Part shown: piece after piece, positions 1 to 64,000 of the stretch
Layout: the number at the start of each line of letters is the position of its first letter
Position numbering within the stretch: position 1 is the stretch's first letter
NCBI GenBank assembly: GCA_964016885.1
Contig: OZ024741.1
Span: 297,910,001 to 297,974,000, forward strand
Length of the DNA stretch: 64,000 nt
From: Eledone cirrhosa
Lineage: Eukaryota
Direction of reading: 5' to 3'
Program-made: the position numbers and the translations under genes
Notes under the pieces: model-generated
Told to the model about the DNA's origin: nothing
The model's input: the letters and a program-made list of their open reading frames with translations, nothing else
The model's database searches: none

Positions 1-61
1 GGGAATTGTCCCACTTAAGGCAAGATTGATTGGGTGACCGTGTCTCGCTCGTACAGGACTG

Positions 62-483
62 TATCATCACCATTTTACGCCCGTTCTTCCACGCTAGCAT
101 GGGTTAGACGGGTTGTCCTGTTGTGGGCAGTGTCCGGTCAGCTGACCTTGTCTTGCTCATACGGGAACTGATTCTGGCTTGATTTCTACAGCTGGATGCC
201 CTTCCTAACACCAACCTCATTTACAGTGGGTGCTTTTTTTCTGTGGCGCCCTACACGTACTTTTACAGTGTGGGCTGGGTGCTGTTTTGCCGTGGCACCT
301 CCACGACCACTTTGCAGTGGAATGATAGGGACCCCAGTCCTATCATCTCATTTCTACAGCTGAGTAAACTGGAGCAATATGAAATAAACTGTCTTGCTCA
401 AGGAAACAACACATCACTCGGTCCGAGAATTGAACTAACAACCTTTCGATTGCAAGCCCAATGCTCTAACCACTAAGCCATGC
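62..483 (-). mobile_element. tRNA-derived CORE-type SINE with RTE-derived 3' half (tail type A)
   Basis: Reverse strand reads A-box TGGCTTAGTGG, B-box GTTCAATTC, CORE-like TCCTTGAGCAAGACA..CAGTTTACTCAGCTGTAGAAATG, then ~250 bp matching the RTE 3'UTR at 47915-48178, ending in (GAT)n. Further copies at 7577, 8367 and 61230. Confidence 0.85.
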
Positions 484-524
484 GTATATTATGACCCATA
501 CACTGTTCACTTTCCTGGGCTCTT

Positions 525-650
525 TACATTCTGAGTTCAAATCCCGCCAAGGTTAACTTTGCCTTTCATCCTTACGGGGTCGATAAAATAAAGCGCCAGT
601 AATGCACTGGGGTAATTGCTGGCATTGTGCTAAATGTAGAAACGATTATT
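525..650 (+). mobile_element. Second SINE family fragment (Deu/Nin-like central domain) inside a CR1 3'-tail remnant
   Basis: GAGTTCAAATCCCGCCAAGGTTAACTTTGCCTTTCATCCTTACGGGGTCGATAAAAT recurs at 58935-59050. Flanks 490-520 and 660-727 match the CR1 tail at 43605-43730. Domain name is from memory of SINE superfamilies. Confidence 0.6.
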
Positions 651-3600
651 CTAAGTACTATACATGCACCTTTGATGAGTTGTAGTGCGCCTGAGCACTG
701 TACACAATAGTTTTCATTATTATTATTTTAATAACAACAGCAACATCAATGAGGAGGAGGAGGATAGCTGTCATTGTGATGCTGATAAGGATGATGATGA
801 TGATGATAATGACATGGAATAAAATGGATCTCTATTGGTTTCAATAATGAGTGTTCCAGTAGTTTGAGCAACAGAACAGCCAGCTCCAGAAACTAACATA
901 CAAGTGGCTGAATATTCCACAAACAAGTGCTTCCATAACATAATTCTTAAGGAGATTCAGCATAGCACAATGTTTGAAGCTGGCCCTTTGAATTACAGGT
1001 ACAAGTCCATTTAACAGTTTTGTTGATCTAATTTCACTTGCCGAAGATGCCATACAGCAGAATCAAATCCAGAACCTTTTGGTTGTAAACTAAACTTCTT
1101 AAGCATTTAACCATACTGTGTCCAAACTGATATATTTATTAATCAATATTAAAAATATCTCATATTGTAACAGTAAATCGATGGGTGTTATAAACTAGTG
1201 TGGTCTTTCTCTTCAGCATCAGAAAATACCTTAGCAGTTTCCACCAAAATTACTAACCTTCTACAAAGTTCAGGTATTATATTAATATTCTTAATTCTGG
1301 TAAGGAGTTGCTGCTACACACACAAACATCCTCGACTGTATCTAAAGAAAGATTGGCATGGCATCATTCACAAACATACTCCTGCTTCAAACCCATAAAC
1401 GTGCAGTCTCCTCTTTTTGTCTTTTCCACTACTTCAATGACCACTGCTCCCTGAAACTGGCTAGTCTTGTGCCATTGTCAATTAATCTTTTAGCAGTTAA
1501 GAAGATATTTTGTTGTAATAGCCGAAAAAGAAGTTATTGTTATTTGGCTGTAGCTTGGTTGAAGGTTGTAACACTTTAGCAGAAAAGAGAAGTTATTTGA
1601 TGTGGTTAGATGTCGCTGGGTTGTTGGTTGAAGCCACTTTAAATGATGAATCTTTAATATAGTTGTTGTTGGCAAGTGAGTAAGTGAAGTTGAGAGAAGC
1701 TATGTCCTATTTAAGGGAACAAAAACTGTACTCACTTGTGTGAGAAATGATATTACCTTGGGAAAAATGATTTTCCCATATCACATCAGAAGAAATATTT
1801 TTAGTATGTGTGTAGATTCAATGGTAGCAGGAATTATCAGAAGGCATCAAAAACTTTTTTGTAAAGGGTTTATTTTCAACCGTTCAGTATTACAATTAAA
1901 TGCTGCTGGCTCGCTGCATGAGTAAGTGAAACAAAAATGAAGTGTTGGAAGAAAGAGGTTGGTCCCTTGCCGATAGGGTTAAAGTTTCTTTTTTTACGTT
2001 ACATCTTGCTAGTATCGACATGAGAACGTAAATAAGTCTTGTTTCCACGAAGTGAATGCAGCAACTGTCTGAAGTAAAAAATTTAAAAAAAAAAACGCGA
2101 AATTTTTTAGCTGGGCGGAAGTTGTCACTTGGTATTTCTGTGACGTCGGTTTAGAGGCCCTGCAATTTACCAAGCGCAACCCAATTGCTCCACCACGGCA
2201 AGTAGTGCCTTTGCTTACTACAATCTCTCCTCTCATCACATATATTGTGTTTAACTCCCAGGCATTGCACTAATCACTATGCCTACATTTCTTTCCCAGA
2301 ACGTTAGCCCTATGGAATTCCTTCGATGCACATATCTTTGCAACAGTAAAACCAGAGGGCAAACACCATCAATCTCACCTGTCTCAGATGGTCAGTCAAG
2401 AACATGAGTACTGTCCCTATGTGGTGGCACAAGCTGCTAGAAATCACACCCAAACCTCCCTCAACTCATATTCCACACTCTTGGAAAAGGAAAGGAGACA
2501 TTTGATAATAGAATTGTAGACGTAAATTTAAAACGACTGGGTGGCTATAGGTTTCCTTAGTCGAAGCTGATTAGTGGTTAAACAACTACAGCATCAGCAA
2601 TGAACGAAATAAAATTTATATATTTCAAAATTACTTTTTATACAAAGTTTCGATATGATTTCTGTAGCTTCATGCTATCATAGTAAAGTTTTTAACAAGA
2701 ATCTAAAGTATTTTTAATATACTTACCAAACGATCGTTCGTTACTGACAAAACAAGTTTTTTCATTGTAGTGTTAGTTAATGTTTTTTTAATAATTTCGT
2801 ACTATACATTCAATTCTTTCTTCTCAATTAAATAAAATGGTTGGAAATAATAGTGAAATGAAAATAGCACAGGCGGTGGAGCGCGGGGGTAAAATATTTC
2901 TGCAAAATCAGAAATGAAGAACGCTTTGTTGTTAATGACAACAAATGTAAGGGAGGTAACTTTGTAACATTTTTCAAAGATTAACGGGCCTTCTTCAGTT
3001 ACATTGATGAGTGTACCAATTGTTCGATCAACGAAACAGCCTGCCCATAAAAGTAACGTGTAAGTAACTGAGCATTCCCCAGACGTATGCAAGATTAACA
3101 TTATTCTCAGAGAGATTCAGCATAAGACAATGTGTGACAAAGCTGGTCCTTTGATGTACAGTCCATCCGACAGGCTTCCAAATTGTTGCCATCTATTGCT
3201 TATAAAGCATACTCGAAGCTAGATTGACACTGGCGACGCAATGGGATCGAGCTTAGGACCTAATGATTCTTCAGCATGCTATGTCTGGCTTGTTATCTAA
3301 GCCAATCATTTACTAAAGTTGAAACCAACATCTACAAGTCTTTCCTTTCAAACTAAACATAAAGAATGTTTTTATGAACAAATTGAATAAGTCTAGTATT
3401 CTCACCTTCATTGTTATATTCATGTTTTGATTGCTGTACCTTAGAGTCTTCTTCAGACGTCTGTTGTCTTTAATAACGTTCTCAGAATTTTAAACTAAAT
3501 CTTATTTTTAAACTACATGGGTAGATTGTTCTCATTCTATTGTCCACATTCAAAGTCTCTTCAAAAGATGTTCAAGAAATATATATATGAACAAATCATG

Positions 3601-4202
3601 ATTGACTGTTGTAAAGCTTTACCAGAAAATGTGGTGTGGTTGAGAACAATTAAATCGTTAATACTGTAAATTGTTGGTATAGTGTTCTTGTTTGTTGCCT
3701 AAGCATATAGATAATTATGGGGTGTTGCAGTGGCTGTGTGGTGATACTGCATTAGTATTAGGACATTGTTAGGCACTCCAACGCTATTAGCTGTCAGTCC
3801 AAGCAGCCGATGGAAACAGGCGAAGGTGACGTCACTCGTCAAACATCGTTTATTTCCGTATTACTACCACGCGTAAGTGGAGTTTTCATGCGTTTTTTGG
3901 AGAGAGAGAGTGAAAAGGGAGGAGAGAGAAGGAAGACTTAAAAGGGCCAAATTAGAAAACAAATAGAAAACAAGTCATGGTTATAAAGCATATCGATGTA
4001 AGTGGAGTTACTTAAATGAAAATATAGGTGGCCCTTAAAAGGGCCAAATTAGAAAACAAGTCATGGTTATCAAATAAATTTGATTTATTCATTTATATTT
4101 TCATTATTCACCAACCTTATTCAAAAGCATGTTTAGAAACATTTATTTCACCAACCTTATTCAGATGAATGGAATCAGATGACGGATATGTTCTAATAAC
4201 TT

Positions 4203-5040
4203 TTAGAAAATTTCTCCTTTAAATTCATACCGCCACATGAATTCAATGAGGTGGGTTTGAAGCAAATTTCTGGCTGTCCCGTTTTCCCTTTTATTCCTAT
4301 TTTTTACGTGTTTCCACAAGCATTCTATGTGATTCGTTGTGGCAAATGTTACTGGATCAACAAAATTGATCGAATGGTTCACCGTCAAATGTTGATAGCC
4401 TAGCTGATCGATCGTATTATAGGAACGCCATAGATCAGATATTATGGTTGTCCCTGGCAATATACGATCCTGTATAAAGGTTAAAAATGTCTCCGCTGTC
4501 CTGTCTTCTACTGCTACTAAAATACATCTTCTGGTACTTCTTTCCAAATAACCCAAAACCCACTGTGTTTTCACAGAATGGCCACGATGGTATTTCCTTC
4601 TCACGAATGCGCTTTCATCAATCTCGACAATTCGGTTTGGCCGGCCAAGCTTAATATTTTGTGCCACATAGTACTCTGCACATACATCACGGCAAACATG
4701 TCGCCAATCTGCTACGGCCACATTCGCGATACGACATTCCTCTGAAATCTTCTTTTGCCCAAAAATATAATATATCAACTATTTGTTCACACTTCAAATT
4801 GCTATTTTCTAAAAATGTGCTTTTTCTAATAGAAACCTATTTTCTACATGGTCTTTTACATGACCAGATAATCCCATCTGACACATTTTGTTTCGTTACT
4901 TCCAACATACGTTGACCACATGAAGGGCAGACCTTTTGTGTATTCAGAAGTCCTTGAATTTTCAACCAATTGACGGTATCTGCTGTAGTAGCGGTAGCGA
5001 TGGAAAGATCGCGGTGGTTAATTCCCTTAACACTTGGATA
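4203..5040 (-). pseudogene. Merlin/ISXO2-like DDE transposase, disrupted
   Basis: ORF 4203-4778 has VEIDES..RRKYHRG..QWVLG, TIISDLWRSY, H.TVNHS.NFVDP..TN.IE..W, EFMWR. The manually translated upstream frame gives a Zn-ribbon WL..QGLL..CPSCG..M..DG..W.C..PCRK*VSIRK.TF with one stop and a frameshift near 4745. Confidence 0.9.
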
Positions 5041-5365
5041 TATTATAGAACTCGTTTTTCAACTTGCAGATGCGTGTATTATCACAAAGTGAAGATTAAA
5101 GTTTATTTATTTACACGTGGTGTTGGTGGTGATTGTTGCTGATTAGTGGGGGTTGTCGCTTGTCTCCATGGGTACTGTATCCATGCTTTTGAATAAGGTT
5201 GGTGAAAATAATTTGTTTTCTAAACATTTCTTCATAAATATATAGCGTTGGTGAAAAAAGTCTGATAACCATAATTTGGCCCTTTTAAGGGCCACCTATA
5301 TTTTCATTTAAGTTAACTCCACTGTTGGTGAAAATGACTTGTTTTTTATATTGATAACCATAACT

Positions 5366-5510
5366 ATGAAAATATGTGACGTCATTCGTCAACCTTCCCC
5401 TACTTTCACTTCTGACAGCTAATACCATGAACTGTAAAAATACAGTTCATGGTATTAGCTGTCAGAAATGAAAGTAGGGAAGGTTGACGAATGACGTCAC
5501 ATATTTTCAT
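5366..5510. repeat. Near-perfect palindrome (~70 bp arms, 4-nt AAAA loop) made of Merlin TIR-like sequence
   Basis: ATGAAAATATGTGACGTCATTCGTCAACC..CTGACAGCTAATACCATGAACTGTA-AAAA-TACAGTTCATGGTATTAGCTGTCAG..GACGAATGACGTCACATATTTTCAT. Confidence 0.95.
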
Positions 5511-5519
5511 GTGTGTGTG

Positions 5520-6507
5520 TGCAAATTTCAATAATATTAAGACACCCTAATGGGGGTTAAACCCCTATAGAGAAAAGTTTGGCCAATAAATGGAACAAGA
5601 TTTTACGAACTCCTCCTATGGTTTTAGAGATAGACCCCCATATCCATATATATTCTGAAACTACATTGCCCAGGGTACTTGTATAAGTATATTTCATTTT
5701 AATCAAAGGGTTCATCGGGGGCACAGAACCGCCGCTGAAACTTTACCTTCGATTTATATGAAATTTAAACCATTGGTAAATGACAAGATATGATGCCTAT
5801 TCACAAAATTTCAGCAAATTTCAATAAAATTAAAATACCCTAATGGTGATTAAACACCCTATTAGGGTTCACCGGTGGCACAAACCCCTGCTGAAAATGT
5901 TTTCCCTTCGATTTATATGCAATTTAAACCATAGGTAAATGACAAGATATGATGCCTATTCACATTTCAGCAAATTTCAATAAAATTACAATACCCTAAT
6001 GGGGGTTAAACCCCCTATTAGGGTTCACCAGGGGGCACAAAATCCCTGCTGAAAATGTTTTCTGTTCGATTTATATGCAATTTAAACCATAGATAAATGA
6101 AGAGATATGATGCCTATTCACACAATTTCAATACTATAAGACACCTTAATGGTGGTTAAACCCCCTATTAGGGTCCCTCGGGGGTACAAACCCCCCACTG
6201 AAAACTTTTCCCTTTCGATTTATATGAAACTTAAATCATAGGTAAATGATAAGATATGATGCCTATTCACAAACGTTTTCAATTGATATTTTGAAAAAAA
6301 TTATTTACAAGAAACAAAATAAGAATAAGATTTAATAATGCAATTTTGATTTGATATATTACAAAAAATGATGTTTTCCAATTTTTCATGCATTATATTT
6401 TACATTGAATTTTTCTCCATAAATTATATCACTGATTTAAAATCATTCATCATTTTCTTATAAAAAAAAATGTGTGAAACGCAGCAAGGCGCTGGTAATT
6501 CGGCTAG
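5520..6507 (+). mobile_element. Non-autonomous Helitron-like element with ~155-bp internal tandem repeats (5' end missing)
   Basis: TGATGCCTATTCACA recurs at ~5791, 5950, 6108 and 6258. The element ends in a GC-rich segment plus CTAG|T (GCAGCAAGGCGCTGGTAATTCGGCTAGT). Confidence 0.6.
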
Positions 6508-6539
<32 letters not shown>

Positions 6540-6571
6540 AGTGTGTGTATATAGATATGTGTGTGTGTGTG

Positions 6572-7570
6572 TGCTCATTATGTAGGAGAGGTGTAGGTAG
6601 AAACTCCATCCTCTGCCCCATATGCAAACTATGGGTACACAAGAGATGTAGTGGGATCTCAGGAAGTTTAGTTAAGAATGTAGGCTTTACATGTAGCAGT
6701 TGCACCAGGACAGTAAGCAGCAAACAATCACTGAAAACAAGTGACATTCAAAGTCTGGGAGGACTTGGTAAAAACAATACCGAATTAGCAGCAGAGGGGG
6801 GGGGGGGGGGTTCTGAAAGAACGGGATGGAAGAAGTTGAGGGAGCTACTGCCACAGCTGGATACAGAAGGCTTTTCGCTCAGAATAAAAAGTAGACTGTA
6901 TGATGTGTGCATGGTAGTGAGAACGGCAATGTTGCATGGTAGTGAGAGCTGGGAGCTGTGTGTAGAAGACTTGCGTAGATTAGAAAGGAATGAAGCTTGT
7001 ATGCTCCGATGGATGTGTAATAGTAATATACGCGAACAGCAAAGCATAAACAAACTGAAAGAGAAACTAGGCATAAGAGGAATCAAATGTGTGCAGGAGA
7101 GGAGATTATGTTGGTATGGACATGTGATTTGTATGAAGGATGACAGCTACATAAAGTCCCAGAAAGACTTGAGATGAAGTGATAAAAGCCGACCTTGCCC
7201 AATTACACCCCTGAAAGGCAATGACACAGGACCAAGATCTCTGGCGTTATGAGGTAATACAGAAACCCCAACTTCCCACGAGCCCCAGGCCAAGGCTGAA
7301 ACATACATACAGTATGCACCACTCCATCCCACCCGCCAATATATCTTTCATGAGAACAGGCCGAAACACTGTAAAGTGGTCGTGATGGTGACACGGTAAA
7401 AAAACACCCAGTCCACACTGTAAAGTAGTCGTGGAGGAATCACAACAAAAAACACCCAGTACTCATTGTAAATGAGCTTGGCATTAGGAAGGGCATCCAG
7501 CTGTAGAAACCAAGCCAAAATCAGTTCTTTATGAGCAAGACATGGTCACCTGACCTAACATTGCCAACAA
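6572..7570 (+). mobile_element. 5'-truncated RTE LINE (family A) with 3'UTR
   Basis: CSLCRRGVGRNSILCPICKLWVHKRCSG..MLHGSE..MLRWMC..WYGHV, homologous to the C-terminus of ORF 49695-52922. Confidence 0.9.
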
Positions 7571-7576
7571 TAGAAG

Positions 7577-7771
7577 GCACATGGCTCAGTGGTTAGAGCA
7601 TTGGGCTTGCAATTGAAAGGTTGCAAGTTTAATTCTCGGACCGGGTGATGTGTTGTTTCCTTGAGCAAGACACTTTATTTCACATTGCTCCAGTTTACTC
7701 AGCTGTAGAAATGAGATGATAGGACTGGGGTCCCTATCATTCCACTGCAAAGTGGTCGTGGAGGTGCCACG

Positions 7772-7806
<35 letters not shown>

Positions 7807-7960
7807 ACCCAGCACTCACTGTAAATGAGGTTGGTGTTAGGAAGGGCATCCAGCCAGAATCAGTTCCCGTATGAGCAAGACAAGGTCAGCCGACTGGACA
7901 CTGCCCACAACAGGACAACCCATGCTAGCGTAGAAGAACTGACATAACATGATGATGATG
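7577..7960 (+). mobile_element. tRNA/CORE SINE, tail type A
   Basis: GCACATGGCTCAGTGGTTAGAGC head, CORE-like block, RTE-A 3'UTR, ending in (GAT)n. Confidence 0.85.
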
Positions 7961-7994
7961 AAATATAACAGAGTTTTATAGCTTGCTTGAAGCA

Positions 7995-8365
7995 TTGATG
8001 AATAGGAAACACAAATTTAAATTTTGAAAACCAAGTTGAGGGCCTTTGAACCCCAGGCTATTGCAATAGCTGCTCCTGATTTTAGATGTGGAAGACGGAA
8101 CCTTTGGTACCACACAGTGACGTCCTGTTCGAGAATTGGTCCAGCTCTCAATGCGAAAGTTTGGTCTTAGTCCCCCCAGGATTTTCCATATGTATATCAT
8201 TGCATATCTCTCCCGTCTTCATTCCGAGGAGTAGAGTTTCAGTTCTTTTAGACTCTCCCAGTAGTTTATCTCCATCGTGGCAACCTTCTTGGTGTAGCTT
8301 CGTTGGATTGCTTCAAGCTCCATGGTTAGTTTGATACAATGGGGGTGACCACAGCTGGGAGCATT
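7995..8365 (-). mobile_element. LINE (CR1/Jockey group) ORF2 C-terminal fragment
   Basis: Minus strand reads ..YWESLKELKLYSSE*RRERYAMIYIWKILGGL.PN.., a typical LINE C-terminal motif. Confidence 0.65.
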
Positions 8366-8366
8366 C

Positions 8367-8708
8367 ATCATTTCATTTTACGTCCACTTTTTCCCTGCTT
8401 GCAAGGGTGGGACGGGAACTGATTCTGGCTTGATTTCTACAGCTGGATGCCCTTCCTAACGCCAACTTCATTTGCTGGGTGCTTTTATCCTATGGCACCT
8501 CCACATCACAGTGTGGGCTGGGTGCTTTTTTTGCCGTGGCACCTCCACAACCACTTTGCAGTGGAATGATAGGGACCCCAGTTATCTCATTTCTACAGCT
8601 GAGTAAACTGGAGCAATGTGAAATAAAGTGTCTTGCTCAAGGAAACAACACATCACCCGGTGTGAGAATTGAACTCACAACCTTTCGATTGCAAGGCCAA
8701 TGCTCTCA
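8367..8708 (-). mobile_element. tRNA/CORE SINE, tail type B
   Basis: Same head and body as the SINE at 62-483, but its end CCCGTCCCACCCTTGCAAGCAGGGAAAA..GGACGTAAAATG matches the RTE-B end at 63506-63550. Confidence 0.85.
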
Positions 8709-8758
8709 ATATGTATACATATATATACTCACACATATATAAACTAATATACACACAC

Positions 8759-8824
<66 letters not shown>

Positions 8825-8827
<3 letters not shown>

Positions 8828-9415
8828 ATAATAATACATATGAAGACTAAAATCCAAAGAGGGCTCGATAGGGATAAATATATATCAATTATATAAGAAC
8901 CGTAGAGCAAATATTTATTAAAATAACAGATTAAAGTTTAAGCAAAGAATCGGCTGCTTTCACCCGTAATGGGATCTTCTGAAACTAAAAAAAAAAAAAA
9001 AATCAATCTGTAAATGCAGAAGTAAATCTTTCGAAAAACGTTGCAACCGAAGGAAGACAGGAAGACGATGCTTTGGTTCGTGGAGACGTAGTTTTAGGTA
9101 TTTCTTCATGCTTGCTACGGGTATGTTCTTTGTAGAAATATTGAGATGTTTCTGCATGATGAATATAAGTCAATGGAGTACTCAGTTAAAGGAGCCAAAT
9201 AGTAATAATAATAAATTTGAAGACTAACATCCAAAGAGGGCTCGATAAGGATAAATATATATCAAATATATAAGAACCGTAGAGTAAATATTTATTAAAA
9301 TAACAGATTAAAATTTAAGCAAAGAATCGGCTGCTTTCACCCTTAATGGGATCTTCTGAAATTAAAAGAAAAAAAAATAAAATCAATCTGTGAACACAGA
9401 AGTAAATATTTCAAA
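8825..9415. repeat. ~205-bp direct duplication
   Basis: TGAAGACTAA.ATCCAAAGAGGGCTCGATA..AATCAATCTGT.AA..CAGAAGTAAAT occurs at 8825-9030 and 9201-9415. Confidence 0.9.
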
Positions 9416-9419
9416 ATTG

Positions 9420-9676
9420 TTTCCTTCATTTTTGCATGTGCTATCAACTTCCAATATGCTCGTAGTGGATTATGCTTTTAGCATATTAACAAAAAATATG
9501 ACTTCCGCTGCAATAAAAAAATGACTAGCTTTGTAAATGGTATTTCCACCCACATCCTCCCTCTTTTTTCTGCAAAGCTAGTCATTTTCATCAGGTTTCC
9601 ATGTCATAACCATTGATAATATGTGCATAAAATAGTAATTTGCGAGCCCCATTTATGTCAAATTGGGTGGTAAGCA

Positions 9677-9716
<40 letters not shown>

Positions 9717-12700
9717 CAAATGAAAATTTGTCACACCAAGATCAATAGCTTGGTTTGATGTAGTATGGTGTACCTTGGTATGGTGTGGTTTGGTTTGGTT
9801 TGGTGAAGTTATGAAATGGAAACCAATTGTAAACGATAGATTCCCATGTCATATTCATTGATAATGTGTGGGAAATTAGTTATTTGCAAGCACCTTTGAT
9901 GTTAGTTTGAGGTGGTAACCACACAAAAAAAAAAAATAAAAAAAAAAATAAAAAAAAAAGCAGCTAGCAAATTTGTCACATTGATGTTCATACCATGGTG
10001 TGATGTAAATGATAGGAGTAGGTGTTTTGTAATAAATTTACCATATAGTGAAGTATGGTTATGGTGTGGATTCGGGTAGATTAATGTGCTGTGGTGTGCT
10101 TTGTTATAAGTGAGGATTTAAATTTCCACTTTGATTTATGTTAGAAAAAAATTTTTACGGCATTTTTGCATGTGCTATCAACTTCCAAGATGCTCACAGT
10201 GGATTATGCTTTTAGCATATTAACAAAAAATATGACTTCCGCTGCAATAAAAAATGACTAGCTTTGTAAATGTTATTTCCAACCACATCCCTCTTTTTTC
10301 TGCAAAGCTAGTCATTTTCATCAGGTTTCCATGTCATAACCATTGATAATATGTGCATAAAATAGTAATTTGAGAGCCCCATTTATGTCAAATTGGGTGG
10401 TAAGCACAAAAAAAAAAACAAAAAAAAAAAAAATTGCCAGATGAAAATTTGTCACACCAAAATCAATAGCTTGGTGTGATGTAGTATGGTATGATTTGGT
10501 GAAGTTTCTACAGAGATAGTAATTTTCGCCAGGTTTCCATGTCATAATTACTGATAAGTGGAAAAAAAATAGTCAATTGGGAGCACCTTTAATGTCAGAT
10601 TGGGTGGTAAGCACACACACACACTTAAAAAAAAAAAAAACGAAACGGGAAGAAAATATTTCACACCAAGATCAATAGCTTGGTGTGATGTAGTATGGTG
10701 TAACTTGGTATGGTGTGGTTTGGTTTGGTTAAGTTATGAAATGGAAACCAATTGTAAACGATAGATTCCCATGTCATATTCATTGATAATGTGTGGGAAA
10801 TTAGTTATTTGCAAGCACCTTTGATGTTAGTTTGAAGTGGTAACCACTAAAAAAAAAAAAAAAAAAAAATAAAGCAGGTAGCAAATTTCTCACATTGATG
10901 TTCATACCATGGTGTGATGTAAATGATAGGAGTAGGTGTTTTGTAATAAATTTACCATATAGTGAAGTATGGTTATGGTGTGGATTCGGGTAGATTAATG
11001 TGGTGTTGTGTGCTTTGTTATAAGTGAGGATTTAAATTTCCACTTTGATTTATGTTAGAAAACAAATTTTTCCTTCAGTTTTGAATGTGCTATCAACTTC
11101 CAAGATGCTCGCAGTGGACTATGCTTTTAGCATATTAACAAAAGATATGACTTTCGCTGCAATAAAAAAATGACTAGCTTTGTAAATGGTATTTCCATCC
11201 ACATCCTCCCTCTTTTTTCTACAAAGCTAGTCATTTTCATCAGCTTTCCATGTCATAACCATTGATAATATGTGCATAAAATAGTAATTTGCAAGCACCT
11301 TTTATGTCAAATTGGGTGGTAAGCACAAAAAAAAAAATTGCCAGATGAAAATTTGTCACACCAAAATCAATAGCTTGGTGTGATGTAGTATGGTGTAGTT
11401 TGGTGAAGTTTCTACAAAGATAGTAATTTTCGCCAGGTATCCATGTCATAATTACTGATAAGTAGAAAAAAAATAGTCAATTGGGAGCACCTTTAATGTC
11501 AGATTGGGTGGTAAGCACACACACACAAAAAAAAAAAAGGAAACGGGAAGAAAATATTTCACACCAAGATCAATAGCTTGGTGTGATGTAGTATGGTGTA
11601 ACTTGGTATGGTGTGGTTTGGTTTGGTAAAGTTATGAAATGGAAACCAATTGTAAACGATAGAATCCCATGTCATATTCATTGATAATGTGTGGGAAATT
11701 AGTTATTTGCAAGCACCTTTGATGTTAGTTTGAGGTGGTAACCACTAAAACAAAAAAAAAAAGCAGGTAGCAAATTTCTCACATTGATCTCCATACCATG
11801 GTGTGATGTAAATGTTAGGTGTTCTGTAATAAATTTACCATATAGTGAACTATGGTTATGGTGAATTTATGGTGTGGATTGGGGTAGATTAATGTGGTGT
11901 TGTGTGCTTTGTTATAAGTGAGGATTTAAATTTCCACTTTGATTTATGTTAGAAAACAAATTTTTCCTTCAATTTTTAATGTGCTATCAACTTCCAAGAT
12001 GCTCGCAGTGGATTATGCTTTTAGCATATTAACAAAAGATATGACTTCCGCTGCAATAAAAAAATGACTAGCTTTGTAAATGGTATTTCCACCCACATCC
12101 TCCCTCTTTTTTCTGCAAAGCTAGTCATTTTCATCAGCTTTCCATGTCATAACCATTGATAATATGTGCATAAAATAGTAATTTGCGAGCCCCATTTATG
12201 TCAAATTGGGTGATAAGCACAAAAAAAAAAAAAAAATTGCCAGATGAAAATTTGTCACACCAAAATCAATAGCTTGGTGCGATGGTGTCGTTTGGTGAAG
12301 TTTCTACAAAGATAGTAATTTTCGACAGGTTTCCCTGTCATAATTAATGATAAGTGAAAAAAAAATAGTCAATTGGGAGCACCTTTAATGTCAGATTGGA
12401 TGGTAAGCACACAGACAAAAAAAAAAAAAGGAAAGAAAATGTTTCACACCAAGATCAATAGCTTGGTGCAATGTAGTATGGTGCAACTTGGTATGGTGTG
12501 GTGAAGTTATGAAATGGAAACCAATTGTAAACGATAGATTCCCATGTCATATTCATTGATAATGTGTGGGAAATTAGTTATTTGCAAGCACCTTTAATGT
12601 TAGTTTGAGGTGGTAACCACTAAAAAAAAAAAAAAAGCAAGTAGCAAATTTGTCACGTTGAGTTCATACCATGGTGTGATTTAAATGATAGGAGTAGGTG

Positions 12701-13102
12701 TTTTGTAATAAATTTACCATATAGTGAACTATGGTTATGGTGAATTTATGGTGTGGATTGGGGTAGATTAATGTGTTGTGGTGTGCTTTGTTATAAGTGA
12801 GGATTTAAATTTCCACTTTGATTTATGTTAGAAAACAAATTTTTCCTTCATTTTTGCATGTGTTATCAACTTCCAAGATGCTCGCAGTGGATTATGCTTT
12901 TAGCATATTAACAAAAGATATCACCTTCCGCTGCAATAAAAAAATGACTAGCTTTGTAAATGGTATTTCCACCCACATCCTCCCTCTTTTTTCTGCAAAG
13001 CTAGTCATTTTCATCAGCTTTCCATGTCATAACCATTGATAATATGTGCATAAAATAGTAATTTGCGAGCCCCATTTATGTCAAATTGGGTGATAAGCAC
13101 AG

Positions 13103-13137
<35 letters not shown>

Positions 13138-14054
13138 CCAGATGAAAATTTGTCACATCAAAATCAATAGCTTGGTGCGATGGTGTGGTTTGGTGAAGTT
13201 TCTACAAAGATAGTAATTTTCGACAGGTTTCCCTGTCATAATCTATATATATAAAACTGGTTGTCTGTCTGTCTATCGATTTTTGGCACACATCTCCTCT
13301 TAGAATCTCTCACGGAATTGCACCGAAATTGCTACACTTGTATATTGAGCCCAAGCGAAGACATCGGAAAAAAAAAATTTCAAATTGACCCACCCTATGT
13401 GACGAAATCGAATATAATGTATCGATTTTTGAGCGTAAGTTATTTCCCTTTGTTCTGTTTACATTGAGCGTCTTACGTAAAAAATTACGCTGGTTTTCTC
13501 AGCGTTCGAGCCAGCAAAATATTGACCTGCAAAATTCATCAGTTCGAACACTAAGCTTCCGTTTTGCTTCATTTCCATTTAAAAGCATTTTAAGACAATA
13601 TTTTTACTTGAAAACAAGTCTATTTAAAGACTACGTAAAACAAGCAAATATTTCAGGCGTGCAGAGAGGTGATATAGGCGTGCAGACAGACATAACTGAT
13701 AATTTGGTTACGCTAATGTTTTTCTCTGCGTTGCAGTGTTTACATTTTCGATCTTTGTTAATAAATAACCAGTGCAGTTTTTATCCCCAGCATCCTCTTT
13801 TGTTATAACATTCGGGTTATCGTTATGTTTTCTTAACTTCATAAGGCATATTGTTGGTTGAGGGAATATTAATCAAAAACACCACATGCAAGTCTGCACA
13901 GTAGACACTACAGTTTTTAAGCCAAAAAAGAAACTTAACATTGTAACTTTAACACAGCTACTGAGCGACCCCGAGCAACGCCGGGCTTTACTGCTAGTAT
14001 GTGATAAAATAGTAATTTGCAAGCACCTTTAATGTCAAATTGTGTGGTAAGCAC

Positions 14055-14086
<32 letters not shown>

Positions 14087-17000
14087 CCAGATGAAAATTT
14101 GTCACACCAAAATCAATAGCTTGGTGTGATGTAGTATGGTGTGGTTTGGTGAAGTTTCTACAAAGATAGTAATTTTCGCCAGGTATCCATGTCATAATTA
14201 CTGATAAGTGGAAAAAAAATAGTCAATTGGGAGCACCTTTAATGTCAGATTGGGTGGTAAGCACACACACACACTAAAAAAAAAAAAAGGATACAGGAAG
14301 AAAATATTTCACACCAAGATCAATAGCTTGGTGTGATGTAGTATGGTGTAACTTGGTATGGTGTGGTTTGGTTTGGTTTGGTTAAGTTATGAAATGGAAA
14401 CCAATTGTAAACGATAGATTCCCATGTCATATTCATTGATAATGTGTGGGAAATTAGTTATTTGCAAGCACCTTTGATGTTAGTTTGAGGTGGTAACCAC
14501 TAAAAAAAAAAAAAAAAGCAAGGAGCAAATTTGTCACATTGATGTTCATACCATGGTGTGATTTAAATGATAGGAGTAGGTGTTTTGTAATAAATTTACC
14601 ATATAGTGAACTATGGTTATGGTGAATTTATGGTGTGGATTGGGGTAGATTAATGTGCTGTGGTGTGCTTTGTTATAAGTGAGGATTTAAATTTCCACTT
14701 TGATTTATGTTAGAAAACAAATTTTTCCTTCATTTTTGCATGTGTTATCAACTACCAAGATGCTCGCAGTGGATTATGCTTTTAGCATATTAACAAAAGA
14801 TATCACTTCCGCTGCAATAAAAAATGACTAGCTTTGTAAATGGTATTTCCACCCACATCCTCCCTCTTTTTTCTGCAAAGCTAGTCATTTTCATCAGCTT
14901 TCCATGTCATAACCATTGATAATATGTGCATAAAATAGTAATTTGCGAGCCCCATTTATGTCAAATTGGGTGATAAGCACAAAAAAAAAAAAAAAAAAAA
15001 AAAAAATTGCCAGATGAAAATTTGTCACACCAAAATCAATAGCTTGGTGCGATGGTGTCGTTTGGTGAAGTTTCTACAAAGATAGTAATTTTCGACAGGT
15101 TTCCCTGTCATAATTAATGATAAGTGAAAAAAAATAGTCAATTGGGAGCACCTTTAATGTCAGATTGGATGGTAAGCACACAGACAAAAAAAAAAAAAGG
15201 AAAAGGAAAGAAAATGTTTCACACCAAGATCAATAGCTTGGTGCAATGTAGTATGGTGTAACTTGGTATGGTGTGGTTTGGTTTGGTGAAGTTATGAAAT
15301 GGAAACCAATTGTAAACGATAGATTCCCATGTCATATTCATTGATAATGTGTGGGAAATTAGTTATTTGCAAGCACCTTTGATGTTAGTTTGAGGTGGTA
15401 ACCACTAAAAAAAAAAAAAAGCAAGGAGCAAATTTGTCACATTGATGTTCATACCATGGTGTGATTTAAATGATAGGAGTAGGTGTTTTGTAATAAATTT
15501 ACCATATAGTGAAGTATGGTTATGGTGTGGATTGGGGTAGATTAATGTGGTGCTGTGTGCTTTGTTATAAGTGAGGATTTAAATTTCCACTTTGATTTAT
15601 GTCAGAAAACAAATTTTTCCTTCATTTTTTAATGTGCTATCAACTTCCAAGATGCTCGCAGTGGATTATGCTTTTAGCATATTAACAAAAGATATGACTT
15701 CCGCCGCAATAAAAAAATGACTAGCTTTGTAAATGGTATTTCCACCCACATCCTCCCTCTTTTTTCTACAAAGCTAGTCATTTTCATCAGCTTTCCATGT
15801 CATAACCATTGATAATATGTGCATAAAATAGTAATTTGCAAGCACCTTTTATGTCAAATTGGGTGGTAAGCACAAAAAAAAAAAAAAAAAAAAAAAAAAA
15901 TTGCCAGATGAAAATTTGTCACACCAAAATCAATACCTTGGTGTGATGTAGTATGGTGTGGTTTGGTGAAGTTTCTACAAAGATAGTAATTTTCGCCAGG
16001 TTTCCATGTCAGAATTACTGATAAGTGGAAAAAAAATAGTCAATTGGGAGCACCTTTAATCTCAGATTGGGTGGTAAGCACACACACACACAAAAAAAAA
16101 AAAAAAAGGAAACGGGAAGTCATTATTTCACACCAAGATCAATAGCTTGGTGTGATGTAGTATGGTGTAACTTGGTATGGTGTGGTTTGGTAAAGTTATG
16201 AAATGGAAACCAATTGTAAACGATAGATTCCCATGTCATATTCATTGATAATGTGTGGGGAAATCAGTCATTTGCAAGCACCTTTGATGTTAGTTTGAGG
16301 TGGTAACCACAAAAAAAAAAAAAAAAAAAAAAAAAAAGCAGGTAGCAAGTTTGTCACATTGATCTCCATACCATGGTGTGATGTAAATGTTAGGTGTTCT
16401 GTAATAAATTTACCATATAGTGAACTATGGTTATGGTGAATTTATGGTGTGGATTGGGGTAGATTAATGTGCTGTTGTGTGCTTTGTTATAAGTGAGGAT
16501 TTAAATTTCCACTTTGATTTATGTTAGAAAACAAATTTTTCCTTCATTTTTGCATGTGTTATCAACTTCCAAGATGCTCGCAGTGGATTATGCTTTTAGC
16601 ATATTAACAAAAGATATCACTTCCGCTGCAATAAAAAAATGACTAGCTTTGTAAATGGTATTTCCACCCACATCCTCCCTCTTTTTTCTGCAAAGCTAGT
16701 CATTTTCATCAGCTTTCCATGTCATAACCATTGATAATATGTGCATAAAATAGTAATTTGCGAGCACCATTTATGTCAAATTGGGTGATAAGCACAAAAA
16801 AAAAAATAAAAAAAATTGCCAGATGAAAATTTGTCACACCAAAATCAATAGCTTGGTGCGATGGTGTCGTTTGGTGAAGTTTCTACAAAGATAGTAATTT
16901 TCGACAGGTTTCCCTGTCATAATTAATGATAAGTGAAAAAAAAATAGTCAATTGGGAGCACCTTTAATGTCAGATTGGATGGTAAGCACACAGACAAAAA

Positions 17001-17683
17001 AATAAAAGGAAAAGGAAAGAAAATGTTTCACACCAAGATCAATAGCTTGGTGCAATGTAGTATGGTGTAACTTGGTATGGTGTGATTTGGTTTGGTGAAG
17101 TTATGAAATGGAAACCAATTGTAAACGATAGATTCCCATGTCATATTCATTGATAATGTGTGGGAAATTAGTTATTTGCAAGCACCTTTGATGTTAGTTT
17201 GAGGTGGTAACCACTAAAAAAAAAAAAAAAGCAAGGAGCAAATTTGTCACATTGATGTTCATACCATGGTGTGATTTAAATGATAGGAGTAGGTGTTTTG
17301 TAATAAATTTACCATATAGTGAAGTATGGTTATGGTGTGGATTGGGGTAGATTAATGTGGTGTTGTGTGCTTTGTTATAAGTGAGGATTTAAATTTCCAC
17401 TTTGATTTATGTTAGAAAACAAATTTTTCCTTCATTTTTGCATGTGTTATCAACTTCCAAGATGCTCGCAGTGGATTATGCTTTTAGCATATTAACAAAA
17501 GATATCACTTCCGCTGCAATAAAAAAATGACTAGCTTTGTAAATGGTATTTCCACCCACATCCTCCCTCTTTTTTCTGCAAAGCTAGTCATTTTCATCAG
17601 CTTTCCATGTCATAACCATTGATAATATGTGCATAAAATAGTAATTTGCGAGCACCATTTATGTCAAATTGGGTGGTAAGCAC

Positions 17684-17714
<31 letters not shown>

Positions 17715-18579
17715 CCAGATGAAATTTTGTCATACCAAAATCAATAGCTTGGTGCGATGGTGTCGTTTGGTGAAGTTTCTACAAAGATAGTAATTTTCGA
17801 CAGGCTTCCCTGTCATAATTAATGATAAGTGAAAAAAAAATAGTCAATTGGGAGCACCTTTAATGTCAGATTGGATGGTAAGCACACAGACAAAAAAATA
17901 AAAGGAAAAGGAAAGAAAATGTTTCACACCAAGATCAATAGCTTGGTACAATGTAGTATGGTGTAACTTGGTATGGTGTGATTTGGTTTGGTGAAGTTAT
18001 GAAATGGAAACCAATTGTCAACGATAGATTCCCATGTCATATTCATTGATAATGTGTGGGAAATTAGTTATTTGCAAGCACCTTTGATGTTAGTTTGAGG
18101 TGGTAACCACTAAAAAAAAAAAAAAAAGCAAGGAGCAAATTTGTCACATTGATGTTCATACCATGGTGTGATTTAAATGATAGGAGTAGGTGTTTTGTAA
18201 TAAATTTACCATATAGTGAAGTATGGTTATGGTGTGGATTGGGGTAGATTAATGTGGTGCTGTGTGCTTTGTTATAAGTGAGGATTTAAATTTCCACTTT
18301 GATTTATGTTAGAAAACAAATTTTTCCTTCATTTTTTAATGTGCTATCAACTTCCAAGATGCTCGCAGTGGATTATGCTTTTAGCATATTAACAAAAGAT
18401 ATGACTTCCGCCGCAATAAAAAAATGACTAGCTTTGTAAATGGTATTTCCACCCACATCCTCCCTCTTTTTTCTACAAAGCTAGTCATTTTCATCAGCTT
18501 TCCATGTCATAACCATTGATAATATGTGCATAAAATAGTAATTTGCAAGCACCTTTTATGTCAAATTGGGTGGTAAGCA

Positions 18580-18618
<39 letters not shown>

Positions 18619-21530
18619 CCAGATGAAATTTTGTCACACCAAAATCAATAGCTTGGTGTGATGTAGTATGGTGTGGTTTGGTGAAGTTTCTACAAAGATA
18701 GTAATTTTCGCCAGGTTTCCATGTCATAATTACTGATAAGTGGAAAAAAAATAGTCAATTGGGAGCACCTTTAATCTCAGATTGGGTGGTAAGCACACAC
18801 ACACACACAAAAAAAAAAAAAAGGAAACGGGAAGTAATTATTTCACACCAAGATCAATAGCTTGGTGTGATGTAGTATGGTGTAACTTGGTATGGTGTGG
18901 TTTGGTTTGGTAAAGTTATGAAATGGAAACCAATTGTAAACGATAGATTCCCATGTCATATTCATTGATAATGTGTGGGAAATTAGTCATTTGCAAGCAC
19001 CTTTGATGTTAGTTTGAGGTGGTAACCACAAAAAAAAAAAAAAAAAAAAAGCAGGTAGCAAGTTTGTCACATTGATCTCCATACCATGGTGTGATGTAAA
19101 TGTTAGGTGTTCTGTAATAAATTTACCATATAGTGAACTATGGTTATGGTGAATTTATGGTGTGGATTGGGGTAGATTAATGTGCTGTGGTGTGCTTTGT
19201 TATAAGTGAGGATTTAAATTTCCACTTTGATTTATGTTAGAAAACAAATTTTTCCTTCATTTTTGCATGTGTTATCAACTTCCAAGATGCTCGCAGTGGA
19301 TTATGCTTTTAGCATATTAACAAAAGATATCACTTCCGCTGCAATAAAAAATGACTAGCTTTGTAAATGGTATTTCCACCCACATCCTCCCTCTTTTTTC
19401 TGCAAAGCTAGTCATTTTCATCAGCTTTCCATGTCATAACCATTGATAATATGTGCATAAAATAGTAATTTGCGAGCACCATTTATGTCAAATTGGGTGA
19501 TAAGCACAAAAAAAAAAAAAAAAAAAAATTGCCAGATGAAAATTTGTCACACCAAAATCAATAGCTTGGTGCGATGGTGTCGTTTGGTGAAGTTTCTACA
19601 AAGATAGTAATTTTCGACAGGTTTCCCTGTCATAATTAATGATAAGTGAAAAAAAAATAGTCAATTGGGAGCACCTTTAATGTCAGATTGGATGGTAAGC
19701 ACACAGACAAAAAAAAAAAAGGAAAAGGAAAGAAAATGTTTCACACCAAGATCAATAGCTTGGTGCAATGTAGTATGGTGTAACTTGGTATGGTGTGATT
19801 TGGTTTGGTGAAGTTATGAAATGGAAACCAATTGTAAACGATAGATTCCCATGTCATATTCATTGATAATGTGTGGGAAATTAGTTATTTGCAAGCACCT
19901 TTGATGTTAGTTTGAGGTGGTAACCACTAAAAAAAAAAAAAAAGCAAGGAGCAAATTTGTCACATTGATGTTCATACCATGGTGTGATTTAAATGATAGG
20001 AGTAGGTGTTTTGTAATAAATTTACCATATAGTGAAGTATGGTTATGGTGTGGATTGGGGTAGATTAATGTGGTGTTGTGTGCTTTGTTATAAGTGAGGA
20101 TTTAAATTTCCACTTTGATTTATGTTAGAAAACAAATTTTTCCTTCATTTTTTAATGTGCTATCAACTTCCAAGATGCTCGCAGTGGATTATGCTTTTAG
20201 CATATTAACAAAAGATATGACTTCCGCCGCAATAAAAAAATGACTAGCTTTGTAAATGGTATTTCCACCCACATCCTCCCTCTTTTTTCTACAAAGCTAG
20301 TCATTTTCATCAGCTTTCCATGTCATAACCATTGATAATATGTGCATAAAATAGTAATTTGCGAGCCCCATTTATGTCAAATTGGGTGGTAAGCACAAAA
20401 AAAAAAAAAAAAAAAAAAAAATTGCCAGATGAAAATTTGTCACACCAAAATAAATAGCTTGGTGTGATGTAGTATGGTGTGGTTTGGTGAAGTTTCTACA
20501 AAGATAGTCATTTTAGACCGGTTTCCATGTCATAATTATTGATAAGTGGAAAAAAAAATAGTCAATTGGGAGCACCTTTAATGTCAGATTGGGTGGTAAG
20601 CACACACACACACACACAAAAAAAAAAAAAGGAAACGGGAAGAAAATATTTCACACCAAGATCAATAGCTTGGTGTGATGTAGTATGGTGTAACTTGGTA
20701 TGGTGTGGTTTGGTTTGGTAAAGTTATGAAATGGAAACCAATTGTAAACAATAGATTCCCATGTCATATTCATTGATAATGTCTGGGAAATTAGTTATTT
20801 GCAAGCACCTTTGATGTTAGTTTGGGTGGTAACCACGAAAAAAAAAAAAGCAGGTAGCAAATTTGTCACATTGATGTCCATACCATGGTGTGATGTAAAT
20901 GATAGGAGTAGGTGTTCTGTAATAAATTTACCATAATATGGTGCTGTTTGATATGGTGTGGTTTGGGGTAGATTAATGTGGTGTGGTGTGCTTTGTTATA
21001 AGTAAGGAATTAAATTTCCACTTTGATTTATGTAAGATAAAAAAGTTTTCCTTCACTTTTTGCATGTGCTATCAACTAATACAACTTCCAAGATGCTCGC
21101 AGTGGACTATGGTTTTAGCATATTAAGAAAAAATATGACTTCCGCTGCAATAAAAAATGACTAGCTTTGTAAATGGTATTTCCACCCACATCCTCCCTCT
21201 TTTTTCTACAAAGCTAGTCATTTTCGACAATTTTCCATGTCATAATTATTGATAATATGTGCGAAAAATAGTCAATTGCAGCACCTTTGATGTCAGATTG
21301 ATGTAAGAACACACACAAAAAAAAAAAAAAAGAAACAGGAAGAAAATTTTTCACACTGAGATCAAAAGCATGGTGTGATGTCGAATGGTGTAGTTTGTTA
21401 TGGTGTGGTTTGGATTGTTGTAGTTATGACATGGGAACCTATTGCAAATGATAGGTTTCCATGTTATATACATTGATAATGTAAAAAATAGTCATTTGTG
21501 AGCACCTTTGATATCAGATTGGGTGGTAAG

Positions 21531-21565
<35 letters not shown>

Positions 21566-21700
21566 GAAAAAAAACAGGAAGAAAAATGTTCTCACTGAGA
21601 TTAATAGCATGGTGTGATGTAGTATGGTGTAGTTTGTTATGGTGAGGTTTGGTATGGTGTAGTTTGGTATGGTTTAGTGGAGTTATAACCTATCATAAAT
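9420..21700. repeat. ~900-bp tandem satellite, ~13 units with internal subrepeats and two variant types
   Basis: TGTG(C/T)TATCAACTTCCAAGATGCTC recurs at ~9436, 10170, 11086, 11980, 12858, 14740, 15633, 16555, 17443, 18340, 19268, 20156 and 21065. Confidence 0.97.
13242..13997 (+). mobile_element. Non-autonomous Helitron inserted in the satellite
   Basis: A|TCTATATATATAAA 5' end followed by (GTCT)n; 3' end CCCCGAGCAACGCCGGG hairpin plus CTAG|T; no TSD. Confidence 0.85.
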
Positions 21701-21879
21701 TTACCAAGGTATGGTATAATCTGGTTTGGTGTAGTGTAGGGTGGTGTGGTGTGTTATTGTGTTGCATTGTATAGTGTGATTCTCTTTAAATTAAAATCAT
21801 TAAAATGTAATGCCTATCTTCTATATCTTAAAGAGTGACCTTAAATGTGATTGCAAATGACTTTTTTCTCTGGATTAAT

Positions 21880-24800
21880 GTTAGATTTAGGGTTAGTGTT
21901 AGGGTAAGTTTTACTGTTAATGGTAAGTTTATTGTTAGTGACTGTGTACTGTTAGCATTACTGTCACTGTTAGTGTTACTGTAACTCTAACTAACTCTTA
22001 CAGTTACTGTTTGCGTTACTGTCTGCATCAGCGTTAGCATTTGCAAAAGCGTCTATGTAAGCTTTTGTGTTAGTGTCTATGTAGATTGGTGTTAGCATCT
22101 GCGTTAGTGTTTGGATTAGCCTTAGTGTTTGCGTAAGTGTCAGCATCTATGTCAGCATTTGCGTCAGCGTCTGCATTGGTGATAGTGATTGTGTCGGCAT
22201 TGTGTCAGCATTTCCCTTAACGTCTGAGTCAACATTAGTGTTTGTTTCAGTGCCTGCATCTACGTCACCTTCTGAGTCAGCATTATCATTAGCGTCCGTG
22301 TCAGCACTTGTGTCAGTGTCAGCATTTCCCTCAGTGTCAGCGTTTGCATCAGCGTGCACGTCAGCATTTGCATTAGTGTTTGAGTCAGTGTTAGCATCAG
22401 CGTTTGCATTTGTGTAGGGGTTAGCATTTGCGTCAGCATCAGCATTCACATTAGCGTTTGCGACAGCGTTTCCTTTAACGTCTTTGTCAGCATTTCTGTT
22501 AGCGTCTGTGTCAGTGTTTCCGTTAGCTTCTACGTCAGTGTTTCCGTTAGCTTCTTTGTCAGTGTGTCCGTTAGCTTCTACATCAGCGTTTCCGACCGCG
22601 TCTGTGTCAGCATCAGTATTTACATCTACATCAGTGTCAGCGTTTCAGTTAACGTCAGTGTTTACGTTAGCGTCTGTGTCAGCGTTTACGTTAGCTTCTT
22701 TGTCAGCGTTTCCGTAACATGTACGTCAGCGTTTTCCGTTAGCATTAGCGTTTCCATTAACCTTTCCTGTGGCGTCCGCATCATTGCAGCGTCTGCATAT
22801 CCCATGTAAGCGTTAACTTCAGCATTTGCATCAGCGTTAGCGTTAGCCTTAGCCCTAGTGTCCGCATCAGCATTTGCATTAGCGTCAGCATACACGTCAG
22901 CGCCCGGCAATACTGCCTCAACATTTGCGTCAGCGTTAGCTTGGCTTTGGCTTCAGCAATCCGCATCAGCAATTGCGTTTTGGAGATCAGCTTCGGCGGT
23001 AAGGGTAAACGCTAACTTCTACGCCTGCTTCTACGTAACAACTACGTCAGCGTTTTGTTAGCTTCTACGTCAGCGTTTACGTTAGCTTCTACATCAGCTT
23101 CTACGTTAACATCTACGTCATCGTTTACATTAGCCTCTACATCAGCATCTACATTAGCTTCTATGTCAGCGCTTACATTAGTGTCTGTGTCAGCGTTTGT
23201 GTTAGCTTCTACATCAGCGTCTGTATTTACATCAGCGTCAGCGTTTACATTTGCGTCTGTGTCTGCGTTTACGTTAGCTTCTACGTCATCATTTACGTTA
23301 GCCTCTGTGTCAACGTGTGTTAGCATCTGTGTCAGTGTTTATGTTAGCCTCTGTGTCAGTGTTTATATTAACATCTGCGTCAGTGTTTACGTTAGCATCT
23401 GTGTCAGCATTTTCATTAGTGTTTCCTTTAGCTTCTACATCAATTTTTACGTCTGTATTAAGGTTCACATTAGCATCGCTGTCAGCATTTGCATTTGCTT
23501 TAACATCTGTATCAACATTTGCGTCTGTGTTTGCATTAGTGTCTGCATTTGCTTTAGTGTTTGCATCAGCGTGAGCATTTGTGTCAGTGTCCATGTCAGC
23601 GTTAGAGTGTGTAGCATTTACATCAGCGTGTGCGTCAGAGTCTTTGTCAGCATTCGCCTTTGCATCTGCATCAGTATTCACGTTAGTGTTTGTGTCAGCG
23701 TAAGCGATTGTGTCAACATTTGCGCTAGCGTTTGTGCCAGCATAGCCATCTTCGTCAGTGTCAGCATTGGCGTTAGTGTTTCCATTAGTGTTCGTGTTTG
23801 ATTTTGTATTAGTGTTAGCATTAGTGTTCAGGTTAGTGTTAGTGTTCAGGTTAGTGTTAGTGTTTGTGTTAGTGTTCAGGTTAATGTTGACTTAGTTTTC
23901 TGGTTAGTGTTAGTTTTCAGATTAGGGCTCGTGTTACTTTTAGTGTTAGTGCTCAGGTTAGTGGTTTATGGTAGTGTTAGTTTTAGTGGTAGTGTTAGTG
24001 TTAAGGTTAATGTTCGTGTTAATGTCAGTTTTAGTGTTATTTTTTCCATTAGTGTTAGTGTTTTATTTTGTGTTAATGTTTGTGCTAGTGTTTCCATTAG
24101 TGTTAGTCTTTGTTTTTCTGTTAATGTTAGTGTTTGATTTAGTGTTGAGGTTAATGTTAGCTTAGTTTTCTGGTTAGTATCAGTTTTCGTGTTAGTTTTA
24201 GTGTTAGTGTTCAGGTTAGTGTTTTTTTTAGTGTTAATTTTTATGGTAGTGTTAGTGCTCAGATCAGTGTTAGTGTTACTGTTTATGGTAGTGCTAGTTT
24301 TAGTGCTAGTGTTTAGGTTAATGTTAGTTTTAGTGTAAGCGTTCAGGTCAGTGTTAGTGTTAAGGTTAGTTTTAGATATTGTGTTAGTGTTTGTTTTTGT
24401 GTTAATGTTAGCATTAGTATTTCTGTTAGTGTTAGCATGAGCGTTTGTGTTAGTGTTCAGGTTAATGTTAGCTTAGTTTTCAGGTTAGTGTTAGCGTTCA
24501 AGTTAATGTTAGTGTTAGTTTTAGTGTTAGTATTTGTTTTTGTGTTAATATTTGTGTTAGTATCTCTGTTAGCATTAGTGTTTGATGTTTCCATTAGTGT
24601 TAGTGATTGTGTTAGTCTTTGTTTTTGTGTTAAGGTTAGCGTTAATGTTAGCATTAGTATTTCTGTTATGAGTGTTTGTGTTAGTGTTCAGGTTAATGTT
24701 AGCTTAGTTTTGTGTTCAGATTAGCTTAGTTAGTGTTCAGATTAATGTTAGCTTAGTTTTGTGTTCAGATTAGCTTAGTTAGTGTTCAGATTAATGTTAG

Positions 24801-25840
24801 CTTAGTTTTCAGTGTTAAGGCTAGCGTTAAGGTTAGCGTTAATGTTAGCATTAGTATTTCTGTTATGAGTGTTTGTGTTAGTGTTAGCGTTAATGTTAGC
24901 TTAGTTTTCAGGTTAGTGTTAAAGTTAATGTTAGTTTTAGTGTTAGAGATTGTGTTAGTGTTTGTTTTTGTGTTAATATTTGTGTTAGTATCTCTGTTAG
25001 TGTTAGTTTTAGTGTAAGTGTTCAGGTAAGTGTTAGTGTTCAAGTTAATGTTCGTGTTAGTTTTAGTGTTAGTATTTGCTTCCATTAGTGTTAGTGATTG
25101 TGTTAGCATTAGTCTTTGTTTTTGTGTTCAGGTTAGCGTTAATGTTAGCATTAGTATTTCTGTTAGTGTTAGCATTAGTGTTTATGTTAGTGTTCAGGTT
25201 AATGTTAGCTTAGTTTTCAGGTTAGAGTTAGTGTTCAAGTTAATGTTAGTTTTAGTGTTACTATTGAGGTTAGTGTTAGAGATTGTGTTAGTGTTTGTTT
25301 TTGTGTTAATATTTGTGTTAGTATCTCTGTTAGCGTTAGTGTTTGTTTTAGTGTTGAAGTTAATGTTAGCTTAGTTTTCTGGTTAGTATCAGTTTTCAGA
25401 TTAGTGTTTGTGTTAGTGTTACTTTTAGTGTTAGTGCTCAGGTCAGTGTTAGTGTTTATGGTAGTGTTAGTTTTAGTGCTAGTGTTCAGGCTCATGTTTG
25501 TGCTAATGTTAGTTTTAGTGTAAGTGTTCAGGTTAGTGTTAGTGTTCAGGTTAGTGTTAGTGTTCAGGTTAGTGTTAGTGTTCAGGTTAGTGTTTGTGTT
25601 CAGGTTAGTGTTTGTGTTCAGGTTAGTGTTTGTGTTAGTTTTCTATTTAATGTTAGTTTTCAGATTTTGTGTTTGTGTTAGTTTTCATGTTAGCGCTAAG
25701 TTCACTGTTAGGGCATGTGTGAGTACAAGTGTTAGAGTATGTGTGAGTGCAAGTGTTAGAGCATGTGTGAGTGCAAGTGTTAGGGTAAGTGTTAGGGTAA
25801 GTGTTATTTTTAAAGTTCGGTTTTAGCTTAAAGTTAGGTT
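21880..25840. repeat. 4-kb degenerate hexamer array (GTTAGG/GTTAGT/GTCAGC variants)
   Basis: Strong 6-bp periodicity that generates the many dipeptide-repeat pseudo-ORFs in the track. Confidence 0.9.
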
Positions 25841-26160
25841 TTCTACTTTCCAGGAAAAAAGTTGATCCTCTCTAATTTGAGTGGTGTGATATAGTGTGGT
25901 AAAGTATAGTGTTTCATAGTCTTGTGTGGTGTTGTCTATTGTTGTATAGTGTAGTATGGTATATTGTTTCATAGCATGGTCTGGTGTGAGGTCGTACAGT
26001 GTTTCGTAGTGTGGTGTTGGATAATGTGGTATGGTATAATGTTTGTCAGTGTGGCATGGTATGGTATAGGTTGATGTAGTGTGGCTTAGTTTGATTATAA
26101 TAATACAAATAATAATAACAATAATAATAGTAATAATAATTGTTCTTGTTCATTTTCTTT

Positions 26161-26360
26161 GTCTTCTTCTGTGCCTTTGTTTTCTTCTGTGCCTTTGACT
26201 TCTTCTGTGCCTTTGACTTCTTCTGTGCCTTTGACTTCTTCTGTGCCTTTGACTTCTTCTGTGCCTTTGACTTCTTCTGTGCCTTTGACTTCTTCTGTGC
26301 CTTTGACTTCTTCTGTGCCTTTGACTTCTTCTGTGCCTTTGACTTCTTCTGTGCCTTTAT
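26161..26360. repeat. 18-bp minisatellite (CTTCTTCTGTGCCTTTGA) x~11
   Basis: Read directly from the sequence. Confidence 0.95.
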
Positions 26361-26809
26361 CTTCTCCTCTGCCATCTAAATGCCAAAAACAAAGAATGTA
26401 AAACATATATGTTGCCTATCTCTCAGACTTTACAAAGTGCTGAGGAGATAAAGTTAATTTAAAGAGCAGTGTGCTCATGCACTGTGATCCTATAATGTAG
26501 GTTATAAGCTATTTCATAACTAAAAATCAATGTCAAACATCAACAAAAGTATATACAAATATCTTTGAATGTTTAAGTTAAACCTAAATAGATCATATCT
26601 ACAGGTCATTAGGTTAAGACTGAACTAAGATCATATCTATAAATCATTAGGTTTAGACTGAACTGAGATCATACTTTCTTCTTCTTTTCATCATCTTCGT
26701 TTCCCATGTCTTCTTTGTCTTTGTTGTCATTTTCATTTTAGTCGTCTGCTTCGTCGTCTTTTTCTTCTTTTCCATCTAAATATAAAAAAAATTGTAAACA
26801 AATATATAG

Positions 26810-27833
26810 ATTTCTATTTATTGCCACTAGGGTGCAAAAGAAGGGGACAAAGACAAGGGAGGAGTTTACATAAAAAGGCGAGTAAAGAAAACAAATAAAT
26901 ATAAAATTAACAATAAAGTCCTCAATAGGGAAGGGGCGTTTGGGGGGTCGCACACACCCCCGAAAAAAGTGTGCAACCCCTTCTCCTCAGGAGCACAGAG
27001 AGAGGGTGCTCCCTCGTTCCTTCCTTTTTTCTACCTACAGGCTGATATAGAGAGAAGGCCAATTCACACGGGCCATTCTCGCTACTTTCACCCACCTTTC
27101 ATAAAAACAACTGGGGTTGAGCATCTCTCTCCATCCTGATCCTTCTTCCGAAATGATATCGGAAGAAACAGATCAGTTGTTGGCCAGAGAGAAAGGTGCC
27201 TGAGCTGAGTCCTTTCAGACGCGTCCACCGTACAACCTCTTTCACCATGGCTATTACGCACAGAAACACCGCCTCTCCTTCATTTTTGAAGGGGGGAGGC
27301 GGCTTAAACGTTACAATGGCCTCGGTTGTCAACCGGATCGGTCCCACCCTTGATAGCAGTCATTCGAAATAGCCCCACAGATCGGCTACGCCCGAGTCGT
27401 GTACCAATACGTGTGCAACGGTTTCCTCGTCGCGCACGCATCTGGGACAGAACTTTTTGGCGGGATCCCTACCCGAGCGCACGTGTCTGTAGAGCTTTTC
27501 TCGAACGGGTAGAGCCCCTCGGTAGCCAGGGACTTCTGGAAGTTGTCCATAGGTCCCGGGCTGAATGTCCTACCGAACAGGCTGGCCAGTTCGTCTTCCT
27601 CCATGTCTTGGGCTTCTCCGAGGGCGTCGTCGCACCTGCTGCGTACCAGCCCTCTATAGAATGTCGCGGTGGAGTCTCCAATGATAACCGGGTCCACCTG
27701 CCAGAGGGCTGTGAGCGCCTGGGCACACCCAGTGTGCCAGGCGCCCAGTTTTCTCGGTCTTTGCTTGACCCAAGATTGCAGCTCGGTGAGTGAGACGAGT
27801 CTGGGAAATATTCGTCTCACAAACGGGGCCCAC
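26810..27833 (-). mobile_element. 5'-truncated L1/Tx1-clade LINE with 12-bp TSD
   Basis: GC-rich. Minus strand encodes AWHTGCAQALTAL..TATFYRGLV.. and, after a frameshift, LPVREKL..CPRCVRDEETVAH (zf-RVT/CCHC-like). AATAAA near the 3' end. ACAAATATATAG flanks it at 26798-26809 and 27834-27845. Confidence 0.8.
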
Positions 27834-28641
27834 ACAAATATATAGCTGATCTCTCAGACTTTCACGAAACACCGAGGAGATACAGTTAATATAACGAGTG
27901 GGAACTCATATATATATATATATATATATGGTACAGCATGGTGTTATGTGGTCTGGTGTGGTACAACATGGTGTGATGTGGTGTGGTATGATATGGTGGG
28001 GCAGGGAGGGGGGAGACAACGTTAGATTAATGTTAACAATACACATGTAACATCCACATGTGATGAGAAGGGGGAAACAGTGTTTAACTAATTTTAACAT
28101 TACATGTAACATCCATCTACAGGTGATTAAGTTAAGACTGAGGTGTAATCATGAAAAGGTCAATTTAAAACTACACATATTCTGCTTAAAATGATGGTCA
28201 ATGAAGTGTTTACTTACTCAGATCCTTTGAAATAACTTTCTTTCTCTTACTGTAACTGGACATACCTATGAAATAGAAAACAGTCGAATAGACAGTGGTG
28301 TGGTGTAGTGTAGTGGAGTGTGGTTTAGTATAGTGGACAGTGGTGTGGTGTAGTGGAGTGTGGTTTAGTGTAGTGGACAGTGGTGTGGTGGAGTGTGTTT
28401 CAATGTAGGGTGGGAGATATTGTGTAGTGGAGTGTGGTGGGATGTAGTGTGGTAGCATGTGGTGTGATGGCATGTGATGTGATGTGATGAAATGTGGCGT
28501 GGCGTGGTGAAATGTAATGTGATGTGATGAAATGTGGCGTGGCGTGGTGAAATGAGGCGTGGCGTGGTGAAATGAGGCGAGACGAGACGTGGTGTGATGT
28601 GATATGGTGAGATATGGTGTGGTGTGGTGTGATGTGATGTG

Positions 28642-29597
28642 AAATTTTTTCATCCTATTTTTCATGTGCTATCAACTCATCCAATCTCCAAGATGCTTGA
28701 AACTGACTTTCTCCCACCGGGAAAACGGCGGGGTGAGGTGGTTCCCCCTTCACCCGGATAACCCCTGCTTACTCGGAATTTTCTCTTTGATTCTATTTTC
28801 ATGCATTATCAGTGAATATGACTTCCAAACTAGTCAAAAACAACTAGCTTTGGAGAAAGAGGAGGGAGAAGGGAAGAGTTTTGCAGATCTACACCCCACT
28901 CACATGTTGTGGGACTTAATCATTTTCGGTATATTTCCTGTGCTATTAATTTCCTGTGCTATTTCCTATGCTATTTCCTATGCTATTTCCTATGCTATTT
29001 CCTGTGCTATTTCCTGTGCTATTAATTAATCTGACCTCCTAGATGCTTCCAACCAACTTATTTCCATGGGTTAGGTTTAGGGTAATGTTTAGGGTCTAGT
29101 TTTAGGGTTGGGGTAAAGTTTAGGGTTTAGTTTTAGGTTTGGGGTAAAGTTTAGGGTTTAGTTTTAGGTTTGGGGTAAAGTTTAGGGTTTAGTTTTAGGT
29201 TTGGGGTAATGTTTAGGGGCTAGATTTAATTTTATGTTTAATTTAGTTTTAGTTTCCAAATCCCAGAAAAAAAAATTGATTCAGAGCAACTAAAAGGTCA
29301 GATTAGTTGATAGCACTCAAAAGGAGACCGAAGAAAAATCATTAGGGTATATATCTACAAAACGACAATGGTTTTTCCACCTACTTTACCCCTCCTTTTT
29401 CCTAGAACAACTAATCATTTCCAACTGGTTTGGAGGTCATATTTGTTGATAACATACGAAAAATCTTAGAGAAAACTCTGGGGTTAAAGGAGAGAAGTTC
29501 ATCCACCTAAGTTTTCCATGAAGAGAGAGTCAATAACAAACATCTTGGAGTTCGGATTAGTTGATAACACATGAAAAACAGATGAGGAAAAAATTTT
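28642..29597. mobile_element. Non-autonomous TIR element with diverged long inverted ends and internal telomere-like repeats
   Basis: Left end AAATTTTTTCATCCTATTTTTCATGTGCTATCAACTCATCCAATCTCCAAGATG is the inverse of right end CATCTTGGAGTTCGGATTAGTTGATAACACATGAAAAACAGATGAGGAAAAAATTTT. Internal 30-bp TTAGGG-containing repeats at 29070-29225. Embedded in (GTGTG)n. Confidence 0.65.
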
Positions 29598-30003
29598 GGG
29601 TGTTGTGTGGTGTGGAGTAGTGTGGTGTGTTTTTATGTGGTGTGATGTAGTGAGGTGTGTTTTATGTGGTGTGATGTAGTGAGATGAGGTGTGGTGTGTT
29701 GTGTTGTGATGTGGTGTGGTGTAGTGTTGTATGTTTTTATGCAGTGAAGTGTGGTGTGATGTGGTGCAGTGCACTGTGATGTGGTGTGGTGCAGTGCGGT
29801 GCAGTGAGGTTCTTCATCTTTATCTTTCTCTTCTTCATCTTTGTATTCATCTTCTTTATTTTGTCTTCCATCTAAAAAAAAAAAAATTTATATATAAAAC
29901 ATATCTGTAGCCAATCTCTCAGACTTTTACAAAGCTCCAGGGAGATAAATTTAATATAAGTGGTGTGTTTCTGAACAGAGATACTACAAAATAGCTTAAA
30001 AGC

Positions 30004-30037
<34 letters not shown>

Positions 30038-30184
30038 TATACACGGGTGTGTATGATTGTGTATAGAAGATTATATTAATAAAAGGAATTCCAACTTTGT
30101 CTGATTTACTCGTTTTATTTACAATCCTTTAAAATTATAATGGTATTAGAATGAAATAGCATGGTAGAATATTAAGTGTTAATT

Positions 30185-30222
30185 GAACAAGTAATTTCAT
30201 GCTTTCGCAATCTTCAGGTTCA
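30185..30222 (-). ncRNA. Minimal type I hammerhead ribozyme-like motif (Penelope pLTR remnant)
   Basis: Reverse strand TGAAC-CTGAAGA-TTGCGAAAGCAT-GAAA-TTACTT-GTTCA. Stem I is TGAAC/GTTCA and both core boxes are intact; stem III is degenerate. Confidence 0.5.
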
Positions 30223-30323
30223 TATTCTGTGGTGACAGTCAAGTTTACAATTTTCAACTGTAATGAGATGGGTAAATTTTGTGCCTTATATACAGTGAAA
30301 AGCGGCTACAGAATGCTATATTT

Positions 30324-32833
30324 TGTCCGCACCCCAATCCGGACTGCCTGGCGCTATAAAAGACAGATTCTATGAGACACTGATGCTCACTACCTCCCAA
30401 ATAACCGACAGTGACTATATAATTATTGCTGGCGACCTAAATGGTCACGTTGGACAACATTGTGACAGCTATGACGGAATCCATGGAGGCTATGGGTTTG
30501 ATACTAGAAATGAGGAAGGCCCCAGAATCCTGGAATTCTGTGACGCAAATAACCTATCTGTAACACTAACTTCAAAAAGCGAGACAATCACTTGATCACC
30601 TACAGATCAGGGGAACATACCAGCCAGGTAGATTATATCCTTACCAGAAGACGTGACAGAGTGTCTGTTGTAAACACTAAATCCCTCCCCCATGAAGAAT
30701 GCACCTCTCATGTACTCGACAACAGAAGAGGACTATCCTCAGGAGAAAAATATGGAAGCTAAAGGACCCCACAGCCAGAAATAAATTTCAAAGCATATTA
30801 CTTGATGCTTTCGACAGTAAGGAAGAGCAATTAGAGTCGTACAATATAGAGGAACAGTGGGAATTCCTGAAAGCAAACCTGCTGATGGCGACAGATGAAG
30901 TCTGCGGCTGGAGCAGACCTATAGGCAGGAGGAGAGTAACGTGGTGGTGGAACAGTAAGGTGGAGGAGACAATTAAGGCCAAAAAGCAGGCTTGGAAAGT
31001 ATGGCGGGATGGGGGAAGTAGAGAAGACTATCAAGTGGCCAGGAGGGAAGCTAGGAGACAAGTGTACTTCGCAAGAAGGGAAGCAGAGGAAAGAAAGTTC
31101 AAGCATGTTCTACAACACGAGGACCAAAAACGTTAAGTCTTCAGGATTGCTAGGCAATGTGTCAAGGAAAACCGTGATATTGTCGTGGAGAAGTGTGTCC
31201 TTAATGATGATAGTGTACTTGCCATCACTGATGCTGATAAGAAGGTAGCTTGGAAGTGTCACTACGAAAGGCTACTAAATGAGGAGAATAAATGGGAGAA
31301 AGACAGTCTCCCCCACATCGATCCAATAGAGGGACCAGCAGTGCTAGTTGAAGGTAGTATAATAAGTAAGGCAATCAAAGATATGAAGACGGGTAAGGCG
31401 GCTGAAATGCTGAAAGCATCTGGAACGGTGGGACACACTATGGTCACCCGGATAGTAAACCAAGTCATACAGAATGGGGTTGTTCCGAAGGACTGGCGTA
31501 GCAGCATCATCATTAACTGCTACAAGGGTAAAGGAGATGCCCTAGATATGGGTAACTATAGAGGCATTAAATTAATGGACCAGGTCATGAAGATCACAGA
31601 AAAAGTAATAGCGCAACTAATCAGAGAGCGAATTGATCTAGATGAAATGCAGTTCGGGTTTGTGTCAGGTAAAAGTACCACAGACACTCTTTTCATTGTA
31701 CGACAACTACAGGAGAAGTACCTAGCTAAAAGTAAACCCCTATACTTAGCTTTTGTCGACTTGGAGAAAGCCTTTGACAGAGTCCCCTGTTCCATTATCT
31801 GGTGGGCTCTTAGAAAACTAGGCGTTGATGAATGGCTTGTGAGAGCTATACAAGCCATGTATAAAGAAACAGTCAGCAAGGTTAGAATTAACAATGAATA
31901 TAGTGAAGAGTTTAGCGTAAAAGTTGGTGTTCATCAGGGCTTCGTTTTTAGCCCCCTACTATTTATTATTGCCCTTCAGGCTATAACAGTGGAGTTCAAG
32001 ACTGGCTGCCCATGGGAACTCCTATATGCAGATGATCTAACGCTCATAGCTGAATCAATGGCTGAACTAGAGAAGAAATTCCAAACATGGAAGCATGGCC
32101 TAGAATCAAAAGGCCTTAAAATTAACCTAAGACTAAAGTTCTAGTTTGTAGGAAGGAAAATAGGGCACCGGTCCCATCCAGGAAATGGCCATGCTCAGTG
32201 TGTAGGAAAGGAGTAGGCAGAAACTCCATTTTATGTCCCAAATGCAAAGTATGGGTGCATAAAAGATGTAGTGGCATCACAGGTAAGCTAACTAAGAATA
32301 TAGATTTTATATGTGGCCGGTGCTCTGGTGCAACAAGTAGCAGCAAGTGCCCACAGAATACTAGCTCATTCCATTGCACAGATGGTTCTATAGAAATAGT
32401 GGACACCTTCCGTTACTTGGGTGACAAAATCAGCAGTGATGGAGGGTGCTCTGAAAGTACAGTAGCTAGAGTCAGAACTGGATGGAAAAAGTTCAGAGAG
32501 CTTATACCACTATTAGCCGCTAAAGGGTTCTCTCTAAAAATGAAAGGCAGGCTGTATGATGCCTGCATACGAACAGCAATGTTACATGGCAGTGAGACCT
32601 GGGCATTGTGTGCAGAGGATATACACAGACTGGAGAGGAACGAAGCTTGCATGCTCCGCTGGATGTGTAATAGTAATATACGTGAACGGCAAAGCATAAA
32701 TGAACTAAGGGAAAAATTAGAAATAAGGGGGATCAGATGCTGTTTACTCGAGAAAAGACTACGTTGGTACGGTCACGTGATGCGCATGAAAGACGACAGC
32801 TGCATAAAAATTTGCAGGGCGATAAAAATAGAC
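30324..32833 (+). mobile_element. RTE LINE family A copy, truncated at both ends, with stops and frameshifts
   Basis: ORFs 30323, 30699, 31185 and 32198 are collinear with, and nearly identical to, the 1075-aa ORF (GDLNGH, FVDLEKAFD, LYADD, PHD-like finger). Confidence 0.95.
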
Positions 32834-32835
32834 GT

Positions 32836-33309
32836 AGTATTAATTATGCAGACACTCAATATTTCAATGTTATTTTCAACTATTATCTCATCAGAATAAT
32901 CTCATTGAGAACTTGTTTGGTTTTTATAGAGAATATTAAGAGGGAGGAGTGAAGTTAGAAGAATAGTTAAGGGAGTGTATAGAAATTGTTGATAGCAGTG
33001 GGTAATTATATTCCCATCTGTTGTTTTGACATTTTTATAGAATACATTATTTGGCTGGTTAGTTTTCTAAATCTATAGAAGGATTAGTGATAGTAAAGAT
33101 ATGCATGGTTGATTTTGTGTTTGCACTTAATTAACATACAGCCTTAAATTTTTCTTTCAAGTGTGTGTATCCATTCGCCCACACATAGATATATGTGTAT
33201 ATATACTTATTTTTTTAAAAAACATACACATTCACACACATACATATATGCACACCTCTACAAATACATACACTCACATACACATACTTACATACATATA
33301 TACATGTAC

Positions 33310-33340
<31 letters not shown>

Positions 33341-33605
33341 CATATGGACCCACATACGCATTCATGTATATACACTTTCATACTCTACTTATCTTCATAT
33401 ACACACATATAGACACACACATATATACATACATACTCCTGTCTATGAGTATATATATATATATATATATATATATTTGGGGAGGGTCATATTTGCGTAA
33501 TATTGCCAGAATTAATAACAGAACACACTCACTGTTTGGTTGGTTTTCGCTTCTCGCTGTCTTTTATATCTGCGATCTAACTTACTCGGTCCTCAATGTT
33601 GCCAT

Positions 33606-33652
<47 letters not shown>

Positions 33653-36114
33653 AATACACATATACATGAATACACATACATTTAATTATCAACATCAAAT
33701 ATATATATATATATATATATATACACTCACTCACTTATTTACTTATTTATATACATTTTCACCTATATACATACATATGGTCGCTTAGACACATTCATTA
33801 TAGCATATTCGCACCTATTCTCACCAGCATATTTATCCATTATTAGTGTGATAATTTAAGGTTATTAATAGTACATATAGATGTTGAGAATTGATTTTTT
33901 TTTTATATTTTTCTAACTAGATTGAGGATTTGTATAGTTGGGAGGATGTCCCTCGTTTATGTAATATTCAGCTTGTAGTGGGAAAAAAGGGTTTTAGTTC
34001 GGTGACGGCAGAATAATGTTCGTTCGATTCTGTTATTAAGCAGTTTCTTCTTGTGTGTGATTATGTAATAAATCTCAAGATTACATAATTTGCAGAAATT
34101 TTGACTCCTGGAAAAGCTTTGGGTTTTAACTAATTCCTCCCATTTTAGGGTAAACTTTTGATCGCTATCCCTGAGTGTCCAAGCTTTTTCTGCTAAAGTT
34201 GTTACATTTCTTTGGCTCTGGTGTTTTATTGAGTAAGAATGCCTATATAATCGAGATTTAAACGATGTTGCCGTTGATCCCACGTAATACCACTCGTTGC
34301 CTCCGGATTCAATGGTACACTTATAGATGATATTTTTTTCCAGGCAGTTATTGCCGAGGGGGCAATTGTCTGGATAGGTGCAGTTACAGTTGTGTACGTT
34401 TGTTTTGTAGTTAGGTTTACTCTGTAGTAGTATTGCGGACGAACTTAGGTGTGGTTTATTTATGTTCTGTAGTGTATTGTCTACTGTTTTTTTTGTGCTC
34501 TTTGTACTTAAGTTTTTAGTGTTTTCGTTTAACCTTCTAGTATTGATCTTTTTTATGTGTTCAAGGGTTAACGCTGTAGAGTATGACAGTCTTATAGTGG
34601 TAGGGTTTAGGATTTTGTGGTATTTGTGTGATGTAGGAAAATGTTTCCTAACTATTTTAAAGAAGAGTACTGGTAAATTTGTACTAATGGAACTATTGTA
34701 TTCAGGGTTATACCATAAGTACTCTTTGCATCGCTTTCTATTAGTTTTGTTTGTTGGTTTACTGGTGTGTACACTATGGTAGTAAGTGTGGTTTGGTGTT
34801 GTGTTATTATTTCTACCTATGTGGGATTTATTTTGGGTGTTTTGATTGTTTTCATCTATATATTCTATTTTGTTGAGGTAGCCTGCTTTACTAAGGGCGT
34901 TATCGTAGTACTCGGCGTGTTCCTTAAATACTTGTATGTTAGAAGATAGACCCGAGATTCTAAGGGGAATATTTTTAGGGATAGATTTAATTATAGAGAT
35001 GGGTGGTTAGACCCAACATTTACGTACTTGAGATTTTCATTCAATTTATGAAACGGTTTAATCAGACCAGAGTTTAAATTGAGTGTGACATCCAGGAAGT
35101 TAACTACTTTAAGGTTGTGTTCATATGTTATAGTTAGTCCTATTTCGAGTAGTAGTTTTCTTATATCATTGCGTAGTTTTTCTAGTTTTTGGTTATCTAG
35201 ATTTTTAACTAGGAGGAGAGCATCATCGTGGTATATTCCACCATGAAGATTACTGAATTTTTCCTGGAGTTTAAAGGCGATAAATAACCCCACAATATCA
35301 GTTATTTCTGCCGAATCGTTAGAGCCCATTGTTATGTCAAAGTTGGAGGGTCTATCTTTACGAACCCAATAACTGTTCTCAAATTTGACTATAGTTTTCC
35401 TAGCTTCTAATATAATCTTAATTTCTTCGTTTGTAAGGTCAGAGTTATCCTTAGCAAACTCAATGGCTCTATTTAGAGTTTCAGGTGATATCGATGAGTA
35501 ATATTAAAAAATCTCGATTATATAGGCATTCTTACTCAATAAAACACCAGAGCCAAAGAAATGTAACAACTTTAGCAGAAAAAGCTTGGACACTCAGGGA
35601 TAGCGATCAAAAGTTTACCCTAAAATGGGAGAAATTAGCTAAAACCCAAAGCTTTTCCAAAGAGCCAAAATTTCTGCAAATTATGTAATCTTGAGATTTA
35701 TTACATAATCACACACAAGAAGAAACTGCTTAATAACAGAATCGAACGAACATTATTCTGCCGTCACCGAACTAAAACCCTTTTTTCCCACTACAAGCTG
35801 AATATTACATAAACGAGGGACATCCTCCCAACTATACAAATCCTCAATCTAGTTAGAAAAATATAAAAAAAAAATCAATTCTCAACATCTATATGTACTA
35901 TTAATAACCTTAAATTATCACACTAATAATGGATAAATATGCTGGTGAGAATAAGTGTGCGAATATGCTATAATGAATGTGTCTAAAAGCGACCATATGT
36001 ATGTATATAGGTGAAAATGTATATAAATAAGTAAATAAGTGAGTGAGTGTATATATATATATATATATATATTTGGTGTTGATAATTAAATGTATGTGTA
36101 TTCATGTATATGTG

Positions 36115-36156
<42 letters not shown>

Positions 36157-36258
36157 GACAGGAGTATGTATGTATATATGTGTGTGTCTATATGTGTGTA
36201 TATGAAGATAAGTAGAGTATGAAAGTGTATATACATGAATGCGTATGTGGGTACATAT

Positions 36259-36309
<51 letters not shown>

Positions 36310-36850
36310 TGTATATATGTATGTAAGTATGAGCATGTAAGTATGTATATGTGAGTGTATGTATTTGTAGAGGTGTGCATATATGTATGTGTGTGAATGT
36401 GTATGTTTTTTTAAAAAATAAGTATATATACACATATATCTATGTGTGGGCGAACGGATACACACACTTGAAAGAAAAATTTAAGTCTGTATGTTAATTA
36501 AGTGCAAACACGAAACCAACCATGCACATCTTTACTATCTCTAATCCTTCTATAGATTTAGAAAAATAACCAACGCCAAATAATGTATTCTATAAAAATG
36601 TCAAAACAACAGATGGGAATATAATAACCCACTGCTATCAAAAATGTCTATACACTCCCTTAACTATTCTTCTAACTTCACTCCTCCCTCTTAATATTCT
36701 ATATAAAAACCAAACAAGTTCTCAATGAGATGAAATGATAGTTGAAAATAACATTGAAATATTGAGTGTCTGCATAATTAATACTTTGTAGATAGCAGCT
36801 GTTTTCAGGTTATATAACCGTTATTGAAACACGTGTCAATAATTCCTTTT
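32836..36850 (-). mobile_element. Penelope-like retroelement (RT + GIY-YIG) with a ~1.3-kb inverted duplication
   Basis: RT MGSNDSAEITDIVG..GGIYHDDAL..VNFLDVTLNL (34991-35329). Endonuclease CNC..NCPLGNNCL..IIYK..YYVGST..FKSRLYRH (33957-34400). 32836-34258 is the reverse complement of 35511-36785. Contains stops. Confidence 0.9.
36776..36844 (+). ncRNA. Degenerate minimal hammerhead ribozyme in the Penelope pLTR
   Basis: GAAAC-ACGT-GTC (palindromic loop plus GUC cleavage triplet) at 36826-36837. The upstream TTGTAGA is a decayed CTGANGA. Confidence 0.55.
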
Positions 36851-37025
36851 ACTGAACTGTATCCATTTAAATCCTATTTTCTCCGGATTACTTTTGAAAC
36901 TACAACTGGAACCGTTGAGCAAACCCTACGTGAGCTGTCCATCTACTGTGTGTAATATTCGTATTACAACACTCCGGAAAATACTATATATATACATATA
37001 TATAGATTCATACATACATACACAC

Positions 37026-37069
<44 letters not shown>

Positions 37070-37346
37070 ACTTGACGAGGAGCATTCTAGTTCAATAAAC
37101 TGATTGAATAATACAAACGATGTTTTAATATACAGATTCATTATTTGTGTATATATAATATATACAAAGCATATAAATAAATTTACAGTAGAATAACATA
37201 GCAAATATGTTTTAAATATATACATAAATAACATTACCAATGTTTAAATAACATTATAAATTGCTCGCGATTCTTTCAGAAAAATATATTCCTTTAATGT
37301 TGCAATATTAAAGAAAATATACGTATATATATATATATATATATAT

Positions 37347-37393
<47 letters not shown>

Positions 37394-38549
37394 ATATTAA
37401 TAAATGGAAACTATATTTATAAAACCATATTTATTTTATATATATTTTAAGGACCACTGCTTTCATCAGATAAAATAAATATATATACATACATACACAC
37501 ATATATATATGTATGTATGAAACTTAATTATTCGTGTAATGCGACTCCTTTAACGTTTTTAATAATTATTTGATATTACTTACCTTCTTATCTTTTGCTT
37601 TTATTGTTTCTGCGTCGGTTAACATTGCGTTTATTCCCTGGAGAAAAATGGCGCCAAACTTTTCCCTTTGAAAGAATAATGTGATAGTGTTCACGTGATA
37701 TATAGCTGTCAGTCGTGAAAGCAGCCGATGAAAGCGGGCGAAGGTGACGTCATTCGTCATCGTTTATTTCCGTATTACTACCACCAAGTAACTCCACTTA
37801 CGCGTGGTAGTAATACGGAAATAAACGATGTTTTGCTTTCATCGGCTGCTTTCGACTGACAGCTAATAGATTTGTAGTGCCCATTGTTATGTTAAGATTG
37901 TTCTGAGAATGGCTGTAAGTGCTGATAGTTGTGTGACATAAAATATTTAATATTGAAACTAGGTATTAAAGCAAACAATCAAACACTAGCAGGAGTATAT
38001 TTAGTCTCGTATAATATACTGCTGAGTTTTACTAATGAGTTATTTAACATAGTTTGTGGTGTTGCTTGAGTGGCAATGGTGTATTGACATTTGAAACATT
38101 TTGTTGGGGCTCTGCTCAAAACGTTAGACTTTTCTTCTTCTTAGTGAACTAATTTACTACACTTTCTGAAAAATGTATACTTACTGTTATTCAATTCCAA
38201 GATATAATCTGTTTCTGGTTATTGAACGGCAATATTTTTTCTTTTTGTTTACATTCGGTCACAAAGTTATCTCTCTTATATTTATTGTCGTCAACAACAA
38301 AATTATCTCCCTTATATTTGTTGCCATGAACAACAAAACCTATCCAATATAGTTCATCTCCCCACTTCATTGTCACTACTAGTACCACCAGCCCACTGTC
38401 AATATACACCTTAACTCATTACCATAACAATTGCAACTACGCTATCACTGACACTGCCACAATATACCTACTGCTACCACATCGTACTCCATCACAATTT
38501 TTACCAACACCATTCCAACCTCTATATTAACTACTACAACAGAAACAAT

Positions 38550-38573
38550 ATGTCAGAGGAAAGGGTAGCTTTG
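38550..38573 (+). CDS. CFAP119: CFAP119/CCDC189-like, probable first coding exon (MSEERVAL)
   Basis: ATG..TTG|GTAAGT is phase 0 and compatible with the next exon; CAG acceptor ends at 38542. Assigned by phase only, not by recognisable homology. Confidence 0.55.
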
Positions 38574-39064
38574 GTAAGTCTATTGTAAATACTATATTAT
38601 TGTATTCTTTAAAAGATATTTCTAAAAGCTTCAGCAAAACCGGCGTTCATCCTATCACTTCTTACCAGCTACAATGTTGAAGTTTTAGATGATTTACTAT
38701 TTCACTTAGTTACTTCTTCTTGTTTCTACTTTGCATCAAATTAATTTTAATATATTCATTCAGCTTATATCTGTCATATCTATTTTAAAAATTATTTACT
38801 ATTGTGAGGTTTAATACAAGGTCTTGCAAACTATTCCATTCCCTAATAATTATTTGAGAAAAAAACATTTCTTGTATCTTTAGAGCATTGTTTTTATAAA
38901 GTTTATAATTATGACTTTCTTTTCATTCTTCTCAAATAGTGTACTAACATTTAAAGATTTATATTCTCAATTCCTTTCATTATGATAATACTTCTATCAT
39001 GACACCTCTTTGCTTTCTCTGCTATAAACACCCATGCACATACACTCTCACTCTCTCTCTCTCA

Positions 39065-39097
<33 letters not shown>

Positions 39098-39699
39098 TTG
39101 TAAAAAGATATTTATTTTCTGAAGTTCACGCTCAGAGTTGCTGAAGCATGGAACAAACTACCTGCATCAGTTGTTAGCTCTCGAGACACTGCATCCTTTA
39201 AAACCTCCATGCTTCTCGAGATTCGCCAACACAAAAATATATTATCAAAGCGAGAGAAAAAGAAAAGGAAAGAAAATAAACATGCAAACAAAAACAACCA
39301 TCAAATCACCACCATGTGTGACAATCGTCGCACACCACAGGGGTTAACTTTCTTACTCCATCTCTATATTCTGACAACTACAATAGCTTCTAATTCTTTC
39401 ATCTAACAGATTGTGTACTACTTCAGCCTTAACCCACCTGATTCTACCATCTTTCCTCCATTCATTACTTATGTTGGGGTCATTTCATTCCACAAATATT
39501 AATCTTTCAGCGAATCCTTCTTCCTTAAAACTACATCCCACTGGAACTCTCTATCTGTTCACATTTCCCTTAAAAACATAAACATGGAAACATTTAAGTT
39601 AAACAACCACTGTGTTAAACAGAGAGCCTACAACATATGTAGGCTTAATTCTTCTTCTCCTAACTTAATAATTAAAAATGAATTCTGCACCAGCTATCA

Positions 39700-42600
39700 C
39701 TCTTCTTTCAATTCTATCTTAACAACGGTGCTACCCTGGAGCAGTGGAAAACTGGCAGTGTCATTCCTCTGTTCAAAAAGGATGACCACATATCACCTGT
39801 CAACTATCATCCAGTCAGTGTTACTAGCTGCATTGCCAAACTGATGGAATCCTGTCAGAAAAACACTTTGGAACTTTTGGAACTCTCACAGTCTTATCCG
39901 ACCCTCGCAGTTTGGATTCATCCCTAACTCCAGCTGCTGTGATCAACTTATCGAGTTTCTTGAAGACATCACCCGGATCACTGATGGCGGCTCATTGGTG
40001 GATGTTGTTTATCTTGACTTTGCTAAAGCTTTCAATTCTGTGCCACACAAAAGACTTATGGCAAAACTCTCTGCAATGGGTGTGAAGGATGATCTTTTTA
40101 ACTAGTTGAAGTCCTTCATTCTCAGTCAAAGAGAGGTAGTCACAGTTCTAGGACAGCATTCCTCACCATATAAGATGTCATCTGGTGTACCACAGGGATC
40201 TGTTCTTGGTCCCCTTTTGTTTGTGGCATATATTAATGACATAGATGCCAACTTAAAGAATGCCACAGTACTGAAATATACAGATGACATCAAGCTGTAC
40301 CTTGAGATAAAAAGGACATCCTGAACACTATAGATCAGGGGTCCATGAGCCGGATAGTCATACAGTGGCGGCTCCGCGGGCCGGATGTGCAATTAATGCT
40401 ACTTATATACAAATAAGTAATCATTTATTTATCCCTTATGTTAGATTTGAAAAAAAATTCAATATTGATACTTAGAGCTGTCCTAAGTACAAAAATACAT
40501 TTAAACATTGTTTTATTCGGCAATATCGATAGATCAGGTGCAAATTTATTGCAAACTGTACCCTTTTTAATACTGATGTACCACAAAATAATAAATTGAA
40601 TAACTCGAAACACCAATCCTCCGGAATAATGAAAGCCATTAACGAAAATAAAGTTTTAATGAGAAATCTGTTTCTGTTTATCATTTGACAATTTTTCAAT
40701 ATCAGGTGAAATCATTGTCGATGACAGAAGCAAGTAGTTGTCCCATAATCTTGTTCTCAATCGATTATTCGTGAACTTCATCTTCGAAAATAGTTGTTCA
40801 CAGGAATACGTACTTCCAAATAATGAAGCCATCATTTTTGCATTATACAGGAGGCTTGGATACTTTCCAGAAAATACTTCTTGTAGAATTCAGTGATACT
40901 CTCAGATTGAAAATTTGACTTGATTACACTGTAAGTCTATGAGATCTAAATGATATTTTTCCTCGACCATTTCTGTATCTGTTTCAAAGGGAAACCAAAT
41001 AGTTTTAATTGGGTTTCATGCTGTCGGAAGTCGGCAAATCGGGAAGAAAACTCATTTCTCAAATCTTGAATGGCCTTCACAAAAATATCTTGAAATGTCG
41101 TCTGTATGATTTTGGAGATTCTGAAAATTACAGAAATTACCTTTCTGTAACTGCAAGTCCCGCAATTGAAGTTTACATTCAAATGCTGTGATGTGGCCAA
41201 ACATATCATAAATTAACTTATTTTGTCCTTGAAGTTCAAGATTCAATGAATTCAAGTAATTTGTCACGTCGACCAAAAATGCTAGTTTAGCGATCCACTT
41301 TGGATCGATAAAGTGTCTTGCGTCTTGTCCTTTTATCTCCAAAAATTGGACAATTTCTTTCCGCAACACGTAAACTCTCTGAAGCATTTTGCCATGGCTG
41401 AGCCATCGGACGTTTGAGAAATAAGTTAAATCACCATATTCTGCTTCAACCTGTTTGAGGAACTCCTGAAACTGGCGATGTTTAAGCCCTCTTGAAAGGA
41501 TGAAATTAACTATTTTCTCAACTTCTGTCATAATATCTTTGAACTCCAATGACTTTGCAGAAAGTGCAATCCTGGTGGATAATGATTTGGAGTCTGATTA
41601 ATTGGGTACGGTATCCAATATGCTCTTGAAGTAGCATAACGAACCCCTTTTTGTCCCCGGTCATCGCTGGTGCTCCATCGGTGGTTACGCCAATGAGTTT
41701 TGATAAATCAATATTATTCTTGCTTGCCCATTGGATAATTTTCATGAAAATATTGACGCCTGTAGTCGTGTCTTTCATGGGAATTAATTGTGCGAATTCT
41801 TCAACGATATCAAACGTTGGTGTAACACCCCCTTACAAATACAGCTAACTGAGAGGTATCAGTCATATCGGTTGTTTTTGTCAATGGCAACTGTGAAGTA
41901 CTCAAGTGTGTTCAACATATCCCCTTGTAAATTTCTGACATTTTGTGCCAGTTCTTCAATTTGCCTTGTTACGGTTGTAGCTGATAAGCTGATTGAAGAA
42001 AAGAGATCGATTTTTTCTGGACAGACAGTATGAATAGCTTTCAACATGCACTCTTTAATAAATTCCCCATTGGAAAATGGTTTCATTCCCTCTGCTATTA
42101 TTTTTGAGACCTCAAAGCTAGCTTGAGCAGTCCTGTCTATTTCTTTAACCTTCTTAGTAAAACACGATGTTTGTTTTGTGAAACAGCTTTTCAGACATGC
42201 AACTTCCTCTTCTCGTGCCGCACCAATTAAATTGTTATAATGATTATGATGAGTTTCATAATGCCGCTTGATATTGGAAACTTTCTTCACGGCAACAGTT
42301 TCTTGACAAATCAAACAAATACATTTGCTTTGGTGCTCTATGAAAAAGTAGGCAAGTGTCCATTCTTGATTAAAATTTCAGCACTCAAAATCCACTTTCC
42401 TTTTCTTGTTTTTCATTTTTTGTTATAAGTCAAGAGAAGCAGGATCCTGGAAAAGAAGGCAAAATTTATGAATAAGAATGATTGTGATCGTCAAACACAA
42501 GTGAAAAGTGATTGTAGACAACGCGTTGACGTATGAATGCTAGAAAGCCTGCGCATGCGCTGTAGATGTTTTATTTTACCAAAAATGAAATACCGTACAC

Positions 42601-43735
42601 CTGCGCAGCTGTGTTGCGACATACGCAAACAATAGGGTCAAGGTCATTGGCGTTTGCACATGTGCGTCTGGTAAAAATAGACGGATAGGTAATAACGAAA
42701 TACTGCTGAATTCTGGAGTGTGATTTGAGATAAATGAAATCTTGAAATTTACGAATTCCCATAGAACCCTCGCGGGCAGGATAAAGGCCTTCGCGGGCCG
42801 GGGGTTGGAGACCCCTGCTATAGATCTTTCCTGCAATCTGACCTGGACACAATGCAACAATGGACTGGCAACTCAAGTTGGCTGTGGACAAGTGTACCAC
42901 CATGCATTTTGGAAGGAAAAACCCAGCGTCCACATACTCCCTCTACAACACTAAAATCAAGAAGTCTTCTTGTGAACGTGACCTGGGCATTACTGTCAGC
43001 AGCAATTTGCGTTGGACGAAGCACATCTCTAAAATTGTCAAGAAGGCTGAGGGTGTCTTAGCATCACCCAGCAAGACCTTTGTCAGCCGCTCTCCAGCTA
43101 TCTATTTAAAGCTGTATATAGCTATGGTGCGGCCACACTTAGAATTTGCATCACCAGTCTAGAACCCCTATCTTGCTCAGAAAATTTACCTCCTGGAAAC
43201 TGTTCACAGATGTGCAACCAAGCGAATACCCTCCATCAGGCATCTACCACACTCTGAACGCCTTGCTTCCCTGGGCATGGATACATTGAAGCTCCAACAT
43301 CTGGTAACTGACTTGGTAAACCCACAAAATTATTAACCATCTTGCCAACAACAACCCTGAGCACCTTTTTGATTTCTATGTGTTTAACATATGTGGGCAT
43401 GCCTACAAAGTCAGAAAACAGCACAACTCCCATGACTATTGGAAACATTTTTTCATGCTCAGAGTTGCTGAAGCATGGAACAAACTACTTACATCAGTTG
43501 TTAGCTGTCGAGACACTGCATCCTTTAAAACCTCCATGCTTCCTGAAATTCGCCAACACTACACCTGATATCCCCCTTCCATACACATACACACATGTAT
43601 TTCATGACTCATACACTGTTCATTTTCCTGACATTTGAACATTATTCTATGTACTATAGATGCGCCTTTGATGAGATGTAGTGTACCTGAGCACTGTACA
43701 TAATTTCATTATTATTATTTATTATTATTATTATA
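39700..43735 (+). mobile_element. CR1-type LINE (RT + 3' tail) split by a hAT insertion
   Basis: VYLDFAKAFNSVPH, SGVPQGSVLGPLLF..YIND and KYTDDIKL lie before 40335. DWQLKLAVDKC..ERDLG..VRPHLEFASPV and LRVAEAWNKL lie after 42825. (ATT)n tail. Confidence 0.9.
40336..42817 (-). mobile_element. hAT (Charlie/SPIN-like, GTF2IRD2-related) DNA transposon with frameshifted transposase
   Basis: CAGGGGTC..GACCCCTG termini; 8-bp TSD CTATAGAT (40328-40335, 42818-42825). ORF pieces CLICQE..NIKRHYETHH, TTDGAPAMTG, VRWLS.GKML. Confidence 0.95.
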
Positions 43736-43771
43736 TATAAATCTTTAAATATTAAATACAATATAGTACAA

Positions 43772-43967
43772 ATAGAAGCTTTCACCGTATTTTTCATTAA
43801 AGAAATTTATTAGCCTGATAGTGGGGTTTAAACCCCTCTAAAAAATGGAAAAGGATGAGTATTGACGTACATGTCAATACTCACCCTTTTCTGGTTTTCA
43901 GAGGGTTTTAAGTCTCACTATCAGGCTAAAAAATTTCTTTAGTTAAAAATATGGCGAAAGCTTCTAT
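43772..43967. mobile_element. Palindromic MITE-like element
   Basis: The whole 196 bp is an imperfect inverted repeat centred on ATTGACGTACATGTCAAT. Confidence 0.8.
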
Positions 43968-44066
43968 AACTACTAAATTTCAAACTTCGCTCACTGTTTC
44001 AAAACAAACTTTCTTAAATATAATATAATTAACTGTTATTTAACTAAACTATTTCATTTTCTCCAG

Positions 44067-44098
44067 CCTAAAACTCACCGCCCTAAGATTGTTCTTTG
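44067..44098 (+). CDS. CFAP119: CFAP119/CCDC189-like exon (PKTHRPKIVLW)
   Basis: TTTTCTCCAG| ... TG|GTAAGT. The split TG/G codon gives the conserved W before 'NDL'. Confidence 0.8.
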
Positions 44099-44324
44099 GT
44101 AAGTTTATTGTTATTTAATTTGTTAAGTATGAACTATTGCAGTACCACTACATAACCACTACAACACCCCATACACATCTGAATACGCTCAGGTCTTGAA
44201 TAATGCACACACACACACACACCGCGGTGTATTAATTTTTCAGATTTTTTCCAAACCCCCTCTCCGTGACAATATTCTTTATACATTAAAAAATATTGTG
44301 CATGACAAAAGTACATTACTATAA

Positions 44325-45300
44325 ATTTCTCCTTCTTCTTCCTCTTCTCCTTTTCCTTCTCCTTCTTCTTCACCCACTTATTCTTGGGAGGGTCATGAGT
44401 GCAGAGTCCTCAAGCACTCCTTCCAGCAGGGCCTGTCAGAAGCAACTATCTCCAACTGATCCAGCTAGATCCCCAAGCAAAACCAGCCAAGCTCATGGAT
44501 GTTATCCAACCATCTTGCTCGACCCCTGGGTCTCCTGCCAGTTGGTTTTGCCTGTAAAATCTGTCCAGTGTTTCTTTCCTGAGACCTTCTAACCACATCG
44601 GAGCTGTGATCCCTCAATTTGGAGAAGTAGCGGCTCTACCTGGAGTGACACTCCGATCTCCGAGCTACGCACTCTATCAAGTAACGTTACTTTAAAGACC
44701 CTTTGGAGGAACCCTATTTCGGCCATTTGTATTCACAATCGTATTCTTTCAGTCGTTACCCAAGATTCATGACCATAGATGGCACGAATACCAAATTGAA
44801 GATAGCAAGTTTGCCTACCTCCCGTCTTCTGATTATTGAATGCTAAAGCTGGTCCATTACTGCACCAGCTCCTGCAATTCTTGCACTTGCCTTCTGTCAT
44901 TCGTGAACATGGCCCTGAAATACTTGAACTTCTTTACCTGCTACAGTGGAACTCCATTTACATGTAGAGTGCACTGCACAGGCTTCCTTAGGAGGACAAG
45001 TATCTCAGTTTTTGCAGTACTGGTTTTCATTCCAGCCATGCAGCACTTGGCATCAAACCTATCGAGTGCAAATTGGAGATCATCTTCTCTCGAGTTAAGT
45101 AACACCATGTCATTTACAAATTCCAGCCAACTGATTTTACACCCACCAGTCATGATTCCACTTCCAACCCAGCTGTGCATGTCAATCCTGTCCATGTAAA
45201 TAATAAACAGAAGAGTATGCACCCTTGGTGGAATCCAACTCCCACATTAAATGGTTTTGATTTAGCACCATTTATATGAACACAAATACTCAGGCATTAA
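44325..45300 (-). mobile_element. Decayed RTE-group LINE of a third family (RT to 3' end)
   Basis: LLFIIYMDRI..FVNDMVLL..LQFALDRF...C..AGMK.S..KTE; (CTT)n tail at ~44325-44370. Confidence 0.75.
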
Positions 45301-46150
45301 TCATGTAATATCAAACAGTTGACGATTTGTATATGTCACAACATAGAAGATCCACCCTGTAAGGTGATCATGCTGATTCCATGACAGAAAACACCCTGAA
45401 AGGTGGTGGTGGTGATGCCTCAAAAAAGTTCCTAGTCCATGCTATAAGGTAGTTAGCATTCGGAAAGACATCCAGCAACAGAAAAACAAGCCAAAAATAG
45501 ATGTGGTGACCTGACCTGCCTATGTCTATCTTTTGGGAAATATACATTGAAAGATGGGAGGACATTACAAGTTTTAAATGACTAGAATTGTTTTCCATAT
45601 GCTGATGTGTATGTGTATATGTATGTGGATATGCATACATTTATATGTATGAGTATATAAATATGAACGTGCAAACACAGACACACTTACAAAAATACAC
45701 ACTCACAACCATACATTCACACAAACACACACATACATTCACACAAACACACACACATACATTCACGCAGGCAACAAAAGTAGTCAAACTACTCTTCTCT
45801 CTTTACGTGTTGTGACAGAATTGCAGAAATTTATATATAGACTGAGAGTTGTGCTGAAAAAAAGCAAACTCAATTTAAAATCAGTACCACTGGCAAATAA
45901 TAACATCAAATAGTCATTTCACCCAGGATCATCACTCTTCTGTGGGCCTCTATAGCCACAATTGATGAACAAAACCTTTTGAGGTGCAGATCCATGGTAT
46001 CATATGAGAAATAAATGCCAAAACAAAAACAATGTTTTTAGAAAGAGAATTTATTTTTATAGAAATAATTCCACATATGAATGGAATGGTTTGGGACTTG
46101 TTTAATATATTCTATAATTTCTTTTGTTGTTTATATTGAAATCACTTCAG

Positions 46151-46216
46151 GAATGACTTGAACCCAGAAGTATCAGGATCACTTATAAATGCCCCGACAT
46201 TGAAAGAGGTGAGAGA
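46151..46216 (+). CDS. CFAP119: CFAP119/CCDC189-like exon (NDLNPEVSGSLINAPTLKEVRD)
   Basis: CTTCAG| ... GA|GTAAGT; 66 nt, phase 2-2, open in frame with its neighbours. Confidence 0.8.
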
Positions 46217-46953
46217 GTAAGTATCGATTGTTGAAAATTGGATTTCTTCACACAAACATTTGTTTGGTAAACAAACCAGTCATATTGTATGGTCACATTC
46301 TACCCAGAGTTTTATAGTTGTTAGTCTAAAATAAGGTTATGTTATTATCTATAAATCACATAAGTTCTATATCAGACAGAATACTTTCACTTCCATAATT
46401 AATCTAACTTCATTCTCTGCCCCTTCTCATCTTTCTGTAACAAATTTAGTTTTCACAATTCAATGGAAAAGCTTCTACATGTAAGCCAATGAGAGAGCCT
46501 CTACATGATCTGACCTGCTAGACAGAACAACTTTTCTTCTTCAAATTACACCACAAAGTCTTTTAAAATGCTAGACATATTGGATAGTGTAATCCTTTAT
46601 ATGTTATGTCTAAATAAAACAGGATGCTCACTTTTGGAATATCATTGATCATATATCTGTTTATGGAGGGACGTGACCTAGTGGTAAAGATGCTGGACAT
46701 ACGATCATAATACTGTGGATTCAAAAACCTGGGCTGAGTGTATATTGTGTTCTTGAGCAAAATTCTTCATTTCACGTTGATCTAGTTTACTCAGCTGAAA
46801 ATGTCCAGGGGAAGTCTTGTACTCTCAGTTGTTCATGCTACAAGATAAGTACCAGCCTAAACTAAAGATACATTTTTAAAATAGTAAAAATGTTTTGAAA
46901 GATCATCTGGAATAATTTTTTTTTTTCAATTCTGCTTACAATCTATCTTTCAG

Positions 46954-47123
46954 CATACTTGCTGAGATCTTCACACTCCATAATTATTTAACAGTATACA
47001 GAGAACAGATCTTACTCAACCTTTACACATATGCTGTACAGTTTGCAAGGGAAGAAAAATTCACATCTGAACAGTTGTCTGCCTACTTTTCCATTCTAAA
47101 AAATATTCATGAAGCATGTATTG
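46954..47123 (+). CDS. CFAP119: CFAP119/CCDC189-like exon (ILAEIF..LLNLYTYAVQFAREEKFTSEQLSAYFSILKNIHEACI)
   Basis: TCTTTCAG| ... G|GTAAGT; 170 nt. Resembles the recalled vertebrate CCDC189 motif LAEL..LDL..AL.F.R..GFS.EQ.SA..S.L..LH.ACI. Confidence 0.88.
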
Positions 47124-47635
47124 GTAAGTTTACTAAGCTAGGATCATCAGAAACATCATGATTGTCATCATCGTTTTCATCATCATTGGTAGTGGTGGCA
47201 GTGACAACACTGTCATCGTCATTGTTGTTCTCATCGTTAGTAGCCATGGTATCGTCATTTAATAGGTAGTACTCTGTCAAAGGCCTTTTCCAGATCAACA
47301 AAAGCTAGATATAGTGGCTTACACTTAAATAGGAACTTCTCTAGTAGTTGTCTCACTAAGAAGTGAGGCTTTGTGCTGCTCCTTCATGTCACAAATGGAT
47401 TGCCATATGAGCTGAGGGTGGAGGAGGGCCCAGCTACAACTCACACCCATACAACCAGCCCCAGCTTTGGATAGACCAAGAAAACATTGGACAAAAAATA
47501 AAGATTTACAAATCAACATTAATGACATAGTAATTGAAGGCTAATAGCAATGTTTATGTATGTATGTATGTATATATATATATATATGTGTGTGTGTGTA
47601 TATATATATGTGTGTGTGTGTATATATATGTATAG

Positions 47636-48178
47636 AGGCGGTTGTGTTGGTATGGACATGTGATGCGTATGAAGGATGACAACTGCGTAAAAAGGTGCAG
47701 AGCACTAGAAGTCGATGGAAGCCGCGGAGTGGGGAGACCTAAGAAAACCTGGGATGAGGTGATAAAAGCCGACCTTACCCAATTACACCTCTCAAAGGTG
47801 ATGACACACGACCGTGACCTCTGGCGTCACACAGTAATACAGAATACCCGACGCCCCACGGGTACAAGCCGAAGCTGAAGCATATAGACAATATGCCCCA
47901 CACTCTCCCACTACAAAGTGGTCGTGGAGGTGCCACGGCAAAAAAGCACCCAGCCCACACTGTAAAGTGGACGTGTACGCGCCACGGAAAAAAAGCACCC
48001 AGCACTCACTGTAAATGAGGTTGGTGTTAGGAAGGGTATCCAGCTGTAGAAATCAAGCCAGAATCAGTTCCTGTATGAGCAAGGCATGGTCAGCCGACCG
48101 GACACTGCCCACAACAGGACAACCTGTCTAACCCATGCTAGCGTGGAAGAACGGACGTAAAACGGTGATGATGATGAT
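47636..48178 (+). mobile_element. RTE family A 3' fragment with full 3'UTR
   Basis: WYGHVMRM..GRPKKTW..DRDLWR followed by the UTR shared with the SINE; (GAT)n tail. Confidence 0.9.
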
Positions 48179-48236
48179 ATATATATATACATATATATGT
48201 GTGTGTGTATATGTATATATATGTGTGTATATATAC

Positions 48237-48269
<33 letters not shown>

Positions 48270-48270
<1 letters not shown>

Positions 48271-48769
48271 ATTTGATTTGTTTGCAATTATGAAAACAAC
48301 CCTCATTTTTAAAGCCATGTCAGTAGAATGAGCCCCTCATTCTTGCTCTTCTGTCGGCATGTAAACAGAACTGCAGACACTAATGTTTTGGGCTATTACC
48401 CTTCATCAGTACAGCTCACTGTTCACCTGCCAACTGTCAGAGCTAGTGAAAATATATATTTTCTAAAATATATAGTGACTGATCGGCCTGATTTGCATAT
48501 TAGCAGACTGGCTGATCAGTCAGATCTGCATATTAGCAGATCCACTGATCAGCCAGATGTGCATATCAGCAGACTGGCCAGTCAGTTTCCTGTATACGAG
48601 CAATCAATGGCAGGTGAACAGTGAACTCTACTGATGAAGGTAATACCCAGAAACATTAGTGTCAGCAGTTCTGTTCACATGCCAACACAAGAGCAAGAAT
48701 GAGGAGCTCATTCTACTGACATGGCTTTAAAAATGAGGCTTGTTAGCATAATTGCAAACGAATCGAATA
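48270..48769. mobile_element. MITE with ~160-bp TIRs and three internal ~33-bp repeats
   Basis: TTTGCAATTATG..TTTAAAGCCATGTCAGTAGAATGAG..CACTGTTCACCTGCCA is mirrored at 48608-48769. Internal CTGATC.G.C.GAT.TGCATAT.AGCAGA x3. Confidence 0.85.
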
Positions 48770-48894
48770 TTATTATTAATATTCAAAAAACTCAGATTAC
48801 ATTTATATATATATATATTCATATATATATGTTCATGTGTGTATATATATATATAAATATTAAAGTAATAACCAAATAAGGTTTTACATTATAT

Positions 48895-48943
48895 ATTGAT
48901 TTACGATCATTTCGTCCCTTATTGGGGACTTATCAAAATCAAT
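48895..48943 (-). ncRNA. Decayed minimal type I hammerhead ribozyme
   Basis: Reverse strand ATTGATT-TTGATAA-GTCCC-CAATAA-GGGAC-GAAA-TGATCG-TA-AATCAAT. It has a 7-bp stem I, a 5-bp stem II and a palindromic GATC loop; the core differs from CTGATGA by two transitions. Confidence 0.7.
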
Positions 48944-49315
48944 CATTTATAAACAAATACTTGAACATAATGTCTCACCATACAGACCAACAATTCATGG
49001 ATATTTAATAATTGTTTACATTTAATAAGATGCCATAATGTTACAAACAGAGAAAATGGTTATCAAGAGAGGCTTAAAAAATATGTGCTATCAAACTACA
49101 GAGGTATTGCGTCAAACCACTCCAGCACATTACTAGAAAAAATTATCAAATAAATAACTGAGTAATAGATAAAAAATAGAAAAAATAAAAAGGAAAAAGT
49201 AAAGACATATATATATATACACACACATACATATATACATATACTTATATACATATATGTATACACACATACATATACATAGAAAAATATGAAATATGAA
49301 ACATAGCCTTTTGTA

Positions 49316-52300
49316 CTCATCATCATCATCATCATCAACGTTTAACGTCCATGTTCCACGCTTGCATGGGTTTGGACGGGGGTAGTCCCACTTGAGGCAA
49401 GAGTGATTGTCTTGCTCGCATAGGACTGTCTGGCAGGTTTTCTACAGTTGGATGCCCTTCCTAACACCAACCACATTTACAGTGTAGGTCTGGGAGGTTT
49501 TTACCGTGTTGCCTACACGGCCACATTACAGCGTGGACTGTGTGTTTTTTTGTCGTGACACCTACACGATCTCATTTGTTTCGGCCTGGATGGCGCGGCA
49601 CCAACATAACTTTGCATAGAACGGGGTGGTGGTGGTGGGACGGGGTGTATTTTGTTAGAGATGCCTACTGGCTGTAGTAGGTTTTACTATGTATTTAGGT
49701 AAGGCGGGTCTTCTCTGTTACTGAGTACTGCCAAAGGTCTCGGTCCAGTGACATTGTCTTGGAGAGGTGTAAGTGTGTGAGGTCGGAGTTTATCAGCTCG
49801 TCCCAGGTTTTTCTAGGTCTGCCTATTCCGTGGCTACCGTCTATCTTTATTGCCCTGCACTTTGTTATACAGCTATCAACTTTCATGCGCATCACGTGTC
49901 CATACCAACGTAGCCTTCTCTCGAGTAAACAACATCTGATCCCTCTTATTTCTAATTTTTTCCTTAGTTCGTTTATGCTTTGCCGTTCACGTATATTACT
50001 GTTACACATCCAGCGGAGCATGCAAGCTTCGTTCCTCTCTAGTCTGCGTATATCCTCTGCACACAATGCCCAGGTCTCACTGCCATGCAACATTGCTGTT
50101 CGTATGCAGGCATCGTACAACCTGCCTTTCATTTTTAGGGAGAACCCTTTAGCAGCTAATAGTGGTATAAGCTCTCTGAACTTTTTCCAACCAGTTCTGA
50201 CTCTAGCTACTGTACTTTCAGAGCACCCTCCCCCACTGCTGATTTTATCGCCCAGGTAACGGAAGGTGTCCACTATTTCTATAGAACCCTCTGCGCAATT
50301 GAAAGAGCTAGTATTTTGTGGGCACTTGCTGCTACTTATTGCACCAGAGCACCAGCCACATGTAAAATCTATGTTCTTAGTTAGCTTACCTGTGATCCCA
50401 CTACATCTTTTATGCACCCATACTTTGCATTTAGGACATAAAATGGAGTTTCTACCTACGCCTTTCCTACACACTGAGCATGACCATTTCCCAGAAGGGA
50501 CCGCCGCCTTATTTTCTTTCCTACAAACTAGAACTTTAGTCTTAGCCAGGTTAATTTTAAGTCCTTTTGATTCTAGGCCGTGCTTCCATGTTTGGAATTT
50601 CTTCTCTAGCTCGGCCATTGATTCAGCTATGAGTGTCAGGTCGTCTGCGTATAGGAGTTCCCATGGGCAGCCGGTCTTGAACTCCTCTGTTATAGCCTGA
50701 AGGGCAATAATAAATAGTAGGGGGCTGAGAACAGAGCCCTGATGGACGCCAACTTTTACGCTAAACTCTTCACTATATTCGTTGTTTATTCTAACCTTGC
50801 TGACTGTTTCTTTATACATGGCTTGTATAGCTCTCACAAGCCATTCGTCAACGCCTAGTTTTCTAAGAGCCCACCAGATAATGGAGCGGGGGACTCTGTC
50901 AAAGGCTTTCTCCAAGTCGACAAAAGCTAAGTAGAGGGGTTTACCTTTAGCTAGGTACTTCTCCTGTAGTTGTCGTACAATGAAAAGAGCGTCTGTGGTA
51001 CTTTTGCCTGACACAAACCCGAACTGCATTTCATCTAGGTCAATTCTCTCTCTGATTAGTTGCGCTATTACTTTTTCCGTGACCTTCATGACTTGGTCGA
51101 TTAATTTAATGCCTCTATAGTTACTCCTATCTAGGGCGTCTCCTTTACCCTTATAACAGTTAACGATGATGCTGCTATGCCAGTCCTTTGGAACAACCCC
51201 ATTCTGTACGACTAGGTTAACTATGCGGGTGACCATGGTGTGTCCCACCGTGTCAGATGCCTTCAGCATCTCAGCAACTATTTCCGAAGGCCCAGCCGCC
51301 TTACCCGTCTTCATATCCTTGATTGCCTTACTTATTATACTCCCCTCGACTAACACTGCTGGTCCCTCTATTGGGTCGATATGGGGGAGACTGTCTTTCT
51401 CCCATTTATTCTCCTCATTTAGTAGCCTTTCATAGTGACACTTCCAAGCTACCTTCTTATCAGCGTCGGTGATGGCAAGTATGCCATCATCGTTAAGTAC
51501 ACACTTCTCCCCGACAATATCACGGTTTTCCTTGACGCATTGCCTAGCAATCCTGAACACCTCACGTTTTTGGTCCTCGCGTTGTAGAACATGCTTGAAC
51601 TTTCTTTCCTCTGCTTCCCTTCTTGCTAAGTACACTTGTCTCCTATCCTCCCTCCTGGCCACTTGATAGTCTTCTCTACTTCCCCCATCCCGCCATACTT
51701 TCCAAGCCTGCTTTTTGGCCTTAATTGACCCCTCCACCTTACTGTTCCACCACCATGTTACTCTCCTCCTGCCTACAGGCCTGCTCCAGCCACATACTTC
51801 GTCTGTCGCCATCAGCAGGTTTGCTTTCAGAAATTCCCACTGTCCCTCTATATTGTCCGACTCTAAATGCTCTTCCTTACTGTCGAAAGCATCAAGTAAT
51901 ATGCTTTGAAATTTATTTCTGGCTGTGGGGTCCTTTAGCTTCCATATTTTTCTCCTGAGGATAGTCCTCTTCTGCTGTCGAGTACGTCTCATCCTGACTA
52001 TGAGGTCGCTAATTATCAGTCTATGTTGGGAGGTGCATTCTTCATGGGGGAGGGATTTAGTGTTTACAACAGACACTCTGTCACGCCTTCTGGTAAGGAT
52101 ATAATCTACCTGGCTTGTGTGTTCCCCGGATCTATAGGTGATCAGGTGATTGTCACGTTTTTTGAAGTTAGTGTTACAGATAGTTAGGTTATTTGCGTCA
52201 CAGAATTCCAGGATTCTGGAGCCTTCCTCATTTCTAGTACCAAACCCATAGCCTCCATGGATTTCGTCGTAGCCGTCACAATGTTGTCCAACATGACCAT

Positions 52301-53040
52301 TTAGGTCGCCTGCAATAATTATATAGTCACTGTCGGATATTTGGGAGGTAGTTAGCATCAGTGTCTCATAGAATCTGTCTTTTATAGTGCCGGGCAGTCC
52401 GGATTGGGGTGCGTACGCAGATATTACTGTCACCGTAGTTCTATTGAGGACAAGTCGTATTTTAATTATTCTGTCGTTCACTCTATTTACGTCTATTATC
52501 TTATCTGCCCACTTTTCTGCTACCATGATTCCTACTCCACCCAGCCCATCGTCGTTTCCCACCCAGAAAAGCTTATAACATCGTTTTTTACCCTCAATGA
52601 ATCTAGCAGACCCACCCCTCCACCTGGTCTCTTGAATACAACAAACATCGACCTCCTTACGTTCAAGCATTTCTACAACCTCGTTAGCACGACCCTTTAG
52701 GGTGCCTACATTTATGGTACCAACTCTGAAGTTTTGGATTGCGTTTGGAGGGTGGGGGGCGGGGGGAGATGGCGTTATGTTAGCCGTCCGCGGTCGAAAC
52801 AAAGAGGAGTGCTCGCATTCTCGTCCACGAGGTGAATTTGTCTTTAACTTTGGCATTTTCGCTGAGCGTCCAGATTTTTCTCTCTCTTCCACTCTCCAGG
52901 ATTCCGCAGTCCATCCATCCATCCATCATATATCGAAAGGCAACCGGGCAAACGATAGTATAGGCCTCTGGCTTATGATTGGTCCGCGTAATAACAATGG
53001 TGGTGTGTGGGAGCAGGTGGGAGGGGTGTTGGGTAGCTAG
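49316..53040 (-). mobile_element. Full-length RTE LINE (family A), antisense within a CFAP119 intron
   Basis: Single long ORF with a ~375-bp 3'UTR ending in (GAT)n. The 5' boundary is uncertain and may extend to 53656. Confidence 0.93.
49695..52922 (-). CDS. RTE ORF: AP endonuclease + reverse transcriptase + PHD-type zinc finger (1075 aa, uninterrupted)
   Basis: APE motifs GTINVGTL, CIQETRW, AYAPQ, GDLNGH, QVDYIL, SQHRL. RT motifs FVDLEKAFD, GVHQGSVLSP, LYADD. C4HC3 finger, then RTE C-terminus LRWYGHV..GRPRKTW. The true start may be the downstream MPKLK. Confidence 0.95.
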   Translation of the reverse strand: MDGWTAESWRVEEREKSGRSAKMPKLKTNSPRGRECEHSSLFRPRTANITPSPPAPHPPNAIQNFRVGTINVGTLKGRANEVVEMLERKEVDVCCIQETRWRGGSARFIEGKKRCYKLFWVGNDDGLGGVGIMVAEKWADKIIDVNRVNDRIIKIRLVLNRTTVTVISAYAPQSGLPGTIKDRFYETLMLTTSQISDSDYIIIAGDLNGHVGQHCDGYDEIHGGYGFGTRNEEGSRILEFCDANNLTICNTNFKKRDNHLITYRSGEHTSQVDYILTRRRDRVSVVNTKSLPHEECTSQHRLIISDLIVRMRRTRQQKRTILRRKIWKLKDPTARNKFQSILLDAFDSKEEHLESDNIEGQWEFLKANLLMATDEVCGWSRPVGRRRVTWWWNSKVEGSIKAKKQAWKVWRDGGSREDYQVARREDRRQVYLARREAEERKFKHVLQREDQKREVFRIARQCVKENRDIVGEKCVLNDDGILAITDADKKVAWKCHYERLLNEENKWEKDSLPHIDPIEGPAVLVEGSIISKAIKDMKTGKAAGPSEIVAEMLKASDTVGHTMVTRIVNLVVQNGVVPKDWHSSIIVNCYKGKGDALDRSNYRGIKLIDQVMKVTEKVIAQLIRERIDLDEMQFGFVSGKSTTDALFIVRQLQEKYLAKGKPLYLAFVDLEKAFDRVPRSIIWWALRKLGVDEWLVRAIQAMYKETVSKVRINNEYSEEFSVKVGVHQGSVLSPLLFIIALQAITEEFKTGCPWELLYADDLTLIAESMAELEKKFQTWKHGLESKGLKINLAKTKVLVCRKENKAAVPSGKWSCSVCRKGVGRNSILCPKCKVWVHKRCSGITGKLTKNIDFTCGWCSGAISSSKCPQNTSSFNCAEGSIEIVDTFRYLGDKISSGGGCSESTVARVRTGWKKFRELIPLLAAKGFSLKMKGRLYDACIRTAMLHGSETWALCAEDIRRLERNEACMLRWMCNSNIRERQSINELRKKLEIRGIRCCLLERRLRWYGHVMRMKVDSCITKCRAIKIDGSHGIGRPRKTWDELINSDLTHLHLSKTMSLDRDLWQYSVTEKTRLT

Positions 53041-53656
53041 CTGGAAGGTTAGGATTGTTTAACAAGCGATTAACAAAAAACAAAAATGCAAGATTTGTTC
53101 TGTTCAATACGACAAAAACTCCCGTATTTAACATAAATAACAAAAAAATACAGATTTGCTCTAGGAAAACGTTCGCTACATTTCGGATTTTGCAAGATTG
53201 GATGTTTGGACTAGGTACGAAATTGAAGCGTGGAGTAGATAGAAAAATGTGTACGTTACGATTACATGAGATACACCGTAGTAGGGACAGCAAATGAATT
53301 GGCGAAAGTGAGTAAACTTGAAGGGGAGTTTTTATCTTATATATATATATATGTAGCTAAGAGAGAGAGAGAGAGATGTAGGTATTGGGGTGGCTGACCG
53401 CAGGCCCTCGTGAAGTAGATGGAGGGGGTCTGGGTGTAGAAGCGGGATTTTTGACTTTTCGAAGTAGCATAATATATTTAAAGGAATTTATAAGCAGAAG
53501 GGAAGGATTTTGTTTTGTTTTGAGAATACGATAGAATTAAGGAATTAAAGGAATTAGCTGGAAGGTTAGGATTGTTTAACAAGCGATTAACAAAAAACAA
53601 AAATGCAAGATTTGTTCTGTTCAATACGACAAAAACTCCCGTATTTAACATAAATA
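53038..53656. repeat. 102-bp exact direct repeat upstream of the RTE ORF
   Basis: TAGCTGGAAGGTTAGGATTG..CGTATTTAACATAAATA occurs at 53038-53139 and 53555-53656. Confidence 0.95.
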
Positions 53657-53778
53657 CTGTTTATTAAGTACTGTTTATTATAATAAATTACCATATTTTG
53701 AGCTATTTTAACTCCTCCACGTATCTCTTTCCAGTTTTTATAATTGGTTTTGTAAAAAACGATATTTTTTTCATATAT

Positions 53779-53922
53779 ATATTGTTATACTTTGGAAGGG
53801 TTATGTTGCCAATAAAAACACACGCACACCTGTTGGTTTTCACTTCAATTTATTATAAATTTCCGGTTGGTTTGTGTGTGTGTTTTTATTGGCAACATGA
53901 CCCTCCCAAAGTAGAACAATAT
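53779..53922. mobile_element. Small MITE-like inverted repeat
   Basis: ATATTGTTATACTTTGGAAGGGTTATGTTGCCAATAAAAACACAC / GTGTGTTTTTATTGGCAACATGACCCTCCCAAAGTAGAACAATAT. Confidence 0.75.
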
Positions 53923-55115
53923 CTGTTTCAACACACGTTTTCAGATAAGAAATCTTGCAAAACAAATTCATCATCAACATCATTTAACATCTATTTTCCA
54001 TGCTAGCACGGGTGAGACAGGTTCTCCCATTTGAGGCAAGATCAGGCAAGTCAAATCAGGTGATTTTGTTTGGCTCATACAAAACTGTTTCTGGCTTGGT
54101 TTCTACAGTTGGATGCCCTTCCTAATGCAAACCACATTTACAGTATGTGCTAGGGGGTTTTTGTTGTGATGACCACTTTTCAGTGTGAATTGGGTGTTTT
54201 TTGTTGTGGTACCAACATAACCACTTTACAGTGTAGGCTGGGTGCTCATTGTTGTGACACTAAAACAACCACTTTACAGTGTGAGTTGGGTGCTTTTTGT
54301 TGTGGCACCAAAAGAACCACTTTACAGTGTGGACTGGGGACTGGAGCAGGAGTGTAAAGGTGTGGTAGAAGAGTGAATTGTTAGGGCATCAGAGGAGTAT
54401 GGAAATGGGAAGGTAGGATACATGTATGCTTCAACCTGTATGTATGGGAATATATATATATGAGAAAAACGAGGAAGTTTCATTTATATGTAAAAGATAT
54501 TTATTGTGTATCGACCTGTTACCAACACCAGTAATTCATTGAACCACCTACACTATTTATATATATATACATATATATGGTTGGGAAATCAGGGTGTTAT
54601 AGAGGGAGACAAAAACTGACACTTATAATAGATTCTAGTAGGTGTGAATTTCTGCAAGAGATTAAGCATAATTATTATTTACAAAGAAAAATTATATAGT
54701 TTTTATATCTAATTAGGATGCACAATGCACTCTAATGATATATGATTTAGGCAAAAGGCCAGAAATTTGTGGGGAATGGAACATTGATTATATGAACCTC
54801 AGTATTTTATTGGTACTTTATTTTAGTGACATCAGAAGAATGAAAGGAATAGTTGACCATGTCAGATTTTGAACTTAGAATGTAAAGTTCTGTAACTAAA
54901 TGCCACAAAGCATTTTGTATGAGTCTGACATGCCAATGATTCTGTAAATCTTCTTCCCTAAAGCAATGTAATGCTCAAGAGCTAAAATAATATGATCATG
55001 CCAAGTCTAAAATTTATATACATGTAAAAGCATTGCCAAAACTCATCAAATCTGGACCCTTTCATGCTAAATTGGCAACTTGTATTTAATATATATTATA
55101 TTTTATATTTTTCAG

Positions 55116-55186
55116 AAAGCCCCTTCGGAAACTTGGATGAAACCTTTTTATATTTCAAAGATTTGCTTTTATGTCACAGTGTCTAT
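55116..55186 (+). CDS. CFAP119: CFAP119/CCDC189-like exon (ESPFGNLDETFLYFKDLLLCHSVY)
   Basis: TTTTTCAG| ... |GTAAGT; 71 nt, phase 1-0. Resembles recalled TPLGNVEECYRYF..VLFCHGV. Confidence 0.88.
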
Positions 55187-55687
55187 GTAAGTTAAACTTC
55201 TTTTCAAGATATGTCAACCAGCTTATGAAACCTCTAATATTTTAAATTGTGTATGATACTCCATCTAATATGTTACTGTGACTTTGCATGCCACAGTAAG
55301 TTAAACTCCCCATAATATATGCCATAGTGTCTGTATAAGTTAAACCAACTGTAATATAAGCCGTGCTATGTAAGACAGTCCCTCTATGATATGTTATAGT
55401 GTCTGTGTAAGTTAAATGCCCTGTAATATAAGCCCCACTGCCTGTGACACTCCCTCTAACACATGATATACAATCTATGACACTCATCTAATACATATAT
55501 ACTATATTGACGAGTTGTAGTGCACCTGAGCACTTTACACAATAATTTCATTATTATTATTATATGCAGTTTATGACACTTCCTCTATTATATGTGTGTT
55601 ACAATGAAGCATTTATTAAAGGGAGTGTATATGTAAATTATACTCTCTTTAATGTGTGACATGTTGTTTATGATACATCCTCTAATA

Positions 55688-58308
55688 CAGTGGTTCTCAA
55701 CCTTTTTTGACCAACGGCACACCTTGGAACACATGAAAAAATAGCAGCACACCTAGCTAAATATATATGAAAAATATTTGAATTTTACAAAATAAAAACA
55801 TGGCTAGTCATAGACAGCATACAACCGTAGACACAGACTAGCCATAGACACATAGAATGACTCAAACTAAATAAAGAAAAACAGCTATGAACTTACTTTA
55901 TTGCAGTGTTTCGAATTTCATCAGTCAAATAGCTGGCTTCTTTAGTGAGAAATTTGTGCCTGGCTTTTATTCATAATTTCCCCAATGTTTTGTCGAATAT
56001 GAGACAGACACACCCTCATTTCTTCTTCCGTTGTACGTAATCTCTCATGCTTCTTGTTTTTGATGTTGTTTAATGTTGAGAAGCCTAATTCACATATATA
56101 AGAAGTTGAAAATTGTAATAAAATTGCTAAAGCTCTTTTACATAATATAAGATACTCCTCTTGAATTGAAATCCAAAATGAATCAATGGGCAGTCAAATG
56201 TTTTAATTTTAACCCCCGGTCACTAGAAAGGGTGGCCAATTCTTCTTCTTCCTGTAACTCAAGTTCAATGTTGGAAGAATGATTTATGAAATCTAATCCA
56301 ATCATACTTTTCTGTCTTTAATGACGGAAAGTAATTGTTGATGCTTTCGTCCAGGGCTGTCAGATGAGTAACCACAATAAGGATCATTTCTCTAATGCAG
56401 GTAGAATGCAATAAAGGGAACATATCAAGATTGCCAGTGGTTGCTCTTTTTTTCCAAATCGCAATTTTCTTTTTGGGGGCAACTAACTTGTCTGTTGAAG
56501 TGAGAATATTTTCGTTTTTACCTTGCATACTACTGTTTATTTTATTTATTTCACTAAATATTTCTGTTAGGTATTCCATTTTAGACATCCAAAATTCGCA
56601 ACTAAGGTATTCACAGAATTTCTCCTGCTTTTCCTGGAGAAAAAATGATAGTAATTCCTTGTGCAGTTCGTGAACTCGGTTTAGTACTTTGCCTTTCGAC
56701 AGCCAGCGAACCTCAGTGTGCATTAATAACTTAACATGCTGAGAGTCCTTCTTTGCACAGTTGTTCAAATAATCGTGACTTCAATGGCCTACTTTTTATA
56801 TAATTGACCATTCCAACAACTTGATGTAACACAACCTTTAAATCTTCCTGCGATATTTTTGAAACAAGAACTTCTCTATGTAGAAAGCAATGAGTACGAA
56901 TGAGATTTGGATTTTCTTTTTCTACGAAGGATACAAATCCTTTAATAGAGCCTGTCATACATGGGGCTCCATTGGTGAAAATGCCAACACAGGACCTCCA
57001 AGACAAATTCATTTCTCTGAGGTAGCATCTCTTGTAGTTTTGGCCATTTCTTTACAGCACAAAAATTGATTGATTATTTCATTCTCGTCAATAAAACGTA
57101 CAAATACAAGCAATTGACTTTTATTACTGATGCCATTGGATTCATCCACGGTTAAAGCAAAATTAGAATTCTTAAGCTTTTTCTGAACATTGTCTTCAAT
57201 ATTTTTTTATACATCTAGGATTCTTCTACGTATTGTATCATTTGAAAGCGGGATATTGTTCAATTCCTTCTCAGCCTTTTCACCATACAATGAATTTTAC
57301 CATCTTTTTGCAAACTGGGAGGATGACTAACTCAGCAAGCGTGTGGGATTTAGATTTTAATACTATTATTTCAGCCACCTGAATTGACGCTAGTTGGGCT
57401 CGTTCAGACACGGTCATTATTTTTTCAAAATAACTTCGCTGTTTTGATTTCTGCTCTAACAGTCTTTGAAAGTAATCAAGCTTTTTATCTTTCAGAGGTG
57501 AATGTTTTGATTAAAATGTCTTTCTAACTTACTTGGTACCATGGATTCATTTGACATTGTTTCACCGCACACTACGCATGATGGACTTGGTTTGTCAACG
57601 TCACCAGACCAATAAAATCCAAATTTCAAATAATTTTCACAATATTGTTGATTAATGTTTCTCTTTTTGACAATAGAGGTTGATGGTTATTCGCCTCTGG
57701 ATTAGACTCGTCACTGATATCTTTCCTTTTCAAATATTTATCCATTGTGAAGGGTCATGAAATATCATTTTGGGGTAGGATTGTCTATATTGAGATGACA
57801 GTGTCTTTCGTCCCACAATTCCTTCTCTTTCGTGTACAAACACAGCAAAACAATAAAAATATGTCTTCCTACCTAAAATTGATGTTTTATGAGACCATTT
57901 CTAGCTGGAAATCATCAATGTTCGATGTATTAAGCTAAAAAATAGTCAATGTTTGAGCACTGGCAACACATCTTAAATTCACCATTTTTGCTATGTTCCA
58001 CACTCCAGTAGACTGCTACAGACCTCTACTAGACCCTTATTAAGACAAGTATTGACCAATATCCATTCATGTGATCAATACTAATGACGAACGAAACAAT
58101 AAAAGATATAGAATTTTTTTAGCATTGCGACATTTGGATACATTTCTCTCATCCCTCAATGAACAAAGCTATGTGGTGCAACATGTTACACCACAGACTG
58201 TGAATACTCAATTGGGATCACGTGGTTTTTCACATTTTCTTAGTGTGCTCTTCAAAATTTCGCGGCACACTTAGGAAGATCTCGCAGCATACTGGTTGAA
58301 AATCACTG
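55688..58308 (-). mobile_element. hAT (Buster/Charlie, ZBED5/SCAND3-like) DNA transposon with disrupted transposase
   Basis: CAGTGGTTCTCAACC..GGTTGAAAATCACTG TIRs; 8-bp TSD CTCTAATA (55680-55687, 58309-58316). TNGAPCMTG, THCFLHRE, HTEVRWLSKG motifs. Confidence 0.95.
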
Positions 58309-58879
58309 CTCTAATATGTGTCACACTGCATATAGTGTTTCTTTAGTATATGTCACATAGTAAATGTAAGGTAAGGATAAGGATAAGATTCTTTAACTCC
58401 TGATTGTCATAGAGGCATTGTGATCAGGCATGATCTGCATTGGGCATTTTAAACCTGGTGAACCCCATCCTTCTTCAGGTCAGAACACAACCAATTCTTC
58501 AAGAGAGTTGTTAGAATGTCAGATAGAATACTTTGAAGTTTTTGTTTGATGGAATGCTTGGCACGTTGAGTTTAAATCCCACTGTGGTCATCTTTTTGAG
58601 ATTGATTAATATGTAAATTACATAAATATCACTATGGATAACACTTCTAATACATGTCATATTGTATATGATTCTCCCTCTAATATATCTCACTTAATCT
58701 ATAACATGAACTTTAATATATGTCATACTGTCTGTATAATTTACACTCCATCTAAAATACTTCATACTATTTATGTCACATTATATGTGTAAGATACATT
58801 CCCTCTAATATATGTTAGTGTCTGTAAAAGTTACACCAGCCTTGAGTGTATGTCACACTTTCTATGTGATGCACGCAGC

Positions 58880-59055
58880 ATTGGTAGAGGGTCGGATGCC
58901 ATGCTTTGCAGCACAGTTACGTCCCTTTATGGACTGAGTTCAAATCCTGCTGAGGTTAACTTTGCCTTTCATCCTTACAGAGTCGATAAAATAAAAGTAC
59001 CAGTAATGTACTGGGTAATCGCTGGCCTTGTGCCAAAAGTAGAAACAATTATTAG
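58880..59055 (+). mobile_element. SINE of the second family
   Basis: Homologous to 525-650. Reverse-strand decayed copies at ~54800-54900 and 59890-59990. Confidence 0.65.
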
Positions 59056-60594
59056 ATCTCATACTGTCTATGTCACATAGCATATTCCAGTTACACTTCC
59101 TCTAAGATATATATATAATTACACTGGCTATAACATTCATACAAATCATACTACTTAACATGTCACGCTGCTTATGACATTAATATCACATTTATACATA
59201 AATTACATAATACAATTGTACTTCTAAGATATGTTACAATATCTATATAAATTAAACTGTGACAGTCCCTCTTATTATCTACTACAATTTCTCTGTCTAT
59301 GACAGTCTCTCTCTAATAAATATCCATCCTTCCATGGGCTTTTAACACCTGATGGAGTCATAGGGACACTATAATGATATACAACATGTCTTGGACATTT
59401 AAACCTAACAAACACCATCCCTGTCCAGCTGATTATTTTCTAGAGGAGTAGAGATAGTGAGAGGAAGAACGAGGAAGTGAGAACATGATAAAGAGGAAGA
59501 ATCGACACCAGTATTAAACTGGTACTTTATTTATCGACCTCAAAAAGATGCTTCACATGATTCATTCCAGTTCCATTTAGCCTGAGTTCAAATATGTATC
59601 AAATTGGGGATATATATTTCACATTTATATATATGTTACAAATTTGTGTATATATAGCACATTTGTATATATGTTACACATTTGTAACTGCTTGTAAATG
59701 TGTACGTCTGCTAGTCTTATTTATAGTTTATGCATGCATAGTCCTGAACCTCCTAAAGGAGTCGTAGGAATGCAATATTGACATACAGCATTTCTATGGC
59801 ATTTTAAAATCTGTCAGGGCCCATCCCTCTAGAGGATAGATAGTGAGAGATTGGAAGTGAGAAAGAGCTATAGAAGAAGAATCAGCTGCAGTACTGGACT
59901 GGTACTTTTTTTATTGACCTCGAAAAGATGAAAAGCAAGGTTGACCTTGATGGGATTTGAACTGAGAGCAAAGAGCTGAAGTGAATACCGCAATGCATTC
60001 TATCTAACATTCTAACAACTCTGCCAATTCACCACCTACTCATATTTTGTATTGGCCTCCAAGCAAGTCATCAGGTATCTTTCTGTGCTTATAATTTAGT
60101 CAAAGTATTGGAAACATACCCATTTTCCCTATTGACTTAGTATTAATCCACTAGGTAAGATTAATGTTTAGATATATATACTGTAGTTCTGTTACTGTTT
60201 GGTTATGATGTTGATTAATTTATGTTGTTGGAAGTGGTGTTATTGTTTAACTCCAAGTAAGTCTTGATCCACAGACATAAAATCGAATGTATTCCAGTTA
60301 CATAGGCATAGTGCATCTATGCCTTGATTATCCAATATGTACTTCATTTTTTTAATCCGATATGGTGAGATTTTAGGGAAGATTTGACTTCATTTCTTTA
60401 TAGGATAAGTAATTCTGTAGAAAGACACCTTCCATCTTAAAAAAAAAACAGAAAGACACATTGGATAACACATTGGATCTTAACTGAATAATAAACAAAA
60501 TGGTCACAGTTGGTACATCTTTAGTCTAATGACTTCTCAAACAGATCTAACCTAAGTAAAACTAACAACTGACTATCACTTCTTGTATTTCTAG

Positions 60595-60711
60595 CGTCCA
60601 CCAACTGAAATCGAACTTTTTTCTGTAAAAGAAGTAAGGAAGATATCCTACCATGTGATTAACACATATTTTAGACACTTTAAACTCTACAAATATGCCT
60701 TCACTCCACAG
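60595..60711 (+). CDS. CFAP119: CFAP119/CCDC189-like exon (RPPTEIELFSVKEVRKISYHVINTYFRHFKLYKYAFTPQ); gene continues beyond the window
   Basis: TATTTCTAG| ... CAG|GTAACT; 117 nt. Carries the family signature RPP.SI.LF..NTYFRHFKLYKY.FTPQ. Confidence 0.93.
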
Positions 60712-61064
60712 GTAACTATACTTTAAATCTATATAAGTTCTCTTTACTTATTGATCTCTTTTTTGTCCTCCAAATATGTTCCCTACTATGGTGAATGCAG
60801 AAAGGATGAATGGTTAATAAGTTTGCTTCACAATCATTAGGTCCCAGGTTCAATCCTATTGCATACTATCCTGGATAAGTATCAGTTACCATACTTTTTG
60901 GAAGCTCATCATGGAGTATCTGTAACTCAAATGGATATACATATACACAAATTTTGGGAAATATATCTTTCGCAGTTCTCCAAAAATACTTTGCTCCATT
61001 GATCTCATTCCCGCTTTTCTCCAATCCTCTTCTCTCTCTCTCTCTATATATATATATATAAATG

Positions 61065-61213
61065 TTGTTGGTGTTAGGAAGGGCATCCAACTGTAGAAAA
61101 CCCGCCAGACAGTCCTATGCGAGCAAGACAACCACTCTTGCCTCAAGTGGGAAAACTCCCGTCCAAACCCATGCAAGCATGGAACACGGACGTTAAACGA
61201 TGATGATGATGAT
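61065..61213 (+). mobile_element. Short 3' end of RTE family A
   Basis: Reverse complement of 49320-49472. Confidence 0.85.
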
Positions 61214-61229
61214 GAGAGAGAGAGAGAGA

Positions 61230-61610
61230 GGCACATGGCTTAGTGGTTAGTGGAATCGAAAGGTTGTGAGTTCAATTCTCAGACCAGGTGATGTGTTGTA
61301 TCCTTGAGCAAGACAGTTTATTTCACATTGCTCCAGTTTACTCAGCTGTAGAAATGAGATGATAGGGACTGGGGTCCTTATCATTCCACTGCAAAGTGGC
61401 CGTGGAGGTGCCACAGCAAAAAAGCACCCAGCCCACACTGTAAAGTGGACGTGTAGGCACCACGGAAAAAAAAAGCACCCACCACTCACTGTAAATGAGG
61501 TTGGTGTTAGGAAGGACAACCAGCTGTAGAAATCAAGCCAGAATCAGTTCCCGTCCCTCCCTTGCAAGCAGGGAAAAACGGATGTAAAATGATGGTGGTG
61601 TGGTGGTGAT
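61230..61610 (+). mobile_element. tRNA/CORE SINE, tail type B
   Basis: GCACATGGCTTAGTGGTTAG head, CORE-like block, RTE-A UTR body, RTE-B tail. Confidence 0.85.
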
Positions 61611-61809
61611 ATATATCTGTGCTCCTCTCATTTTGTGCTTTAGATTCTCTTTCTTCCATTCTCTCCCTCACTCCATTCTTCCACTCAATATGGGGCTGTA
61701 TTTTAACACAACCTTTGGCTATACACATAGCATTCAGCTGTTCACAGTTACCCTGTGCTGAGATTCCTAGTTTTATGTAAAAAAAAAAAATATATATATA
61801 TATATATAT

Positions 61810-62440
61810 GGAAAGGAGTTGGTAGAAATTCCATTTTTTGTCCCAAATGCAAACTATGGGTACATGAGAGATGTAGTGGGATCACAGGCAAGCTATCTAA
61901 GAACGTAGATTTTATATGTGGCCGATACTCAGGTGCCCACAGGATACTAGCTCCTTCTACTGCCCAGATGGTTCTATAGAAATAGTGGACACTTTCCTTT
62001 ACCTGGGTGACAAAATCAGCAGTGGTGGAGGGTGTTCTGAAAGTACAGTAACCAGAGTTAGAACGGGATGGGAAAAGTTCAGAGAGTTTATACTGCTGGT
62101 GGCCACAAAAGGTTTCTCTCTAAAAATAAAAGGCAGATTGTATGATGCTTGTATACGAATGGCAGTGAGATATGGGCATTGTGTGCAGAAGACCTGCGCA
62201 GACTGGAAAGGAACGAAGCATGCATGTTCTGTTGGATGTGTAATAGTAATATACACGAACAGCTAAACATAAACGAACTAAGTGAGAAATTAGGAATAAG
62301 AGGGACCAGATGCTGTTTACTTGAGAGAAGACTATGTTGGTATGGCCACGTGATGCGCATGAAAGATGACAGCTGTATAAAAAATTGCATAGCGATCAAA
62401 ATTGATGGAAGTTACAGAGTAGGTAGACCCAGAAAACGAA
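61810..62440 (+). mobile_element. RTE family A fragment
   Basis: KGVGRNSIFCPKCKLWVHERCSG ... WYGHVMRM..GRPRK, with frameshifts. Confidence 0.9.
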
Positions 62441-62520
62441 CTCGCAAACACACACACACATACATTCTCATATACAAAATGTGGCGGCGGCGTCACGGTG
62501 ATGGTGGTGGTTTACTATAG

Positions 62521-63557
62521 ATGACTATAGAGGAGTTTAAGACTGGCTGTCCATGGGAACTTCTCTATGCTGACGATCTGGTTCTTATAGCAGAATCAGT
62601 AGAGGAGCTGGAGAATAAATTCTGGCTATGGAAACAGCAGTTGGAAGCAAGAAGACTGAGAGTGAATCTAGCTAAGACAAAAGTGTTGATGAGTAGAAAA
62701 GAGGACAAAACCCTGATTCCGTCAGGGAAATGGCCATGTTCGATATGCAGAAAAGGAACTGGCATAAATTCTATAAAATGCACACAATGCAGATCCTGGG
62801 TACACAAGAGATGTAGCGGGATAGCAGGCAAACTAACAGGTAGGGAGAAATAAGTATGCAGTAGATGTACAGGGAAATTAGACAGTAGAAGTCACATTGA
62901 TAGACACATTTTTCAAATGCAGGAGGGTGCTATAGAAGTGGTGGATAGCTTCCGGTACCTAGGAGATCAGATTAGCATGGGAGGAGGGTGTTCCGAGGCC
63001 ATAGTATCTAGAATAAGGACGGGTTGGAAGAAGTTTAGGGAGCTGCTTCCTCTGTTGACGAAGAAGGGTTTCTCCCTGCGTACGAAAGGCCGGTTGTATG
63101 ATGCCTGTGTGAGGAGCGCGATGCTGTATGGTAGTGAGACATGGACAGCAACTGCAGAGGATATGCGACGGCTGGAGAGAAATGAGGCAAGCATGCTCCG
63201 TTGGATGTGCAGTGTAAATGTGCGTGAACAACCCAGCATAAATGTGTTGAGAGAGAAACTGTGTCTGAAAGGGATAGAATGTAGTGTACGGGAGAAGAGA
63301 CTGAGGTAGTATGGACATGTGATGCGCATGGAAGATGACCGATGGGTGAAGAAGTGCCAGGAATTGCCAGTTAAAGGAAGACGTGGTAGAGGTAGACCAC
63401 GAAAAACATGTGCGGAGGTGGTGAGAACAGACCTCAGATCATTGAAGCTCACGGTGGAGATGACAAAGGACCGTGACGAGTGGAGAGATGCTGTGCTGAA
63501 TAAGACCCGTCCCACCCTTGCAAGCAGGGAAAAGCGGACGTAAAATGATGATGATTA
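62521..63557 (+). mobile_element. RTE family B, 5'-truncated, with stops and a very short 3'UTR
   Basis: WELLYADD..CSICRKG..CTQCRSWVHKRCSG..GRPRKT..DRDEWR. Clearly diverged from family A; ends in GGACGTAAAATGATGATG. Confidence 0.9.
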
Positions 63558-64000
63558 TGAATACTATAGAAAGATTATTTTAGATAAAATGTTATATTGT
63601 TTTAATCCAAATGAAAATAAAAATTGACACTCCCAGGGTCTAATACCTTGTAAAATTTTATTTGATTATTTGGTAGAGCCCTTTGAGAATGCATAGGAAC
63701 AGACAAAGAGACAAAGAATTTTATATATTTAGTTTTATATATATTTATATGGGCACATGGCCTAGTGATTAGCATGCTGGATTCATGACCATAAGGTCTT
63801 GGGTTTGATATCTAGACTGGGTGCTCCATTATGTTGTTGAGCAAAATACTTTACTTCACGTTGCTGCTTCTGCCAGTTGTGACTGGAACAGCTTGTAGAA
63901 ACATTGCTTCCTTGGTCTGATCTGATGATCAGCTTCTTTCATTTTACAATTTTACACATGCATATATATGTATATATAGCGTGGAAGAACAGACGTAAAA

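Follow-up and report, generated by a model that had tools for sequence, protein, structure and literature searches.

Small transposases of the Merlin type normally sit on elements of a few kb. Larger units can be mobilized when two neighbouring elements contribute their outer ends and the DNA in between moves along, as in Ac/Ds macrotransposition in maize, and such events, like composites of the Ising TE type, are rare and belong to individual loci. According to the accessible text of a paper that defines the group, Merlin elements have terminal inverted repeats (TIRs) of 24-462 bp with GG termini, target-site duplications (TSDs) of 8-9 bp and a DDE_Tnp_IS1595 domain, and the zebrafish elements Merlin-1_DR and Merlin-2_DR are oversized, with repeat coordinates up to 10,335 and 13,661 bp (PMC8101967). 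In the partly accessible sources, the largest published Merlins that we found measure ~10-14 kb; a giant Merlin was not described in the literature searched, and an unpublished Repbase or Dfam entry is possible. As far as the accessible text goes, the pieces captured by Pack-TIRs have a median of 224 bp (PMC8277862) and Pack-MULEs stay below 7 kb (PMC6431247). In the available parts of the latter review, cut-and-paste efficiency is described to drop with size, so that large inserts are disfavoured unless selected, and the giants treated there depend on viral or replication genes (PMC6431247).

The window, i.e. the whole stretch of 64,000 nucleotides from Eledone cirrhosa analysed here, contains a Merlin element of 34,110 bp (3772-37881). 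An earlier note on this DNA, made from the letters alone, had proposed a giant unit with matching TIRs, an exact 8-bp TSD and a transposase pseudogene just inside the left end, and all of this was confirmed: CATTGTTA is present on both sides, the terminal bases are GGCAC from 3772 and GTGCC up to 37881, the TIRs of 113 and 92 bp lie within the Merlin size range and align with a single 22-bp gap, and the DDE_Tnp_IS1595 match is broken by a missing start codon, one frameshift and internal stops. The features are as follows, with the strand where one applies:

3764-3771: left TSD, CATTGTTA, read from the sequence
3772-3884, plus strand: left TIR, 113 bp, first bases GG, aligned to the right end
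3985-4175, mirror at ~5180-5325: inner imperfect inverted repeat (self-alignment), one Rfam Histone3 hairpin per arm
4164-5058, minus strand: pseudogene of a Merlin DDE transposase (DDE_Tnp_IS1595, Pfam E 7e-18)
5366-5510: near-perfect hairpin, 145 bp, holding the subterminal motif of the TIR but not its terminal bases
5510-6536: dispersed repeat of 156-bp units, separate from Merlin, shared cargo; a 29-mer has 1,320 exact genome matches
6560-8760: LINE fragment (PHD finger) and further dispersed-repeat pieces, shared cargo
9324-21664: ~900-bp units in tandem; the anchor motif occurs 12 times in the window and 0-11 times in 20 other copies
13253-13991: window-only insert, 739 bp (coverage across 20 other copies), with ends that we take to be Helitron-like
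21857-25806: degenerate hexamer low-complexity block, N/A/D/T-rich if read as coding, evolving neutrally among copies
26810-27834, minus strand: dispersed-repeat insert, 1,025 bp, with an 11-bp duplication; 14 copies with it, 6 cleanly without
30325-32834, plus strand: broken LINE (RVT_1, PHD), presumably RTE-like, at the same position in most copies
32835-36980: window-only insert, 4.1 kb (coverage across 20 other copies), with long inverted arms, presumably Penelope-like; no Pfam match
37703-37784, plus strand: forward-facing TIR remnant lacking the terminal bases, 86% identical to 3788-3870
37790-37881, minus strand: right TIR, 92 bp, last bases CC, aligned to the left end
37882-37889: right TSD, CATTGTTA; the TSD occurs as one copy only in the organism C contig described below

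Very likely, this element represents a single insertion from a family of giant Merlins with many copies, typically ~26 kb long, which carried the same apparently gene-free repeat load to many chromosomes, each time with an 8-bp TSD of its own. Nineteen end pairs were located, of which 14 have exact TSDs that all differ from each other (13 of 8 bp and one of 9 bp, as is usual for Merlin), two match at 7 of 8 positions, and three have no TSD. The exact cases lie on contigs C1-C4 and C14, and among them ATATATAT of copy O is a weak case. The 16 TSD-supported elements are 7.5-48 kb long (median ~26 kb), and between their ends the cargo is collinear across the copies compared. The same cargo was found between the same TIRs with different TSDs at many loci, as the earlier note had suggested to look for. 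That note had considered either a cargo-carrying giant that moved as one unit or a pile-up of nested insertions; shared cargo, TSDs and an empty site speak for the former, and pile-up explains only ~4.9 kb and probably some array growth. What it had not foreseen is that the cargo appears free of genes and that a second, transposase-free subfamily exists.

The family likely comprises at least 100 copies, as a 30-mer from the internal cargo has 146 matches in the genome and a 33-mer from the right TIR has 100, with none for the controls. Many copies are truncated or recombined, and 14 further long loci had no testable end pair within the fetched DNA. Cargo and ends are equally young: the mean pairwise distance is 2.3-4.4% for the modules of the cargo, compared with 4.4% for the right end, so that both have diverged to a similar degree (2-4%). 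Trees of the individual modules have a star-like shape and agree only weakly with each other (Mantel P 0.02-0.54; two of seven tests below 0.05), a signal too small for tree congruence to serve as evidence. A metagenome scan gave two loci, with no useful context.

An assembly artefact can be ruled out, because contigs of a public run (X1), which may be the sample behind the assembly, pass the left (2600-3808) and the right junction (37840-39029) with no difference. The empty orthologous site, which the earlier note had named as a check, was found in run X6 from organism C, which is ~90% identical. There, one contig of 3,410 nt (depth 16.7; contig depths are not taken as copy numbers) aligns with its positions 1165-2270 to 2602-3663 of the window and with 2367-2779 to 37882-38339, and therefore the flanks are contiguous in organism C, with a single TSD and no element. 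Within the genome itself, 6 of 16 joined flank pairs matched a contiguous paralogue among the fetched DNA. The window is not one of these six, and a search with its left flank gave only short matches off the junction.

How much of the 34 kb arrived together? Only two segments, 13253-13991 and 32835-36980, are covered by at most 2 of 20 other copies, which leaves ~4.9 kb specific to the window copy, and part of the growth of the ~900-bp array is probably local as well. As these parts came by local pile-up, the unit that jumped into this locus was likely ~25-29 kb long and not the full 34 kb. The earlier suggestion that the microsatellite junctions at ~5511 and ~37520 reflect such a pile-up did not hold, since the same junctions recur in other copies. 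The 1,025-bp insert at 26810-27834 likely derives from a non-LTR retrotransposon, of which it would be the 3' part, and the inserts are diagnostic of subfamilies. In the 14 copies that carry it the left junction is identical, and six copies have the 11-bp site only once; five of these six form a clade (support 0.92), while the last one lies outside the sampling of that tree.

It is likely that the family's own ~300-aa transposase cut and pasted the giants, an activity on these ends for which the TSDs and empty sites argue. The frame is open, with 300-302 aa, in 3 of 19 copies; the DDE_Tnp_IS1595 domain is matched with a Pfam E of 7e-19, and the triad D152/D213/E250 is present in copy N. The N-terminal Zn_Tnp_IS1595 domain, by definition absent from Merlin, gave a sub-threshold match (13.7 bits versus a cut-off of 25.4). 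Transposase copies differ by 2.7% on average and by 1.2% in the closest pair, and no sign of recent activity was seen among the copies compared. Among Merlin loci of other families in this genome, 26 of 28 have inverted repeats <=2.5 kb around the transposase, with inverted repeats alone being scored. Two hairpins at the inner inverted repeat passed Rfam Histone3 (4006-4050, minus strand, and 5273-5318, plus strand), with an AATAAA just upstream of the histone-type hairpin and no obvious purine-rich element downstream. With such a stem-loop following it, the transposase gene might be expressed in step with S phase. As a feature of Merlin generally the stem-loop is unsupported: Rfam detected it in none of 18 other sources, and a pattern search in none of 29 other-family loci.

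The second subfamily bears on the origin of the giants. On C1-C4, 28 of 89 cargo loci have a listed right end within 40 kb, a pattern that missed the end variant of this subfamily; of five loci checked among the remaining 61, four turned out to be giants without a transposase, complete at 22-48 kb and flanked by exact TSDs, in which the same core lies between different Merlin ends. Inside them, 325-390 bp from the left end, lies another right end that is intact; it is followed by the same flank at eight loci, and the TSD is at the outer ends. This bypassing of inner ends, which the window copy retains only as damaged remnants, points to composite (end-bypass) transposition. The transposase would have acted on two adjacent Merlin pieces at their outermost ends, skipping the inner ends and thereby capturing the repeat-rich host DNA in between, and it would have done so at least twice, because the second subfamily reads through an intact inner end. 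Retroelements that inserted into master copies would have multiplied as passengers. Amplification would have come as a burst a few million years ago, with intact sister copies providing transposase in trans. The window copy would have moved at ~25-29 kb and gained its ~4.9 kb afterwards.

What alternatives exist for this scenario? It is possible, if rather doubtful, that the giant is mobile but captured its cargo only once, by repair or template switching (FoSTeST or gap-filling models) at the 145-bp hairpin of a ~3-kb mirror-armed foldback Merlin, with most of the right arm being replaced. Foldback Merlins with two transposase arms do exist, at 2.8-3.3 kb, and carry TSDs (two exact, one at 7 of 8), the mirror in the giant ends 73 bp beyond the centre of this hairpin, and several copies break or fold back there. 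However, the use of outer ends accounts better for the second subfamily's intact inner end with its fixed flank and for the forward TIR remnant at 37703, and the captures described in the accessible text have the small median mentioned above (PMC8277862). As no donor locus for the cargo was found, end-bypass is not told apart from repair-mediated capture.

It is improbable that the cargo was retained because it encodes something useful, for example an RNA or a low-complexity protein, in the manner of Pack-TIRs or Starships. The block at 21.9-25.8 kb does give N/A/D/T-rich frames of up to ~200 aa, and many of its indels are multiples of three (14 of 18 and 36 of 70 in two segments), but its synonymous fraction is close to neutral (0.29 versus 0.27-0.28 expected), it contains frameshifts, a homologue search returned three weak matches only, and several copies that have kept their TSDs have lost the block. 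Rfam found nothing on the element beyond the two Histone3-like hairpins. An ORF listing, Pfam on selected frames, the one homologue search and Rfam revealed no cargo gene but LINEs, other repeats and arrays, so that a gene in the cargo is without support from homology, neutrality, Rfam or Pfam, and no parent locus of a captured host gene fragment was found.

That the copies arose by segmental duplication of a single inflated element, and not by transposition, is very improbable. Five right ends share a common flank, three of them over 37-41 kb past the TIR at ~98%, with no Merlin end where this shared stretch stops that would make them super-giants, and two loci (L037 and L038) have identical flanks over 1.5 kb. 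In the 16 TSD-supported elements, however, homology stops at the GG/CC termini, the TSDs are locus-specific and empty sites exist, which refutes duplication for TSD-bearing copies and leaves it to account for a subset only. Hardly credible, finally, is a ~2-kb Merlin inflated in place by nested insertions, so that the 34 kb never moved together: the cargo does consist of other repeats and two inserts are window-only, but elsewhere TIRs with different TSDs enclose this cargo in an identical order, and the cargo is of the same age as the ends, and local pile-up is thereby refuted for the whole 34 kb.

The preferred reading, a dispersed family of composite giants, can be compared with described systems as far as the sources are accessible. 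Like zebrafish Merlin-1_DR and Merlin-2_DR, the giants have GG termini, 8-9-bp TSDs, TIRs, DDE_Tnp_IS1595 and internal tandem repeats, but the typical giant is about double the length of the zebrafish elements (median 26 kb, maximum 48 kb), its cargo holds LINEs along with other transposons, and one core is common to two subfamilies that differ in their ends. As in multicopy Pack-TIRs and Pack-MULEs, foreign DNA within a TIR element was re-transposed, with distinct TSDs and empty orthologous sites (PMC8277862, PMC6431247), yet the load is at least 20 kb and no gene fragment was found in the frames tested. The Drosophila Ising TE, a composite between foldback elements, likewise uses outer ends of neighbours to move the DNA in between (PMC6431247); in contrast to it and to Ac/Ds, the Merlin composite became a dispersed family, likely of at least 100 copies. 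A mobile unit of at least 20 kb is shared with Teratorn, Polintons/Mavericks (PMC6431247) and Starships (PMC13004909), and the hitchhiking of passenger TEs with the latter (PMC13004909). Unlike in these systems, no viral, PolB, capsid, tyrosine-recombinase or cargo genes were found in frames of at least 200 aa from 14 copies, inspected by eye, or in the Pfam-scanned frames of the window, and the giants apparently owe their mobility to a single IS1595-type transposase of ~300 aa.

An ordinary small DDE transposase thus appears to have multiplied a ~26-kb load without detected gene about 100 times or more, and by a rough estimate the family would total ~2-3 Mb of the genome. LINE copies and satellite arrays thereby get a direct route of spread without machinery of their own, and repeat annotators will break up units of this kind into fragments treated as unrelated, and will miscount the activity of LINEs. 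Tentatively, the minimal Merlin transposase might even be a general large-cargo shuttle in the animal germline, which pairs distant ends repeatedly, captures and re-captures 20-50 kb, spreads LINEs and satellites as passengers and seeds duplications of at least 80 kb, possibly with its expression tied to S phase by the histone-type stem-loop. It is a natural candidate for a large-cargo transposase, whose size tolerance is testable.

The giant Merlin copy of 34,110 bp, which the 3.0-Gb genome contains within G000:C2:297910001-297974000 (G000:C2 being contig OZ024741.1), begins with GGCAC (start 3772) and ends with GTGCC (end 37881), each adjoined by the target-site duplication (TSD) CATTGTTA. 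One 22-bp gap alone separates the aligned ends (113 bp on the left versus 92 bp on the right), and this bears out the earlier note, which had claimed matching inverted ends, an exact 8-bp TSD and a Merlin transposase pseudogene inside the left end. The pseudogene lacks a start codon and contains a frameshift and stops:

4164-5058, minus strand: transposase pseudogene, Pfam DDE_Tnp_IS1595
4006-4050, minus strand: match to the histone 3' UTR stem-loop, passing the Rfam gathering score
5273-5318, plus strand: match to the histone 3' UTR stem-loop, passing the Rfam gathering score

The best-named relatives of the transposase are Octopus proteins (63-85% identity), which marks the host as octopus-like. 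The family agrees with the description of Merlin elements in the excerpt of PMC8101967; for the zinc-ribbon domain, which Merlin transposases lack by that description, its transposase gives a sub-threshold match (13.7 bits versus a cut-off of 25.4). The hairpin at 4006-4050 lies ~115 nt downstream of the transposase frame in sense orientation. As the histone-type stem-loop was not found in the other Merlin families tested, and as no obvious downstream element was seen at it, it may be a subterminal palindrome that matches by coincidence. A further hairpin of 145 bp (5366-5510) is a breakage hotspot, and at the family locus L030 a 23-bp piece of it is repeated in tandem.

The empty site envisaged in the earlier note is present at the orthologous locus of organism C (~90% identical). 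A 3,410-nt contig of its public run X6 aligns to 2602-3663 of the window at record positions 1165-2270 and picks up again at window 37882 (record position 2367), with 96 letters between the aligned blocks versus the 100 window bases preceding the TSD. The flanks in organism C are therefore contiguous, with a single TSD copy and without the element. Two X6 contig records were paired by equal length and equal depth, and X6 depth is absent over the right end of the element. Contigs of the public run X1, which may be the assembly's own sample, span both element junctions with 0 differences. Within the DNA fetched for the analysis, 6 of 16 computationally joined flank pairs matched a contiguous paralogue, including matches of 97% over 263 bp and 95% over 231 bp.

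Whether the genome was queried with the left end, the right end or the interior (40 candidates scored each), the same loci were matched. The long loci studied numbered 33, the window among them and one seen at its ends only; both outer ends were located in 19, with an exact 8-bp TSD in 13, an exact 9-bp TSD in one, a 7/8 match in two and no TSD in three. All these TSDs differ from one another. The same cargo does recur between such ends at other loci, which is what the earlier note had proposed to look for. The 16 TSD-supported elements measure 7.5-48.2 kb (median ~26 kb); at the other 14 loci truncation, rearrangement, damage to an end or the short extent of DNA analysed left no testable end pair. 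Genome counts with ≤2 mismatches were 146 for a cargo 30-mer and 100 for a right-end 33-mer (controls 0), and since the first 100 cargo matches collapse to 89 loci, part of the k-mer matches are tandem or segmental repeats. Transposase frames are open at 300-302 aa in 3 of 19 copies, and the DDE triad is present in the one open-frame copy checked. The family is a real giant Merlin that was formerly mobile. The remaining Merlin families of this genome look ordinary, with inverted repeats within 2.5 kb at 26 of 28 loci. Mirror-armed Merlins known from elsewhere in the genome are different elements: the terminal motif of the giant family is absent from their loci, and the only sequence in common is ~77% pieces of the 1-kb insert. 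Further same-family ends and transposase arms cluster within ~125 kb of the window end (G000:C2:298033506-298099346), possibly by local hopping.

The copies have one cargo order in common. The transposase and the 145-bp hairpin come first, then a dispersed repeat built of 156-bp units, pieces of LINE, an array of ~900-bp units with 0-12 anchor motifs in each copy, a low-complexity block of hexamers and the 1,025-bp insert; a LINE and the right end close the series. The dispersed repeat is a separate repeat, whose 29-mer has 1,320 exact genome matches, and the cargo LINEs contain RVT_1, endonuclease and PHD by Pfam. Only 13253-13991 and 32835-36980 of the window are present in at most 2 of 20 other copies, and at 30325 the window copy is without ~2 kb found in others. 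The 4.1-kb window insert had no Pfam match; at 32835-36785 long inverted arms enclose reverse-transcriptase-like and endonuclease-like frames, and we take this insert to be Penelope-like, the insert at 13253-13991 being presumably Helitron-like and the cargo LINE at 30325-32834 RTE-like. The hexamer block has a coding-like appearance, but its sequence varies neutrally among copies, with frameshifts and a synonymous fraction of 0.29 versus the expected 0.27-0.28; a homologue search gave three weak matches. The cargo shows no gene, and short host exons could still be present. A decayed motif block occurs three times (26378-26440; 26779 and 27850; 29873-29950), which suggests that the cargo underwent a tandem triplication of this block long ago. 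In the copy at C3:18.13-18.18M (L101-L105), a different tandem repeat, ~26 kb long, raised the size to 48 kb, an expansion that occurred after or during the spread of that copy.

On average, copies differ pairwise by 2.7% in the transposase, by 2.3-4.4% in the six cargo modules compared and by 4.4% in the right end. With the calibration of 0.09 to 25 My in the excerpt of PMC13282606, this suggests a rough age of ~4-6 My, the calibration being taken from another species. Module trees are star-like, and of 7 Mantel tests only 2 gave P<0.05. In 14 copies the 1,025-bp insert, flanked by its 11-bp duplication, shows an identical left junction; it is cleanly missing from six copies, five of which cluster (support 0.92), and three further copies lack its region. 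It follows that this passenger inserted into a master copy and multiplied along with it. Outside the element, an open 1,076-aa LINE frame (49695-52925, minus) with endonuclease, reverse transcriptase and PHD finger belongs to the family of the cargo LINE; it differs from the cargo LINEs by 6.1% on average and from one displaced copy by 2.6%. Also outside lie broken transposase pieces with a Spin-doc zinc finger by Pfam (41052-42377 and 56265-57051, both minus), presumably hAT/Buster-like.

Large Merlins as such are already known, since zebrafish Merlins reach at least 10.3 and at least 13.7 kb (Repbase table in the excerpt of PMC8101967); the difference is that the Eledone family is about twice their size. 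No giant Merlin was described in the literature searched (Repbase and Dfam lay outside this search). The excerpt of PMC6431247 reports Pack-MULEs below 7 kb and an algal CACTA family of 16-20 kb, cites the composite Ising TE, and leaves Merlin unmentioned. Animal Pack-TIR captures have a median of 224 bp (PMC8277862), O. vulgaris has 18 Merlin families, with no lengths given in that excerpt (PMC13282606), and Starships carry hitchhiking TEs (PMC13004909).

How was the cargo acquired? A listed right end lies within 40 kb at only 28 of the 89 cargo loci, and we therefore sampled five of the remainder. Four proved to be complete giants that lack a transposase, measure 22.4-48.2 kb and have exact TSDs; at the fifth, no ends were found in 30 kb. 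This second subfamily has the same central core as the window's subfamily but a different right end. A mini-element of 325-390 bp forms its left end and has an intact right terminus of its own, except in one of the four, where this terminus is deleted; the same flank comes next, and then 5-10 kb of extra DNA. The inner right end with its flank is present at eight loci. Five further right ends with a mutated terminus have one common flank (L040 C3:375.3M, L043 C4:11.5M, L045 C4:11.7M, L047 C3:58.4M, L048 C7:71.7M); in three, homology of ~98% extends 37-41 kb beyond the terminus, and no closing Merlin end was found for this flank, which represents either a segmental duplication seeded by giants or a larger mobile unit.

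The second-subfamily units, with a TSD at the outer ends, moved by those ends past an inner one, and movement of this kind is a hallmark of composite or end-bypass transposition. In the window's subfamily all inner remnants are damaged (at the hairpin and 37703-37784), so that cargo may there have been taken up by repair inside a foldback form. Foldback derivatives of the same family do exist (L011/L012, L016, L018, L164, L165): mirror forms of 2.8-3.3 kb, which have two transposase arms and TSDs, and mini forms of 0.5-0.7 kb. The donor locus for the cargo was not found. For the giant Merlins overall, it is likely that cargo was captured and re-captured through the use of outer ends.
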